IMG/VR virus record: IMGVR_UViG_3300020048_000054
Coordinates: 1 to 64,000 of that record
Strand: one strand, 5' to 3'
Length of the DNA stretch: 64,000 bases
Source: a virus
Position 1 is the stretch's first letter. Each line of letters opens with the position of its first letter. Shown here piece after piece: positions 1-64,000 of the stretch. The notes below the pieces were generated by a model, which made no database searches, was not told the origin of the DNA, and saw nothing but the letters and a program-made list of their open reading frames with translations. The position numbers and the translations under genes were made by a program.

Positions 1-113
1 ATAGGATATCCCGCATCAGCTAATGCCAAATTTAATGCTTTATAGTGCCAATCACAAGCATCAACTAAAACACCATCAAGATCAAATAAAATTGCTTCAA
101 TTTTTAATGCCAT
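1..113 (-). CDS. HAD-family phosphatase, N-terminal fragment (runs off window edge; not in ORF track)
   Basis: Manual translation from ATG at 113: MALKIEAILFDLDGVLVDACDWHYKALNLALADAGYP, which carries HAD motif I (FDLDGVL). Confidence 0.85.
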   Translation of the reverse strand, partial: MALKIEAILFDLDGVLVDACDWHYKALNLALADAGYP

Positions 114-781
114 TTTTTCATATCATTTCTAATAAGAGAGTGTTTTCCACAATTATATTCCCCATTCATGAATGGAGGATTTAGATTAATATATCTTATT
201 TTAGAAATACCATTACATTTATTTTTTGCTAAATGATACATTAAAAGATCTTCACCATTAACAACACATCCTTCAGAATGATATGAGTGTATATTGTTGT
301 ATACAGAAGAATATACATCCATATCATTTGGTCTTGCAATTGCAAACTGATCATGAACTTCTGTTGCTTGTGTACTAGAACGAGTATCGCAAAAATACAT
401 TTTAGTTATATCTAATTGGTTAAAATCAATTTTGGTATTTAATGCAAAATCAAATCTGCTTCTAATTACCCAATCATATTCTATTTTAGAATGTTTTCTA
501 AGCATATCTGCATATGCAATTGATCTATACATCAATATTGTATTTCTAGCAGGATGACTATCCGAAACTATTCTGTAATTTGGAAAATTATCAAAAATAG
601 AATCTTCTTCGATCAGTGCATCTTTTGGCTTATATAACTCTATAGCATTTCTGTCCCAATTTTTAGCCCATGTATGAAAAAATACATCAACATCATAATG
701 ATTTAATAAATTTTGTTTGATATATTTGTATCCTTCAGATACAGATCTAAGTTGTCCAGATAAAACTAATGCTATTTTCAT
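104..781 (-). CDS. Putative glycosyltransferase-like protein
   Basis: KIALVLSGQLRS N-terminus, VFFHTW, YDWVIRSRFD and DQFA motifs typical of viral glycan-cluster proteins; start moved to 781 (ATGA overlap with upstream stop). Confidence 0.6.
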   Translation of the reverse strand: MKIALVLSGQLRSVSEGYKYIKQNLLNHYDVDVFFHTWAKNWDRNAIELYKPKDALIEEDSIFDNFPNYRIVSDSHPARNTILMYRSIAYADMLRKHSKIEYDWVIRSRFDFALNTKIDFNQLDITKMYFCDTRSSTQATEVHDQFAIARPNDMDVYSSVYNNIHSYHSEGCVVNGEDLLMYHLAKNKCNGISKIRYINLNPPFMNGEYNCGKHSLIRNDMKKWH

Positions 782-1575
782 GACAAATTCCATTTACTGG
801 TGTCTATACGATCATACTGATGAATGATTGAAATAGAAGTTCCATCAATTTGTGGAATTAATGTTTCATCCCATGTTGGTTTTTCTATGAGACTATCTCT
901 AAATTTATGAACACCAACTGTCCCTAAATGAACCATGAGTCCGGCTGAAGGTCTAGTCATGGCAATATTTTCAGAACCAAATTTTGTTCCCATAATAATA
1001 TTAAAAGAAGATTGATCAGAAACGCCAGCAGGGTTGTGGTAACACATAGTAAAAATTAGTAAGCAAAGATCAGCAACTGCTTCTACTGTGCCACAAAGAA
1101 CACCAACATTACATATTTCATTGTTTTTGAATTCTTCATGAACATAACTAAATCCTTCCATCAGATTGCCATTTCCCCAACTTTCATCTTTATAACATAT
1201 AGATTCGCTGCCGCATACTATATCTTTTTTGGTTTTCTTCATTATAGAAAGAAGTTTAGGAAATGGATCATTTGCAAAATAAACATCTCTACTGTCGGTT
1301 ATAACAACATGAGAATACTTATCTTTCACAGACATCAAGTATTTGTACTGCAGCAAAAATCTCATATCGTGAGGTAATTTATTTGTTTGTAGTTTATAAC
1401 CAATTCCTGTTGTGCCATTTTGTTCACAGCTTTTAATCACATCATCATTAGAATTTAGCAATAAATTGCAAACATCGTGTCCTGTATCTTTAGCAGACAT
1501 ATTCCATCGTTTAATTGTATTCCAATCATAACCACTAGATGTTGACAGAAATAGTTTCTTTTTAGTTTCGCTCAT
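778..1575 (-). CDS. Putative GT-A fold glycosyltransferase
   Basis: VVITDSRDVYF, NVGVLCG, SDQ and C-terminal HQYDR motifs; cluster context. Confidence 0.65.
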   Translation of the reverse strand: MSETKKKLFLSTSSGYDWNTIKRWNMSAKDTGHDVCNLLLNSNDDVIKSCEQNGTTGIGYKLQTNKLPHDMRFLLQYKYLMSVKDKYSHVVITDSRDVYFANDPFPKLLSIMKKTKKDIVCGSESICYKDESWGNGNLMEGFSYVHEEFKNNEICNVGVLCGTVEAVADLCLLIFTMCYHNPAGVSDQSSFNIIMGTKFGSENIAMTRPSAGLMVHLGTVGVHKFRDSLIEKPTWDETLIPQIDGTSISIIHQYDRIDTSKWNLS

Positions 1576-1599
1576 AATAAATCTTTCTTAATGTATAAA

Positions 1600-2391
1600 T
1601 TATAGTTCAAATTGTGAAATGTCAATGGAAATTGGAGAATCTTGGTGAATTGCTACTGCATTGTTTCCTTTATACTGAACATTATATTTATTCTTAGTTA
1701 AAAACAAATGTAGTGCATTTTTATCAGATTTAGAATGTTCAAAGTATATTGTTGGTTTAAATTTGTTGATCGAATGTTCTGCACCCATAAACACATCTTC
1801 TTCCATTCCTTCAACATCCACTTTTAATAGGTCTATTCGTTCAAGATTTAAAGAATCAACAGTTATAAGAGGAATTGAATATGAGTCCGAATAGTCTATG
1901 GCTTGACCTATCCATTCACCATTATCTCTTTTCTTAATCTCTAGACTGCCAAATGAACTATTTTTTGAATAATCAACTGTAGGAACATTCATGCTTCCAT
2001 TTTCTTTTCCTACAGCAACATTTTTAGCAGTAACATTAAAACAATTGTTGAGTGCTATAGATCCACATAAAGCATAATAAATGTATTCTTGTGCTTCAAA
2101 TGCATATACATGTCCCCATTCAGACATTAATTGGGCCCACTCAATTGTATGAACACCAATATTAGCACCACAGTCAAGAGCAATAACACCATCACCAAAA
2201 ACTTCTTTGTGTTGTGTTAATATCTGTTTAGTTAAATCAATTTCGGGCATATCGTAATAACCTCTTCTCATAATTTGACTGCCAACGCCCCAAAATGGCA
2301 TTAATTCATCAAATTTATTAAGAATAAGTTTTCCATGATGTGTTTGCATTACCTGAAAAGGTTGCATATTTCTGTTTGTTTTGTTTTTCAT
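1600..2391 (-). CDS. FkbM-family SAM-dependent methyltransferase
   Basis: LDCGANIG, YAFEA and LLKVDVEGME motifs. Confidence 0.9.
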   Translation of the reverse strand: MKNKTNRNMQPFQVMQTHHGKLILNKFDELMPFWGVGSQIMRRGYYDMPEIDLTKQILTQHKEVFGDGVIALDCGANIGVHTIEWAQLMSEWGHVYAFEAQEYIYYALCGSIALNNCFNVTAKNVAVGKENGSMNVPTVDYSKNSSFGSLEIKKRDNGEWIGQAIDYSDSYSIPLITVDSLNLERIDLLKVDVEGMEEDVFMGAEHSINKFKPTIYFEHSKSDKNALHLFLTKNKYNVQYKGNNAVAIHQDSPISIDISQFEL

Positions 2392-2404
2392 AAAATATCC
2401 ATAA

Positions 2405-3061
2405 TTAATTTACAATAGATTCATCCCAATATTGACCACTTAAAGAAGAAGGATGATTTAAACTTTGTGTTGCTAGGGGTGGCTGAAACCAATAATTGTT
2501 TAAAGAAAATTTCTTTACAAGGTAGTTATAATAGTGGTCTGATGGGAGATATACATTTGAGATTTCATTACAAACCTTCTGTGCAAATCTATTGCTTATA
2601 CAAAAAGCATGAGTGCATCTAGAACCTCTGTCTGTTTTATAAACATTTACATTGGGAACTTGTGGTTCTCGAAGATTAAAACAACTACCGACCCAACCAA
2701 TATCCCAATCTTCTGCCATTTGAGACTTATATTTGTTAAAATGTTTTATAAAATTTTTGCATAATACTGCATCATCTTCTAATACCAATACTGATGAATA
2801 CTTCTTTTCTAACATATCTTTAATTATCCAGACATGTTTAAGAGTTAAAGATTTCTCAGCAGATGTCATTTTATTTTCTGGATGATTAATCATTGGATAT
2901 TGTATAGAAATTGATAAATTGTCTATAGTATCTTTATCATAATGTTCCACAAACTGATAATTAGTTATACCAAGATCTTGTAGCTGGTTTAGTATAAATT
3001 GTTTTCTATCTGTTAGTTTAGAATAATGGCAAACATAGATTTGATCTACATGCATTTTCAT
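2405..3061 (-). CDS. Glycosyltransferase family 25-like
   Basis: SLTLKH..W, LVLEDDA, CTHAF and D..Y motifs. Confidence 0.8.
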   Translation of the reverse strand: MKMHVDQIYVCHYSKLTDRKQFILNQLQDLGITNYQFVEHYDKDTIDNLSISIQYPMINHPENKMTSAEKSLTLKHVWIIKDMLEKKYSSVLVLEDDAVLCKNFIKHFNKYKSQMAEDWDIGWVGSCFNLREPQVPNVNVYKTDRGSRCTHAFCISNRFAQKVCNEISNVYLPSDHYYNYLVKKFSLNNYWFQPPLATQSLNHPSSLSGQYWDESIVN

Positions 3062-3744
3062 AAAGAATCTATAACTTTCTTTGTTTGTTGTTCATCTCTC
3101 CAGTGTTTTTTATCTGTATATAATACATCGGACTCTGGGTGCCTAAAGTGAACATATCCATGATAATCCCAAAGATATGCCCTTGTCTTTGTTGTATCTT
3201 TATTATGATTGATAAATTCATCAGTTTTTGTGTAGATGTCATTATCCTTAAAATATTCTTTAATTGACTGAGAATATACAACAGGACCAGTTAATTCTAA
3301 AATATCATTTGTTGTTTTGTTTGTTATATTGAAGATACACTTTTCAATACAAATTTTTAAAATCTCATGATTGGGTGGATAAATTAAACACCACTGAGCA
3401 AATTTTCCATAGTTTTTTTCTCTACTAATAATTGCACAATCATCGATTATTAATTCATCTAATTTGCCATAGATTACAGAATCTATATCCAAATAAACAC
3501 CACCATGTTTAAATAAAATAAGATATCTCCATAAATCTGCTTTTGCAGCACCAACTGTTAGTGATTTATATGCCAAATAAATAGTTTGATTAAAGTTACT
3601 TTTAATAAACTCATCAATATCAGTATCATCATACAACTGATATGAATAATTAAAATTTTGTTCCATCATCAAATTTATAGCATTTTGAATTGGTTCTGGT
3701 ATATCTTTTTTGTACCAAGTTTGATAAATTATTTTTGGTATCAT
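3058..3744 (-). CDS. Glycosyltransferase family 32 (Och1-like, DXD)
   Basis: IPKIIYQTW, KADLWRY, GGVYLDID and TGP motifs. Confidence 0.9.
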   Translation of the reverse strand: MIPKIIYQTWYKKDIPEPIQNAINLMMEQNFNYSYQLYDDTDIDEFIKSNFNQTIYLAYKSLTVGAAKADLWRYLILFKHGGVYLDIDSVIYGKLDELIIDDCAIISREKNYGKFAQWCLIYPPNHEILKICIEKCIFNITNKTTNDILELTGPVVYSQSIKEYFKDNDIYTKTDEFINHNKDTTKTRAYLWDYHGYVHFRHPESDVLYTDKKHWRDEQQTKKVIDSL

Positions 3745-4589
3745 AGTAATCTACATGCAATTTGTTTGCACATTCCTTCCATCGAGAAGTACTCATTATA
3801 CAATTTATGTGCAGTCTTTACCATTTTTTCTATTTGTTTATCAGAATAGCTGGACAATATTTCTTCTAAATCATTTATCTGTTCTGGTTTAATCAATACA
3901 CAAAATTCTGACCAATCTAATTCATCAGACCATGGTAAATAATGAGAGTCAGAAATATAAACTGGCACAGAACCTAATTGCATGGTTTCATATAATCTAA
4001 AACTACTTTTTCCATATCCTCGTGGACATAGAGTAAATTTACTTTTACATGTAAGAGTTTTAAATAGTGTTAAATTCTTTTTTGGAACACTTGCTGCCCA
4101 ATGCTGCTGAAACGAAAAAATAAAATCTTCATGATTTCCCCATTTTTGTAATAAATTATTTCTTATTGGGTGTGTCATTGATCCAACAAACGAACAAAGA
4201 ATTGTCTTAGACTCATTGATAAACTTATCAGTAACCCTAGAACATATTAATGGAATGGGAATAATATTTCCTTGAGTCCTATTACCACCAGCAGAAAAAA
4301 TTAATGTATCTGTTGGTAATTTTTCCATAGGTCCATCATCATGTTGGCATATAGTAAAATACTTTTTATTAGTATCAATACTATTTAAATGTGATTGAAT
4401 ATCTATTGACGCAACTCCATTTGCTGCATTGCAGTAAATATTTGTCCAGAAAATATCGATGTATTCTCTATCGATGTCTGTTTTATTTTCTTTCCACCAA
4501 TTAGAAAAATATTCTTCCAAATAAAAACCAGTATGATATGGTGGATATACTGGATATACGGCAGGAGGTCTTAATTTATCAGTAAACAT
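3741..4589 (-). CDS. Exostosin-like glycosyltransferase (GT47)
   Basis: SFVGS, SKFTLCPRGYG.SSFRLYE...GSVPVYISD...LPW...DW motif. Confidence 0.85.
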   Translation of the reverse strand: MFTDKLRPPAVYPVYPPYHTGFYLEEYFSNWWKENKTDIDREYIDIFWTNIYCNAANGVASIDIQSHLNSIDTNKKYFTICQHDDGPMEKLPTDTLIFSAGGNRTQGNIIPIPLICSRVTDKFINESKTILCSFVGSMTHPIRNNLLQKWGNHEDFIFSFQQHWAASVPKKNLTLFKTLTCKSKFTLCPRGYGKSSFRLYETMQLGSVPVYISDSHYLPWSDELDWSEFCVLIKPEQINDLEEILSSYSDKQIEKMVKTAHKLYNEYFSMEGMCKQIACRLL

Positions 4590-4591
4590 AA

Positions 4592-5356
4592 TTATCCCGT
4601 AATAAATTTAATGTTATCAATATATTCAACGAGTTGATCTGGCACATCATAATGAATTTCAGTTTGTACATTTTCATTTAATTTAACTTGAATGTAGTTT
4701 GGACACAGAAAAGTAACTAACCCAGATTGAATACATCTGCCAATAAAATTATCAACGGGATTAAAAAGTTGATATTGTTTAACAAGTTCAACTAATTTTC
4801 TTGCTCCAGAATTGGTAACAATATATCCAGTTGTTCCCTCCGTTGTTTCCCAATCAAATACTCCAGGTTTCATACTAATATTCATTCTATCTGTTGTTTT
4901 ATTAAATTGTGATTTCCCTTTTGGAAAATTAGGAGAAACGCTTTGACATATTACCATATCGATGTTATCTAAATTTTCTTCATTGGCAAATCTTTGTATT
5001 TCTTTTCCACTAAAATCTGGATCAGCATCATCTTCCAGTATAAAATATGCTTTTTTATTACTATTAATTAAATCTAACCAAAGCAAATAATGGCTAAAGA
5101 AACAACCAACTTCACCTATTTTCATCCATCCCCGCACAGAAAACGCATCACCAATTTTCATATTGGTATTTAAATCAACACACAAATCTTTATAACAAAA
5201 TGTTTTGTTATTTCTTGTTATATTTGTTTTATCAGCAGCATCAAAAAAATCAAAAGAAATGTTTTTTGATTTTAAATTGTCTTGTATTTGGTTTCTTCGA
5301 GGAGAACCAATTCTACTAATAACTTTAACTTGCAATTCATTATTTAAATAAACCAT
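4592..5356 (-). CDS. Glycosyltransferase family 25-like
   Basis: FFDA, GEVGCFFSH..W, ILEDDA, GTTGYIVT..GA.KL and PVD motifs. Confidence 0.85.
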   Translation of the reverse strand: MVYLNNELQVKVISRIGSPRRNQIQDNLKSKNISFDFFDAADKTNITRNNKTFCYKDLCVDLNTNMKIGDAFSVRGWMKIGEVGCFFSHYLLWLDLINSNKKAYFILEDDADPDFSGKEIQRFANEENLDNIDMVICQSVSPNFPKGKSQFNKTTDRMNISMKPGVFDWETTEGTTGYIVTNSGARKLVELVKQYQLFNPVDNFIGRCIQSGLVTFLCPNYIQVKLNENVQTEIHYDVPDQLVEYIDNIKFITG

Positions 5357-6039
5357 AGATTTTCCTGTTTAAATTTATTTATTTTAGTATCAATACCAAC
5401 CATATGGTTATTATGAACTATAACTGCATTTAATTTTTCCCCCAGAGTATAATACACATACCCATTTGGAAATACTTTTTGGTTCAATAATGCACATTCT
5501 TTTGCATATTCTGGTGTGCTTTGAATAATATTATTAATTAAAATTTGATCATCTTCGTCTATATTACTACCACAAATACGAACTATAGCTTCACTAGCTG
5601 GTGTGTTATTAAACACCATAAATCCAGAACAAATAATAGAACCTGGAATATCACATTGAAATAATGTTTTGTCACTGTTCTCAATGAATTTCATCGGGTT
5701 TTGTATAAAAACAATGTCAGTATCAACCCAGCATAATGACTTATACTGTTCATGAATCTGGGAAATAAGTTTCCATTTTGACTTAACTATTTTTCTAAAA
5801 TTACTATTAGGATCAAACGACCAATCTTGATATCCAGTTAGATTATTGTTTTCATAATCTCCATATAAAAACGCACCGGGATAAGTTTTTAATCCCTCAT
5901 ATGAATCTTTGTCCAAACATGCAATGATAAAATCATCAGTATTGAGTCCGACAATTTTGGCGGATTTTAACATATTCTTGCATATTTCCAAACACCCAGA
6001 ATTAAGTTGAGTTAAAAATTTCATTACACTAGTCTCCAC
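5344..6039 (-). CDS. Nucleotide-diphospho-sugar transferase (GT77-like)
   Basis: WVDTDIVF..NP, CSGF, DDQ, FPNG, VHNN and K..K...LW motifs; true start may be the second Met (6024). Confidence 0.8.
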   Translation of the reverse strand: METSVMKFLTQLNSGCLEICKNMLKSAKIVGLNTDDFIIACLDKDSYEGLKTYPGAFLYGDYENNNLTGYQDWSFDPNSNFRKIVKSKWKLISQIHEQYKSLCWVDTDIVFIQNPMKFIENSDKTLFQCDIPGSIICSGFMVFNNTPASEAIVRICGSNIDEDDQILINNIIQSTPEYAKECALLNQKVFPNGYVYYTLGEKLNAVIVHNNHMVGIDTKINKFKQENLWFI

Positions 6040-6866
6040 AAAGTATCATCTGCCATTTCTAAGTTCATAACTCGATTCAAATTCTCATGAACTGCGTTTA
6101 GTTTAGACTGATATAGTTCAGTAGTCAAACTATTAATATTAAATTGTGAATCTAAAACTATAATGCCATTGATATCAAACACATCACCTATTGTTGGGCT
6201 TCCCAAATAAACAGGTATAGTTCCTGTTGCAAAACAATCGGTGATCTTTTCTGTATAGTAGTTGTCATAGAAGTCATTTTCAACAACTACGGAGAACATA
6301 TAATCTTTAAGACCATACATCTTACTCATCCAAGGTTGAGTTGGGTCTGTATCAGGAAGACGAGGAGAACCACAAGCACCACCAAAAAGGTCTAGATGAT
6401 CTTTAAATCGTTCTGCATACCCATGACGAATCATATGTCCTTTAGTAATTCGTTTAGCAGACGCAACCATGTTTACTAATTTAGTTTTAGGGTATACTGA
6501 ATACTGACTCTCAGGTATCCAAGGTAAATTACTGCCAGCTGAGCAATAGTGAAACACCGAAGACAAACTCACTAGCTGTTTATCTGAGACAAATATGCGT
6601 TTAAATTTGTTTTCTAATTCTTTATAATTTTTAGCCAAAAAAATTGAAGTATCAGAAACAATAGAACGAGACTCACATACCCAGCCATATAGATTATTCA
6701 CCTCAATAGGAATTAAATCGTAATGAGGTATTGCATTGTCTATTAATACCAATGTATTTAAATTTTGATGTGGTGGAATTTCCCATTGAAAATTCTTTGG
6801 TTTGCGCGTAGAGCAAGAAGAGTGCTGAGGCTCAAACGGAAATCCCAATCCATATAAAATATTCAT
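6024..6866 (-). CDS. Fucosyltransferase-like protein (GT10)
   Basis: YMFSVVVEN....YYTEKITDCF..GTIPVYLG motif. Confidence 0.8.
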   Translation of the reverse strand: MNILYGLGFPFEPQHSSCSTRKPKNFQWEIPPHQNLNTLVLIDNAIPHYDLIPIEVNNLYGWVCESRSIVSDTSIFLAKNYKELENKFKRIFVSDKQLVSLSSVFHYCSAGSNLPWIPESQYSVYPKTKLVNMVASAKRITKGHMIRHGYAERFKDHLDLFGGACGSPRLPDTDPTQPWMSKMYGLKDYMFSVVVENDFYDNYYTEKITDCFATGTIPVYLGSPTIGDVFDINGIIVLDSQFNINSLTTELYQSKLNAVHENLNRVMNLEMADDTLWRLV

Positions 6867-7522
6867 GAATTAACTCGTAAGAAAGAATCACCAGGCGATT
6901 GCCATTCAATCAGCTCATCGTTATATCCCATGTTTTTTAATACTTCCTTCTTAGATGGCATATCAGATAATCCCATCATGAGTACTGTATTAGAAGTCTG
7001 AGCGCCAGGCCATTGGCAATATTCTTCTCCAAGAATAGCGATCTTTCTTTCTTTGAGATATTTACCTAAGCAGTGTAAAAAAGTTTCATGATCAAATATA
7101 TTGCCTTTAAGTGTTTTGACTTTTTGGCATTCATCTATCCATGTTTTAACAAATTGTAAAGTTTCAATATTGTAATTGAACCAAACAGGAGATGCTTTAA
7201 TTCGCACTAAATTGTTTACATCAGTAGATGCAACTGCAATGTTTACACCCAAAGTACTCAAGTTCTCAAATGCAACAGGTGGTTTGCATATGTAAGTGTC
7301 GATATCCAACCACATTAGTGGTTTTTTATGCTCCATTAGCTTTGAGTATATAAAGCTAGGTTTAATTAGGCAATTGTTTTGATAACTACCTTGCGATTCA
7401 AGATGTACCACATCATATGGCAAAGAAAAGCGAGTACATTCTTCGATGAATCGCTTTGCGTGGTCGCTGTAGTATGTTCTTTCGTCTACATCACAAAAAT
7501 AACTTATCACTTGAGTTTGCAT
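6863..7522 (-). CDS. Putative GT-A glycosyltransferase
   Basis: KPSFI and LMWLDID (DXD) motifs, FDHE; first gene of the cluster. Confidence 0.6.
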   Translation of the reverse strand: MQTQVISYFCDVDERTYYSDHAKRFIEECTRFSLPYDVVHLESQGSYQNNCLIKPSFIYSKLMEHKKPLMWLDIDTYICKPPVAFENLSTLGVNIAVASTDVNNLVRIKASPVWFNYNIETLQFVKTWIDECQKVKTLKGNIFDHETFLHCLGKYLKERKIAILGEEYCQWPGAQTSNTVLMMGLSDMPSKKEVLKNMGYNDELIEWQSPGDSFLRVNS

Positions 7523-7532
7523 AATATAAAGA

Positions 7533-7934
7533 TTACTTTCCGATATGATACTTGGGAATCAGTTCCCATTCCTTTTTTTCCTTATAAGGAATGATTTTCA
7601 ACTGTGCAATACTCAGCTGATTGTCTTTGTATTTATCTGTCAATGGGGTGAGCAATCCCCATTCTGTTAAAAGTTTTACAATTGTATTTCGTCTTCCGAT
7701 ATCGCTTTCGCTAGTATCAGTCTCCAACCCATCAAGAGCTAAAAGCTCCTTGAAGTGAAGTATAACATACCTTCCCCGCTTATGCAAGATATGACAGCTT
7801 TGATATAGTTTTTTTTCTACACGAGAAGAGACACCAATACGCGTGAGAGTTTCTTTGACTTTAAGAAAGTCATCCTCGTGCGCTAAACTGATTTCTACTC
7901 CATACCCCTCAAAAATATCTTCCGTGTGTTCCAT
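7533..7934 (-). CDS. regA: Translational repressor RegA
   Basis: DDFLKVKETLTRIG, LYQSCHILHKRGRYVILHFKEL and KYHIG; start reassigned to the ATG at 7934. Confidence 0.95.
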   Translation of the reverse strand: MEHTEDIFEGYGVEISLAHEDDFLKVKETLTRIGVSSRVEKKLYQSCHILHKRGRYVILHFKELLALDGLETDTSESDIGRRNTIVKLLTEWGLLTPLTDKYKDNQLSIAQLKIIPYKEKKEWELIPKYHIGK

Positions 7935-7939
7935 AGTAA

Positions 7940-7998
7940 AACCATTTCTATAATAATCTGACCCTTTCATTCCAGGCACAGATATGTAGAAAATGGCT
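7940..7998 (-). promoter_or_regulatory. Imperfect long hairpin in the regA leader
   Basis: AGCCATTTTCTA pairs with TAGAAATGGTT and ATCTG with CAGAT; ends 5 nt before the regA ATG. Confidence 0.5.
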
Positions 7999-8383
7999 AC
8001 TTTTGGATGCCACCTTTGAATGTCTGACTTTTGAGCAGTTCTATGTCCTCTGCTGATAAAAGAGGTAGTACTTCCTTGGCTCGAATGTGCGAATAGTCAT
8101 ATGCAAGTTTTAGCATATCCAACAACTCGTTCTCTTCGTCTTTCAACCACTTGCTATATCGCTTACGCTGACGAACCGACAGACGCAGGTAGTCGAAATG
8201 CATTCTCTTTCCAATGGAAGGAAGTTCATTCATCTGATTGCATTGCATAACCGTATCTGGAAAGTACGACAGACACCGATTTATGATATACGGTGTATAC
8301 TCCTTTTCGTTGGGGTTGTTTTCCCCCTCCAATAGGCTTTCCTTTGAGTAATTGATTGCTGTCAGGTAGTCTGTCAGTTTCAT
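7997..8383 (-). CDS. gp62: Clamp loader small subunit
   Basis: YTPYIINRCLSYFPDT..N.MN and RKRYSKW; lies between gp44 and regA. Confidence 0.93.
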   Translation of the reverse strand: MKLTDYLTAINYSKESLLEGENNPNEKEYTPYIINRCLSYFPDTVMQCNQMNELPSIGKRMHFDYLRLSVRQRKRYSKWLKDEENELLDMLKLAYDYSHIRAKEVLPLLSAEDIELLKSQTFKGGIQK

Positions 8384-9318
8384 TTGAACTCACACCCCAT
8401 CATTAGTTCTACAACACAAGCCATTAGATTAATCTCCTGATCTGCAACAAAAGCCGATTTGTATTGATACTCTGCTATAACCAAAATGGCATTTGGAATC
8501 GAAGCAGACTTCAGATGCTCATACAAACCATCATATAGCTTTCGGAATATGTGCTGAGGATCGTTGTCTAGATTAGACACCACCCAAGAACGAACAGAAC
8601 TGAAGTTCTTATCCTTCATATGAGTCATAAGATCCTTGACTCGTAACTCTCCTGCTTCGCTTAAAATACCAATATCAATTGTTCCTGCAGCAGAATATCG
8701 CTGAAGTTCATTCAAAGTCCTCCTGAAGTCAGGAAAGTGCTTTATAATCAATTGTGGTAGCACCTTCTTGTCGAATGTAATCTTCTCTTTGGTGAGAATA
8801 TACTCACAGCGAGACAAGAACTGCTTCGCCATCTCTGGCTTTTCTTTGACTGGAATATTGAAGTCGATACAGGTGCATCGAGAATGAATCGGCTCGATGA
8901 TTCGATTCTTGTAGTTACAAGTAATGATGAATCGGCAGTTCTTTGCAAATTCCTCAATCGCTCCACGAAGAGCTGGTTGAATGGACTGAGCATTTGAATA
9001 GTCGAACTCATCAAGAATTACTACTTTGGTATTGCTAGACAAAGAGATGGTAGAAGCAAACTGCCGAATCTTTGTTCGGAGTGTGTCGATATTACCATCC
9101 TCGGAGCAATTGATAATAATCCAATCAGCACCAAGCTCATTGCATAAGGCACGAGCAACACTCGTCTTTCCCGTTCCTGCTTTGCCAGAAAGCAAAAGAT
9201 TTGGACATTCACCACTAGTAGCGATCTCCTTGAATGTCTTTTTAAGAGACAATGGAAGAACGCATTCATCAATGGTCTTTGGACGATATTTTTCTACAAA
9301 TAGATTAATTTCACTCAT
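8380..9318 (-). CDS. gp44: Clamp loader large subunit (AAA+)
   Basis: VEKYRP, Walker A GKAGTGKT, ILDEFD, SRC and DFRR. Confidence 0.96.
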   Translation of the reverse strand: MSEINLFVEKYRPKTIDECVLPLSLKKTFKEIATSGECPNLLLSGKAGTGKTSVARALCNELGADWIIINCSEDGNIDTLRTKIRQFASTISLSSNTKVVILDEFDYSNAQSIQPALRGAIEEFAKNCRFIITCNYKNRIIEPIHSRCTCIDFNIPVKEKPEMAKQFLSRCEYILTKEKITFDKKVLPQLIIKHFPDFRRTLNELQRYSAAGTIDIGILSEAGELRVKDLMTHMKDKNFSSVRSWVVSNLDNDPQHIFRKLYDGLYEHLKSASIPNAILVIAEYQYKSAFVADQEINLMACVVELMMGCEFK

Positions 9319-9332
9319 AATAAATCTCCAAT

Positions 9333-9362
9333 AAAAAAGGACGATTGGAAACCCAATCGTCC
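9333..9362 (-). terminator. Rho-independent terminator between gp45 and gp44
   Basis: Perfect 10-bp stem GGACGATTGG/CCAATCGTCC with 4-nt loop, followed by TTTTTT on the minus strand. Confidence 0.85.
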
Positions 9363-9383
9363 CTTTAAGACAAAGTTTCCTAG

Positions 9384-10085
9384 TTAAGCAGTATACGAAC
9401 TAGAGGTTTCAAGTGCAACCCAATACTTCAAAGGAATATCCTTATGAGTAAATTGGCTAATAGCAGACTTTGCAATCTTGACTTCGTACTCTCCTGGCAT
9501 AAACTTGAGATTTTCAATACGGAAATCAAACTTGAATGTAGCAGGAGTAGAACAGTCACCCAAATTTACTGTATAACTATTGCAGGTTGGATCCATAAGA
9601 TCACGAACAACTCCGATGATCTTATCACCATCTTCATTCTTAGTAATGGAAAGATGCGGAAGTTGTAGAACAGATGATGCTCGAACGATCTCATCGAACA
9701 GTGCTTCTGTTAGATCAAATGTGATCGCAGCATCTGGCATAGTAATTTTCTTGGTAGGAACCGTAAGAAGCTTCGGTTCTGAATAATAATACTTCAGAAC
9801 AGACTTGTTACTGCTACCACACAATGTCAGAAACTTATTGTGGAATTCAAATTCCGGATCTTTGAACAAGGATACAGTTCCTAGGAACTTATTCATATCC
9901 CAGATACCAAACTCAATATCAAAGATTTCCGAAAGATTTGCTTCTGCCATAATGTTCTTAGCAGGAGCAACGGTTGCAATGCTACTTCCTGGCTTAACAA
10001 GAATGTTAGAATTGATTGAAGTGAAGTTCTTAAGAATCGCCAGTGTTTGTTTTGAAATTTTCATAATGTTTTTAGTAGTTGTCAT
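9384..10085 (-). CDS. gp45: DNA polymerase sliding clamp
   Basis: MKISKQTLAILKNFTSINSNI, FGIWDMNKFL and YWVALE; synteny. Confidence 0.95.
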   Translation of the reverse strand: MTTTKNIMKISKQTLAILKNFTSINSNILVKPGSSIATVAPAKNIMAEANLSEIFDIEFGIWDMNKFLGTVSLFKDPEFEFHNKFLTLCGSSNKSVLKYYYSEPKLLTVPTKKITMPDAAITFDLTEALFDEIVRASSVLQLPHLSITKNEDGDKIIGVVRDLMDPTCNSYTVNLGDCSTPATFKFDFRIENLKFMPGEYEVKIAKSAISQFTHKDIPLKYWVALETSSSYTA

Positions 10086-10267
10086 GTTTCATCCTCAGTT
10101 TCCATTTTATCCATAATATCTTCAATGTCAATAGTTCCATGCTTAAAATCATCCATAAGCCGACGAGTGTCGTGCCTATCTCCACGAGCTTTCTTTACTC
10201 TTGTCTTTTTCACAGTTCGGCGAAAGTCGCTATTATCCGGTTGTTTTCCTTTGTAAAAGTCTGACAT
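10082..10267 (-). CDS. Small hypothetical protein
   Basis: 61 aa, coupled to both neighbours by TAATG and ATGA overlaps. Confidence 0.65.
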   Translation of the reverse strand: MSDFYKGKQPDNSDFRRTVKKTRVKKARGDRHDTRRLMDDFKHGTIDIEDIMDKMETEDET

Positions 10268-11106
10268 TAAAAATCCTCGATGTTTTCCATTAAGCTTTTG
10301 AGTTTCTTTTCAATCATATATGTCATAACCTTAGACTTAGAACCAACAATTGGTTTTTCAAATTCGCTGATAATCTTATCTTCAAGATCAGATGGGATAC
10401 AAGATAGATCGATAACAGTTTTATTTCTGTCGTAGAATGGAAGTTCCTGAATGCGGTCATTCATGATATCATCCATCGCTTTAGACATGACTTTAGTTGT
10501 TAGTCTTGTTTGAGACTTATCCACATTAACAAACGTGTCATCATCTGAAAGAATGTTTGGTACTCCATCAGAAACATCTCCACGAATAATGTGTTCTAAT
10601 AGAAACATCTTTGGATTCTCTGTCTTAATGTAAGACTTCTTTAGTGGACTATATTGAACAACATTGTCAAATATACCAAGCTGCATGAAGTCTTTGTCGT
10701 TAGACAAAATTAGAATCTCTTCGAGTTTATGATAATGTTTTGCCAATACAAAAACAATATCATCTGCTTCTGTGGTTTCAACAGTTATGCTTTTATATGG
10801 AAAGACTTCACGAATTTCTTCACGAATCTTATGAAGACTAGAATATACAGCATCCCAATCTATATCAGATTTCTTCTGATTGTTTTTTCGGTTTTGCTTG
10901 TATTGTTGAAAGCTTTTCTTTCTCCAACAATTACTAGAATCGTTACAGATTACAAGCTGTCCATACTTTCCACGAAATTCTGAATTGTATTTTCGGTAGG
11001 TATTGAGAACCATATGCCTAATGGCATCTTCATTTAGTTCTGGAAATTCCTTCATTGATTGAAAGATACTTGCGAGAATGATCTGATTGTTATCTAAAAG
11101 TATAAT
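10267..11106 (-). CDS. rnh: RNase H / 5'-3' exonuclease (T4 rnh-like); probable ATT start at 11106
   Basis: EADD, SNDKDFMQL and GDVSDGVPN motifs; the frame extends 17 codons upstream of the track ATG as (I)ILLDNNQIILASIFQS, preceded by GAGGTG. Confidence 0.9.
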   Translation of the reverse strand: MILLDNNQIILASIFQSMKEFPELNEDAIRHMVLNTYRKYNSEFRGKYGQLVICNDSSNCWRKKSFQQYKQNRKNNQKKSDIDWDAVYSSLHKIREEIREVFPYKSITVETTEADDIVFVLAKHYHKLEEILILSNDKDFMQLGIFDNVVQYSPLKKSYIKTENPKMFLLEHIIRGDVSDGVPNILSDDDTFVNVDKSQTRLTTKVMSKAMDDIMNDRIQELPFYDRNKTVIDLSCIPSDLEDKIISEFEKPIVGSKSKVMTYMIEKKLKSLMENIEDF

Positions 11107-11125
11107 GTTGCACCTCTTTGTTCAT

Positions 11126-11153
11126 AGTATAGCAAGACACAAACTAATGTCAA
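11126..11153 (-). promoter_or_regulatory. Sigma70-like promoter upstream of rnh
   Basis: TTGACA-N16-TATACT with TGn extension. Confidence 0.75.
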
Positions 11154-11482
11154 TAGATATTAACCCATTGTTCACTGTTACCATCGCTGAGATACTTGTA
11201 TGTCTTTGCAGTAACAAGGTCAAACCACTCATCACCAACATTAGCCTTTATTGGTCGTGTGCCGCCCCAATAGAAGCGAACACCTGCAACTCCTCCACCC
11301 TGTAGAGAAGTCCAACCACCAACCTCTCCGTGAGCAGGAGAAGTTTCTGTAACCACTCGGTTTGCCACATATGTGCTACCCTTATAAGTTACAGAATCTC
11401 CAATTTTATATTTAAGAAGTTTGCCATCGGCATCATATGCGCGATAAGCACCTTTAAAATTTAAATTATCAAATGATGTCAT
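11150..11482 (-). CDS. Small protein with a CBM5/12-like module and a fibre-type GDxWFD repeat
   Basis: YKIGDSVTYKGSTYVA...P...GW, then P..ANVGDEWFD...Y.Y..DG...QWV. Confidence 0.55.
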   Translation of the reverse strand: MTSFDNLNFKGAYRAYDADGKLLKYKIGDSVTYKGSTYVANRVVTETSPAHGEVGGWTSLQGGGVAGVRFYWGGTRPIKANVGDEWFDLVTAKTYKYLSDGNSEQWVNIY

Positions 11483-12606
11483 TTAATTGATCGTAGAATA
11501 AGAGTGTTGGTATTAATTCGACCAGTAGGAATAGATTCTTTTGCCTTTATCGACTTCCATGTATTATTTATAGAACGAATACCATCTTTCTTCGCTATCT
11601 TAATAAATTCTGTTGGCTTACGAATAGACTTTTCTTTAGATAGAGCAGCATCAAATCCAATAATGGTGGAACCCTTCACAGAAATTCCTGAAGTGCTTGT
11701 GTCTGCGTAGAAAATAGATGCCTTATGTGTCTTTGTATTATATACAATAACCGTAGACGCTCCGATAATCTCTTCCGGAAGAATTGACTCAGCACCACTT
11801 GCAGTATCTTTTACCAAATACTTCAGCTTCTTGACAACTTGTTCTGGCTTCTTCTTTTTCTTCTTGCGCGGCTTACGATTACTTTTCATAATTGACATAT
11901 GAAGTTTTAGTTGATCGCAAATTAGTTTGTTAAAGTCGTAGAACTTTCTGAGCTGAGCTTTGCTTAGGTAATTATATCCTTCAAGCAATTGTTCATTTTC
12001 GCCAAGAAGAGCCATCTTCAATTCTTCTGTCCGATGATCAAATGTCTGAAGCATAAATTCACAATGCATTCCGCTTGGTTCAGCAGATTTGATCCATTGT
12101 TCCATATCAAACTTCTTATAGGAATCACGAGATCCTAGAATATATTCCATATAGTCATCGATCTCTTCTTCCAATTCAGAAGCCAATATACAAGATTGCT
12201 TCATAACACGGCTTCTCACGGAGATAGGTTCATCTGTTTTTTCTTCAACAGAAATACACTTACCACGAGCAATCAATGTGAGAATAGTAGAATCTACTAT
12301 GTCTTGGAATTGCTCAGGAAGAATACAACCTTTATTAGCTGCTTGGCATTTTCCGCCAATGCTTCTAAATTCATAGTTGTCTGTGTTTAGCCTATGAACA
12401 TACTCTCCTTCTTCGATCTTGAGTCGATCAACGTACTCTAACACAGCAATGCGATAGTCGCGTTCAGTATAGCGAACATTATACCAATTGGCAGCAAGAG
12501 CGATAGACCAAGTTACCTTATCGGTATCTTTAAAGTCTTCCGGTGTCCAGTGCTTCCAGTTTGGTTCTTTACCGTAGAAAATGTCTTCAGCGTTTTGTTT
12601 AATCAT
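11479..12606 (-). CDS. Hypothetical protein of the T4-like type, Lys-rich C-terminus
   Basis: 375 aa; QLLEGY, RKPRKKK, IIGA, KGST, LRKP-like and GRIN..TLIL segments resemble a T4-like conserved hypothetical family. Confidence 0.7.
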   Translation of the reverse strand: MIKQNAEDIFYGKEPNWKHWTPEDFKDTDKVTWSIALAANWYNVRYTERDYRIAVLEYVDRLKIEEGEYVHRLNTDNYEFRSIGGKCQAANKGCILPEQFQDIVDSTILTLIARGKCISVEEKTDEPISVRSRVMKQSCILASELEEEIDDYMEYILGSRDSYKKFDMEQWIKSAEPSGMHCEFMLQTFDHRTEELKMALLGENEQLLEGYNYLSKAQLRKFYDFNKLICDQLKLHMSIMKSNRKPRKKKKKKPEQVVKKLKYLVKDTASGAESILPEEIIGASTVIVYNTKTHKASIFYADTSTSGISVKGSTIIGFDAALSKEKSIRKPTEFIKIAKKDGIRSINNTWKSIKAKESIPTGRINTNTLILRSIK

Positions 12607-14197
12607 TTGGTTTATAGAATATGAGGATAGGTTCGTATTTTACATAACTTCCGTTGACTTTGCAATAGTTTTTACACTTAGGCACACCATTTTCGTCTAA
12701 CCGATTTTGACCAGGCATGGATTCAAGACCCATTTTCAATACGCCTTTAAACTTCATACCAAGGCTTTCTAATATATCTTTAGAATCTTGTTCTAATGGC
12801 AGATATTCTCCAGAAATTAACAAGTCTGCTATATTCCACAACAGATAACGATCTGCCTTCAGATATGATACACAGGTTTCTAGAGTTGGTCGTAAAAAAC
12901 CATCTCTCCAAGATTCGTATGTACTAAACTTCTTATACGATTGCTCTGCATCTTCTGAATAGGCTTCTCTATTAAAGTACGGAGGAGAAGTAAAGACTAA
13001 ATCTAACTTGCCCTTGTATGCCTGAAAGGACTCCAACTTATGAATTTCTTCAGAGCCGGATGAGTACACATCGTATGTGTTTGTGTTAGAGAAGAATGTG
13101 TTTGATCTATACGTTTTGGTATTGTAAAAATCTGCAAGAGCATGGTACTTTGATGGATAACCATCAGCAACCCAGTTCTCAGAATTAGGATCAGTACCCA
13201 CATAATGCACACTACGAGCATCGCTAAAAGACATAGCGCCAAGAATGCGACCACCCCAACCGCTAGAGGGATCGTAAATAACCAATCGATCATGTCCTTC
13301 AATATGTTCCGTGAATCTTTCATAAATGTACTTTGCTGTTAGTGGGGGAAAATTAACTGCTACTTGAATATAACCAATTCGAAACGAAGCAAATCCGGCT
13401 GGAAATACTCGTTCTCCTTTTTTGTATATTCTTATAGAGTAAACTCTGTCATCTTTTGTGTTTGTGTTAGTATGATCAAATGTGGAATAATGCCTGTAAG
13501 ACATCTTTGGTTTCCACTTTAGAAATTCATCTTTAGTGATCTGAAGTATGTCGCTCTGCTGAATCTGAAAGTATCCACTATTCAATCCGGTTCGCAGCAT
13601 TACTTCTTCGAGCATAAAATCATATCCCTCGAATATAGAAGGATTCTCAAAAAAGGCTTGAATCCATTCTTCTCCGGAATTTGATTCTATGATTCCATAC
13701 TTTGTGTTATTCTTTATGCCAGATAAAGCATGACGATAAAAAGAATCACGACGAAGATGCCTAGTCGCACCTTTAACCACTCGACCAAGATATGCGTCAT
13801 CTGCAAATAGATCATACACAGAATGACCAGTATCTTTTTCTGTGTAGTTGATTCGAGTCTTCATCATGTTGGAGAACCACTGATCTGCTTCTCCACCAAT
13901 TCTGGCTTTATTGATTATAACGTCATTTACAGTTCCATCGGTATTTAACTCATCTGTGTGAGTAAACTGAGAAACTGGATAGTTCATCATCTTGTTAAAC
14001 TGATCAATTACATCCGCTTCGCTTTTGCCAGTGCGAGGAGGGCAGCCAAAAGTATCCCATGCATAAAGAATTTCTTTACGCATTTCTTTAACCCACTGTT
14101 CAAATTCTATTGGAGTCTTGTTTAAGAGATCTTCAAATAAAACATTAACATTGGAAGAAATAACGTAATCATTTCTTACATAGAAATTACTGCTCAT
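12599..14197 (-). CDS. Putative DNA amino-methyltransferase (m4C/m6A)
   Basis: SAM-binding YDPSSGWGGR followed by catalytic FTSPPY; WNIAD. Confidence 0.8.
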   Translation of the reverse strand: MSSNFYVRNDYVISSNVNVLFEDLLNKTPIEFEQWVKEMRKEILYAWDTFGCPPRTGKSEADVIDQFNKMMNYPVSQFTHTDELNTDGTVNDVIINKARIGGEADQWFSNMMKTRINYTEKDTGHSVYDLFADDAYLGRVVKGATRHLRRDSFYRHALSGIKNNTKYGIIESNSGEEWIQAFFENPSIFEGYDFMLEEVMLRTGLNSGYFQIQQSDILQITKDEFLKWKPKMSYRHYSTFDHTNTNTKDDRVYSIRIYKKGERVFPAGFASFRIGYIQVAVNFPPLTAKYIYERFTEHIEGHDRLVIYDPSSGWGGRILGAMSFSDARSVHYVGTDPNSENWVADGYPSKYHALADFYNTKTYRSNTFFSNTNTYDVYSSGSEEIHKLESFQAYKGKLDLVFTSPPYFNREAYSEDAEQSYKKFSTYESWRDGFLRPTLETCVSYLKADRYLLWNIADLLISGEYLPLEQDSKDILESLGMKFKGVLKMGLESMPGQNRLDENGVPKCKNYCKVNGSYVKYEPILIFYKPND

Positions 14198-14203
14198 GAT
14201 ATT

Positions 14204-14231
14204 AGTATACCGTATTTGTTGAAAACATCAA
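14204..14231 (-). promoter_or_regulatory. Sigma70-like promoter upstream of the methyltransferase
   Basis: TTGATG-N16-TATACT-N6-ATG. Confidence 0.6.
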
Positions 14232-14992
14232 GCACCAACATTCCAAAACAATGCATCTGTAGAGCCATACTTTTTCATGAACTCCCATGCCTTTGCATCG
14301 TATGTTGGAGCAGAAGGAAATGGCGGAGCATTTTCAGGCTTTATTGGTTTGTTAAAAGGAATATCACATTGATATACCTTAGCTCTACCATAATCTCCCT
14401 TATGTCCAACAGCCACGACATGAAAGTTAGCGTCTGGCCAAGCCATTTGTAATCCTCTTGTTAAGACTCCACTTGAACCAACGCTCCATACTTCTTTAGG
14501 TCGCATTGTCATATATCGAGCAACCTTAACTATAGAGGCAAGTACTGTCTCATCCTCACCACCAATTGGTATTAGGCATCTGGTAGAAGGAGATTGCTTA
14601 ACATAATCTTTGGCTCGTTTCTCAGTAACACTAAGCATACCATTAGGCACAAATCTCATGTCTGCACCAGAATCAATAGCCATTTGTTGGTATTCATGTA
14701 ACTTATCCATAGAACGCTCAGCCATGAAGATTACTGCCTTTTTACCATACTTAGAAGCTACTTTAGCGATGCTTATTTGAGCATAACCTGTCGCGGGGGA
14801 ACTTCCGTAAACAAACTCCGTATAGGGGAGCCTAGACACCATATAATCAATGAAGCGCATCTTCGACCCCCCTCCAATGTAGTCATCTCGGACAACAAAG
14901 AACTTATCGTGTCTGCGAACGATGGGAGCAGCGTTTGGATCATTCCAATCTGCTATCAACTCCAAATAATCATCAGTTGTCATTAGGCTCAT
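14228..14992 (-). CDS. PLP-dependent enzyme, fold type II (ACC deaminase / D-Cys desulfhydrase-like)
   Basis: VVRDD..GGGSKMR (Schiff-base Lys), GSSG phosphate loop and TYDAKAW. Confidence 0.8.
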   Translation of the reverse strand: MSLMTTDDYLELIADWNDPNAAPIVRRHDKFFVVRDDYIGGGSKMRFIDYMVSRLPYTEFVYGSSPATGYAQISIAKVASKYGKKAVIFMAERSMDKLHEYQQMAIDSGADMRFVPNGMLSVTEKRAKDYVKQSPSTRCLIPIGGEDETVLASIVKVARYMTMRPKEVWSVGSSGVLTRGLQMAWPDANFHVVAVGHKGDYGRAKVYQCDIPFNKPIKPENAPPFPSAPTYDAKAWEFMKKYGSTDALFWNVGA

Positions 14993-16710
14993 GATACACT
15001 CAGCTTGCTAAAGTTCTTTTTCTTCTCTAGACTAATAACCGTGCTAAACTTATCCACAAGAGTGTCTGCGCGGTGTGATATTACGAATATGTTAGTTTTG
15101 GAATCTAATCCTGTCAAGAGTTTCATGAACTCTTCTGCTCCAACGGCATCTAGAGAGGAATCAAATATTTCGTCTAGAATCAATAGGTTACAGTTTGCAC
15201 TGTTTTTGACTCTAGCAACTTCTCTCCATGCCAGCAATAGAGACAGATCTATTCTCATCTTTTCTCCCTCACTGAAGCTCATGTAGCTAAAGCTGTCTCG
15301 ACTACGACTTTTAATCGTCTCGTTGAATTCTTCATCTAGACTAAACTGTGCGAAGAAATCCATAGCCGATAGAAACTTATTAACTGTCTTGTTAATAATT
15401 GGAAGATAGTTCTTTATAATCTTTCCCTTGATGCCAGAATCACGAAGAAGAATTCCTGCTATCTCCATATGGCGAATACCATCTTGTAGTTGCTTTCTTC
15501 CTGTATTGATATCAATCAACTGATTCTCTATAGTTTCTAGCTCTATGGTTTCTGTAGCGACACCATCTTCCGTTGTATTGGATTGACTCAATTCAGAAGT
15601 GAGTTCCTTTATATTCTTCATCACAGCGTCATATGAAATATTCAACTGTGAGATTGACAATTTAATAGAACGAATTTCTTCTAATGTCTTTTCGTGAATG
15701 TTTCGAATCTCTTCTGCTGATTCTAATTTAACATCAATGTCAGTAATGGCTTTGACGTATTCTGTTTCCTTTACTTCTTTTTGTTCTATTTGTGTTTTCT
15801 TAAAAGAATCTGTAATTGCTTGCTTACATACAGGGCAGGAATCGTTGTCGTGGAAAAATCCAATTTCTTTTTTGCAATTGTCTGAGTTTTGTTGAATTTG
15901 AGTCTTCAACTTCTCTAGTGTCTTAATCGTCTTATCTGTCTTTGATTTTACAGTTTCATCTAACACAATAGACGAAAGAGAATTAACATGAGTCTGTTTC
16001 TTCTGAGTTATTTCTTCGCAGGATGAGTTTAGTGATTTTAGCTTTTCATTAATTTTCTCAACAGACTCTTTGCTCTTTGCCTGTATTGATTTGATAAACT
16101 TCTTCTTTAGGTTTATCTTTTCACCCAATAACGAAATTTCAGTATCGTATGTGTGAATCATACTTTTAGTCAGAGACATTCTGCTCTTTAGTATGGTGTT
16201 CATTGTTGTAAACACATTGATGTCAAGAATGTCTTCAATGACGTTTCGTCTATCCGCTGCCGGCAGCTGCATGAATGGAACAAACGAAGAACGACCAAGA
16301 ATTACTACTTGAGTAAATGACTTGTAATTCATTCGTAGAATCTGTTCTTCGAAGAAATCTTGATAATCTTTATTCTTTGCAGATTGGTTGATCATTTCTC
16401 CATTTTTATAAATCTCAAATAGCTTTGGAGCCAATCCTCGTTTAACAACATACTTATCAATTCCAATTTGAAATGACAACTCAACAACACAGTCTTTCTT
16501 GTTGATCGAGTTGACTAATTGAGGTATGTTGATTTTTCGAAATGGTTTACCGAATAGTGCAAATGTAATAGAATCTAGAAACGCAAAAGATTTACCATTG
16601 CCATTAATTCCGGAGACAAGAGTATTCTTTCTAGCGTCTAGTACTATTTCAGTAAAATTGTTTCCAAACGAACCAAAGTTTTTAAATTTTACTTTCTGAA
16701 ATATAATCAT
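14989..16710 (-). CDS. gp46: Recombination endonuclease subunit (Rad50/SbcC-like)
   Basis: GINGNGKS, CPVC zinc hook, FSEGEKMRIDL and LILDEIFDSSLD. Confidence 0.96.
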   Translation of the reverse strand: MIIFQKVKFKNFGSFGNNFTEIVLDARKNTLVSGINGNGKSFAFLDSITFALFGKPFRKINIPQLVNSINKKDCVVELSFQIGIDKYVVKRGLAPKLFEIYKNGEMINQSAKNKDYQDFFEEQILRMNYKSFTQVVILGRSSFVPFMQLPAADRRNVIEDILDINVFTTMNTILKSRMSLTKSMIHTYDTEISLLGEKINLKKKFIKSIQAKSKESVEKINEKLKSLNSSCEEITQKKQTHVNSLSSIVLDETVKSKTDKTIKTLEKLKTQIQQNSDNCKKEIGFFHDNDSCPVCKQAITDSFKKTQIEQKEVKETEYVKAITDIDVKLESAEEIRNIHEKTLEEIRSIKLSISQLNISYDAVMKNIKELTSELSQSNTTEDGVATETIELETIENQLIDINTGRKQLQDGIRHMEIAGILLRDSGIKGKIIKNYLPIINKTVNKFLSAMDFFAQFSLDEEFNETIKSRSRDSFSYMSFSEGEKMRIDLSLLLAWREVARVKNSANCNLLILDEIFDSSLDAVGAEEFMKLLTGLDSKTNIFVISHRADTLVDKFSTVISLEKKKNFSKLSVS

Positions 16711-17744
16711 ATAGAAATGCTTTCGATATACAGTTCATGAATCAACATTTTTAGTTTATCTTTATCTTCTGAGATTTCAAGTTTATCTATCTCATCGTTA
16801 ATAATTGTAATGGTATCTTGAGCCATATCAATTACTTCTTCGGAAGTTTCTATTTGATCTTCGATGATATTAATATTGATAACGCCAGCTTGTACCATCT
16901 TATCAATGTATTCATCAAATACTACTGGCTTAGTTTTCTTAACAACAATAATCTTCACATATGTGTTCTTATAAAGATCAAACTTAGTAGAAAGAACATC
17001 AGTTGCATCATTGTACATTATTACATGATACATTCTTTCTGGGTTCTCTACGAATTCTAGTTCTCGTGTGTCCGTATCAAATACATGAAACCCCTTGACT
17101 TGTCTTGCATCAGAGAATGTAATTTGATACTGGGTTCCTAAGTAGTGAACATTTTTCTTAGAAGTTTTACCATGAAAATGCCCGGATATGACCATTTCAT
17201 AACAAGAGAGAATAGTATCATCCATTCCTCCCTCGAAGTTAACTCCATGAATTACTTCATAACCGTTTAACTCAAAATGACCACAAATAATTGAGGTAGA
17301 ACAGTTTTTAATAAATGTATGAAACTCTTGTTCATTCTCTTTATTGATCCACGGAACCATAGCAATCTTAACACCATCAAAATCAAGAATCGTTGGTTTC
17401 TCGTGGAGAGTTATTGATTTGTACTTAGTGCAAAACAATTCCTTGATGGAATTGACTTCATTTGTGTTCTTGAAGAATGTGTCATGATTGCCTAAGATGC
17501 AATGTAACCTTACATTATTGTTTTCGAACCACTCAATGAACTGAGTTCGAACAATAGACAGTGTGTTGAAATTTACAAACTTACGGCGATCTAAAAGATC
17601 TCCCAAGTGTAATACTGTGTCTATCTTATGTTCTTTGCAATATGGAAAGAACTGATCATTAAAGAATCGCATAAAGTAATCAAGAAATAATGGTGAATCA
17701 TTTCTTGCTCCAAAATGCGTATCATTGATGATTGCAATTTTCAC
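16707..17744 (-). CDS. gp47: Recombination endonuclease subunit (Mre11/SbcD-like)
   Basis: DTHFG, GDLLD, GNHD, GHFE and SGHFH metallophosphoesterase motifs. Confidence 0.96.
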   Translation of the reverse strand: MKIAIINDTHFGARNDSPLFLDYFMRFFNDQFFPYCKEHKIDTVLHLGDLLDRRKFVNFNTLSIVRTQFIEWFENNNVRLHCILGNHDTFFKNTNEVNSIKELFCTKYKSITLHEKPTILDFDGVKIAMVPWINKENEQEFHTFIKNCSTSIICGHFELNGYEVIHGVNFEGGMDDTILSCYEMVISGHFHGKTSKKNVHYLGTQYQITFSDARQVKGFHVFDTDTRELEFVENPERMYHVIMYNDATDVLSTKFDLYKNTYVKIIVVKKTKPVVFDEYIDKMVQAGVININIIEDQIETSEEVIDMAQDTITIINDEIDKLEISEDKDKLKMLIHELYIESISI

Positions 17745-18031
17745 TTCTTACTCTTTCCTCGTTTAATGTTCTTCGTAGTAATGATAATACGAGCATAGTT
17801 TTCTTCTACTACGGTGCTGTCAATCGTAATTGATTCTACCATCACATCATCTACATCATTAACAGTATTAAGCAGTCTATCTCCAACCATAATACATGGA
17901 CCGCCTTCGAAGTCAAACATACCTTCGCCCCCTCTGCTGAACAGAGTACGTCCTTCGATGGTATATGTTCCATCGTCACGCTTTGTTATGATTCGGTCAT
18001 CCCCATACCTAGATTTAAATTTCTTTACCAT
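17741..18031 (-). CDS. Hypothetical protein
   Basis: 96 aa, overlaps the gp55 stop and the gp47 start. Confidence 0.65.
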   Translation of the reverse strand: MVKKFKSRYGDDRIITKRDDGTYTIEGRTLFSRGGEGMFDFEGGPCIMVGDRLLNTVNDVDDVMVESITIDSTVVEENYARIIITTKNIKRGKSKK

Positions 18032-18603
18032 TACGATTTTCTCTTTTTCTTCTTCTTTGGTTCAAACTTCTTTATATCATTATCAGAAATTTGGAAATGA
18101 TCAGATATGGCTTGTTGTACTGTGTCTTTTTCAAAGTAGTTCTCTTTGAACCACCTATGAACAGAACCATCATCCATTAGCTCTGTCATTTTAAGTTTAA
18201 TGTATGACTGTTTCTTTTCCTTTTCAATTCTCCGCAAGAAAGCATAATATATGATTTGAGTGAAATATGAAAATGGATTCTTTGATTTTTCTGGGTCGAA
18301 GTTATGAGCATACATTAGGCAATTCTCTATGCCGTCTGATACCATCTCTTCTCTATATGGGTAATTGACAAAATTACCCTTTCGGGATAGATGCTCAGCA
18401 ATGTTCATAAAACATTCGCCTATGTAATTGGTTATTGGTGGTCGCTTTTCGTCAGACTCTTCTGCTTCTTTGCAGAGCTTCTTCCATTCGACCATATCGA
18501 TATAGAATAGCTTGTTATCAACGTAGTGATCTACTGGCTTTTCTATTCGTTTTATTAGTGGGGGATCCGATGTAACAGACTTCTTCTTTTTCTTTTTAGC
18601 CAT
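18031..18603 (-). CDS. gp55: Late transcription sigma factor
   Basis: HYVDNK, YIGECF..IA..LS...NF..Y, EMVSDGIEN and NPFSYFTQI.YYAFLRRI. Confidence 0.96.
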   Translation of the reverse strand: MAKKKKKKSVTSDPPLIKRIEKPVDHYVDNKLFYIDMVEWKKLCKEAEESDEKRPPITNYIGECFMNIAEHLSRKGNFVNYPYREEMVSDGIENCLMYAHNFDPEKSKNPFSYFTQIIYYAFLRRIEKEKKQSYIKLKMTELMDDGSVHRWFKENYFEKDTVQQAISDHFQISDNDIKKFEPKKKKKRKS

Positions 18604-18624
18604 TGTATAAACTCCTACTTCACT

Positions 18625-18652
18625 AGTATAACCACTAATATGGTAAATCCAA
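18625..18652 (-). promoter_or_regulatory. Sigma70-like promoter upstream of gp55
   Basis: TTGGAT-N16-TATACT, followed by SD AGGAG and ATG. Confidence 0.55.
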
Positions 18653-18662
18653 AAGAATTATG

Positions 18663-18691
18663 TTGATTTCTCTTGACACCATGATTACACT
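18663..18691 (+). promoter_or_regulatory. Possible antisense sigma70-like promoter
   Basis: TTGATT-N17-TACACT on the + strand in the largest intergenic gap. Confidence 0.35.
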
Positions 18692-18742
18692 GTCTGTGTA
18701 TGGTATGAGAAAGATATTAGTATCTTAAATATACTCTAAGTA

Positions 18743-19477
18743 TTACTGATATTCATCTGAGAGTGGGTCTGGGTTCCAGTCTGTCCACTTATTACCAAAA
18801 CCATCCCGATCCTTTTCGTCTCCAGTGTATCGGTGTTCATTAATCGATTCGCCAGTCTTTCTTTTCTTCTTCTTCTTAGATTGAGAAAGATTGAAGTGAT
18901 TAATCATATCCATAATATCGCGGGGGTCAATCAACCCGTCATTAATCATATTGGCTAATACTTGAGGAGAAAAAACCAGACTCATGTGTATTACGTTTTC
19001 CATTTCCTTACTCTTTGGCTTTCTTTTATTAGGCTTAGGAGTCTTTGGAAGTTTGGTTTTCTCTACTTCGTTAAAAAGATTTTCAAACATATCCTGAATC
19101 ATATTTTCATATTCAGCAGCATTTAAATCTTGATCATCAGTAACTTTAGGATTGACCAGATCAGCTAATGGAGTCTTCTCATACATTGGAAGATTTTCTC
19201 TATCTTGTTCGGACAGATAATACGACATAACATCAGGAGTTGGTTCTAGAGTAGTGGCTATAAAATCGGTAGGAATGGTAGTTTCACTCTGCTTACCAAA
19301 CGATAACCAATTCTTAAGAATTACGCCTTCTTTGATATTGCCGTGAGAATCAGGAATAGAAATGGTCTTAAATATCATAGGTTTACTTAAAGTAACCTTA
19401 CCATTTTCTGAACCAGCAATTTCAGCGATTAATTCTTCGCCGCTTCTTAATTTTATTACTCTGAAAATTTGTGTCAT
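18743..19477 (-). CDS. Hypothetical protein downstream of uvsW (Sm-like N-terminus)
   Basis: IKLRSGEELIAEI...P...W N-terminus; syntenic position in T4-like phages. Confidence 0.7.
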   Translation of the reverse strand: MTQIFRVIKLRSGEELIAEIAGSENGKVTLSKPMIFKTISIPDSHGNIKEGVILKNWLSFGKQSETTIPTDFIATTLEPTPDVMSYYLSEQDRENLPMYEKTPLADLVNPKVTDDQDLNAAEYENMIQDMFENLFNEVEKTKLPKTPKPNKRKPKSKEMENVIHMSLVFSPQVLANMINDGLIDPRDIMDMINHFNLSQSKKKKKRKTGESINEHRYTGDEKDRDGFGNKWTDWNPDPLSDEYQ

Positions 19478-20973
19478 TTATTTTCCTTGAGTTGGAGAGA
19501 TACTACTCGGTACTTAAACTTCTCTCTAGTATATATTCTTATGCGTTCGTCCATATGATTTAGGGAATGGTTTCGATACTTTTTATGACGTAAATCGTCA
19601 CCAATATCGTACACATGAACCCCTGTTTTAGTTTCACTCTTACGCAACCCTCTTCCGATAGACTGTAGCACTCGTATTACGGATTTAGAAGGAGAAGCAA
19701 ATACAATATTGTGAATATTTCTTATGTTTATTCCAGTAGAACATGTTCCATACGAAGCAATTAGAATACTATTAGTCTGTTTGTCTACAACATTTCTAAT
19801 TTCTTCTCTCTGCTGAGCATCTGTTCCCCCGTGAATAAAGAATATATCTTTGTCAGTTATATCTCTTTTGAATGTTTCATATAGTGGCTTACCATGAAGC
19901 TCTACAAAGTTGAACAGTAATAGAGTATTTCCTTTAAGCCCTGCACACAGATTTTTAATAAATGCATTTCTTTTCCGATTTAGAATTAGCCATTTGATTT
20001 CTTCTTTGTATAACATCCTTTTTGACTCTTCAATATCTGCAGGAGTGTATTGCAATAGAAGGCAGTCAATAGAGAGATCTGACAAGAGATTCTTTTTAAT
20101 GAGTGTAGAGGTTGTTGTAACATTAAGTACCCTTCCAAATAGTCCTTCGATGACTAATTTATGTGTATGTGTTCCATCCAATGTTCCTGTTGTTCCTATA
20201 CGAATAGGACAATCAGTTAGTTTTGACATGAGTGATGATAATGACTTTGCTTTGAATAAATGACATTCATCTCCGACAACCATTTCAAATTGATCAAAGA
20301 ATTCTTTAGGCATCTTATAGATGCTTTGCCATGTAGAAATAACAACACGCTTATGTGTGTCTTTTTCTTTGCCTGATGATATAGTATAGCAGTGTCTACC
20401 TACCGACCATTTGTTTTCTTTTGAATAGTCTTCGAAGTCACTATACATCTGAGATACAAGACCGACAGTTGGGACGACTATAAGTATTTTCTTTTCTGGC
20501 TTTATGTGATCCAAAAAGAAACGGCTAAGACAATATATTATTAAAGATTTACCACTACCAGTAGGACAAAGAAGAAGAGTTCTTTCCTTCTGTATTGCTT
20601 CTGTTATGGCTCGTATTTGATAATCATGTGCAGATATTCGTTTTCCCAAAGCAGTCGGTTTTATGAACTCTTCGATATATTTTGCTACCTGATCTTCGGT
20701 GTAGTCTTTATCTACTCGGTTTGGATGCTCAACTGAGTAGTTTCTATCGTTAGCAAATTTAACAACATAATCAACCAACCCAGCATATATTGTATGTGTG
20801 AATAGATTGAATAGCCGTATTTGACCATCCCAAATTTTGTTTTTATATGCTGGTGTAAATTGATGATTCGGAACAGCAAACGTGAAGTATTGATTCAACT
20901 CCTTAGCAATACCACGTTCGCATGTTATTTTAACGTAAACCGAATTTAGATCTTCAATTACCAGATCGGACAT
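19474..20973 (-). CDS. uvsW: SF2 helicase UvsW
   Basis: WDGQIRLF, PTGSGKS, DECH, GTTGT and LQSIGRGLR. Confidence 0.96.
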   Translation of the reverse strand: MSDLVIEDLNSVYVKITCERGIAKELNQYFTFAVPNHQFTPAYKNKIWDGQIRLFNLFTHTIYAGLVDYVVKFANDRNYSVEHPNRVDKDYTEDQVAKYIEEFIKPTALGKRISAHDYQIRAITEAIQKERTLLLCPTGSGKSLIIYCLSRFFLDHIKPEKKILIVVPTVGLVSQMYSDFEDYSKENKWSVGRHCYTISSGKEKDTHKRVVISTWQSIYKMPKEFFDQFEMVVGDECHLFKAKSLSSLMSKLTDCPIRIGTTGTLDGTHTHKLVIEGLFGRVLNVTTTSTLIKKNLLSDLSIDCLLLQYTPADIEESKRMLYKEEIKWLILNRKRNAFIKNLCAGLKGNTLLLFNFVELHGKPLYETFKRDITDKDIFFIHGGTDAQQREEIRNVVDKQTNSILIASYGTCSTGINIRNIHNIVFASPSKSVIRVLQSIGRGLRKSETKTGVHVYDIGDDLRHKKYRNHSLNHMDERIRIYTREKFKYRVVSLQLKENK

Positions 20974-20978
20974 ACTAG

Positions 20979-20985
20979 TATTTAT
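20979..20985 (-). promoter_or_regulatory. T4-type late promoter upstream of uvsW
   Basis: ATAAATA-CTAGT-ATG. Confidence 0.65.
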
Positions 20986-21419
20986 TACTGACCACTAGTG
21001 AACTTTGTCCAGTCGATAATAGAGCGAATTGTCCATTGTCGATTGTTGATTATCTTGATAACATTTTCTAAGTAGCTTACCTTTTCTTTTTGGTATTCTA
21101 CTTTCATCTTTTGACGAATCACTGCGCTATCGGATTCGATTAAACGATCTAAGTCTTGCTTTAGAACGTGTAGGTCAAACTGCTCCCATTCATTTTCTTT
21201 GAGTTCATCTGCACTCATTCTTCCACTGTAATATAGCCACTTTTTAGTCTTCAGACTATCTAGTTCTGTATTCATTCGAGTTAAAGACAGCTTCTCTTCC
21301 ATAAAGAAAATTAGATACTTATTATGAATTTGAGGTGTTCGTACAGATTCCCTATCGAGTTGAGTCTCGTCTAGAGAAATATCTTTTTTGATCATTTCTT
21401 TTAATTCATCAAAGGTCAT
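20985..21419 (-). CDS. uvsY: Recombination mediator UvsY
   Basis: PQIHNKYL, KWLYYSG, INNRQWTI...IDW.KF..G; start placed at the ATG at 21419. Confidence 0.92.
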   Translation of the reverse strand: MTFDELKEMIKKDISLDETQLDRESVRTPQIHNKYLIFFMEEKLSLTRMNTELDSLKTKKWLYYSGRMSADELKENEWEQFDLHVLKQDLDRLIESDSAVIRQKMKVEYQKEKVSYLENVIKIINNRQWTIRSIIDWTKFTSGQ

Positions 21420-21427
21420 AATGTTCA

Positions 21428-21455
21428 ATCATATCACAAATCAAGAAGAAGTCAA
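21428..21455 (-). promoter_or_regulatory. Sigma70-like promoter upstream of uvsY
   Basis: TTGACT-N16-TATGAT with TGn extension, 8 nt before the ATG. Confidence 0.65.
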
Positions 21456-21968
21456 TACATTGAATTCATAATATGTGTATGTAAAATCTACAGTGGCTAA
21501 TACAGGAACATTGTCTACTGCAGTTATTGAAAACGGAAGTTCAGATAAAGCTGATGGGTATCCATTTTTAAATACTACTTCAAATTTAGCTTTATATGCA
21601 CTGTTTGTTATGCTTAAAGTTATATCAGAATATTTGTCATGATGTGGTAAATGATTAGTAGAATCTGTGTAGTTGCCTAACGCTTTAATCCAATTATAGA
21701 TTTCTTGCCAACTTCGCATACTCTCGTCTACTAAAAACTGCACTCGTAATGGCTGAAACGTATAAGCATTTCCGGGAACTGGAATATTGGTACTTAATAT
21801 TGTCGGTTGTCTTAGTTCTGCGATATTAATAGAAGGAAGAGATACTGCTTGAGCAAAGTATGATACCGTTGGTGCTCTACTAATTGCCAATCTAAAATAA
21901 TTAGTGCTAAGGTAATTATGTGTAGCTGGTCTACTTGTGTCTGTTAGAAAATCGGTATCTATTGTCAT
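21441..21968 (-). CDS. gp3: Tail completion / tube terminator protein
   Basis: NYL...F.L...P.V.YF.Q.V.LP, FLVDE.M..W.EIYNW and F.Y.YY; synteny. Confidence 0.9.
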   Translation of the reverse strand: MTIDTDFLTDTSRPATHNYLSTNYFRLAISRAPTVSYFAQAVSLPSINIAELRQPTILSTNIPVPGNAYTFQPLRVQFLVDESMRSWQEIYNWIKALGNYTDSTNHLPHHDKYSDITLSITNSAYKAKFEVVFKNGYPSALSELPFSITAVDNVPVLATVDFTYTYYEFNVLTSS

Positions 21969-21973
21969 ATTAG

Positions 21974-21980
21974 TATTTAT
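21974..21980 (-). promoter_or_regulatory. T4-type late promoter upstream of gp3
   Basis: ATAAATA-CTAAT-ATG. Confidence 0.7.
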
Positions 21981-21984
21981 CCAA

Positions 21985-22015
21985 ATAGAAAGGGGAGAGT
22001 CTTTCGACTCTCCCC
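21985..22015 (-). terminator. Rho-independent terminator after gp23
   Basis: GGGGAGAGTC-GAAA-GACTCTCCCC followed by TTTCTATTT. Confidence 0.9.
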
Positions 22016-22044
22016 GATCTTCTCCCCAGTTTAGTTACTTAGAA

Positions 22045-23451
22045 TCAGAGTCCGAAACCGGTATTACCATGTAGGTTAGTTACTTGGAAAATACGGTAGT
22101 ACTGATTAGAAGCTAGAGCATTGATGTTGGTGCTCTCTGCGAACGGATTGGCTACCATACCGTAACGGGTCTTGAACCCGATCTTTGGCTGGAAGGTGTT
22201 CTGATCGACTGCACGAACCATTTGGAGCGGAACGTATGGGCAGTAGAAAATACCAGCATCGTATGGTGATGTACCACGATAACCAACTACGCAGTAGTTA
22301 ACGCCAAGCTTGGCATACGGATCAATGTAAACCTTGATTTTGTTATTGAGAACACCGACAAAGGTGTTACCAGTATCATCAACATCAAGATTTGCAGTCA
22401 CAGCAGGAGCAAGATTCATGAAACCACCCATTGTGAGTGCGCTTGCAACGTCACTTGAGCAGATCATGAAGTTACCCTTACCACGACGAGTTTCCTTAGC
22501 GATTACGTTGCATTCACGTTCGATTTGGAACATGAGACCACGGAAACGCTCAGCACTCCAACGACCATCAGAATCGGTGTTGAGATCGTAAACGCCACCA
22601 GTTGAAGCAGCAGTCAGATCTGACTGAGTTGCACCAGTCTTAGCAACACGGTAGATGGTGTGAATTAGTTCGCGATTGATTTCGTTGAGAATTTCGGTGC
22701 TAAGAATATTAGCAAGTTCACTCTCAGCGTCAAGTCCGTGAACGGCCTTGAGATCTTGCGCCAACTCGGTTGTGTACTCAGCCTTGAGAGCGCGAGTCTT
22801 TGCTTCGACTGCAATACGCTCAATGCTAAATGCCATTTCCTGGAAGCTTCCAGGAACAGCACCAAGATTTTCACCAGTACTAGTCAACATTCCTCGGAAT
22901 GCACTGATGTCATAGGTACTTTCGCGAATACCTACGACTGGGCTGGTATTTGCATCTTGAACGCCACCAGATGTACCAACAGGATTAATACCACCTGTTG
23001 CAGAGAAAGGTGCGTTAGTAGAAGTACTACCAGAACCACCGAACTTAGCGAAGGCTTCTGCGTACAGAGCTTCTGGACCACCTTGGGAGTTATATTTGCT
23101 ACGCATTGCAAAGATAAGACCGGTTGGAGCAGTCATCGGCTGCACACCTGCGATATCATAAGCAATCAGATTTGGCATTGAACGACGAACCAAGCTAATT
23201 AAGATTGGATCATAACCAGCGAGGTTTGAATTTGGTGTACCAACTTGACCAGTTTGAAAATTACCACCCATTGCATTTGCAGGTGCTTCGACAAGATATT
23301 GCTCGCGAAGAGCCTTCTCTTGATTCTCTAATAGTACAGCGGTAACTTTGCGCTTGTAGCTATCCCCGATTACGGGAAGTGCGTCATGTGAAAGTAGGGG
23401 TTCCCACTTCTCGGTAAGTACGTCATACGACGATGTAGTTGAAAAATCCAT
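22045..23451 (-). CDS. gp23: Major capsid protein
   Basis: LLENQ, GVQPMTAPTGLIFAMR, RALKAEYT.ELAQDLKAVHGLDAE and FQPKIGFKTRYG. Confidence 0.98.
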   Translation of the reverse strand: MDFSTTSSYDVLTEKWEPLLSHDALPVIGDSYKRKVTAVLLENQEKALREQYLVEAPANAMGGNFQTGQVGTPNSNLAGYDPILISLVRRSMPNLIAYDIAGVQPMTAPTGLIFAMRSKYNSQGGPEALYAEAFAKFGGSGSTSTNAPFSATGGINPVGTSGGVQDANTSPVVGIRESTYDISAFRGMLTSTGENLGAVPGSFQEMAFSIERIAVEAKTRALKAEYTTELAQDLKAVHGLDAESELANILSTEILNEINRELIHTIYRVAKTGATQSDLTAASTGGVYDLNTDSDGRWSAERFRGLMFQIERECNVIAKETRRGKGNFMICSSDVASALTMGGFMNLAPAVTANLDVDDTGNTFVGVLNNKIKVYIDPYAKLGVNYCVVGYRGTSPYDAGIFYCPYVPLQMVRAVDQNTFQPKIGFKTRYGMVANPFAESTNINALASNQYYRIFQVTNLHGNTGFGL

Positions 23452-23480
23452 TTCTGTATCTCCTTATTATTTGTGTGGAA

Positions 23481-24440
23481 TTAGATTTTGTTCTGTTTAG
23501 CAATACGATCCAAAGTACTCATGTATGCGTTCATACTTGAACTAATATTCTGAGTGATTTGTTTGTTTGTTGTCTCTTCGACAAGCATATTATTTGTGGT
23601 AGGAACAGTGTTGAAATAACTGCCCTTTAGAATGTTGAGTTTCTCTTGATACTGATCAAGGCTTTCGAAATCTACGCCTTCAGCGAGAGATGCGAATTTT
23701 GAAACTTCGACATCAGATAAACCTTCTGAGACATTAGCGAAGATGTTACCAGCTTCGTATGCCAATAGTTGTTTCTTGAGTTCGATGTTTGACTGAATCT
23801 GCTCATTGAGATTGGTTTCGAGTTGTTCGTTTTCTTCGAAGAGGCCATCGATAACATCATACTTCTCTTCTGGAACTTCGATGTAGTGAGTCTCAAAGAG
23901 TTCCTTGAGTCCAGCCATGAAGTTCTCTGCGATCTCGGTACGAACACCATTCTCGACTGCGAGTTTGTTGTCTTCCATCCACTCTTCAACGACATACCCT
24001 AGGTAGTCATCAAGACGAGAAGCTAGTTCATTGACTGCAGTCTCGACTTCTTCTTGAACAACAGCAGCGGCTTCAGCAACTACTTGTTCGCGAAGAACAT
24101 TGACGCGCTGATTAATAGCTGCTTCAAAGATGGTGGTAGCTTTGGTCATGAATTCTTCAGACAATGATTCACCATCGAAGAGAGCTTCGAGATGCTCTTG
24201 CATCTCTTTTTGACCGTCTTCTTCTTCTTCATCACCTTCTTTAGCCATTGCTGGTTTAGCACCTCCTAGTGAGTTGCCTTCACCACCTGGTCCTGGAGCA
24301 ACGCTACCGGGACGAAGTGTGCCTTGATTGGCAGCAGGATTTGGATTGAAGTTCTGAAAAGGATTTACTTGAACACCTTTTCCAGATGCATCTTTGGTGT
24401 AAGTCATTGCGTCCATAGCCATATTGTTTTTCTGTTCCAT
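23481..24440 (-). CDS. gp22: Prohead core scaffold protein
   Basis: LSEEF..KA.TIFEAA, DDYLGYVVEEW..DN.LA and LFETHYI.VPEEK. Confidence 0.93.
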   Translation of the reverse strand: MEQKNNMAMDAMTYTKDASGKGVQVNPFQNFNPNPAANQGTLRPGSVAPGPGGEGNSLGGAKPAMAKEGDEEEEDGQKEMQEHLEALFDGESLSEEFMTKATTIFEAAINQRVNVLREQVVAEAAAVVQEEVETAVNELASRLDDYLGYVVEEWMEDNKLAVENGVRTEIAENFMAGLKELFETHYIEVPEEKYDVIDGLFEENEQLETNLNEQIQSNIELKKQLLAYEAGNIFANVSEGLSDVEVSKFASLAEGVDFESLDQYQEKLNILKGSYFNTVPTTNNMLVEETTNKQITQNISSSMNAYMSTLDRIAKQNKI

Positions 24441-24472
24441 ATTTTTCCTATCCTCTTATTAAGAGCTAAAGT

Positions 24473-24479
24473 TATTTAG
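24473..24479 (-). promoter_or_regulatory. T4-type late promoter upstream of gp22
   Basis: CTAAATA about 32 nt before the ATG; SD-like AGAGGA/AGGA downstream. Confidence 0.6.
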
Positions 24480-24501
24480 TAAAAGTTTGTTTTTAGGTCG
24501 T

Positions 24502-25374
24502 TTACCGATGGTCATGCTGTGATATCATTTTATACACTCTATAGTATCTCTCTTCTGGAATTGGTTTTCTTCTTCCTGTAAGAGCACCAATACCAGCACC
24601 TATAAGTCCACCAACTGGGCCACCAACCATAGTCCCAGCTATTGCTCCAACACCTGCTCGTGCCATTCTACTTCCTCCGCGTGGATCAAATCTGCCCGGT
24701 GTTGCAGCAACTGCTGGTGATGTTGCTGTTGCAGCAGATCCTGGAGTTCCCGGTGTTTTCATGGCATCGTATGCAACTTTTCCAGCATCATATAAACCTT
24801 GAATAAGTCGTCCGGGATCACCAAATCGATCTGGTCTTCTATTTGCACTGCCTCCAATTGAACTAAAGGCACTAGCAAGGCCACCGACAACCGTATCGGC
24901 TTTTTGTCGTCTAGCTGAAATTCCAGTTGAAGTTGTAGCTGGTGGTGGAGGTGCAGGCGGCGCGGGCGGTGGTGGCGGTGGAAGCGGTGGTGGTGGATAT
25001 ACCGGAGGTGTTCCAGGATTGGCTCCAGTTCCTTTATTTTGCCTTGCACGCTTTGCAAGAGCTGTTGCCATCATTGCTTGTCTTTGTGCTGGAGTCACTG
25101 GAGCATTAGCTTGTCGATTTGCTAATATAGCTCTACCCACACGAAACTGAATTGGTGCTTGTTGTTCTGCTTTTGTATCGTTAAAATTAGCGACAGTTTC
25201 TTCCCCGGCTGCATCTCTGTGACGAATTCTTGCGTTTGCACCCGTACCAAGAATTTTAGTATCTCCTGGCGCCACCCATAGTCCGTTTTTATTTACCCAA
25301 TCCGCAGGAATTCCAGGCGGCTGTATAGCTTCGTCTATTGTTATAGTGAAATTGTATGGGTTAAATTTAAACAT
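24502..25374 (-). CDS. Pro/Ala-rich protein with a C-terminal glycine zipper; possible internal head protein
   Basis: Lies between gp21 and gp22; poly-Pro tract; GVGAIAGTMVGGPVGGLIGAGIGAL. Confidence 0.65.
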   Translation of the reverse strand: MFKFNPYNFTITIDEAIQPPGIPADWVNKNGLWVAPGDTKILGTGANARIRHRDAAGEETVANFNDTKAEQQAPIQFRVGRAILANRQANAPVTPAQRQAMMATALAKRARQNKGTGANPGTPPVYPPPPLPPPPPPAPPAPPPPATTSTGISARRQKADTVVGGLASAFSSIGGSANRRPDRFGDPGRLIQGLYDAGKVAYDAMKTPGTPGSAATATSPAVAATPGRFDPRGGSRMARAGVGAIAGTMVGGPVGGLIGAGIGALTGRRKPIPEERYYRVYKMISQHDHR

Positions 25375-26018
25375 TAAAGCTTTCTAAAGAAATTTTCAAA
25401 TAGGGTTAGTGCTTTTTTCTCTAGATTTCTAGTAGATGATTTCTTTATGATGCGTTTTGCTTCCATCAAATCTTGTTCGTACCATGAACCATTATTCCAA
25501 ACCCATTCTTTACCTTCCATGATGCCATTTACAAAAGCACCGGGAGCAGAAGGATCTGCAACGATATCAATCGCAGATAACATTAAATCTGGTTGAACAA
25601 TCTTCTTACCATTTTGTTCGATGAGGGAACCCATCGCACGAGAGCTTACACCGAGCTTAGCACCCTCTCTAATGAGTTCTGCAGTAATTTTGCCCATAGG
25701 AGTGCTTTCCATGATTTTTGCTTTTCCGTAGCACTTTGGGCCACGAAATTCTAACATGGTAATTCTATGGCTAACTCTGTCAAGATTGATCGTTGGACCA
25801 GTTGGATGTCCGAGTTCACCGAATGCTCTATTGTTATTTACAAACTCGGTAATGTATCTACCGACTTCTTTGTTTAGAGTATCGAATGGATATACTCGAC
25901 CATTGCGATTCATCTCATCCGATACCATGAACACACCCTCGATGAACATCGATTTTTTATCATCGGTGCCTTCGGTAATGTACTTAATGTCTTCTATAGT
26001 TTCGGTAATGAGTTTCAT
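25374..26018 (-). CDS. gp21: Prohead protease
   Basis: MKLITE, NRNGRVYP, GELGHP, GVSSRAMGS and DIVADPSAP.AFV. Confidence 0.96.
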   Translation of the reverse strand: MKLITETIEDIKYITEGTDDKKSMFIEGVFMVSDEMNRNGRVYPFDTLNKEVGRYITEFVNNNRAFGELGHPTGPTINLDRVSHRITMLEFRGPKCYGKAKIMESTPMGKITAELIREGAKLGVSSRAMGSLIEQNGKKIVQPDLMLSAIDIVADPSAPGAFVNGIMEGKEWVWNNGSWYEQDLMEAKRIIKKSSTRNLEKKALTLFENFFRKL

Positions 26019-26509
26019 TAGTTGGCTTTTCTTCCTTTGAACTTCTTGCTCTCGCTCATGCTGGTTGGAAAGAATGCTTTTCTATTCATTTTCTCTGCAT
26101 CATTCTCTCCAGCTTCTTCGGGTGAGCGACCATATTCGCCTTTTTCTTCACCGTCATCTTCGTCGCCCTCGTCGCCTTCATCCTCATCCTCTTCTTCCTC
26201 TTCTTCTTCCTCTTCTTCTTCGTCACCTTCATCTTCGTCCTTCATAGCACGAGCGACAGCAGATCGACGATTCTTTATGTAATCATCGCTCTCGTCTGAA
26301 TCTCCGTCGTTGTCAACATCTTCATCTTCTTCGCCTACTGGATCAAGTTCTTCATCCTTCTTTTCATCTAGAAAAGTCTCAGGAGCATACTCTTGGAACT
26401 TAGACTGAAGACGCTCAGATAACTTCTGCAGAAGAATCTCGGTAGCAATCTTCTTGGATTCAATTATGTTTTCTTGAATGACGCTTTTGATTAGTTTGTT
26501 TGTATCCAT
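26018..26509 (-). CDS. Highly acidic prohead core protein (gp67-like)
   Basis: Position between portal and protease; Asp/Glu tracts. Confidence 0.6.
   Translation of the reverse strand: MDTNKLIKSVIQENIIESKKIATEILLQKLSERLQSKFQEYAPETFLDEKKDEELDPVGEEDEDVDNDGDSDESDDYIKNRRSAVARAMKDEDEGDEEEEEEEEEEEDEDEGDEGDEDDGEEKGEYGRSPEEAGENDAEKMNRKAFFPTSMSESKKFKGRKAN
26150..26240. repeat. Low-complexity (TCT/TCC/TCG)n tract encoding poly-Glu/Asp
   Basis: Visible trinucleotide run. Confidence 0.8.
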
Positions 26510-26511
26510 TT

Positions 26512-26949
26512 TTATCTCCCGTATAACTTTTCTGCAGTTTGAACTGCTTTTTTAAACCCATATTCAGATTCCTGAATTAGATTTACTAATTTGTCTTTGT
26601 GTAAACTATTTAGAGAATTATATAGTTCTGCTAGGTATTTAGCCATTTGTGGAGTTAGTTCTAAACTAGAACCATCTCTTGCTGTCATCCAATGAGTTCT
26701 ATTGGTGGTTATTGCACTATTTACCTCATTAATTGGCATATAGACCTTTTTGCTAGGTTCTATAACTGCTTCTTTAATGATTACTGGTTTTGGTTCAATC
26801 CTAGTGTGTTCAAACAATTTTTCTGATTCATCAATGTATTTGTTGCTGACTTGAATGGACATCTTGTCTTCAAGAATGGAATATAGTTCCTTCTTGAATA
26901 ATTCCTTGTCGCTCATCATGAGTGCTACAAATTCTGGTTTAATGCTCAT
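26512..26949 (-). CDS. Putative prohead core protein (gp67/68 region)
   Basis: DGSSLELTP..A..L..LYNSLN motif; synteny. Confidence 0.55.
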   Translation of the reverse strand: MSIKPEFVALMMSDKELFKKELYSILEDKMSIQVSNKYIDESEKLFEHTRIEPKPVIIKEAVIEPSKKVYMPINEVNSAITTNRTHWMTARDGSSLELTPQMAKYLAELYNSLNSLHKDKLVNLIQESEYGFKKAVQTAEKLYGR

Positions 26950-28532
26950 TATTGCTGCGGTGGGGGTTGACCACCATCCTGTTGTTCCGGTTGAATTCCA
27001 AGAGACATCATCTGTTGCTGTTGCTCTACTTGCTTAATCATAGCTTCCTGCTGTTCAGTTGCAATTTGAGCATTGATTTCAATGATTTCTTCATCAGTTT
27101 GCTTAAGTATAGATTTACGAATGTATTCATCTGAATAATATCTTCCAACATATGGAGTAAGATTATTTAGCATATCCATTCTGTCACGCATGATGTCATT
27201 TTCTTTCAATTCATTAAAGTATGAGTCTTTATTAAACTTGAAAGTAATGTCGTGCTGAATCTTACTCCACTCATCCTCTGTCATGATTCCTTTGAGAATC
27301 ACTTGAGTCTTGAGCATGTCTACTAACATAGATGCAAATCGAAGACGAAGACGCTCTACAAACTTATAGAACTTAACTTCATCTCTTGTGATCTCAGCAG
27401 ATCTTCCCATATTAAAACCGGATTCGGCTTCCAATCTAGAAATTGGAACATTAAGAGACCTATAGAGTTTCTTCTGTAGGTACATAACATCTTCCATCTC
27501 TCCGAGGTTTTGTCCCCCGTCGAGTGTTTGAATCTCAGTTCCTCTTCCACCTTCTCTACGAGGTAGCCAGAAGTCTTCAAGCATGTGCTGGTGACTTCTA
27601 TCGTCTCGAATTTGACCAGTTGCAGAATCGTATGTAATCTTGTTACGATAGCGATTCATGATCTCTCGAAGATATTGTTCTGCTTTTTGTTTTGGCAAAT
27701 TACCAACGTCGATATAGAAGATTCTACGCTCAGGAGCGCGAGAAATTCTATAGATTACTACTGCGTCTTCAATCTGTCGCAACATGTTAAGCGGACGTAT
27801 GGCTTTTTGAAGATAACCAACGACACGCTTAGTCACAGAATCAACAACCCCGGAGTGTGCATATGTAACGCTATCTATTGTAAATTTATAGCCAGAAGGC
27901 GTGGTTGGATACATTGCTTCTTTGTCGGTATCGACATAGACATAGTATTCTTCTATCTTCTTGATAAAAGGAATAATCTGACCACCAACAACTCTGGTTC
28001 TATCTTTTTCTATCTTACGAACCTTCTTGATCTTTATGGGATCAATTGGTATGAGAGAAATCAATCCACGTTGTGGGTTTTGTTTATCAATCTCTTTATA
28101 GTAAAACACTTTGCTATCAACATACCAACGGCGAAAAATCTCATGGCATTTGTTGGTAAAGTCTAGCAGCTTTAAAACATGGTTGTATTCATAATACATT
28201 TTTGTTTTAATTGTGTCTGGTAGATTAACGTAATCAAGATTCAATTTAACAGGCTTTCTGTCTTCGCCCATTACGATTGTTTCGTTTACTATGTCTTCTA
28301 CCGCAGCATCAACTTCCGAGTGTAAAACCATGCCGCGATACTGACCAATTAATTGATTCTCATCCCTAATGGAACCGGAGAAGTCAATGGACGTGCCAAA
28401 GACTCCTCCGGTTTCAAATGTATATGAACCATCGTAAGGCTCAGGAGTTACTGGAATCTGTGATGATTCCAGAGTTTTTTCATCCTGATCTTTTTTCTTA
28501 CCAAAACTAAAACCAAAGACTTCAATTGCCAT
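26949..28532 (-). CDS. gp20: Portal vertex protein
   Basis: EDAVVIYRISRAPERRIFYIDVGNLPKQKAEQY and EDFWLPRREGGRGTEI. Confidence 0.98.
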   Translation of the reverse strand: MAIEVFGFSFGKKKDQDEKTLESSQIPVTPEPYDGSYTFETGGVFGTSIDFSGSIRDENQLIGQYRGMVLHSEVDAAVEDIVNETIVMGEDRKPVKLNLDYVNLPDTIKTKMYYEYNHVLKLLDFTNKCHEIFRRWYVDSKVFYYKEIDKQNPQRGLISLIPIDPIKIKKVRKIEKDRTRVVGGQIIPFIKKIEEYYVYVDTDKEAMYPTTPSGYKFTIDSVTYAHSGVVDSVTKRVVGYLQKAIRPLNMLRQIEDAVVIYRISRAPERRIFYIDVGNLPKQKAEQYLREIMNRYRNKITYDSATGQIRDDRSHQHMLEDFWLPRREGGRGTEIQTLDGGQNLGEMEDVMYLQKKLYRSLNVPISRLEAESGFNMGRSAEITRDEVKFYKFVERLRLRFASMLVDMLKTQVILKGIMTEDEWSKIQHDITFKFNKDSYFNELKENDIMRDRMDMLNNLTPYVGRYYSDEYIRKSILKQTDEEIIEINAQIATEQQEAMIKQVEQQQQMMSLGIQPEQQDGGQPPPQQ

Positions 28533-28566
28533 AATATAATTATCGTTTCTGTTAAGGTGTTACTTG

Positions 28567-29145
28567 TTACGGAGCAGCAAGAAGTGTCGGAGGAGGAGGA
28601 GCGACTACCTTAGCTCCTAAAAGGAAATGTGAATATGCAATTTGAACTTGGAATGATCCAAGTTGATTTGCTGCATTCATATCTAGGGTTACTGGACCAA
28701 CCTGCACAGGCCATGCATTTAGAAGCTGCATCGTTCTAATAACATTATCAGTTTGGTGATCTAACAGCTGAACTGTAAGATCTTGACAAAACTGATCCTT
28801 CTGTTCTCTGCTTACACTTACATTTGTATCATGGTTATTAAATTGATTCGACCAATTATGGAAAAACTCCCATGTGGCCGACGTTAAAACATCATCCAAC
28901 ATCGTTACATTCCACTCATTATATGTTCTATCGCCTGGAAATTTATAAACGCGGCCACGGAAAGGAATTGGAATAATTCCAACTATGCTTTCTGGAAGAG
29001 TTGCGGCAGTACAATGAGTTTCGCGAAACAAACCGAGGGGGGAAGCTGTACCCGGAACTGTACTAGTTCCGAAAATTCTAAATCGATTTGGACGAGTTCC
29101 GCCTTTAAATGCGTCAATAAAAGTTGAAAGTTTATGAATTGGCAT
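28567..29145 (-). CDS. gp19: Tail tube protein
   Basis: GGTRPNRF, FRGR.YKFPGDRTY.EW.VT and AWP..VG. Confidence 0.93.
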   Translation of the reverse strand: MPIHKLSTFIDAFKGGTRPNRFRIFGTSTVPGTASPLGLFRETHCTAATLPESIVGIIPIPFRGRVYKFPGDRTYNEWNVTMLDDVLTSATWEFFHNWSNQFNNHDTNVSVSREQKDQFCQDLTVQLLDHQTDNVIRTMQLLNAWPVQVGPVTLDMNAANQLGSFQVQIAYSHFLLGAKVVAPPPPTLLAAP

Positions 29146-29165
29146 GTGATAATTCTCCTAATTTG

Positions 29166-30341
29166 TTATAATACGGTGTCTGTATTTACGTTGGTGATGA
29201 CAATTTTAACATAATTAATAGATTTGGTTGGTTTGATATACAAATCTGCAACAAACTGATTTGAATCAACTATTGCAGCTGGATTATTTGATGCATCGCA
29301 TACAACTTTAAACCCATATAAACCACGACCATCTTGAATGTTTTGTAAGAAACCCACAGCAGCATTGGTGAACAATGATCTGGTTAGCTCATCATTGAGT
29401 TCAAAAAGAACACTCTGAGCAGTTCTGCTAACAGTTTTCTTGATGTAGTTGATTAGACGAACAACATTAATTCTCGTGAGAGTAGAAGTATCTCTAGCTT
29501 CTTTGGTTATGTCTCCGAACAAGAATGTACCAGATCCCGGAACACCAAGCATGTAATTGATTTTTGCGGTATATAAATTATCTTGCTCTGTTGCAGATGG
29601 ATTCTTTTTGAGTCTTATGATATTTAAGACACGACCTCTGCGAACTCCTGCAGGAGAGAACCATCTTTGTGTTTCTCTATCGGTTCTAACAAAGCAACCA
29701 GCAACATCTGATGCTAGTGGAATGTCAACATAATTCTCCACGCCGGTGTTTGAAAGTGCTAGTGATACTTTTTCACCACCAACTAACATTATATTACTTG
29801 ATGAAAGATTGTTTGCGGCTATTGGATATATGCCAGTTATTCCAGCCAATCCAGATGGAACACTTCCACCAGTGTAACCGTCATAAGTTACACCGACAAT
29901 ACCAACTAAATCAGTTCTTTGGGTACACATAGCTTCAACCCAACTAACTTGAGTTGTGCTTATATTTGAGGTGAATACGGAATCTAGAACTAGATTTTCG
30001 TCATATAGATTGGTGAGACTATTAGTAATGCGTAGTAAACCACCATAGAGAAGATAATTATAAGCAGAATACCAGTCAGTTTTCCAAGAACCAGTTGGAC
30101 CTGATCCGCTTACACCACCATATAAAGTGGTTCCATTGAGTCTAGAAACCCAAGCACCAGCAGATTCTATTGTCATGTACCCATTATCTTTTTCTAAAGT
30201 TACTCCAAATATATCAACTAAATTATCACCGGATAAGCCAGTGTTATATATTGCAGAAACATGGCTTCCAGAATCTTCTCCAGTCGCAACTATGAATGAA
30301 TTGTCAACTACGCTTACTGTAACATTTGGTCTTAGTGCCAT
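29166..30341 (-). CDS. gp18: Tail sheath protein (short, 391 aa)
   Basis: WFSPAG.RRG, RINVVRL, LFELNDE.TR, VVCD.SNN and IKPTKSINY. Confidence 0.92.
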   Translation of the reverse strand: MALRPNVTVSVVDNSFIVATGEDSGSHVSAIYNTGLSGDNLVDIFGVTLEKDNGYMTIESAGAWVSRLNGTTLYGGVSGSGPTGSWKTDWYSAYNYLLYGGLLRITNSLTNLYDENLVLDSVFTSNISTTQVSWVEAMCTQRTDLVGIVGVTYDGYTGGSVPSGLAGITGIYPIAANNLSSSNIMLVGGEKVSLALSNTGVENYVDIPLASDVAGCFVRTDRETQRWFSPAGVRRGRVLNIIRLKKNPSATEQDNLYTAKINYMLGVPGSGTFLFGDITKEARDTSTLTRINVVRLINYIKKTVSRTAQSVLFELNDELTRSLFTNAAVGFLQNIQDGRGLYGFKVVCDASNNPAAIVDSNQFVADLYIKPTKSINYVKIVITNVNTDTVL

Positions 30342-30350
30342 TTTTTTATT

Positions 30351-30385
30351 CTCCTAGAGATGTGGTTTGCTCTAGGGTTATTTAT
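30351..30385 (-). promoter_or_regulatory. Late promoter plus SD-occluding hairpin upstream of gp18
   Basis: ATAAATA (30379-30385); CCTAGAG/CTCTAGG stem overlapping the SD AGGAG. Confidence 0.6.
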
Positions 30386-32064
30386 CAAAATAGATTTTTA
30401 GAAGAATCTACGTTCCACAAGTCATTTCCGTCAGTAAATGTCTTCATGCTGTCCTCATCGTGGGTGGTAAGAAACCCAAACGGAGCCAAATCTTCTTCAA
30501 GCTGTTGTATCTCGTTTTTATATAGAGCAAGTCGAGTATCCAAATTAGTCAATTCCTTGAAATATGGTTGACAAGAAAGCCATGCAAACATCACCAAAGA
30601 CATGACAAGATCGTCTGTGTGTCCATCTTCTGCAGCAAAGCTTTGAGACTTGCTAACAAACGACATTAGCTCTGTCAGAATGTCATAGTCTTCCAACAGT
30701 AACTTATCCTGTTCTATTAGGTTTTTGAGAACCGAACACCCAATTCTTTTAACCTGACTAGTGGTTCTGATACCAAAGGTGCTTTCACCCCTACCGAACC
30801 CTCCGGTGACAACCTGACCCTTCCTACCCTTCATAGAAGACATCAGGACATGCTCATACTCAAGATCAGAATGTAGAATATCTGCAACCTGTCCACCAAT
30901 GTCATTGATCTCAATAAACAGATATGCTTTATTGTATTTGTATCCGGCTTTTTCTATGACTGTAGGAAAAAGCATGGGGGATATCAGATTATTCCTAAAC
31001 TTACACACCAACCGATACGGAGATGCGGTTGCGTCGATTACCGAAAATGCGCTATAGTCTTTTCCCTGTCCTCTTGCGGTATCAACTGTAATAAAATATA
31101 AATGATCTTCTATTGGTTCTTCGTATACAGTAAGACCCTCTCTTGTTAAATATAGAGGTTCTTTCCATGCCATTACATTTAGTTTAGAAGTTGATATTAA
31201 AGTATTAGAAGATCCTAAGAAGTTACACTCAAACTCAGACTCGAATTGCTTTTCCGATGTCTGCTTGATCATCTCCTCTTTCCACTTTTGATCTCTCAGC
31301 ATACCACCCGAAGTGGTTGGAACTTTTGTCCAATGTACTTCTATGGGAATGTATTCATTCTTACCCGGATCTCCTTCTTTCTTTGTGGCACCCTTCCATA
31401 GTTTATAAAACATGTTCAAACCATTTGGAGTGGAGATCAGCAGCACTTTAGTACTCACACCGGAGGTGATTGTAGGGAACACGGAACTGAAGAACTCTTC
31501 TGCGATATTTCCCGGAACGAATGCAAATTCATCGAGGAACAACATGTTATAAGAACCACCACGGACTGCAGATGCAGAAGTAGATGATGCAAGAATCTTA
31601 GAACCGTTCTCTAATTGAATTGATCCTTTATTCCATTCCAGAATTCCTTGTTGTAACCATGTTGGCAAATATTCATATGCTAGCTTTAGACGAGACAACA
31701 TTTCTCTAGCAGTTGTTTGTTTATTCGCTAGAATAGCAACACTCATGTTTTGATTAAACAGAATGTAATGAAGAATGTATGCAATAACTGTAGTAGACTT
31801 TCCAGACTGTCTTGGAAGTTTAGCAATCACATATCGATTGTTGTGTATCTTATCAATGATGTCTTCTTGATAATCGTATAACTCAAAGGGAACAAGTCCC
31901 TTATCTAGAGTTACAATTTTTATGTAATGCTTGATAAAATAAATTGGATCATTTGCACACTTTACATATTCTTCAACTTGTTCCTTGGTGAATTCAATTT
32001 TTACACCAGGCCCCTTTAGATTGGGATTACCGAGATAACTCTTACTTGGATTGTTGTTCCTCAT
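30385..32064 (-). CDS. gp17: Terminase large subunit
   Basis: YLGNPNLK, PRQSGKST, FLDEFAF, STPNG and DDLVM. Confidence 0.97.
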   Translation of the reverse strand: MRNNNPSKSYLGNPNLKGPGVKIEFTKEQVEEYVKCANDPIYFIKHYIKIVTLDKGLVPFELYDYQEDIIDKIHNNRYVIAKLPRQSGKSTTVIAYILHYILFNQNMSVAILANKQTTAREMLSRLKLAYEYLPTWLQQGILEWNKGSIQLENGSKILASSTSASAVRGGSYNMLFLDEFAFVPGNIAEEFFSSVFPTITSGVSTKVLLISTPNGLNMFYKLWKGATKKEGDPGKNEYIPIEVHWTKVPTTSGGMLRDQKWKEEMIKQTSEKQFESEFECNFLGSSNTLISTSKLNVMAWKEPLYLTREGLTVYEEPIEDHLYFITVDTARGQGKDYSAFSVIDATASPYRLVCKFRNNLISPMLFPTVIEKAGYKYNKAYLFIEINDIGGQVADILHSDLEYEHVLMSSMKGRKGQVVTGGFGRGESTFGIRTTSQVKRIGCSVLKNLIEQDKLLLEDYDILTELMSFVSKSQSFAAEDGHTDDLVMSLVMFAWLSCQPYFKELTNLDTRLALYKNEIQQLEEDLAPFGFLTTHDEDSMKTFTDGNDLWNVDSSKNLF

Positions 32065-32503
32065 TATTATCCAATGCCTTTCTTCTACTTCGACCTTGAT
32101 TTACAAGATCTTGCAGATCACTCGTAGAACCAACATATATCGCATTTGTTGTGTTATTATTCACTGTGATTTTTTCTTTTTCAATTTCTTTTTTTTGCTG
32201 ATATAGACCCATTAGATCTTTGTTCATCTCAGCTAGCTGTTTTGCAAAGTTAGAAACAACTTCGAATCCACGAGGAGAATCTAGACTTTCTGCCAGTGAT
32301 ATTGCATTCTCTAGGCTATCTTTACCCTTGTCTATTAATTCTTTCAGATTAAGTCTTGCATATTCAAAATCATTATCCATTCTTTTGTCTGCAGGAATTC
32401 CCTCTGCTACTTTTACTTGTCTTAATTCTTTCTTTGGGGCAGAAAAATCAACTCCAAGACTTTCGGATATAGTATCAAACACTTTTGGAATATTTTCTTT
32501 CAT
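32042..32503 (-). CDS. gp16: Terminase small subunit
   Basis: DFEYAR.NL, SPRGFEV and NAIYVGSTSDLQ. Confidence 0.93.
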   Translation of the reverse strand: MKENIPKVFDTISESLGVDFSAPKKELRQVKVAEGIPADKRMDNDFEYARLNLKELIDKGKDSLENAISLAESLDSPRGFEVVSNFAKQLAEMNKDLMGLYQQKKEIEKEKITVNNNTTNAIYVGSTSDLQDLVNQGRSRRKALDNNEEQQSK

Positions 32504-33159
32504 AGGGTATTGTCCTCAAGTATATTGACATCAATTTCTTTAATAATCCCAAAGTCACTTACTCTACTGAATATATGTGCTTTAGCAGTGAATGAGAAAG
32601 AAGAAATAACAGATCTTCTTGTTGTCATATCTCCTTCATACTGTTCTGTCATGTTTGTTGTATTGAGTATTATTGGAACATCAACATTAGTATCTACGTC
32701 ATTCATCTTAAGAGTAACTATAAATTCTGGAGAGAAGTATGGAAGTATTTGTTCCATTATTTGTAGATTATCATCGACGGTTCTTGTGAAACAATATAAA
32801 GAAAATTGCACATTATATGGAACTTCTGAATATGCTTGTTGTGTATACGTTTCTCCGTTTACTAATGAACTTTTAAACTTTTTGTTTATTTTGTTTATTT
32901 TTCTAGTGGGATCATATTGAAGAGTTGTCATCTCAAATGCCATTTTAGGAAGCAAAGTTTCGATTTTAACATTACTAGAAATAGAACTTGATTCGTTAAT
33001 TCTTCTGATAAATTTTTCTTTACCAGAATATGTAAGAGGAACTCTTGTTCTTTCTATTTTGCCATCTGATGTGTCTTTTGAAATATAAATTTCATCAAAC
33101 AATCCACCAAACGCTAATGTTAATTTTCTTAATGTTTGATTATAAAAGTATTGAAACAT
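32500..33159 (-). CDS. gp15: Tail sheath stabiliser / completion protein
   Basis: AFGGLF, VPL.Y..KEKF, YDP.RK and QI.EQILPYF.P. Confidence 0.93.
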   Translation of the reverse strand: MFQYFYNQTLRKLTLAFGGLFDEIYISKDTSDGKIERTRVPLTYSGKEKFIRRINESSSISSNVKIETLLPKMAFEMTTLQYDPTRKINKINKKFKSSLVNGETYTQQAYSEVPYNVQFSLYCFTRTVDDNLQIMEQILPYFSPEFIVTLKMNDVDTNVDVPIILNTTNMTEQYEGDMTTRRSVISSFSFTAKAHIFSRVSDFGIIKEIDVNILEDNTL

Positions 33160-34085
33160 TAGTATATTCCTTCAGAAAATGGATCAATATCGGTAAAGTT
33201 GTATACATCAAGTGAATCTTCAGTATATTTAATGGATTCATTATCACCTGTGGAGAGAGAATCTATCGGAGATATTGGAATTATGAGATTAGTTCCAGTT
33301 ATACCTGTAACATAATATTCGGCACCAGACTCTTTTCCTCGAATACTTTGTGAGTTGTATAGGAACGAACCACTAATTCCATATACTTCCATTGTGTTAC
33401 TAGTTGGATAGAATTTAACACAATGAGCTTCTGCAGTTGCATTTGCATATGCTCCTCCAGTAGCACCAGTGATTCCGCGTACCTGATATACCATTTCTCC
33501 ATCGTAGAAAATTTTACCAGTAGAAATTTGAGTAGATATGCTAAACAAATCTACTTCTGCTCTATTTTCTGTTGTTACTGCATCAATATCAGTTTCACCT
33601 GTTGCAAACTCATCACCATCTTCTAGTGTAGTTAGTTCGCAGATTAGTGAGTATGTGTATAACTTACCGGCTTGATAAAACGGATTTTCGTGTTCTACAA
33701 AGTTAATTTCAAACAATCCACTACTGAGAGGAAAATAAATTAAATCTCCTTCTCTTGGTCTTGTTATTCCATCATATTTTTCTGCTATTTCTTTATTAAA
33801 TCGTTTCTTAGAAATAATAAGAGTAATTTTATCTCTTACCTCTAATCCAAACTTCGAGATGATATCTCCCTCTCCTTCAAAACCAGAAACAGATTGAATA
33901 TACATTTCTAAAGGAAACGATTTACTAAATCTATATTGAGCTTCTCCGAATTCAACATTTTTATTATATTGTTCGCGAGGAATATAAAGCATATCCCTAC
34001 CCATAGCTTTGATGATCTCTATAGAGAGATCTTCAATTATGTTTTGCTCGCCTGAGTAGTCTTTGAAGTAGGGATTCTTTGCCAT
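33159..34085 (-). CDS. gp14: Neck protein
   Basis: YIPR, SKFGLEVRD, RPREGDLIYFP, FVEHE.PFYQ.GK and DPF. Confidence 0.93.
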   Translation of the reverse strand: MAKNPYFKDYSGEQNIIEDLSIEIIKAMGRDMLYIPREQYNKNVEFGEAQYRFSKSFPLEMYIQSVSGFEGEGDIISKFGLEVRDKITLIISKKRFNKEIAEKYDGITRPREGDLIYFPLSSGLFEINFVEHENPFYQAGKLYTYSLICELTTLEDGDEFATGETDIDAVTTENRAEVDLFSISTQISTGKIFYDGEMVYQVRGITGATGGAYANATAEAHCVKFYPTSNTMEVYGISGSFLYNSQSIRGKESGAEYYVTGITGTNLIIPISPIDSLSTGDNESIKYTEDSLDVYNFTDIDPFSEGIY

Positions 34086-34086
34086 A

Positions 34087-34893
34087 TTAACCGATCATGA
34101 AATTTATGGGGAGTTCGTACTCTAGCTGGATCTGTTGTTCGATGAGAGCAATTTCGTTCTGAGCTTCTGCTACAATCTCTGGACCTCGAAGAGTGACTCC
34201 ACCTGGCAGAACAACTCCACCAAATTTAGCCATATTCATTCCCCATTGTCTTTTGATCAGAGCAGTCAGATACTTCTTGAGTAATCTGTCGTTGTAGATT
34301 TCCGTAAATTTGTCTGGGTTTAGAAGAACATAAGCTTCGATCATGATGTTGGCTCCTGGAACTAATTCCTGTTGCCAATTCATTTCGACATGTAGCTTAT
34401 TTGTTACTTTACTAAATCGTATAGTTTTTTCTGGTTGAAACATATCCGAAATCAGATTAATATAACGCTTGGTGCTGTCATATTGAGCTAATCCCAGATT
34501 TGTGCTGGACATGAGGTTGGTATTAATACCAAAGTAATCGGTAAGAGCCATTTGGTATCTAACATCGAACATAGACAAATTACCAAATGGGCCAAACTGG
34601 AATAGTTTGACTACGGTGACTATATCCATCCCGGTTGGTCCATCGCCACCAAACCCATTTACCGGACCAAGAGTATCGGTGTTGATATATTCATTGGCTA
34701 TATCTTGTGCAGTAACGGGATAAAGAAAGAAAGCTTTCTCTACTCCGTCAAAGTGTCTTTCAGAGAACTGTTGCAAAGCATCATCTAAACGGTCTTCACA
34801 TTGCTGCCAATCTACATTAATATCAACAACTGGTGCTCCCAGCTGTCTCAATGAGTATTCGATAAGAGTTTGTCGTGAATTAGGTGCTGCCAT
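34087..34893 (-). CDS. gp13: Neck protein
   Basis: LGAPVVDINVD..Q.EDR, HFDG and KRQWG.N..KF.G..LPGGVTL. Confidence 0.94.
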   Translation of the reverse strand: MAAPNSRQTLIEYSLRQLGAPVVDINVDWQQCEDRLDDALQQFSERHFDGVEKAFFLYPVTAQDIANEYINTDTLGPVNGFGGDGPTGMDIVTVVKLFQFGPFGNLSMFDVRYQMALTDYFGINTNLMSSTNLGLAQYDSTKRYINLISDMFQPEKTIRFSKVTNKLHVEMNWQQELVPGANIMIEAYVLLNPDKFTEIYNDRLLKKYLTALIKRQWGMNMAKFGGVVLPGGVTLRGPEIVAEAQNEIALIEQQIQLEYELPINFMIG

Positions 34894-34920
34894 AAAATCT
34901 CCTTAAAGGTATTTATGGCA
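34888..34920 (-). promoter_or_regulatory. Late promoter inside a start-codon-occluding hairpin upstream of gp13
   Basis: Perfect 9-bp inverted repeat TGCCATAAA/TTTATGGCA enclosing the SD; ATAAATA at 34910-34916. Confidence 0.7.
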
Positions 34921-34928
34921 TTAACCAA

Positions 34929-35519
34929 TTACCCTAATTGCTGTGTGTTTAATGTAGTTTCATCTTTAGGTAACATCTTTGCATCTCTTTCATCCATAGC
35001 TTTCTGCATAGCTTCAGGCATGTCTGGAAGAGTCACTGGCATCTTATTTAGATCATCGAACGCTATATTCTCAAGATAATACTTTCGAGTGATCGGTGAT
35101 ATAGCTTCGTCTGGTTTGCTAGCGACATAGTTAGTAAACCCAGGCATGGTGATTGGGCAGTTCAACTTTGGATAGTCTAGCTTGCTGTAATCATTACCAT
35201 TTGCAACTAACCAAGTACCAGCACGATCCCCACAGCCACATCCGCCACAGAAATACTGTCCATCTGTCTTACTTTCCTTCAAATGCTCGCAGGGAGGAAC
35301 CACGCCGTTCAGGTGCTTATCTCCGAAGCAGCTGAGAACTCTCAATTGCTTTGTTGCTCTGTTTATCTTCTTTTCGTTTAGACCCTTAGAAGTAAGAGAC
35401 ATAGCAAAACTCTGTATCATTCCTATTTTTCTAGAAATAATATTTTTAGTATCTGGTACAGTCACTGTTCTGAATTTTATTGGGTCTGGCTTACTAGAAC
35501 ACGTTTTTTCATCACTCAT
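34929..35519 (-). CDS. Cys-motif hypothetical protein (possibly metal-binding)
   Basis: R..SC...PC...CGGCGC...K...CP spacing. Confidence 0.65.
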   Translation of the reverse strand: MSDEKTCSSKPDPIKFRTVTVPDTKNIISRKIGMIQSFAMSLTSKGLNEKKINRATKQLRVLSCFGDKHLNGVVPPCEHLKESKTDGQYFCGGCGCGDRAGTWLVANGNDYSKLDYPKLNCPITMPGFTNYVASKPDEAISPITRKYYLENIAFDDLNKMPVTLPDMPEAMQKAMDERDAKMLPKDETTLNTQQLG

Positions 35520-35524
35520 AATAA

Positions 35525-38101
35525 TTACTCCAGTTCAATCCTTCGAATAAGACGAACATTAACTTTAGTTCTTCTTGGTACTAAGTATATAGATCCATAA
35601 TCTTTCTTGCTGTAACTCTGTCCAAACATAAATGCTTGGTTTTTAAATATCTGAGAATCTAAATCAAATTTGGTGCTAGATTGCATTTTAAAATATGGTG
35701 TAGATGTCAAATATATGCCGCTATTCATAGATTTGAATGCTTCTGGAATGAAAAATCCATGATTCAATTTGTTATTAACAAATTCAAGCTCATTCTTTGA
35801 TGGCAAATACCAACCAGAAAGTCTGGAATGCTCTCTTAGTTTTTCCATGGCTTTAGATTGTATGCCATAGTATACATTGCTATCTCCAAATGTATTCCAC
35901 ATACCATCATACATTGATGGTGGAATTACCTCGGTGCTTTCAAATTCATCATTTAAGAAATCCATAGTGTAATCATTTGATGCAACAACAATTGCCCATT
36001 TCTTATTAGTAGTACCATATCCAACCACAGATGGTTTGTATGCAAAAGCACTACCAGTTGTAGGATTACCTGTTACTGTTGAACCTATGGTATTTACAGG
36101 ATTGCCTGGTTCAAATATTCCAACATATAATCCATTCTTGTAGTAAGTTAAATCAGAGGTTGGTAATGTATTTTCTGGAGCAGTAAAGGCATTTACTCGA
36201 AGACTTCTATTTGATATTTCATCACAATTGACGCAATTTTCCAAATCTGGGGAGTCTATGCAACATATACGACCCTCCTGAAAAAATCCTCCTGCCCGAT
36301 CACAAGCACCTTCGGTGGTTGAAATACAATTCCTTGTATCAAAATCACCACAGCAACTTCCAAGTATTTGAGAGCTACAGATGACTTCATCTGGTTCTAC
36401 CACAGCTAAACACCTAGTATTGATGCACGATAAATCTATTATATCTGTAATTGATCTAGTTGGTTGATTATCAAAATCAGCAGAATCGCTAGAAATTTTG
36501 ACAATACCATTATTTTCATCTACAGCAAAACAAAATTCTTTACTTGGATCGTAATCATTAATTTCAGTATCAAATAAAGAATTAGAACACGAAACTAGTT
36601 TATATTTTTTAACAGGAATATTTAACTCAGAATTTTCAGAACTGCATGTCATGGTTCCATTACTTTCAATTCCGCATATTGTATAAGCACCCAATGAAAC
36701 TCTAACATAATCCTTTGCAGGTAAGCTTCTTACTATTGATTTAATTCTATTAACGGTTGCGGTATTAAATGGAGAATAATAGTCAAAACTTTTATCCTTT
36801 TTTTGCACAGCAAATCCTAGAGTTGATACGCTAAATAAAACACCACCAGTAGGATCTGTTAGCAAAGATGTTACCTTAAAATCATAAACATTATGTTGAT
36901 ATAATTTAATTAATTGATCAATTGGTAGTGTATTATTGTTGAAAGTTCTATACTGATTAGTTTTTCCATTATAGAATCTACCAGTTATTTTTACTCTCTC
37001 ACTTGTATTGTTTATACTAGCACTGAATGTTCTGGTTGCTATTAGATCTTTTACAGGAAGAGTTGGTGGTGTTACTGGTACTGGTGAATCTGATGCATTT
37101 GTAAAACTTTCACTGAATTTAGGAGAGGCAAAATATACAGGTACTGAATTTTCATTTAGTATTGCAAAATATCCATTAGACCATATTTCATTTTCTGGTA
37201 AATCAAAATTCATTGAATATGCACCAGGACATAGTTTTGTTACTCCAACACCAACTAATGATTTTGCTTCATTTGTGATGTCTATAGAAGTTTGATTTTC
37301 GTGTCTTGGAGCTAATATAACATCATATAAAAATGGAACAGTTTCATTTCTTATTTGAAAAGCAAATTGATTTACTGATTGAATAAACTTGCCCATGAAT
37401 CTTGAGTCATACCAAGACTTTGTTCCGCATCTGTTGGAATCTGGAAGATTCCAACAAAACAAATTAGTACCATTGCTACACGAATTCATTACATTATCAT
37501 TACTTATAGAGAGCGCACATTCATCTCGAACAGGAAATGCTGCTCCTACTTGAGTATCACACTGTCTTCCGTTTGTGTAGAAGATTGATGTGTATGGAAA
37601 TGCAGCCAATTCAGCACATTCTTTTTCTGAACATAAATCGGTGCAATTAGAAACTACTGTACCATCATCTAAAAACTCTGGATGGCAACATGCTCTCTTT
37701 TTTCTAAAATCTATTTGATTAGACTTACTAGCAGATCCAGAAATACACCAACCATCCTTTATACCTAAATCTGTTTGAGTTTCCGTACAAGTTGCTAAAT
37801 CTCCTGCTTTCCATAATCCACTAAGAGATTCGCATTCACATAATGTTGTTTTTTGTAACTTGCTTGATGTTGTTGACTTGCACGCACAGCAGCATCCAAG
37901 AGTCGAAGGAGTTATTGAATTATCACAATCTCCTGCAATAAAGTGTCCACCTGAACTATTACATTCGGTTAAACTTGTGTTGGCAGTACGATTAACTGTT
38001 CCTTCGGTTATAACGTGACAACATCCAGTTATTCCAGAATTTGCAATATACTGCGAATAATCAACTGATGTTTGTGATCTTGTTCTAAATTGAACCGACA
38101 T
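35525..38101 (-). CDS. Cys-rich fibre/adhesin-like protein with RCC1-like repeats and a DUF1566-like C-terminus
   Basis: Start reassigned to MSVQFRTRS (38101); xxCC repeats; VSLGAYTICGIESNG; GWYLPSKNEL...VRLIRR. Confidence 0.65.
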   Translation of the reverse strand: MSVQFRTRSQTSVDYSQYIANSGITGCCHVITEGTVNRTANTSLTECNSSGGHFIAGDCDNSITPSTLGCCCACKSTTSSKLQKTTLCECESLSGLWKAGDLATCTETQTDLGIKDGWCISGSASKSNQIDFRKKRACCHPEFLDDGTVVSNCTDLCSEKECAELAAFPYTSIFYTNGRQCDTQVGAAFPVRDECALSISNDNVMNSCSNGTNLFCWNLPDSNRCGTKSWYDSRFMGKFIQSVNQFAFQIRNETVPFLYDVILAPRHENQTSIDITNEAKSLVGVGVTKLCPGAYSMNFDLPENEIWSNGYFAILNENSVPVYFASPKFSESFTNASDSPVPVTPPTLPVKDLIATRTFSASINNTSERVKITGRFYNGKTNQYRTFNNNTLPIDQLIKLYQHNVYDFKVTSLLTDPTGGVLFSVSTLGFAVQKKDKSFDYYSPFNTATVNRIKSIVRSLPAKDYVRVSLGAYTICGIESNGTMTCSSENSELNIPVKKYKLVSCSNSLFDTEINDYDPSKEFCFAVDENNGIVKISSDSADFDNQPTRSITDIIDLSCINTRCLAVVEPDEVICSSQILGSCCGDFDTRNCISTTEGACDRAGGFFQEGRICCIDSPDLENCVNCDEISNRSLRVNAFTAPENTLPTSDLTYYKNGLYVGIFEPGNPVNTIGSTVTGNPTTGSAFAYKPSVVGYGTTNKKWAIVVASNDYTMDFLNDEFESTEVIPPSMYDGMWNTFGDSNVYYGIQSKAMEKLREHSRLSGWYLPSKNELEFVNNKLNHGFFIPEAFKSMNSGIYLTSTPYFKMQSSTKFDLDSQIFKNQAFMFGQSYSKKDYGSIYLVPRRTKVNVRLIRRIELE

Positions 38102-38102
38102 A

Positions 38103-41100
38103 TTAGCAGCTTTCGTATGAATTACAATTAGGGCATAGCATATCAACACAAACACCCGGAATTATATAAACTCTCTTACTAGTTATTTGAGATTTGTTTA
38201 CTACTTGTGCTGTAAATGGAGATGGTGTTTCTACCGTGGATGGAGCAATAAGACCACCAGATCCTTGCCAATTATTAGGATCACCACCACTACCATCATT
38301 ATACTCGGGGCATAACCCCACACCTGAACAGACACCTGGAGATGTTTCTACACACCCTCCTCCACAACCGCACAAACCCTCACATTCTGTGTCTTGCGCA
38401 ATACACAACGGAGCATCTACTGAACCCCCACCACCAGTAGGAGCACATGAATCAGGACCTTCAAATCCATTCTGATAAGCTAATGGAATCTTCATATTAT
38501 CATCAGTTTTCATAGTAGTGGTGACTGCGCCAGAACCATCATCATGATAAAACACAGTAGATGTTCTAAATGAATCTAAATTATATCGAAGATTTCTACC
38601 AAAAATTCCTCTAACATACTGTATCTGTGTAGTAGTATCACTAGCGAGTTTTTTCAAATATCTTTCTCCAAGTTTTTGAATACCATTTATATTATTTGGT
38701 GGGTAGTACATATCTGGAGGACCACCTCCCTGTGCTGGAGGTCCTATCGGATCAAAACTTGGTTCTGGTAAAGCCCATGATGATGTAGTATTATTACAAC
38801 ATCCGTCCCCTATAGGAGATGGCCACACATATGCAGTGCCGTAATTTATTAAACCACCTAGTTGATATGGATCGTAAGTAAAGACAATAGGATTATTTTG
38901 GCCTCCCATACAAAATTCATTTGGACTTACTGGATTATTTCTTATTGAGCCAATAAAGTTACTGTCTATACTTGCAGCCAATCCATCCTGCAATTCTCTG
39001 TTCGCTATGGGTGTACTATCATACCTGTCTAAAAATGTCTTTAACCAAGTCTTTCCTCGTTGTAATAAAAATTCATGAACTATGTCCTTTATATTAGAAT
39101 TTTTAAAAAGGTTCAGATTATAAGTATTTTTCTTATATAAAGCTTTAGTGCAAGTAGATTGGCCATATTTGTATGTTATTCTTCCCCACAGAGGTGGGAA
39201 TGGTGCATATAATCCAGCTTTGATTCTATCTTGATATGGCTCTATTTTATTTACAAATTTTGGTAATTCGTTTGACAAATCTGTATATGGAATGTTATCG
39301 TTAACTGGATCACATAGTAAACAATTAGTTAATTGTTCTGGTGTTGTATATCCATATCTTTTTAAACAGTTTTCTCTAGTTTCTACTTTATTGCTACTTG
39401 TTTTATATGAACCAACATAATTACATCTAAAATTAATATCTGTACTAATAAGTGTACTAGGAGCAGAGGTAACTAAACCAACAGTAGCATTTAATACTTC
39501 TCCTACGTTATTTGGAACCGCTGTTCCGATAAAGGAAGGAGCGAATGCACTTGTATTAGTTTCATCATAGTATAATATATTATTATCACGCGATAAAGCA
39601 TACCCAGCAGGATTTAATCCAGCCGGTAATGTAATACCAATAATAGAAGCATTAGCATTAAATAGTGGTAGTATACTAAAATCGTTTTCTACATACCCAG
39701 CTGCAGCATCTAATAATATAGCTTTAGATTGTGGTACTGAAAATACAGATCTAAATGGAGCTTGAGACGATCCTGCTACTTGTTCGGCAAACTCGCTATT
39801 AGACGGTGATGGGGGAGCGTTAGGAGGTATTATGCTACGATTTCCATCGGTATTTAATACAGTTGGATCTGAATTCACTATTATAGGAAAACACCAAAAA
39901 CATGCAGCATATTCAGGGTCTTCTGGTGGTAGTGGTATGCAATTACACTCATCAAACTTAAAATCAGTTCCAGCACCGAGTGTAGCACAGCTATTATCAC
40001 CATTAGTAAGTTCAAAATCAAAAGGTGTTCCGCAGCTATTATCTACACACGTTTTGAAACAAGGCTTGGTTAGGCATGTTTGATCAGCAACACAAGGTCC
40101 TGGTTCGAATCCTACGGAGCATTCAGCACCACAAAGTGTTGTTTCTTGTAAACATTGTGTTCCGTCACATCTATGACATGTTTTAGATATGCACTTATTA
40201 TCACAAGTATTCTGAAATTCATAAAAGTTTATATTAACTTCGGAACAAGAATTTCCAGTAGTAATAATTTCAGTACAACCACATGGTGAGCCATTTGGGT
40301 TACATTCATAGCAAGTTAATTGATTTTGAACTGTGCAGCAAATATCTTTCTCTAAATTCACATCAATTGGGCATTTTGTATTCTTACCCATATAAATTCC
40401 ATTAAGCCCATCAACCGCATCATTGCATGCGAATGGTGTATCTACATTTTCGCATCTATAAATATTACCTTCTTCTTGTATGCAACATGCTCCCGGAGCA
40501 ATGATATGATCGCAGCAATTTGCACTGGTGCAATTAGGAGCAAGAACAGTAGTTCCTTCTAAGTAATCACAATGCGCTTCTGTGAGTTGTCCTAAACATG
40601 TTCCGTTTTTGCAGCATATTGTAGGAGTCTTACATTTATTAAAACATAGACCAGAAGGTTCAGGAGGAACTGCTGCAGGTTTTCCTATATTATCCGTGTT
40701 GTCAGTTTCTGGAAAAAATCCAACTTGACCACATGTTATACCTGAGATAAAATAGCCACCAATAATTTGACACAGAGTTGGATCTATATCAGAAACACAT
40801 TTTCCTTCTGTGCAACAAACTCCATCAAACTCTTTTTGTTCTCCTACTATGCATGAATTTTTATCGCAAGGAACTATTCCTTCAAAGTTTCCATCTCGTT
40901 CTGTGCAGTATGTCTGTGTGACATAATCATCGCAGTGTTTTGTTCCATCTACATCGAAGTAGCAGCAGGAACCACGAACACCAGGATTTTTAATATTTTC
41001 TGCGCCAATTCCTCTTGCAGTAAAACTTGCACGCCAAACTTCGTCTTCACTCGTTCTCCACATGTGAAGAATATTAACGCCAGGATAAAATATTGGTTTA

Positions 41101-41963
41101 CTTTCTGCATCAAATACAACATCTTCTGGGAAGTTCCAAATATCCTCTCCATGAACAATCAAGGTGACAGACATGACCTGTCCGTCAGGAATTGCAATAA
41201 TATTACTTGTAGTGAATGCTTTAATTCCGAGTGGAGTAATTAAGTTAAAAACTGTTGCTCTAGAAACATCTAGTGTAATTCCTTCTACTCCAGCGATATA
41301 GAAATTAGAGAGATTTACTGTAAAATCACCACGTTCTATTGGACCAACAGAGAGAGATGATTCAATAATATCAGCAACTATATTTCTTCCAGCTGTCTCT
41401 CCTCCGAAATTCACATATCCATAATTGAAGGTAGTGATGTGTTCAACTCGATTTGTTCCAAGGGAAGTTTCAGGAATCAAATCCGTAGACATGATTGCTG
41501 TTTTAGATTGTGCATACACAATTCTATTATTCTCTGCAAATTCAGAAATTCCACCAGCTCCACTATTGGCAGATATTGTAAACACCAAAGCACCATCTGT
41601 GCTGTATGTTATTCCCAATAAACCATCAGTTCTAAAGTTATAAAAATCTAAAGTAATACCACCACACACACCTTTTAGAATAGATGTTTCTGAACCAAGA
41701 GAAAATGCTGTTACTCCTGCATATACTCCGGTTGCTCCTTTAAGAATTCCTGGGCTTACGTTATTTCCATCAGATAAACCAAATTCTACTACTCCTTCTT
41801 CGGTTACAAGTACGGATGTAATATAATTAGAATCTAAGCCAGTGGCTCCAGTAGATCCACGAACCGTTTGATTTGCTCCAGTAGCACCAGTTGCTCCTAT
41901 GGGTCCAGCTGAACCTAACCCGCTGCCTGGATATATTGTACTGAAGCCAATCTCATTTGCCAT
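38103..41963 (-). CDS. Large Cys-rich tail fibre-like protein
   Basis: Short collagen-like GxxGxx N-terminus; four GxCC repeats followed by a second Cys-rich repeat type. Confidence 0.65.
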   Translation of the reverse strand: MANEIGFSTIYPGSGLGSAGPIGATGATGANQTVRGSTGATGLDSNYITSVLVTEEGVVEFGLSDGNNVSPGILKGATGVYAGVTAFSLGSETSILKGVCGGITLDFYNFRTDGLLGITYSTDGALVFTISANSGAGGISEFAENNRIVYAQSKTAIMSTDLIPETSLGTNRVEHITTFNYGYVNFGGETAGRNIVADIIESSLSVGPIERGDFTVNLSNFYIAGVEGITLDVSRATVFNLITPLGIKAFTTSNIIAIPDGQVMSVTLIVHGEDIWNFPEDVVFDAESKPIFYPGVNILHMWRTSEDEVWRASFTARGIGAENIKNPGVRGSCCYFDVDGTKHCDDYVTQTYCTERDGNFEGIVPCDKNSCIVGEQKEFDGVCCTEGKCVSDIDPTLCQIIGGYFISGITCGQVGFFPETDNTDNIGKPAAVPPEPSGLCFNKCKTPTICCKNGTCLGQLTEAHCDYLEGTTVLAPNCTSANCCDHIIAPGACCIQEEGNIYRCENVDTPFACNDAVDGLNGIYMGKNTKCPIDVNLEKDICCTVQNQLTCYECNPNGSPCGCTEIITTGNSCSEVNINFYEFQNTCDNKCISKTCHRCDGTQCLQETTLCGAECSVGFEPGPCVADQTCLTKPCFKTCVDNSCGTPFDFELTNGDNSCATLGAGTDFKFDECNCIPLPPEDPEYAACFWCFPIIVNSDPTVLNTDGNRSIIPPNAPPSPSNSEFAEQVAGSSQAPFRSVFSVPQSKAILLDAAAGYVENDFSILPLFNANASIIGITLPAGLNPAGYALSRDNNILYYDETNTSAFAPSFIGTAVPNNVGEVLNATVGLVTSAPSTLISTDINFRCNYVGSYKTSSNKVETRENCLKRYGYTTPEQLTNCLLCDPVNDNIPYTDLSNELPKFVNKIEPYQDRIKAGLYAPFPPLWGRITYKYGQSTCTKALYKKNTYNLNLFKNSNIKDIVHEFLLQRGKTWLKTFLDRYDSTPIANRELQDGLAASIDSNFIGSIRNNPVSPNEFCMGGQNNPIVFTYDPYQLGGLINYGTAYVWPSPIGDGCCNNTTSSWALPEPSFDPIGPPAQGGGPPDMYYPPNNINGIQKLGERYLKKLASDTTTQIQYVRGIFGRNLRYNLDSFRTSTVFYHDDGSGAVTTTMKTDDNMKIPLAYQNGFEGPDSCAPTGGGGSVDAPLCIAQDTECEGLCGCGGGCVETSPGVCSGVGLCPEYNDGSGGDPNNWQGSGGLIAPSTVETPSPFTAQVVNKSQITSKRVYIIPGVCVDMLCPNCNSYESC

Positions 41964-41974
41964 TAGTTATTCTC

Positions 41975-44884
41975 TTATCTGCAGGAAGTGCATGTGTTTA
42001 AAGACTTAAAGCTAAATTCAAATTGATTCTGCTGATCTTTAGCTTTAAAATATATAGGAACCATACGACATGCTCTAACTTTAGCCACTTTGTCAGTCTT
42101 AAGAGATGATATCATCTTTCCTGTACCAAAATCTTGTGCATATGCACGATGTGCCTGAGCTAATTTATAACTCTTCCACGAATCTGTTGATGGATCAGAT
42201 AGTGATATTGGAGCTTCTAAACTATAGTTCTGTTGTTGATAGGTTTTAACACTACCACCACTAGTTCCTGCTGCCCTAGAATCTACCATTTTTCCGCCAG
42301 TAGTAGAAGACCAATATGAGGAATCTATAGAAAGCGTAACGGAGGAACCAGTAGAGTGATATATTATACCAGTATTAATGGCATCAATATTGTAATATAC
42401 TATATTCAATTCCAAAGCACTGGGAATATACCAATCTGAATAACCATTATATGATTCTTTATTTTTCTCGCTAATGTGATATAAAGCAGTCGAAGATGTG
42501 TTTATAGCATTCCACATTTCCTTGTACTTAGATTTAAAGTAATTGCTGCTTCTGGAGATCTGAGTTCGATCAATATCAGATTGCCAGTAACTAACTCGAC
42601 TGTGTTTAAATCTATCATACGCAAGAGGATCAATTGTCTCAAGCTTGCCAGCTATTGTGTAGGTATTTGGTATGAACCAAGTATTACGTTCAATAGAAGT
42701 GTCATCAAACATTCTGGTGTTTAATAATCCATCAAACACCGTTGTTCCATATGGAGTCAATATGTTATTCTGCCACAGTGTGTTACTATAATTACTCATT
42801 TCCGAAGAAACAGTAAATGCATTTACGGACATACTCATACCAAACGAAACATTAGTTGTATTAAAATCTTCAGCAGCTACAATTAGAACCCATGCGTTTG
42901 GAATGTTATCCCCATGAATCTGCTTCGAAAGTTGTCTATATGCCAACACTGAGTTATATCCGTATTTTTTATTCTCAACGGATTTCTCATTACATGGTTT
43001 ATTTTCTGTTGTCAAACAAGTATCGGAAAGTCGATTGTAGAAAGTTAGATCCAAGTAATCACGAACACCAGAAAGAGATTTAATATCTGATGTCAATACT
43101 CTACCATTACTCTTACCTAATTCATTCAGAGTCACATATCTGGATGGTGAGAAGTTAGAGCAGTTGCATCTCAATGATCCATTGTATGTGCCGTTAACAG
43201 CGACATATCTTTTTACAGAATTGATTGTGTTATTTTCAATTTCGGAGATTACTTCTCCTTTAGCAAAGTAACCATCATTGTCAAACGCAGCAGGGGGATA
43301 ACCAACAAATCCAGCAACAATTCCACCACCAAACGAATCTCCAATTTTAAGATCTGTTGGAATTTCTTCTGTGTTGTCTGTTCTTATTGCCGCAAATTTT
43401 AATGAAGGAGATGTGTCAGAATCCTTACAGCATATTGATGATGAACACAAACTAGTTGGTCCTTGATACACACCACCATCAGCCGCACATTCTGTTGGTG
43501 TTGTATCATCCTTGCAATTATCGACTCCAAAACAACAAGCTCCTATAAATCCTTCCACACAGCAATTTCTTTCACCACAAGTTACTCCTTTATATCTTCC
43601 CCCAAGTTCTTTGCATAACTCTTCTGAAGCATCACTGGCGGAAAGATCATAACAATCACCATTAACACAGCAGGATGCAGCGATTGGACAATTACTAGGG
43701 CAACCATCTTCTAATTCACTACATCTAACATTTGGATAAAAAGATCCATGAGCTTTATCGCACAATTCATCATTAGTTTCAAAACAAGTGCCATTGGCAC
43801 AACATGCACCACCAGAATAACAATCATCAGACAAATATCTAATATTGCATGATTTAAAATTAAAGTTTCCACCGATAGAATCGCAGAAAGATTTGGTAGC
43901 ATAGTCTAAACATTTACGGTTTACTATTGAAGAAGTACCTGTGCTACAATAACAGCAAGAACCAATTATTTGATTTTTATAGGTTTCGTTGGAATATGTA
44001 ATTCCTTTTCCTATAATATTCATTTCAAATGAACCAGTACGTCCTCCACTTCCATCCACAGCATATGTGATACCTTCAGTTCTAAACGACACCTTTGGGT
44101 ATAAGTTACGATTTTCGTCAGTAACTGTTATAAAAACAGATTGATCTGTTCTGGTTATTCCGAAACCACCAGACACAAGTGAAGATTTAACTGTTATTTC
44201 ATTTAATACATTAGATACATTGTCAGTAAGTGCATTTATCCAGTTTATATTTCCGGTGTATCCCTTTTTAAATTCAGTATCAAAGTGTTGATTAATTTTG
44301 AATTTAAATGTATCTAATGTTATTCCTTTAAAACTTCCAGCTGTTGGAGTAATTATAGATCTAAAATATTTTGTGTTTGCATCGTTAGTCCCATCAATAG
44401 CTGTTCCAAAGTTATTAGCTCCAACAGTAACATACATCAAACTTCCTGTGGTTCCTACTGCAGAATTAGTAGTACCCGGACTTGAAATGTAAAAAGAAGA
44501 TAGACTAATTCCACCAGTAACTTCTCCAACTAACTTTATAGTCTTAAACATAAACATATAAGGGTCAGCAGTGAATCCACCATAAATGCTAGTATCTTCT
44601 GCGCTGCCAGTTTCTCCAACTGTAAAGTTTGGGAAAGGATCTCGTGAACTACTTCCAGCAGGTGATGTAGTAGTTAAGAAGAATCCAGTATTATTCTCAT
44701 AGGTGATTCCTAATATAGCTCCAACAATTTGTGTTGAAACAAACTGAATACCATCAGATCCCGTTGGACCAGTAATAGAGTATCCAGTAATACCTGTAGG
44801 TCCAGTTGCTCCTGTAGCTCCTGTTACAGAATTTACACCAGCAGTGATTAGAATATTTGGTATATTTGATGAACCGAATGACAT
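41975..44884 (-). CDS. Cys-rich tail fibre-like protein with a DUF1566-like C-terminus
   Basis: GATGATGPTG; four GxCC repeats; IGDSFGGGIV; DWYIPSALEL...YWSST...VRACR. Confidence 0.7.
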   Translation of the reverse strand: MSFGSSNIPNILITAGVNSVTGATGATGPTGITGYSITGPTGSDGIQFVSTQIVGAILGITYENNTGFFLTTTSPAGSSSRDPFPNFTVGETGSAEDTSIYGGFTADPYMFMFKTIKLVGEVTGGISLSSFYISSPGTTNSAVGTTGSLMYVTVGANNFGTAIDGTNDANTKYFRSIITPTAGSFKGITLDTFKFKINQHFDTEFKKGYTGNINWINALTDNVSNVLNEITVKSSLVSGGFGITRTDQSVFITVTDENRNLYPKVSFRTEGITYAVDGSGGRTGSFEMNIIGKGITYSNETYKNQIIGSCCYCSTGTSSIVNRKCLDYATKSFCDSIGGNFNFKSCNIRYLSDDCYSGGACCANGTCFETNDELCDKAHGSFYPNVRCSELEDGCPSNCPIAASCCVNGDCYDLSASDASEELCKELGGRYKGVTCGERNCCVEGFIGACCFGVDNCKDDTTPTECAADGGVYQGPTSLCSSSICCKDSDTSPSLKFAAIRTDNTEEIPTDLKIGDSFGGGIVAGFVGYPPAAFDNDGYFAKGEVISEIENNTINSVKRYVAVNGTYNGSLRCNCSNFSPSRYVTLNELGKSNGRVLTSDIKSLSGVRDYLDLTFYNRLSDTCLTTENKPCNEKSVENKKYGYNSVLAYRQLSKQIHGDNIPNAWVLIVAAEDFNTTNVSFGMSMSVNAFTVSSEMSNYSNTLWQNNILTPYGTTVFDGLLNTRMFDDTSIERNTWFIPNTYTIAGKLETIDPLAYDRFKHSRVSYWQSDIDRTQISRSSNYFKSKYKEMWNAINTSSTALYHISEKNKESYNGYSDWYIPSALELNIVYYNIDAINTGIIYHSTGSSVTLSIDSSYWSSTTGGKMVDSRAAGTSGGSVKTYQQQNYSLEAPISLSDPSTDSWKSYKLAQAHRAYAQDFGTGKMISSLKTDKVAKVRACRMVPIYFKAKDQQNQFEFSFKSLNTCTSCR

Positions 44885-47730
44885 TATTGACTATTCCTTA
44901 AAAGCTTTGGTGTCTTCCATAATTTATATTGTTCTGAATTAATCGGTGGAGTTTTACCATCACATCGCATAAGTCTGATAGGTCTAACTTTTAGTTCTGC
45001 AGATCGATTTTCTTTCTTCACCGTAAACTGCGAAGATTCTCCATTTGGATCAAAGTATATTGCCCAAGTAACAGATCCATGTTCTGGCTTTCCTGAAGTA
45101 TAAACCCCTTGATCCGTGGTGGTATCAAAAGATCCAGTTGATGACCAGTGCCAATCATATAATGGTATTCCGCTATTACTAAGTAATGCAGCATTCATAT
45201 CAAATCCATAATAGGGATTTGTAGAGTCTGTTATAGAATTTGCTGCTAAGAAAGCCAACTCGTCGTGGCTAGGAATAAACCAATCAGATAATGCAGTTGG
45301 ATTTGCAGTCAATCCGTGTGTGTTTGTGAAATCATTATTATTAAATGCAGACAGAGCGCGAACAGCAGACATAGTTATACCTGAATTAAATTCACTGTAT
45401 GTAAAATATGGAGAAACCGACAATTTAATATAGTGAGCATTGTCTGCGGAAATCATACGAATGGTGTTGTATATTCCCCAATTTCTATTCCACAAACCAT
45501 TTGATGCTTTTACACTTCTAGTAAATAATCTAGCAACAGGATCTTTTCCATTTAGTCTGGAGGAATAACATGTTTGGAATGTAACAGATTTAATGTTATC
45601 TAACGACTCTCCAGTTACACCGTAGTATCCTTCACCATATTGTAAATATGATGAATCATATCGTTTATCCAAATATGTAAAATCTGAGTATTTGTATTTG
45701 GTTAAATCCAAAAGTGGACCCCATGCTATTCCAGGTCCATACCAAGGAAAGGTATCTTTCTTTGCAAGTTCTTCTGTTGGATTTACAAACTTTCCAGCGT
45801 CATTTATTGATGATGGATATAGAGAAACTATAATGTAATATGAATCTACATCGTTATTGAGTAGCACTTCGCAGCTTTCTCCAGTGATTCCATAACCAAC
45901 ATAATCAGTTTCACTCTGATAATAGTTTGCTAATGTTTCTCCACCATATATGAAGTCTGCAGTGCTTCCGTGTCTAGAAAATGCATGAGAGCCGCCAAGA
46001 AGTTTAGATGACTTGGGATTATATACACCAACAACCATTCCACCGCCAATTATATCTCCTGGTCGTAATGAGACTCCAAGGAACCCACCACACTTGAGAT
46101 ATGAAGAACAAGTGATACCAGCGCATGTTGTTGTATTACCATGATAATATGATCCAGAACTCAAACAAACTTCAGCAGTGGTTTGTGTGCATATTCCAGT
46201 TGGTGTGCAGCATGCACCAGTTCCTGTCGAACATATTGGATTACTATTATCAGAAAAGCATAATATGCCTCTTCCATTAAAACTACCACCACCAAGAATA
46301 CAATCTTCTTTTGTTACTTGTTCACAATTTCCAGCACCATCACAACATGCACCAAGAGCATTGAATGAATTATTGCAATCAACCTCGTTACATGTGGTAT
46401 TAAATCCAGAAAATATAGATTCTATTGAATCATTATTTAGAGATAGACAATCTATCGGAGAAATATTTTCTAAACATGAAGTTGTTATTTTACCATCAAT
46501 TGTATTTTTGATACAGCATGTTCCGAATGACTCTGTACATACACTAGTAGAATCAATTGTGCCGCAAGTAGTACCAACACCAGAGAAAAATCCAGATTTT
46601 TGTGTGCATATTTCTTGTGTAGAAAGAGTGCAAGAATTATTACCTAAACAACAAGCTCCAGTCAATCCTGAGAAAAAATCTAATGCAATCTGTCCTTCTG
46701 ATGTTGCGCTGAACTGTTGGATATTATTATCACAGAAATATTTTCCAGTAGATCCAATACCTTGACCAAAAATATATCCATACCAAAAATCATTTCCTGA
46801 TATAAAATGTATAAGATGAGATTCACCAGTTGTTAAACATGGTAATTTGTTTAATGGCCATTTTATACTAGGACCCCAACTAGCATTTAAAAATGTGCCA
46901 TCTCCTGTGGCTCCAGTCACAAACAAACTAAATGCAGTTTGATATTTTGGTGGAGGACTAAGACTTATATTATATTTTACGGGGTCTACTAAATCAGGTT
47001 TAAAACTAGAAACATCTAGAACAAGTGTCTTAGTTTTTGATCTGTTATTAGAATCTGTAAATTCACTAGATGCCTGTATAAAAATTAGAAGCTGTCCACT
47101 AGAACCTCCAGCACCAGAAATTGATCCACCATCACTCACAACATCGTTAATCTGATTGGCTCCTCGAACATGCTCAAAGACATTTGCTTTGTTGATTCTA
47201 ACAGTATCAGTTACATTTCCATACTTAGCAGATCCTAATGTAGCACCAACAAGATTTCCAGATGAATCTGTCGCAATGATTTCACTCAGCTCTCCGACGC
47301 TAAGTGTAAAACCACCATCATACCTATCGACAGTTATTGTTATAGTGTCAGCATCGCTAGTAATTCCTACCAATGATTTAAACCCAGTGCTACCACGAAG
47401 TTTTCTGAGAGTGATGTTTCTCTCATCAGTAGATCCAACAAAGACAAAACCAGTTCCAGTAGAACCAGTTATACCACCAACCAGTACAGTTGTATTTCCT
47501 GTTATGCCTAACAGTTTTCCGGAAGCAGCGCGAGTTATTCCATTACTGAATGATGATATAAGAGTATATCCAGAAAGCGTAATTCCGGTTATTCTAAAAG
47601 ATGCGGTAGCACCAGTATTGCCGTAGAAATCATCACCACGGGGTCCTTGTGGTCCAGTATTACCAATAACTCCGTATATGGTAATTCCTTTTATTGCCTT
47701 AAATTGGCTAGTACCACGAATTGAAGGCAT
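44884..47730 (-). CDS. Cys-rich tail fibre-like protein with a DUF1566-like C-terminus
   Basis: Dense GITG/GNTG N-terminus; four GxCC repeats; PGDIIGGGMVV; DWFIPSHDEL...WSST...VRPIR. Confidence 0.7.
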   Translation of the reverse strand: MPSIRGTSQFKAIKGITIYGVIGNTGPQGPRGDDFYGNTGATASFRITGITLSGYTLISSFSNGITRAASGKLLGITGNTTVLVGGITGSTGTGFVFVGSTDERNITLRKLRGSTGFKSLVGITSDADTITITVDRYDGGFTLSVGELSEIIATDSSGNLVGATLGSAKYGNVTDTVRINKANVFEHVRGANQINDVVSDGGSISGAGGSSGQLLIFIQASSEFTDSNNRSKTKTLVLDVSSFKPDLVDPVKYNISLSPPPKYQTAFSLFVTGATGDGTFLNASWGPSIKWPLNKLPCLTTGESHLIHFISGNDFWYGYIFGQGIGSTGKYFCDNNIQQFSATSEGQIALDFFSGLTGACCLGNNSCTLSTQEICTQKSGFFSGVGTTCGTIDSTSVCTESFGTCCIKNTIDGKITTSCLENISPIDCLSLNNDSIESIFSGFNTTCNEVDCNNSFNALGACCDGAGNCEQVTKEDCILGGGSFNGRGILCFSDNSNPICSTGTGACCTPTGICTQTTAEVCLSSGSYYHGNTTTCAGITCSSYLKCGGFLGVSLRPGDIIGGGMVVGVYNPKSSKLLGGSHAFSRHGSTADFIYGGETLANYYQSETDYVGYGITGESCEVLLNNDVDSYYIIVSLYPSSINDAGKFVNPTEELAKKDTFPWYGPGIAWGPLLDLTKYKYSDFTYLDKRYDSSYLQYGEGYYGVTGESLDNIKSVTFQTCYSSRLNGKDPVARLFTRSVKASNGLWNRNWGIYNTIRMISADNAHYIKLSVSPYFTYSEFNSGITMSAVRALSAFNNNDFTNTHGLTANPTALSDWFIPSHDELAFLAANSITDSTNPYYGFDMNAALLSNSGIPLYDWHWSSTGSFDTTTDQGVYTSGKPEHGSVTWAIYFDPNGESSQFTVKKENRSAELKVRPIRLMRCDGKTPPINSEQYKLWKTPKLLRNSQ

Positions 47731-47731
47731 G

Positions 47732-48943
47732 TTAACTAATTCCTAATATTTGCTCTAGTGCTTGTATTCTAGACTCCAGAGAAACTAATGTGCTATCAAC
47801 ATTTACAAAGTTTGGAGTGGCTAATACTCCCTTTACTGTTGCATTAACGAATGAGATATATTGCGGCAGGTATGATACTACATTATCTTTCTTCACTCTG
47901 ATTATTGTTTTGGTTGCAAATGTTGATATTTGATCTTTGACGTTAGCAGTAGCTTGAATGTTTGTCTGAATCTGTGGAGTTTTAAACTCGGTTACTGCTC
48001 CCGATGTAACTGTTACTTTACTAAGACCCAATACAGCTTCAGATATCTGATAAGTTGTATAATTAGATTTCCATAATGTAGGATTGACATCCGTATGTTC
48101 TACAATAATAGAATTATCTGTTGTATCGACAGACACAATAGAAGAATATAAACCAATTCCTTTATTTGTTTGTGGGTTTATTGGTCTTATTGATTTTTGG
48201 GCAAGAGCATCAACAAAAGAAAAAGAACCATTTACATATAATTTCTCAAGAGTTCCATATGAATTTCCATAAGTTGCATATGCTTCTGGGTACTCGGTTA
48301 TTGATAAAAATTTTGGAGAACTAGTATCAACCCAACCATCGGGAACAACAGAAGCTGCATCAACAACTCTTATCTCGCCTATATTAACCTCAGAAGATCT
48401 AAATGATGCATTAGCGGATGATGAGGATTCATATCCAATGTAGTTTACAACGATTGAATTAAAGTCACCACCCGAAACTGGGCATACCTGAAGAATAGGT
48501 TTTACGATATAACCGTTATCTTCAATCAAACCGTATGTGATGCCGCCAAGAATATCTGGGCTTAGGAAGAATATATCAGTACCACCGTCACCTCCACTAG
48601 TAGCAGAAATTCCAGCTATAGTTGACATCAAATTTGGATAATTAATTAATCCATGTGTCACCACAGTTGCGTATGTAATACCGTCAGTAACAGCGATAGA
48701 TTCTACAATTCCAACAACTTCAGCCAATGACATATCTGTTGCAGCACCTTCGAAGTTTGGGTCTGCAATAGATTGAGTAAATACACCAGCATCAACATCA
48801 TAACGAATAACATTTCCTGCAACAATAGTTGGATCCCAATTAGTGTCCGTCTTTTGTTGAAATGATAATCGTCTTCCATTGATCGAATCAACAGAACCAA
48901 CAATTATTCCTGAGATTATGGAGTTATTCGTGCAAGATGGCAT
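47732..48943 (-). CDS. Putative baseplate/tail fibre protein (tail-collar-like segment, C-terminal coiled coil)
   Basis: AEVVGIV, IGEI....VPDGW......YPE and LESRIQALE. Confidence 0.55.
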   Translation of the reverse strand: MPSCTNNSIISGIIVGSVDSINGRRLSFQQKTDTNWDPTIVAGNVIRYDVDAGVFTQSIADPNFEGAATDMSLAEVVGIVESIAVTDGITYATVVTHGLINYPNLMSTIAGISATSGGDGGTDIFFLSPDILGGITYGLIEDNGYIVKPILQVCPVSGGDFNSIVVNYIGYESSSSANASFRSSEVNIGEIRVVDAASVVPDGWVDTSSPKFLSITEYPEAYATYGNSYGTLEKLYVNGSFSFVDALAQKSIRPINPQTNKGIGLYSSIVSVDTTDNSIIVEHTDVNPTLWKSNYTTYQISEAVLGLSKVTVTSGAVTEFKTPQIQTNIQATANVKDQISTFATKTIIRVKKDNVVSYLPQYISFVNATVKGVLATPNFVNVDSTLVSLESRIQALEQILGIS

Positions 48944-48952
48944 CTATGTTCC

Positions 48953-50056
48953 TTATGTCGTTGTTTCTAGACCTCTGTCGTATGGACTAGGGTCTATGTC
49001 TGCGTCTGCTACCATGTGAACTAAAATATCATCAAAAATTACTGCACCGCTGGCAACATTAAATATCACACCATATGTATTGCCACTAGTTGTTAGAGTA
49101 GCAGCTCCAGTTGGAGAAAATCTAGCAGTAGTATTCCACCCACGAGTGCCAGATGTTAGCCTCATATCTCTATCTGCAGATTTATTATATCCATCATTGG
49201 CAGTTCCACTCTTTGGTGAATATAGAGTGATTGTTGGAGTTTTATATTGCGGAATGCTAAACTTATGGGTGTAGCTATAACTTGGAGTTACTGTAAAGTT
49301 AATTGCTGTAACATCATTTCCAGAAGATAGAGTAATATTACCGGGAGAGGTCTGGTGTGTGTATGAGGTATAGTAATACTTTTCCTGCAATTTCTTTTCT
49401 TCTTCTGGAGTTGTAACTGTTTCACTAGACACACCAGAGAAATTCAAACCAACTTTGGCAATACTAATTTGAGTATTTGGTAATACTTTAAAACCAACAG
49501 AGAAGTAATGATCACCAGAAACTCCTAGGTTACCAACAAACTGTGGATTTAAAGTTACTGAATAATTTTGCCAAGTTTCATATACTGTTACTATTTCATT
49601 AGTATTGGAGAATTCATAAATTCCTGGATTCACAGCTTGTCTAAAATAACAAGCCATAGTTGTTCCAGTTATTCCGGTGGTCTTTGCAGAGAAAGAAAGA
49701 CGTAAAGTACTACCACCAACTATATTACAATTTGCTTGTTTATTTTCAATATAGCAATAACCACTTGTTACAGCTGTGATGTTATTAGCTACTGTTAAAT
49801 AATATGAAGAAAGTGCAAATTCTGGCTCTGATGAATTAAATGCTTCTTGGTATATTGATATTACACCACTGCTTTCCTCTGATCGTTTTTGAGTATCAAT
49901 AACATACCATCTATCTGCTATTTTTTTACTCTCAGCAGTATATGTTGTTCCATCTTTTCCTATATTTGAGAAAAATGCATTATATGGAATAGAAAATGTA
50001 GTGCCTCTTTGCCAGAGATCAAAATTACCGTTTATGATTAAGTTATTAGTTGTCAT
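48953..50056 (-). CDS. Putative tail fibre / carbohydrate-binding structural protein
   Basis: NLIINGNFDLWQRG...ADRW, LSFSAK and E.....KYY motifs common in phage fibre proteins. Confidence 0.6.
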   Translation of the reverse strand: MTTNNLIINGNFDLWQRGTTFSIPYNAFFSNIGKDGTTYTAESKKIADRWYVIDTQKRSEESSGVISIYQEAFNSSEPEFALSSYYLTVANNITAVTSGYCYIENKQANCNIVGGSTLRLSFSAKTTGITGTTMACYFRQAVNPGIYEFSNTNEIVTVYETWQNYSVTLNPQFVGNLGVSGDHYFSVGFKVLPNTQISIAKVGLNFSGVSSETVTTPEEEKKLQEKYYYTSYTHQTSPGNITLSSGNDVTAINFTVTPSYSYTHKFSIPQYKTPTITLYSPKSGTANDGYNKSADRDMRLTSGTRGWNTTARFSPTGAATLTTSGNTYGVIFNVASGAVIFDDILVHMVADADIDPSPYDRGLETTT

Positions 50057-52023
50057 GATTGTCCTATCTCAGTGCTATCATATCCCGTTATAGAACTAGT
50101 AGTAGTAAAGTATCTAAAATCTTTTTGGATCATTATTATGGGTCCTGTTACTCCAGTTGTTGGATTGTACTTATATACTTCTAATATTGTAGATATTCCA
50201 AATTGTCCGGGAGTATTATTACTCGCATAATAATTATCAATAGAAGGAAAAGCTATAGATACAGTCTCTGGAATTGGTCCAGTAGTTGCATTCCAACCTA
50301 ATATAGAAGTGTCTAGTGTATAACCATTCGTATCAGCAACATCAAACAATGCTGCATGTGCAATTGTGTTTATATAACCAGAAATTATTGATCCGGTTAG
50401 AATAACCGAATTAAATTTCCAACCATAAACTCTATGACGTTCGTTCCGTATGCTAATATCACGACTCCAACTAAGATTATAATCATTTTTGATATATGTT
50501 GTTGGATATACACCACTACTGCTTAAACCACCAATAGCAGTGCTTGCAGTTATACCCAAAGATCCACTCAATGTTGTTCCGTAAGGTAGACGAATTACTG
50601 GAGTCATTATATCAGTTGTTGGTGTAATGGTACTTACAATAGACGACCAACGAGAAGAACCCAATCCAAATGCATTTATATAATTAGATTGAGTGAACTG
50701 ATCTGGAGCTAGAGTACCTACACCAAGCTGCTCAAATTGTAAAAAGTTTCTATTATTAACATCACCACCACCATCCATATTTGCTGATATTAGTGCAACA
50801 TTTTTCATTCTATATTCTGTGTATGTTTGAGTCCATTCTCCTTCCACTGGAGTCTCGCCTCGTTCAAATTCAGATGTCCAGTTTGATGCTGCAATATTAT
50901 TATAGAATTTATTTATTACAAAATTAGTTCTAACCGGTTTTTCCCCATTTATATGAGTTATTCTAATTTGATGTAATCTATATACATCATCTAAAGTTCC
51001 TAGTGTTGATAAATAAATTTTATTATCAGGGGTATGCTTAGTTATATGTTCAAATCCGCTTTGTCCACTTCCTACAGTTTTTATACTTTTGCCGTATATA
51101 GCAGGGACTTGAAAAACTCCAGAAGTAGTATATGGATATGAGGGAGTTTCTGGATTGATATTTAAACTTTTTGTTAAATTACCAAATACATTATTATCAC
51201 CATACTTAATATTATTAACAGCATGTATATGACCAGTAGTTTTTCTATTAGCTTCATTATCTGTACCTAAGTATAAAGAAGCAGTCAAGCCGTTAACACT
51301 CAAGACTCCATTAAAGACTCCATCAAAAGAACCACCAGACACACCTTGTACTATTGTAGTGTTTCCGAGAGTACCCTCTGTTGCAATAAATCCACGGTAC
51401 GGAAGAATTAAACCACTATCTCCTGTTAATCCGAGAAGCATTGGTTTAGAAACATATAAAGTTACATCAGGTTCGAGCGTTGTACCCGCACCAGAGACAC
51501 CACCGCTCAGAAAGTAAACTACACCCTTCTGTAGAGTAGCACCGGGAGTACCAGTAAATGACGAAATGATAGATGAACCACTGATTCTACCAGTAGTGGC
51601 AACTTGAACATTGTCACCAGTAAATCCTGTAACAATACCAACAACTTCAGCTGTGCATTCATCGTCTGCTAATGCCTTTTGTGCTTTACCAGTAGAATCG
51701 ACATATACGATATTTCCAACAGTAACCCCAGTGTTTGCAGGCAGAACTATAGTTGTTCCAGAAATATCACCTGCGAAGTTAGAAGTCAGAGTACCATTAA
51801 CCGTAACATTGTTAAATACCATATCTCTGGTAACATTGCCTGATAGACTTAATGTATAACCACCATTTGCAGCAGTATGTGGTGATGCGGTTATTCCGTC
51901 TCCACCAACAATGTTTGCAACATTCAGCGCATTGAGCCGTTGAATCATGATATTATTTTTAGCATACCAACCACCAAATGTGGTTCCTAAACTTAATTCG
52001 GTTATATCAACAAAATCTGCCAT
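50053..52023 (-). CDS. Putative baseplate-attached fibre protein
   Basis: L..TF..W..K.N N-terminus; AEVVGIV...G..YFLS segment paralogous to 47732-48943. Confidence 0.55.
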   Translation of the reverse strand: MADFVDITELSLGTTFGGWYAKNNIMIQRLNALNVANIVGGDGITASPHTAANGGYTLSLSGNVTRDMVFNNVTVNGTLTSNFAGDISGTTIVLPANTGVTVGNIVYVDSTGKAQKALADDECTAEVVGIVTGFTGDNVQVATTGRISGSSIISSFTGTPGATLQKGVVYFLSGGVSGAGTTLEPDVTLYVSKPMLLGLTGDSGLILPYRGFIATEGTLGNTTIVQGVSGGSFDGVFNGVLSVNGLTASLYLGTDNEANRKTTGHIHAVNNIKYGDNNVFGNLTKSLNINPETPSYPYTTSGVFQVPAIYGKSIKTVGSGQSGFEHITKHTPDNKIYLSTLGTLDDVYRLHQIRITHINGEKPVRTNFVINKFYNNIAASNWTSEFERGETPVEGEWTQTYTEYRMKNVALISANMDGGGDVNNRNFLQFEQLGVGTLAPDQFTQSNYINAFGLGSSRWSSIVSTITPTTDIMTPVIRLPYGTTLSGSLGITASTAIGGLSSSGVYPTTYIKNDYNLSWSRDISIRNERHRVYGWKFNSVILTGSIISGYINTIAHAALFDVADTNGYTLDTSILGWNATTGPIPETVSIAFPSIDNYYASNNTPGQFGISTILEVYKYNPTTGVTGPIIMIQKDFRYFTTTSSITGYDSTEIGQS

Positions 52024-52024
52024 T

Positions 52025-52759
52025 TTAGACTACGCTTTCTATTTTTATGTTATTTAAGAAGTACATACCATCAGCTCTTTTTTGTGCAATTGGAACAAAA
52101 CTATTAACATTAGCCGCTGTGGTAAGATCATCGGTGATTACAATGTCTACTATTCTTAGGTAATATCTAGAGGAACCACATACTGATGTTCCTTTAACTT
52201 GCAACTCATGCTTTTGTTGTGCATCATCTGTAATAGTATTACAGTCAACAATTTGCCCGGTAAATTCTCCATTTGCGCTGGTGTTTAGTGCAAAACCAAT
52301 ATAAGAATTTTCTGGAATAGAACTCAGCTCAATAGGAATTGGACCAGGAAGACCATTTACTTTGAAATATACCCAAAAGAACAATCCAGAAGATTGTGCT
52401 TTACATAAAAACCAATTGTTTCTTTCTATATTAATAGTATCAGAAGTTACAGTTATCATGTTAGGATCTAGTGGCGTTGCGCCATCCCAACCAGGACCAG
52501 AAGAATTTTCTGTACCAGCAAATACAATAGTACTCAACCAATTGGATATCATTCTCATAGTCAATGTTTGATGTACGTTCATTCGAAACTGAATTTCATT
52601 CAGTTCTTGAGCTTGTAAAATCTTTCCGGGTTCAAATGCAACCATTTTATAGCCATCAGAATATACTCCGTCAGAAGCAGAACCAAAATCTATTTTACCA
52701 AAACCAGGCACAGAAAAATCTGGATGGGTTTGTGAATATGATATAGTGTATGTTGCCAT
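52025..52759 (-). CDS. Structural protein with a DUF4815/VrlC-like N-terminus
   Basis: Y.MVAF.PG..LQAQELNEIQ; follows gp8. Confidence 0.55.
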   Translation of the reverse strand: MATYTISYSQTHPDFSVPGFGKIDFGSASDGVYSDGYKMVAFEPGKILQAQELNEIQFRMNVHQTLTMRMISNWLSTIVFAGTENSSGPGWDGATPLDPNMITVTSDTINIERNNWFLCKAQSSGLFFWVYFKVNGLPGPIPIELSSIPENSYIGFALNTSANGEFTGQIVDCNTITDDAQQKHELQVKGTSVCGSSRYYLRIVDIVITDDLTTAANVNSFVPIAQKRADGMYFLNNIKIESVV

Positions 52760-52760
52760 T

Positions 52761-54497
52761 TTATAATAAGAATGAAATCTTGGTTGAAGGTTCTGAGCCG
52801 GTAGTAGTATCGAATACTATATTACTATTTAGTGTTTTTGTGGTAACATATTCAATTTTATTTACCTTATAATCGGGACTGGATATGCCATCTAGTGCAA
52901 CTACTGTATAATTTACTGCATTTATAGAAATAAATGCAGCATTGGTTAATTCATCAAATAGTAGTTCATCTACTCCAGCAATTTCTATATCTGTTCCGAG
53001 TAAATCTAAACTTTCCTCATCATATACCTCTGTTATTGACACAACATTAGATTCATAGTCACTGGAAGTTGCAGTAGCTTGATTCTCGGATATTACAACT
53101 GTAGTTGTTTTAGTATCAACAAATACCTTACCGGGAGATATAACAGGAGCGGGTACTGCACCGGGTGCAGGCTCTACTCGTATCTTTGTAGTCATTCTTC
53201 CATTTATAGTTTGATTTGGTTGAGTATTAAGAAGTGGATTTACATTGTCGGTAGTAGTAATATTTTTTACTATTCCAACCTTGGCAAATGAAGTTTGATT
53301 TGTTCCAATGGTATCCAATGTAGATTTAGTTAATTGTTTAATTACTAACACTTTTGGTGCTGGTAGGAAAGATGAAGGATCTGCTATATCTGGTATTAAA
53401 ACCGTCTTCAAAGCATTTCTTAAATTGGTATTGACTGCAGCTGGTATATTAAAGATGGGATTCACATAGTTAGAACCAGATGCTCTAAGGGTAACACCAT
53501 TTGCAATAAATGCATTTCTTCGTATATCAAAATAGGTTGTGATGTTCGCAAGAGCACCAATGCCCAATGGATCTAGAATGGTTATTTCAGCAGTCGGAGT
53601 TGGAAGTACTCTATCTTCTATAGAAAGAGAAGAGACATCCAGATGAAGATAAACAATACCTTTATTTAAATTCTGAGCATAGATGTAATTGTTATATTGA
53701 ATAAAGTACTTGTTATTTGTATCTAAATCTCCAGCGTAAAATTTAGTGGTTAATTCATCTATTGGATTTTTTACTACAACTGAAGAAGACGATAAGTAAT
53801 CTACATGCACAGATTTATACCCAAGCGAATCTCCAACAGAATGGCAATACGAACATATCCAATCTGATGAACCAATTCCAGAAACTAAATCGCCTTTAGA
53901 GCGTACAGTTGCTGTTAATGGATCAATGGTGTCTTCGTTATAGTAGAAAAAACAAGAACCAGATATACCTGCTCCACCAGAACATACTGAATTATACCTT
54001 GAAGCATAAGAGCCAGATGTTGTCTGTGTGGTGAATTCGTATAAGTTATTAACTGGTAGAGTGCTCTCGGTTAAAAACTTACTCAAAGAAAAATCAATCT
54101 TATATAAAGCCATCCAAACATAACCGTCAGAGTATGCCTGTATTCCAGTATAATGTGATGGTTGTTGGGTGGATAGAAATTGAGCTTCTCCAAGTAACCC
54201 TATTGGTTGATTTTTTCCAACACACAAATATACTAAATCAGTTGTGCTGTTGTAACAATATGTGTTTTCTCCCGATGAATTAAAATAATACGGTTCAAAT
54301 TGTCGATTATAAGACCAATTTACTCGTGGAATTACTATAGAAACCTCATCTTGGGTAATTCTACTTATGAGGGAAATGTCAGTATCATCTACCGAATCAC
54401 TTGCGTTAGAAACACCACCCATAAATACAAAAAAATTAGTCATTTCTTTTTTCGTGGCTGCAGCTGTATATGATTTTATTTGATTTTTTGTAGTCAT
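52761..54497 (-). CDS. gp8: Baseplate wedge subunit
   Basis: VIPRVNW, VYLC, P.H....DGYVW..LY.I and KFLT...LPV. Confidence 0.8.
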   Translation of the reverse strand: MTTKNQIKSYTAAATKKEMTNFFVFMGGVSNASDSVDDTDISLISRITQDEVSIVIPRVNWSYNRQFEPYYFNSSGENTYCYNSTTDLVYLCVGKNQPIGLLGEAQFLSTQQPSHYTGIQAYSDGYVWMALYKIDFSLSKFLTESTLPVNNLYEFTTQTTSGSYASRYNSVCSGGAGISGSCFFYYNEDTIDPLTATVRSKGDLVSGIGSSDWICSYCHSVGDSLGYKSVHVDYLSSSSVVVKNPIDELTTKFYAGDLDTNNKYFIQYNNYIYAQNLNKGIVYLHLDVSSLSIEDRVLPTPTAEITILDPLGIGALANITTYFDIRRNAFIANGVTLRASGSNYVNPIFNIPAAVNTNLRNALKTVLIPDIADPSSFLPAPKVLVIKQLTKSTLDTIGTNQTSFAKVGIVKNITTTDNVNPLLNTQPNQTINGRMTTKIRVEPAPGAVPAPVISPGKVFVDTKTTTVVISENQATATSSDYESNVVSITEVYDEESLDLLGTDIEIAGVDELLFDELTNAAFISINAVNYTVVALDGISSPDYKVNKIEYVTTKTLNSNIVFDTTTGSEPSTKISFLL

Positions 54498-54576
54498 TGT
54501 AGTGTTTACCGATAATAATTAATACACGGTTAAATATGTAGATACTTTATTGTGTGGTTTATATACCATTTAAATT

Positions 54577-57500
54577 TTATGCTGATCCAAAAATAAACGG
54601 AAGATTATAATTGTATGTCTCGTATGTCCCATTTACATAAGATCCTACTTTTTTCATTGTATCGATGTTAGCAGTGTAGCCAGCTGGTAATTGATAAGTG
54701 ATGCCATTAGGACCTTGTCTGTTGGTAGGAAAACAAGGACCAACAAATGGATCAAAAACAAAACCATCATAATCAACAGATCTGGCAGAAATCACATCAA
54801 TAGTCCCATTAGATCTAATTCCAATAACAGTGTCAGCAAAAGCATGAATCCATGCAAAGTGATTTTCTAGTTTTTGTTCGTCTGCAATACCCATTACAGT
54901 TATTGTTGCATTCATATCATAATCGTTAACAGGAACACCAGCAGGATTAACAGGTAATTTACCAAAAGCATCCTTATAACCAATAGTTTTTACAATATGG
55001 TTATTATTTATATAATTACTTTCGTATAACAAATGTGCAGGTGCCTGAAGGTCACTAGCAGTATTTCCAAAATACTCGAATGGGGAAAAGCTGTATATAT
55101 CTCCCGTGTTGCCAGGATTTTCTTTTGGTATGTTATATTCTGGATGATAAAATCCATTAAGTTTTATAGGATTTCCCCAACCCATCTGAGTTCCTACTAT
55201 ATGCGCTGAAGGTGGTACATAATGTATATTATCATCAAACATACCAATATTGTCAATAAATCCAGGAACCAGTTTTGGAATGAAAAATCCTGCATATGTA
55301 TTTCCAGATGTAGTTGAAACTAATCCACCAGTTGCACCAAACTTAAACCTTGCGCTTGAAGCAAATCCATAATTGCCATTAAATAATGGGCTATTTCCAT
55401 ATAGACTATAATTCCATTTTGCAGCAGTTAATCCGAAGTCTCCAAGTAAATTTATTTTATTTTTTACAAGCTGAGCACCAATAGATAAGTTTTCACTACT
55501 AGCAGTAACTGCATGAGCAGCACTAAATCCACAAGGAAGTAAAGTTTCATTTGCAGATATTGGAGTCCAATTACCATTGTTTCCTAGTATAGAGATTGTT
55601 CCACTTCCCAGTGCGCCGCCTGATATTTCAGTGTTAGGAAGACCTTTAAAGAATCTAAGAATAGAAACACATCTGGGCGGAACATACATCAATTCCCGCA
55701 CACCATCTACTACTATAGTTACACCAAAAATTACATCATATAATTCTTTATCAAAATCTATATTAGCACTGTACGACCAAGTACCAGAAACTGAATTATA
55801 TACTGCAGAATATCTTTGTATCTTTTTTAACTTATCTCTCAAATATGGCACAGAAGAATTATAATCCATAAATTTTACCACTTCACACATCTGAGTTGGG
55901 TGTGCAAAATTATCAACATTGGTTGGTAGATATCCAGTGTAATTAGGATCTACACATACAGCAACTCCTCCACTTTGATAACCACCACGCACATTAATAA
56001 CCGGAAATCTTCTTCCGGCTGAAGGTCCGGTTAAAACTTTTGGTATTAAATTCAATGCATATGCCACTTCTTTACACATACCGTTTGTAACAGGTACTCC
56101 AGTATTAAAAAGACCATTCCATATGTATTTTTGTTTAAATTCATCACCCCCCAAACTAAGTTTTCTGTTTACACCATCGGAGTTTGGAACGATTGCAGAA
56201 TCCCTTGCGCCAATTGTACCAAAAAGAGGATGTCGGTTTTTAGTGCCTGTTGTGAACTTTTGTCTTGGTACTGCAGAACTACCATCTACAATATCGACAG
56301 CACCATACAAACTAACTCCATATAGTTTTCCGGATTTATGTAAACACCAAACAATTATGTCTTCACTTGGAGATAATAATCCACCGGAAGCAGCAATGTC
56401 AACAAAATCTTTATTCTCAATAAAGACTGCTTCTCCGGAATCGTCAGTAAGAAATCCATCACCAACATAATTTGCATCAAAATATACTAAACGCTTTAAA
56501 TAGATATTTCCAGGACTATCGGCTCGTGAAGCAATTGACTCTGCACTAAAATCAGAAGAAAACAATATACTAACCGAACCAGTCGTGCTTAGCATTACTA
56601 ATGTTTGATCATTACTTTGATCTATTGATTTATATTGAATCGGACTAGCAATATTAAATATTTCTCGCACATTTCCTAGAGTTGGATGTGTAGTATCAAT
56701 GTCATTTTGTGTTGGTGTATTTAGAATAAGTTTATAAATGGAAGCTGTAGGACTGTCTGGATCATTATTATATGCTGTTCTTGGTACACTAATTTTTCTT
56801 TCACTACTTGTTATAAAAGTACCACCAATATATCCAGCTGCTATTGAATATTCATTAGATCCCTTAACTTCGTTTGTTCCAAAATCAAACCATTGATATT
56901 TTTTAATGTTTGATTTTTGAATTCTGAAAGAAGTTCCCCCTCGTCTTTGGGTATCTCCAACATCATAGTATGAATTCAAAGGACCTGCTTCCACAGTTGG
57001 TGAAGTTTGAATCCAATTACTAACATACTTAGCCAGGCTTATACCTCTTAGGCCAAGGGAATTGTCTGCGAGGATTGTTGTTAAGTATTCATTAGCTCCA
57101 GACTTATCTGTCCCTTTGCCGGCAGCTCCTCCCAAAAAAGGAAACGATTCTAAATTACTATTCCAGCTTGATATATCCGAAGAAAGAGCTTCAATTTCGA
57201 ATAAATTTCCAAACGCAGTAAATCCATTAGAACTAGAAACATAAGGAAATTCTGGATATCTTGAATCTATTGCATTAATATTTTCATTTCGTTCAATCAT
57301 AAATCCGTATGTATCCTGATCCGTGAATCTCAACAGATTAAGATCAGATTGATATGCAGTCATTCCTACCGGATTATTCACGCCAGGAGAACAAAACGCA
57401 CATCCACCACTATTGCAGGATGCGTATAAAATATTTGGACTTATTCCATTTGTCGAATCTAGCTCATAAAAACTTCCAATCTTCATATGAGCCAGACTAG

Positions 57501-58671
57501 AACTAATTACATCAGTACTAACATCTGGATCCCACGACGGAACTTTATGTTGGGGAACTGCAACAGCAACTCCGTATGGATCACACTCGTGTGTGCAGCA
57601 ATAGCATGAATAATTTTTCGAAGCATCGCACGCATCGCTAAAATCAAATTGATTATAAAACGCAGAATTTAAAACATCAGATGCTGGATTTGCCGAAAAA
57701 GTAATTCCCGGATTCATTAATAAATATCTTCCAATCACAGGCAATTCTGAAGCTTCACTAGTAATAACACCATCTCCGTTGTTATCCACTCCAGTGTCAG
57801 TGTCAACTAATGGAATATATTGCTCAAAGAATCCTAACATACCTGCAGGATGTGCTCCTGCTAATAATGTGTCTTTGTATGTTATATCACCAGTATTTGG
57901 TGCATCTGATGTTAAAAGATATGAGTATTCTTGCCAGAAATAATCATCAGGCAGAACTGCTTCATTTAATGCGGCACCAAATAGATTGGGGCGACTTTCT
58001 ATATTATAACCAACACCCCCGGCAATAATACCAGCGGCATCAACCGGAGCATCCGGATCAAATCCAAATGGTAGATCAATTATTCCAGTTTCTCCAGAAA
58101 TATTCCAAGATATATCAATATACTTACCACCATTCATTCTCATTAAGTATTTTTTAGGATAATCAATAGTAACATTTGACACATTAAACAGAATTTTTAA
58201 CAAATAGCGATATGAATTTTCTGTACCTTTACTAATTAAGAAGTCTGTCTTAATAGAACGCAAAAACTTTCTAAGATTTTGTCTATCTTCTGGGCTAATT
58301 GCAGCGGGGGTAATAAATGGAGCGTATACTTTTACATACTCATCTAGAAATATATCCGGAACCGAATCAATATTTAATAATTCTTCTATATCATATGGAG
58401 TTAGATTTATGTCTTCTTTTTTAAATCCACAATACATCCAATTGTAATATGCTTGTAAAAATGATACTAAATACTGCTCACCAATATTTGATCCATAATT
58501 TTGATTTATCCAAAATGGAAGTTGACTCTGTATGTCAAGCGGAGAAGTGCAATATGATTCTCCTACAGTTTCTGTTGGTAACCCCTGAAGAAGCTTTAAA
58601 AAAGGAACAACTGACTGATTGACTTCTTCAGTTGGTGCAGTTTGAGGTTGTTTTATAAACGGTAATAGCAT
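54577..58671 (-). CDS. gp7: Baseplate wedge initiator (gp7-like) with a long C-terminal extension
   Basis: QLP.WI, FLQAYY.W, KGTENSY.YL.KILF, D..FWQEYSY and HPAG. Confidence 0.75.
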   Translation of the reverse strand: MLLPFIKQPQTAPTEEVNQSVVPFLKLLQGLPTETVGESYCTSPLDIQSQLPFWINQNYGSNIGEQYLVSFLQAYYNWMYCGFKKEDINLTPYDIEELLNIDSVPDIFLDEYVKVYAPFITPAAISPEDRQNLRKFLRSIKTDFLISKGTENSYRYLLKILFNVSNVTIDYPKKYLMRMNGGKYIDISWNISGETGIIDLPFGFDPDAPVDAAGIIAGGVGYNIESRPNLFGAALNEAVLPDDYFWQEYSYLLTSDAPNTGDITYKDTLLAGAHPAGMLGFFEQYIPLVDTDTGVDNNGDGVITSEASELPVIGRYLLMNPGITFSANPASDVLNSAFYNQFDFSDACDASKNYSCYCCTHECDPYGVAVAVPQHKVPSWDPDVSTDVISSSLAHMKIGSFYELDSTNGISPNILYASCNSGGCAFCSPGVNNPVGMTAYQSDLNLLRFTDQDTYGFMIERNENINAIDSRYPEFPYVSSSNGFTAFGNLFEIEALSSDISSWNSNLESFPFLGGAAGKGTDKSGANEYLTTILADNSLGLRGISLAKYVSNWIQTSPTVEAGPLNSYYDVGDTQRRGGTSFRIQKSNIKKYQWFDFGTNEVKGSNEYSIAAGYIGGTFITSSERKISVPRTAYNNDPDSPTASIYKLILNTPTQNDIDTTHPTLGNVREIFNIASPIQYKSIDQSNDQTLVMLSTTGSVSILFSSDFSAESIASRADSPGNIYLKRLVYFDANYVGDGFLTDDSGEAVFIENKDFVDIAASGGLLSPSEDIIVWCLHKSGKLYGVSLYGAVDIVDGSSAVPRQKFTTGTKNRHPLFGTIGARDSAIVPNSDGVNRKLSLGGDEFKQKYIWNGLFNTGVPVTNGMCKEVAYALNLIPKVLTGPSAGRRFPVINVRGGYQSGGVAVCVDPNYTGYLPTNVDNFAHPTQMCEVVKFMDYNSSVPYLRDKLKKIQRYSAVYNSVSGTWSYSANIDFDKELYDVIFGVTIVVDGVRELMYVPPRCVSILRFFKGLPNTEISGGALGSGTISILGNNGNWTPISANETLLPCGFSAAHAVTASSENLSIGAQLVKNKINLLGDFGLTAAKWNYSLYGNSPLFNGNYGFASSARFKFGATGGLVSTTSGNTYAGFFIPKLVPGFIDNIGMFDDNIHYVPPSAHIVGTQMGWGNPIKLNGFYHPEYNIPKENPGNTGDIYSFSPFEYFGNTASDLQAPAHLLYESNYINNNHIVKTIGYKDAFGKLPVNPAGVPVNDYDMNATITVMGIADEQKLENHFAWIHAFADTVIGIRSNGTIDVISARSVDYDGFVFDPFVGPCFPTNRQGPNGITYQLPAGYTANIDTMKKVGSYVNGTYETYNYNLPFIFGSA

Positions 58672-60434
58672 TATATGGATATTGGTTTTGTTGTGGTAAT
58701 ATCGAGACTTAGATAAATTTCATCTTTTGCTTCTATTTTCCCAGGATTAAGTGGATTTACGTTTAAAGTAAATACTTCTGATGTTATATTTGGAATTAAT
58801 GTAACTACACCTGTCTTATAATTTATATCTCCAACAATAGCATCTAAATCTAAATATTCTCCATCAGAATTTATTGTGTATAATTTTAGTTTACCAATTA
58901 GTGGTGGATTCGCTGCTCCCGGAAATTTAATTGGTTTATCTCGAATACTAACTAAACCTTGTGTGTAATATGGGCTAGTAAATTCAGAAGAAAATAATCC
59001 AGTACCATTAGAATTTGTAGTGGGTCCTTGTGTAATTCTATTTTTTAAATTTATAGTAGATATAACGGTAGATGGAGCTACCAATACAACTAACTTTAAG
59101 TCATTCTCGATATCTGTATTCAAACTGTATCCAGGAAATGACTCAACCACTGTCTTTATTGCCGAAGTTGTTAAAGAATTATTATATCCACCGGTTGAAT
59201 ATGCTTCTTTAAGTTTAGATTTTATCAATTCAACTGTTGTTACTGGATCGGAAACTACAGTGTCTTTATTGAAGTTTACATTTAATTTTAAAGATACAAC
59301 CACCGCTCTTGGTGGAATATATTCTGGCAATACGGTTATAATAGATCTCTCTTTAATTAAAGATATAATATTTTGAATTTCGGTATTATCGTCTGTTCCT
59401 ATTGCTGCAATTGAAAATAATACTCTTCCATACATTGGAGGAGAATTATCTTCACCACCCCAAACATTAACATTGTCGGAATAGCCTAGCTGAGCAAGAA
59501 ATCCATAATAATCAGATTTAGTAACAAGTCTTTGTTGTGCAGAAAATACTAATGGTGCAACACGTTTAGCTTCATCTAAATCTGGAGCATCTAATCCACC
59601 AAATGATGGTTGATTATTTACTATAATACTAGAATCAGGAGTTTGAATCGGAGTAAATATTGATGTTCCATTAGCATTAGAACCATTAGATGAAAGATAT
59701 TCAATATTTACTATATCTCCTCCTATTAAGTTCGCAGTGTTGCTGGAAGTAGTCTGGAATTTGATAACAAAACCAGAAGAAGTTCTTTCTATTGAGTAAA
59801 GATTGGAAGAATCGCTTACAAAAGATCCACCATAAGTATCTAATAATTTCCAATAGACAAAATCAGCATTTTGTCTACTCACAGAAACTCTAAGAGTCTG
59901 TATATCCATATTTAAGTCTGCAATTAGAATTTTTTGATCTGGAAAATCAAAACCATCACCACCATAACTAAGTGACACATATGATCCTTCATACATCGAA
60001 AAATACTCAGTAGTATTAGGGACACCATCAAGTAATGAAATGCTGTCAATATTCCAAAACTGATAATCAACTCCTTCTGGAGTTTTACCACGAACACTCA
60101 CAGAGTATGGTATGGTTAATATATCAGGATCTGTAACATTCTGTAGCTGTATTCTAGTTCTTGCACTAGTCTTAGTTGGAACAACATACCCAAGTGGCTT
60201 TACTAATGAGATGATCGACTTTTCTAGCTGTGCAGAGTCTAAGAAGCATTCACCAGAGATCATATTGGCATAATGTGCATAATATAAAGTATTGTACGCC
60301 AAAAGATCTAAAAGAAAATTGACAGCGGATCCTTCAAAATTAAGATCTCTTACGGTATCTTGTTTCTGCAGATATGTGCGAAGAGATGTTCGTATTTGTT
60401 CAAAGTCGAGTTCTGTTAAATTTATTTGTGCCAT
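58671..60434 (-). CDS. gp6: Baseplate wedge subunit
   Basis: LDFEQI, FEGS...LLDLLAYNT, FLDSA, QQRLVT..DY and WGGEDN.PP.YG. Confidence 0.94.
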   Translation of the reverse strand: MAQINLTELDFEQIRTSLRTYLQKQDTVRDLNFEGSAVNFLLDLLAYNTLYYAHYANMISGECFLDSAQLEKSIISLVKPLGYVVPTKTSARTRIQLQNVTDPDILTIPYSVSVRGKTPEGVDYQFWNIDSISLLDGVPNTTEYFSMYEGSYVSLSYGGDGFDFPDQKILIADLNMDIQTLRVSVSRQNADFVYWKLLDTYGGSFVSDSSNLYSIERTSSGFVIKFQTTSSNTANLIGGDIVNIEYLSSNGSNANGTSIFTPIQTPDSSIIVNNQPSFGGLDAPDLDEAKRVAPLVFSAQQRLVTKSDYYGFLAQLGYSDNVNVWGGEDNSPPMYGRVLFSIAAIGTDDNTEIQNIISLIKERSIITVLPEYIPPRAVVVSLKLNVNFNKDTVVSDPVTTVELIKSKLKEAYSTGGYNNSLTTSAIKTVVESFPGYSLNTDIENDLKLVVLVAPSTVISTINLKNRITQGPTTNSNGTGLFSSEFTSPYYTQGLVSIRDKPIKFPGAANPPLIGKLKLYTINSDGEYLDLDAIVGDINYKTGVVTLIPNITSEVFTLNVNPLNPGKIEAKDEIYLSLDITTTKPISI

Positions 60435-60824
60435 TTATAGATTTACCGCTATTGATACGGTTTGTTCCTGTGCTTTTGTTGGTGAATTGTTCAAAATAAA
60501 TCTTATATTCACTCTGGCATCAGTATTTATCTCATTTAGAACTGGGTATTCTATTTCAACGTCTCTTATAGTTATTCTGGGTTCTAGAGTGCGTAATTTT
60601 TCTGCTACGTCACTCTGTAAAAACGACAAAGAAGCCGAAGATGGTTGATCAAACAATAAGTCCAATATACCAGTTCCAAAATAATAATTAAACGGTCTTT
60701 CACCCAATCTAGTCAGTATTATATTTTTAATTGACTGAATAATAGCTGCATTTCCGGTGGCGAGGGTTATGTCCCCCGTGTCTGTATTTTTAGTAAAGAA
60801 TATATTGAGATCTCTGTTTTTCAT
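60435..60824 (-). CDS. gp25: Baseplate wedge subunit (gpW/gp25 family)
   Basis: AI.QSIKNIILT..GERPF...FG and EPRI. Confidence 0.93.
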   Translation of the reverse strand: MKNRDLNIFFTKNTDTGDITLATGNAAIIQSIKNIILTRLGERPFNYYFGTGILDLLFDQPSSASLSFLQSDVAEKLRTLEPRITIRDVEIEYPVLNEINTDARVNIRFILNNSPTKAQEQTVSIAVNL

Positions 60825-61540
60825 TGTTTGAATTTTCCGAATCGTCTATTATCTTCACTACGCGCCCGTTCTTGTGCGACTATTTGAGCAAGCGATGAAA
60901 CTCCACCATCATCCTTAGATGTATTTAGTTGTAATTCTTTGGATCTTATATCGGGGTTTGAAGATTCAGAGTCTCTAATTAATGTTATTGTCATTCGATG
61001 TCTAAGCATTCCCATATTATGATTAATTGCAGAAACCAACCAATAACCAGAATACCTCTTGCCTGGTACATTTATTCTAATTTTATTACCGGGTCGTAAA
61101 GTAAGATCGCCATTGACAGTTATCATAATTTTATTTGAAAGAATTTGCATCATTTGAGCATTTCGAAGAAGTGGTCTTTCTGGTGGTGTTTCCCAGAAAG
61201 AACAATATGTTTGAGAATACTTTAAGTAATTCAAGAAATTTTCACCCAAACAAGGACAGCTACAGTTTAAATTACTCTTTGGTTCTGCCCAAACACATCC
61301 TAACCAATCTTCTCCTAGAACTTTTTCAATAAGATCACATTCCTTAATATCTTTTTCTAGTTGAATTAATTCTTCATTTGTCGGTTCTGGTCCGGTAATC
61401 CCAACCAGCAGCTTATCCGGTCTAAGTTCCGGGCATGGGCAATTACATAGTGGGTTGGATGGAGGACATGATGAGTTATCCGGAGGAAATGGATTTGCAC
61501 AAGGATAATTAGAACTAAAACTCGTCCAACTATTCCATAT
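60821..61540 (-). CDS. C-terminal part of a gp27-like baseplate hub protein; frame is open from 61540 with no obvious start
   Basis: ITVNGD.TLRPG..I.I....YSGYWLV..I.H....L.RDS; the frame extends 97 codons above the track start as a Cys-rich segment. Confidence 0.65.
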   Translation of the reverse strand: MWNSWTSFSSNYPCANPFPPDNSSCPPSNPLCNCPCPELRPDKLLVGITGPEPTNEELIQLEKDIKECDLIEKVLGEDWLGCVWAEPKSNLNCSCPCLGENFLNYLKYSQTYCSFWETPPERPLLRNAQMMQILSNKIMITVNGDLTLRPGNKIRINVPGKRYSGYWLVSAINHNMGMLRHRMTITLIRDSESSNPDIRSKELQLNTSKDDGGVSSLAQIVAQERARSEDNRRFGKFKQ

Positions 61541-64000
61541 TCAGTTTCTCCCGAAATATCATTTTTCCATACGGCTTTCTGTATTTCTGTTGATAGTAAT
61601 GCAGTTGGTACTGCTGGATGTTTCCAGGCAGATACTCCATAATAATAGCCAAAGAATGTAGTTTCATCTTCTGGTTTAATTCTAGCATTTCTATTCCGTA
61701 AATCTACCTCAAAGAATGCTCCCCATGAACCTGTTCTTTCAGCTCCAGGATCATACGACGCATAAGACTTAAAATATTCGGTGTCGATAGGAAGTGCCTG
61801 CACACCTACTGTTTGCACATACATAAAGACATTTCCGGGAATTAATAAATCGTAAATATCATTTCTTACTGTAGCATCAATAGAAGAACTAGATCCATCT
61901 CCGTAATAACCTGTGCTACTACTTGTAGAACTATATGGATTAGTTATCCAAGTTCCTTCGTACGATCCTCCTACGAAAGATGACTGACCAACTGCTCCAT
62001 ATGGTCTTACATTATTAAATTCAAAATATGAATTGGGTAATGCTAGTGGATTTATTCTAGTAGCTCTTTTTATTAAATCGTGATAAAATATTTCATTTAA
62101 AGTTCCAGGATTAAAAATTCTTTCGGAAAGATTAGGAGTGTATGTTCTTACATTTCCAACATTATCTTTTACTATTAAAGTTTGATCAGAATTCGCAATA
62201 GAAGTTTGGCTTAGATAAAATGTATTGTTGAGCGAAGTTCCCGTATTGATAGCTCCCAATACTCCATAATTAGATACTATATTATTGAAAATTACACCGT
62301 TTCGAACAGTGTTGGAAATTCTGGCATTTTCACCATACGATATTGGAGAATCTAATACTTGCTTTTGATCGTTTATATCGTTTGTTGAAGTAGAAGTCGC
62401 GTTTCTATCATAGGTGTTGATTCCTTTTAAATATCCAGCAGTAACCGTGTGATAATCTGTACTGTTTACTAGTGCTTTATTTTCTGGTTTTAGACTTTGT
62501 TTCTTTTTACGGATTCGTTTAACAGCAACGTCAAATCCATATGGATCTTGTCCTAGTACTGAGATATTATAATCTGCAGACTTTGCTCCGAATGGACCTG
62601 TAGTTAACATTACATGATATGGCAAATAGTATTCAGATCCCGGAGTATCATAGAATCCCTTTGGGAAATCGTATAAAGTATTTGCACCAATTGGTTGAAT
62701 AAACTCAATTCGAACAAAACTTTCAAGCTCTTCTAATACGTTCTCTATTGGACGTTTTGCTTCGTCACCTGCATCTGGTTCTTGAATGTTTGTAAAATTT
62801 CTAGAATTCAAATACTCAATCGGATTGAAATCAGGAATTCTCTCTAATCCGAATGGCTGAACAACACAAATACCAGTTGGTAATTGAGTACTATTTTTAT
62901 TGTCGCTGTATATCTCTGCAATATCACAAGTTATTGTGATGGTTGTTATATCTTCTCGATTATTACAATTTAAAGGATCTAAAGGTGGAGAAATTAAAGT
63001 TACAACTACTGTATTATTACCAATGTATTCAACATTGGTGCTAGAATATCTGTCTGATGTTAAATTGATACCAGAAACTTCATTAACTAATATATTTTTT
63101 ATTAATTTATTTTGTTCTAAATTTTCTACTAAAATATCTTTTTGTGTGAAATTTTTATTCTCTTCTATTGTTGTAATTTGTCTTCGAGGTTCACATGTAA
63201 AACTGGGGGGGATGTCAACGCCATCGGTGCCGAATTCGTCAACTCCGCCATCATTGCCGGGGCCGTTACCATCGATACCTGGATCATAAACTGCTATGTG
63301 TTGCAACGTATTTGTTACTCTTTTTACCTTTGCTTGGAATGCTATAAAGTATTCAAACACTCCTGTTGGATTTCCTGCTGCACCTGAGTCTGGCCCACCA
63401 GCTGGATCAAATGAAGAGAAGAAAGCATTGGCTCCAGCTCCTAAATCAAAATTATATCCAGAATCATAATATGGATGTTTAATTTTAGGATTTATAGATT
63501 TATCATTATCATAAAATATATCATAAGGGTAATACGAAGTCACACCAGCAGAAAACCCCTTAAAATTAGCAGTGACACCTGATAATCCCAAATTAGCAGT
63601 GGCACCTGATAATCCATATAGTAATTGTTTAAGAACTTCTTTGTGTGCTAATTTTTCATACTTACTACCACGAATAGGAATACGAGTAATGCTTTTAACA
63701 TTAAACAGATTCAATGGAGCAGAATTTGCAGTAAACCCTACTTCTTTAGAAACAAAGAATGCTTTTCTTTTTGTGTATTCTTCATATACAGTTGCAAACC
63801 TTGTTTTTTCTATCTCTATTATGTTTCTCATATTATTAAAATATGGAGAAGCTAATAGTTCCTTACGGTTAGTAATTGGATCTGTGTATGTACTTTTTAT
63901 AAAAGTTTGTTTGTCTTCATTCGTGCAAAAACAATTGGCTACAAATCCTGTACCACCCCCGGAAGATTCACCACAATAGTAATCAGATAGTGGAAGGCCA
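61366..64000 (-). CDS. Large structural protein, 5'-truncated; probably the upstream part of the same hub gene, frameshifted near 61530
   Basis: Frame is open to the window end; the last ~50 codons read as off-frame sequence. Confidence 0.6.
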   Translation of the reverse strand, partial: GLPLSDYYCGESSGGGTGFVANCFCTNEDKQTFIKSTYTDPITNRKELLASPYFNNMRNIIEIEKTRFATVYEEYTKRKAFFVSKEVGFTANSAPLNLFNVKSITRIPIRGSKYEKLAHKEVLKQLLYGLSGATANLGLSGVTANFKGFSAGVTSYYPYDIFYDNDKSINPKIKHPYYDSGYNFDLGAGANAFFSSFDPAGGPDSGAAGNPTGVFEYFIAFQAKVKRVTNTLQHIAVYDPGIDGNGPGNDGGVDEFGTDGVDIPPSFTCEPRRQITTIEENKNFTQKDILVENLEQNKLIKNILVNEVSGINLTSDRYSSTNVEYIGNNTVVVTLISPPLDPLNCNNREDITTITITCDIAEIYSDNKNSTQLPTGICVVQPFGLERIPDFNPIEYLNSRNFTNIQEPDAGDEAKRPIENVLEELESFVRIEFIQPIGANTLYDFPKGFYDTPGSEYYLPYHVMLTTGPFGAKSADYNISVLGQDPYGFDVAVKRIRKKKQSLKPENKALVNSTDYHTVTAGYLKGINTYDRNATSTSTNDINDQKQVLDSPISYGENARISNTVRNGVIFNNIVSNYGVLGAINTGTSLNNTFYLSQTSIANSDQTLIVKDNVGNVRTYTPNLSERIFNPGTLNEIFYHDLIKRATRINPLALPNSYFEFNNVRPYGAVGQSSFVGGSYEGTWITNPYSSTSSSTGYYGDGSSSSIDATVRNDIYDLLIPGNVFMYVQTVGVQALPIDTEYFKSYASYDPGAERTGSWGAFFEVDLRNRNARIKPEDETTFFGYYYGVSAWKHPAVPTALLSTEIQKAVWKNDISGETEYGIVGRVLVLIILVQIHFLRITHHVLHPTHYVIAHARNLDRISCWLGLPDQNRQMKN
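63563..63616. repeat. 27-bp tandem duplication
   Basis: aaattagcagtgacacctgataatccc / aaattagcagtggcacctgataatcca (25 of 27 identical). Confidence 0.85.

Follow-up and report, generated by a model that had tools for sequence, protein, structure and literature searches.

The uncultured aquatic T4-like phage whose DNA we analysed probably coats its own tail with sugars, judging from its protein sequences. In the window (the whole stretch of 64,000 nucleotides under study) a short motif, G-x-T-[G/A/Y/L/F], genuinely marks virion proteins of unrelated folds, and does so at the protein level. The motif is restricted to one phage clade, which also carries an island of glycan genes. We propose, with a probability of roughly one half, that the motif is an acceptor site for phage-encoded threonine O-glycosylation on the outward parts of the tail.

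A preceding sequence-only reading noticed a G-x-[T/S]-small motif recurring in structural proteins, and counts of G-x-[ST]-[GAYLF] against composition-shuffled controls bear this out. The motif occurs 139 times in 25 structural ORFs (z about 10); 57 copies are expected when whole proteins are shuffled and 63 when residues are shuffled within 20-residue blocks. The 31 non-structural ORFs contain 13 copies compared to 15 expected. Of the proposed Thr/Ser sequon only the threonine half holds. G-x-T-[GAYLF] occurs 94 times in structural proteins versus 31.5 expected (3.0-fold, z 12), but the serine form is barely enriched (45 versus 32, z 2.5). Among orthologues of about 55% identity, 82% of motif threonines are retained as threonine versus 44% of other threonines (Fisher p = 5e-19), and a change from threonine to serine at motif sites is rare. 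Motif serines show neither clear enrichment nor extra conservation. The motif was also said to be nearly absent from non-structural proteins: there is indeed no excess of the threonine form, but it occurs at chance level (6 versus 6.3) and is not depleted.

The signal is specific. Shifted or substituted control patterns give observed-to-expected ratios of about 1.0, and G-x-T followed by residues outside the fourth-position set is depleted. The x position is mostly Ile, Val or Ala. When all tripeptides and gapped 4-mers were scanned without prior choice, GIT (32 versus 7.0) and G.TG (41 versus 9.8) each came first. The motif is written with 18 different codon combinations, and 33 of the 35 GGN-ATH-ACN matches stand in frame, which places the signal at the amino-acid level. 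Collagen-like sequence does not cause the excess. There are only 19 G-x-y runs, each of 3–5 triplets, and no long uninterrupted Gly-X-Y runs; when all runs of at least three triplets are removed, 115 of the 139 sites remain versus 57 expected, still a twofold enrichment. Paralogy was rejected as well, since likeness is limited to Cys-rich modules of three fibres.

The motif sits in sheath, neck, gp7-like and fibre proteins; enzymes are not enriched. Under an internal/external split that is our own and was drawn up after the data were seen, outer virion parts carry 94 Thr-type motifs versus 28.1 expected in the window, 80 versus 24.1 in genome G001 and 83 versus 22.7 in genome G003. The corresponding values for internal and assembly proteins are 0 versus 3.4, 1 versus 2.6 and 0 versus 2.3. 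Thus the idea of a coat over the whole virion fails: in the window the Thr-type motif is missing from proteins of the head, tube, portal, scaffold and inner baseplate (0 versus 3.4 expected; tail tube 0 versus 0.4), apart from the major capsid protein, which is not enriched (2 versus 1.5).

The structural genes that carry the motif are encoded on the minus strand. Six fibre-like genes (38103..52023) hold 63 Thr-type sites versus 17.1 expected. Three of them open with short collagen-like G-x-T runs of 3–5 triplets, and in the orthologues from G001 and G003, which are 34–58% identical, motif density is unchanged. The gp7-like baseplate protein (54577..58671, 1364 aa, identified by PHROG matches) has 12 sites versus 2.6 expected. 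A further structural gene is represented by its 3' part (61366..64000) and extends to 65922 in the genome; its full-length product of 1518 aa contains the motif in its [ST] form 17 times versus 6.3 expected. The neck proteins gp15, gp14 and gp13 (32500..34893, PHROG annotation) have 1, 3 and 2 Thr-type sites versus 0.2, 0.6 and 0.5 expected, and all gp14 motif sites fall within a C-terminal extension. New motif copies appear in lineage-specific inserts.

The minimal tail sheath (29166..30341, 391 aa) has 6 G-x-T-[GAYLF] sites versus 1.2 expected. Its AF2 model (pLDDT 85.6) matches the fold of T4 gp18 and of pyocin and AFP sheaths, and 80 sequences were included in a survey of the family. Mapped onto the model, four of the six Thr-type sites fall in Gly-rich loops (70-86 and 154-173), one caps the N-terminus of a helix and one belongs to a strand. 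With serine included, six of eight modelled sites are in Gly-rich loops and not in regular structure. The N-cap residue, T48, is near-invariant and the strand site is GVTY; both are plainly structural and count against glycosylation.

Neither T4 nor pelagiphage HTVC008M nor cyanophage S-SKS1 shows a motif excess, homologous proteins included, and the same is true for outgroup IMG/VR loci. Within the short-sheath clade nearly all loci have a 1.3–4.3-fold excess; two short contigs have none. Clade members carry the island, located after regA; where regA directly adjoins the DNA polymerase gene (contig L158 and HTVC008M), there is no island. However, motif and island have one evolutionary origin. 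Their co-occurrence therefore counts as a single event, and this single shared origin weakens the case for glycosylation.

The motif could instead be purely structural: a turn-plus-strand or a short polyproline-II or collagen-like element in Gly/Thr-rich beta-structures, with the island serving something else. The fibre N-termini do resemble beta-solenoid or short collagen segments, and the N-cap and strand sites of the sheath are conserved over 36–96% identity. Strict conservation of threonine, with serine rarely replacing it, fits a beta-branched structural residue, and S-SKS1 has homologous GTs (glycosyltransferases) without the motif. We nevertheless consider this explanation unlikely, if far from negligible. 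The excess spans sheath loops, the gp14 tail, the gp7-like protein and the fibres, in this clade only, whereas the homologous proteins of T4, HTVC008M and S-SKS1 have no excess. The preference for Gly-rich loops in the sheath, the gain of copies in inserts and the specific fourth position are also hard to reconcile with it. Since the motif occurs in unrelated folds, the data point to a trans-acting reader rather than to the requirement of one fold.

The GT cluster of the window is the start of the glycan island of about 20 genes, those in the window being on the minus strand. About nine GT-like enzymes had been proposed. Six GTs reach Pfam cut-offs and a seventh is recognised by its GT-A fold and DxD motif, but two ORFs have weak matches only. 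The first gene after regA (6863..7522) is the GT-A fold enzyme. It has an invariant W-x-D-x-D in alignments (WLDID in the window), and its AF2 model (pLDDT 73) has XXT1 and PBCV-1 A64R as top Foldseek matches (E about 3.5e-6). It is 62–97% identical in clade loci and 36% identical in contig L036. The neighbouring GT10-like, fucosyltransferase-type enzyme (6024..6866, PF00852, 3.2e-7) matches alpha-1,3-fucosyltransferases in the PDB and is 46–98% identical across clade loci. Both genes are kept in L036 and in every relative whose contig reaches them (gp45 at least 71% identical to that of the window); the most divergent contigs of the clade, L154 and L155, yielded no homologue of either.

Further along lie a nucleotide-diphospho-sugar transferase of the Nucleotid_trans family (5344..6039, PF03407, 1.7e-14; 56% identical to an S-SKS1 gene) and a GT25 enzyme (4592..5356, PF01755, 7.4e-23), which among solved structures is related to bacterial GT25 proteins and, weakly, to procollagen galactosyltransferase 1. 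They are followed by an exostosin/GT47-like enzyme (3741..4589, PF03016, 2.5e-24), which shares 47% identity with an S-SKS1 gene and 44% with a gene of megaphage LR756501. A GT32-type enzyme with a DXD sugar-binding region (3058..3744, PF04488, 2e-15) has an initiation-specific alpha-1,6-mannosyltransferase as its best solved relative (6e-8). The other GT25 enzyme (2405..3061, PF01755, 3e-15) is 27.5% identical to a gene of the S-SKS1 cluster. The FkbM methyltransferase that had been named is present (1600..2391, PF05050, 5.7e-20). The methylated glycan that was deduced is no more than suggested by this gene, which lies within the swappable part of the island.

The two weak cases are 778..1575, which resembles the GT domain of the collagen glucosyltransferase PLOD (GT_PLOD, 1.7e-3, below cut-off) and has no match among solved structures, and 104..793 (DUF7796, 1.2e-3, below cut-off). 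The latter is 69% identical in L036 and a distant paralogue of 15862-16575 on contig L033 (23% identity). The claimed HAD phosphatase is confirmed as the start of a HAD-family hydrolase, but only the first 37 codons (1..113, with the FDLDG motif in translation) are in the window, as the contig starts within the gene. These codons are identical to those of a full-length HAD gene on L033 (HAD_2, 5.5e-32). In the part of the island covered by the window no late-promoter consensus was seen, a point against threonine glycosylation of the virion.

L033 is nearly identical to the contig of the window (96–100% protein identity over 21 genes), and on it the island continues past the window start. The ends of the island are conserved and the middle is swappable, even between strains with 96–99% identical gp44 and gp45. 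Island genes of sister contigs include a nucleotidyltransferase, a HAD hydrolase, a dehydratase/epimerase and an aminotransferase.

Gene clusters of this kind are known from the T4-like cyanomyophages S-SKS1, S-SCSM1/2R and P-SSM2 as 'LPS/cell-wall' clusters, which likewise encode many small soluble GTs and sugar-nucleotide enzymes (PMC12801897). Like them, the island combines several GT families with sugar-nucleotide enzymes and lies in a variable part of a T4-like genome, but the cyanomyophage clusters occupy another genome location. Four GT genes of the window recur in S-SKS1 as a contiguous sub-cluster, and there are two further matches; identities are 23–56%. Because S-SKS1 has these genes without a motif excess and without the GT2-TPR enzyme described below (which was not found in the cyanomyophage clusters), the presence of GTs alone does not predict the motif.

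These similarities lend some weight to another scenario: the island would act on the host cell envelope or make a different glycoconjugate, and the motif would have no link to it or be read by another factor, for example a kinase, chaperone or cross-linking enzyme. Where large cyanomyophages carry GT clusters with epimerases, the usual explanation is host surface change (PMC12801897), and surface-glycan loci are typically hypervariable in gene content. We think this improbable. Of the 17 island proteins examined, none has a clear membrane anchor and none was recognised as a flippase, polymerase or lipid-priming transferase. Island, GT2-TPR and motif have the same clade boundaries, and the relatives of the most conserved island enzyme are protein and peptide glycosyltransferases only.

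This enzyme, GT2-TPR, is our best candidate for an initiating enzyme. Its gene (L033:18496-19713) lies about 11 kb past the window start on the near-identical contig; it was found neither in the window nor elsewhere on the window's 109-kb contig and is known for this phage only via L033, which counts against the proposal. The N-terminal part is a GT2 (GT-A) domain (PF00535, 1.6e-12, residues 10–130). The C-terminal part matches TPR_17, TPR_2 and TPR_19 at 6.5e-5 to 2e-3, below curated cut-offs, and many homologues have TPR families in their precomputed annotation. The only sequence matches in the PDB are 7msk (which we take to be ThuS), GmaR and SunS (E 4e-8 to 1.5e-5, low identity), all of them protein or peptide glycosyltransferases. 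The gene belongs to the conserved core of the clade: it is present in five of five clade records tested, 77–96% identical, and in none of five outgroup fragments. Twelve records of the cultured collection hold a homologue, and none of these is a T4-like phage.

That GT2-TPR belongs to an enzyme type that O-glycosylates threonine in G-x-T repeats is partly supported by sequence comparison. The closest known system appears to be SgtA of Clostridioides difficile, which combines a GT-A domain with TPRs and adds O-GlcNAc to threonine in the GPT repeats of BclA3 (PMC7157674). By its description SgtA resembles the clade enzyme: both are soluble and begin with a GT-A/GT2 domain, and the clade enzyme may share the C-terminal TPRs of SgtA. 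As with SgtA, the substrate in the phage would be a surface fibre, the acceptor a threonine in G-x-T-G, and the first sugar would be extended by other enzymes. In an independent lineage, Tunturiibacter phage Tunturi_5, a distance of 4 kb separates a GT2-TPR homologue from a (GPT/GAT)n tail fibre gene, much as sgtA lies beside bclA3, and this fibre contains 48 of the 49 GxTGxTG matches of the genome. The motif there is limited to the collagen fibre and not dispersed, which counts against the proposed glycosylation. So do two differences from the BclA3 system: x is mainly Ile, Val or Ala here but Pro in BclA-type repeats, and serine is not favoured here but is accepted by SgtA in vitro (PMC7157674). 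Furthermore, BclA3 has long GPT repeats, whereas in the phage the tetrapeptides mostly stand singly, in proteins that are not collagens (sheath, neck, baseplate and fibre shafts), and its enzyme gene is outside the window.

Taken together, the earlier reading is supported in part: it holds for the motif signature and for a clade with an island, and the conserved GT2-TPR agrees with it; it does not hold for serine, for the whole virion or for GTs alone as a predictor. In the mechanism that we propose, the motif would mark sheath, neck, outer baseplate and fibres as outward-facing glycan acceptors. Soluble GT2-TPR would add the first sugar to the motif threonine in the host cytoplasm. The enzymes encoded by 6863-7522 and 6024-6866, together with the interchangeable middle of the island (in the window two GT25 enzymes, the GT32-like and GT47-like enzymes, the PF03407 transferase and FkbM), would then build a strain-specific oligosaccharide. 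Nucleotide sugars might come partly from the nucleotidyltransferase, HAD hydrolase, dehydratase/epimerase and aminotransferase encoded by sister-contig islands. The glycan may serve in shielding or adhesion.

Phage GTs classically act on DNA. The island could accordingly glycosylate modified bases of the phage genome, as in T4 and other phages, with the motif unrelated, and a PLP enzyme and a large methyltransferase are encoded nearby (12599-14992). Yet an island of about 20 genes, in which at least seven GT families are joined by methyltransferases and sugar-nucleotide enzymes, is far larger than the gene sets known for DNA glycosylation, Pfam scans gave no similarity to T4 alpha- or beta-glucosyltransferases, and the relatives of GT2-TPR act on proteins or peptides. 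We regard DNA as a highly improbable target.

Threonine glycosylation of tail proteins would have partial parallels elsewhere. Listeria GmaR, a flagellin O-GlcNAc transferase, and the glycocin S/O-glycosyltransferases SunS and 7msk may be comparable as cytoplasmic enzymes that glycosylate proteins or peptides. Their acceptors, however, are flagellin or small peptides without a G-x-T motif, and GmaR doubles as a transcription anti-repressor. According to Freeman et al. (2023, as cited in PMC12619734), mycobacteriophage GTs decorate the phages' own virion proteins, with glycans placed on the C-terminal ends of capsid and tail-tube subunits. Our phage would likewise use its own GTs on its own virion, but capsid and tube are not enriched here, and hosts, GT families and the motif-based pattern across many proteins all differ. 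Chlorovirus PBCV-1 offers a further possible analogy: virus-encoded soluble cytoplasmic GT-A enzymes (A64R and others) and methyltransferases equip its own structural protein with an unusual glycan, although these glycans are N-linked, sit on the major capsid protein and belong to a eukaryotic virus. The fold match between A64R and the model of 6863-7522 is generic (TM about 0.55, as for XXT1; 12–13% identity).

The tetrapeptide G-x-[ST]-[GAYLF] occurs 139 times in the 25 structural ORFs of the window, against 63 copies expected when residues are shuffled within 20-residue blocks (z about 10). The 31 non-structural ORFs contain 13 copies for 15 expected. Hence the recurrence of the motif across structural proteins, which the sequence-only reading had noticed, holds up against shuffled sequences. 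When every tripeptide and gapped word is scanned without bias, GIT (32 for 7.0 expected) and G.TG (41 for 9.8) come out at the top.

Several trivial origins of this excess can be ruled out. Global and local shuffles exclude an artefact of composition. GIT is written with 18 codon combinations and 33 of 35 GGN-ATH-ACN matches are in frame; thus the motif reflects selection on the protein, and a DNA-level signal is not its source. When all runs of three or more G-x-y triplets are removed, 115 copies remain for 57 expected. The motif therefore lies mostly outside a collagen register, as previously proposed, and collagen does not cause the excess. Neither does recent duplication, since the only paralogy among the structural proteins is a Cys-rich module of three fibres. 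These modules, common to three tandem fibre genes, hold the second most over-represented gapped word in the structural proteins, G-x-C-C (12 for 1.8 expected; window 35525-47730).

The signal belongs to threonine. G-x-T-[GAYLF] is found 94 times for 31.5 expected (3.0x, z = 12) and G-[IVL]-T-[GAYLF] 37 times for 6.5, while the serine form reaches 45 for 32 (z = 2.5). When any other residue follows G-x-T, the pattern is depleted (0.69x), and shifted or substituted control patterns give ratios of 0.9-1.3. For conservation, we compared orthologues from two syntenic IMG/VR relatives, G001 (88.6 kb) and G003 (63 kb). Most orthologues, fibres included, are 35-64% identical; capsid, portal and gp13 reach 84-88%. 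Motif threonines are retained as Thr in 82% of cases compared to 44% for other threonines (Fisher p = 5e-19), and are rarely replaced by Ser (4%). Motif serines are no better conserved than other serines. These sequence comparisons indicate that the motif Thr is under selection. Of the Thr/Ser motif suggested earlier, the Thr half stands and the Ser half does not.

The window covers bases 1-64000 of one 109-kb contig, itself incomplete, from a T4-like myovirus with a G+C content of about 35%. All window genes lie on the minus strand. Profile searches give their order: a glycosyltransferase (GT) cluster (1-7522), then regA, gp62, gp44, gp45, RNase H, gp46, gp47, gp55, UvsW and UvsY, the head genes gp23, gp22, gp21 and gp20, followed by gp19, a 391-aa sheath, gp17, gp16, gp15, gp14 and gp13, seven fibre-like genes (35525-52023), and finally a gp8-like gene, a 1364-aa gp7-like gene, gp6, gp25 and a large hub-side gene. 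Capsid proteins of cyanomyophages and of pelagiphage HTVC008M share about 58% identity with that of the window; a DNA-level comparison of the window found no close cultured phage.

Within this virion the Thr-type motif is distributed unevenly. It is in excess in the sheath (6 observed, 1.2 expected), gp14 (3 and 0.6), gp13 (2 and 0.5), the gp7-like protein (12 and 2.6) and six fibre genes (63 and 17.1). Tube, portal, scaffold, protease, gp6 and gp25 together have none for 3.4 expected, and the capsid protein is at chance (2 for 1.5). Hence the idea of a motif spread over the whole virion fails. The enzymes were thought to nearly lack it; they show no excess, but sit at chance (6 for 6.3) rather than below. 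If proteins are split into outer and internal ones, here as in the relatives, a division we chose post hoc after seeing the data, the contrast recurs: G001 has 80 motifs for 24.1 expected in outer and 1 for 2.6 in internal proteins, and G003 has 83 for 22.7 and 0 for 2.3.

We placed the motif on a predicted sheath (pLDDT 85.6), using the secondary structure only. The fold is a minimal two-domain sheath. Six of the eight G-x-[ST]-[GAYLF] sites fall into Gly-rich loops (residues 35-38, 70-86 and 154-173), which as far as loops go is in line with the exposed loops that the sequence-only reading expected; of the other two, one caps a helix N-terminus and one lies in a strand. Among 80 sheath homologues the motif count per protein is stable (mean 6.7), with some sites conserved and others new in lineage-specific inserts.

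The sheath gene itself (29166-30341) is short. Its 391 aa form a minimal two-domain protein like that of pyocins and AFP, compared to 659 aa in T4, and the short sheath marks the entire clade with motif excess. The gp7-like gene (54577-58671) encodes 1364 aa here and 435-472 aa in syntenic G001 and G003; the extra part holds many of its motif sites. Outside the window, at 72905-74164 (+) of the same genome, G000 (L120:8905-10164), lies a gene for a 419-aa Thr/Gly/Ser/Val-rich protein without a PHROG match. G001 and G003 encode it at 74-76% identity; it has 11 copies of G-x-[ST]-[GAYLF] for 3.8 expected, and is probably another virion protein.

The motif excess is a trait of one clade. We surveyed about 100 IMG/VR loci around sheath genes: of those with the short sheath (39-99% identical), nearly all have a 1.3-4.3x excess, and two short contigs have none. 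Ordinary T4-like loci in the survey have a mean ratio of about 1.0-1.1. Structural proteins of T4 (54 for 48.7 expected), HTVC008M (88 for 83.7) and S-SKS1 (63 for 52.9) show no excess either. Together with about 45 outgroup IMG/VR loci, these phages rule out a generic trait of T4-like structural proteins.

The GT cluster opens a larger glycan island. Pfam matches (GT25 twice, a GT32-type DXD domain, GT47, PF03407, GT10 and FkbM) confirm most of the GT-like genes and the FkbM methyltransferase read there before. Of the HAD phosphatase, the window holds the first 37 residues of a HAD hydrolase only (bases 1-113), because the contig end cuts the gene. ORF 6863-7522 adopts a GT-A fold, with a W-x-D-x-D motif that is invariant; the proteins that match it best in fold, XXT1 and A64R, which glycosylates the chlorovirus capsid, resemble it in a generic way. 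A near-identical IMG/VR contig, L033, runs beyond the window start; the proteins of 21 genes are 96-100% identical. Past that point it encodes, besides unknowns, the HAD hydrolase, a nucleotidyltransferase, a SAM methyltransferase and a GT2 protein of 405 aa that bears TPR-like repeats (GT2-TPR, L033:18496-19713). In a more distant relative, the island also includes a GDP-mannose-dehydratase-like gene.

Conserved ends flank a swappable middle in this island. A pair of regA-proximal genes (6863-7522 and 6024-6866) is kept in every relative whose contig extends past regA and whose gp45 is at least 71% identical to that of the window, and also in L036 (gp45 48%). We found no homologue of either gene in L154 and L155, which are the most distant contigs of the clade; both still have GT-like genes after regA. 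Beyond this pair, genes vary even among strains with gp44 and gp45 96-99% identical. In the G001 lineage, the island includes two GT2 genes along with a DegT aminotransferase and a GT34-like gene; this link runs through a sister contig with identical gp45 (G006), since the G001 contig ends at gp45. G001-G005 are without regA, so none of these contigs links the island and the structural genes of an intermediate relative. In HTVC008M and one outgroup contig, a DNA polymerase gene directly follows regA. In one strain with 96-99% identical gp44 and gp45, the island includes a RuBisCO large-subunit-like protein (L151:8282-9475; Pfam 1.1e-35), beside a nucleotidyltransferase and another FkbM methyltransferase.

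GT2-TPR is found in 5/5 clade records at 77-96% identity, including the sister contig of G001 and a strain with a different cassette, and this identity exceeds that of sheath or fibres. It is absent from 5/5 outgroup fragments, which are 29-71% complete. In S-SKS1, four GT genes of the window recur as a contiguous sub-cluster, with two further matches (23-56% identity), and neither GT2-TPR nor a motif excess was found there. Hence the proposed co-occurrence of motif and GT cluster holds in the clade but breaks down in S-SKS1: the motif tracks GT2-TPR, not GT clusters generally. A comparison with all PDB sequences gives 7msk, GmaR and SunS as the sole matches of GT2-TPR (E 4e-8 to 1.5e-5). GmaR glycosylates a protein and SunS a peptide; 7msk is the related enzyme ThuS. 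The environmental family of GT2-TPR is very large (at least 6975 proteins at E <= 1e-5). Its best 120 clusters are all at least 62% identical, and contigs as long as 156 kb carry some of them; the phage group is thus abundant.

A known system resembles this one. SgtA of C. difficile has a GT-A domain followed by TPRs, its gene adjoins bclA3, and its substrate is the collagen-like spore protein BclA3, in which it attaches O-GlcNAc to the Thr of GPT repeats (PMC7157674). Unlike in SgtA/BclA3, the G-x-T-G unit here forms isolated sites in many non-collagen virion proteins, and the cassette-like glycan locus is also new. In a cultured-phage collection only 12 records, none T4-like, have a GT2-TPR homologue. 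The Tunturiibacter phage Tunturi_5 encodes one (37% identical) 4 kb from a 1469-aa (GPT/GAT)n tail fibre with 72 motif sites for 16.5 expected. Of the 49 GxTGxTG matches that the 308-kb genome contains, 48 lie in this fibre; with collagen runs masked, the dispersed motif is essentially absent (181 for 153). In this region (L169; Tunturi_5 28905-38126), the gene for GT2-TPR, whose annotation reads beta-1,4-glycosyltransferase, and one for a nucleotidyltransferase stand back to back with the tail-fibre block, and collagen segments of the fibre alternate with repeated globular modules. In megaphages with GT2-TPR homologues, no gene less than 20 kb from the enzyme is rich in the motif. One of them, the 735-kb LR756501 with a 30% identical homologue, does have (GPT)n genes, which lie far from the enzyme.

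We give about even odds (0.5) to an explanation in three parts, the best we have. The tetrapeptide would serve as an acceptor of O-glycosylation on those parts of the tail that face outwards, the SgtA-like GT2-TPR enzyme would start the glycan chain, and the island would extend it into a strain-specific glycan. The main rival, a purely structural role of the motif, is unlikely by our estimate; the strict Thr preference and a few clearly structural motif sites support it. Less probable again is an island that acts on the host envelope or on other targets; of the 17 island proteins, none has a membrane anchor that is clear, and we found no gene for export or lipid priming among them. Glycosylation of DNA by the island is very improbable. 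Motif, enzyme and island are of one origin, so their coincidence counts as a single evolutionary event.

More tentatively still than this explanation, we propose that an abundant aquatic T4-like clade carries a G-x-T-[G/A/Y/L/F] sequon over unrelated outer tail proteins, with an SgtA-like initiator and an interchangeable cassette producing strain-specific sugar coats ('phage serotypes'). We know of no general virion glycosylation with a readable sequon in phages of Gram-negative or aquatic hosts. If the proposal is true, virion glycosylation would widen from a few mycobacteriophages to widespread environmental T4-like phages. The sequon would be the first phage glycosylation sequon readable from sequence, and metagenomes would allow glycosylated virion proteins to be predicted. 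With swappable glycan cassettes on a protein scaffold that stays conserved, phage diversity would gain a new axis, bearing on host recognition, particle stickiness, grazing, decay in water, and antibody or lectin recognition. The hypothesis is testable without culture: the GT2-TPR enzyme and short peptides can be produced from sequence.

Two further observations concern the window at large. The T4 late-promoter consensus TATAAATA is rare throughout (3 matches for 9 expected); CTAAATA is not enriched overall, its minus-strand copies lie mostly in the structural region, and a late-promoter search in the island gave nothing usable. Between gp46 and RNase H (12599-14992) lie genes for a 532-aa protein with a DNA-methylase-like C-terminus and for a PLP-enzyme-like protein (threonine-dehydratase PHROG), both 70-79% conserved in G001.
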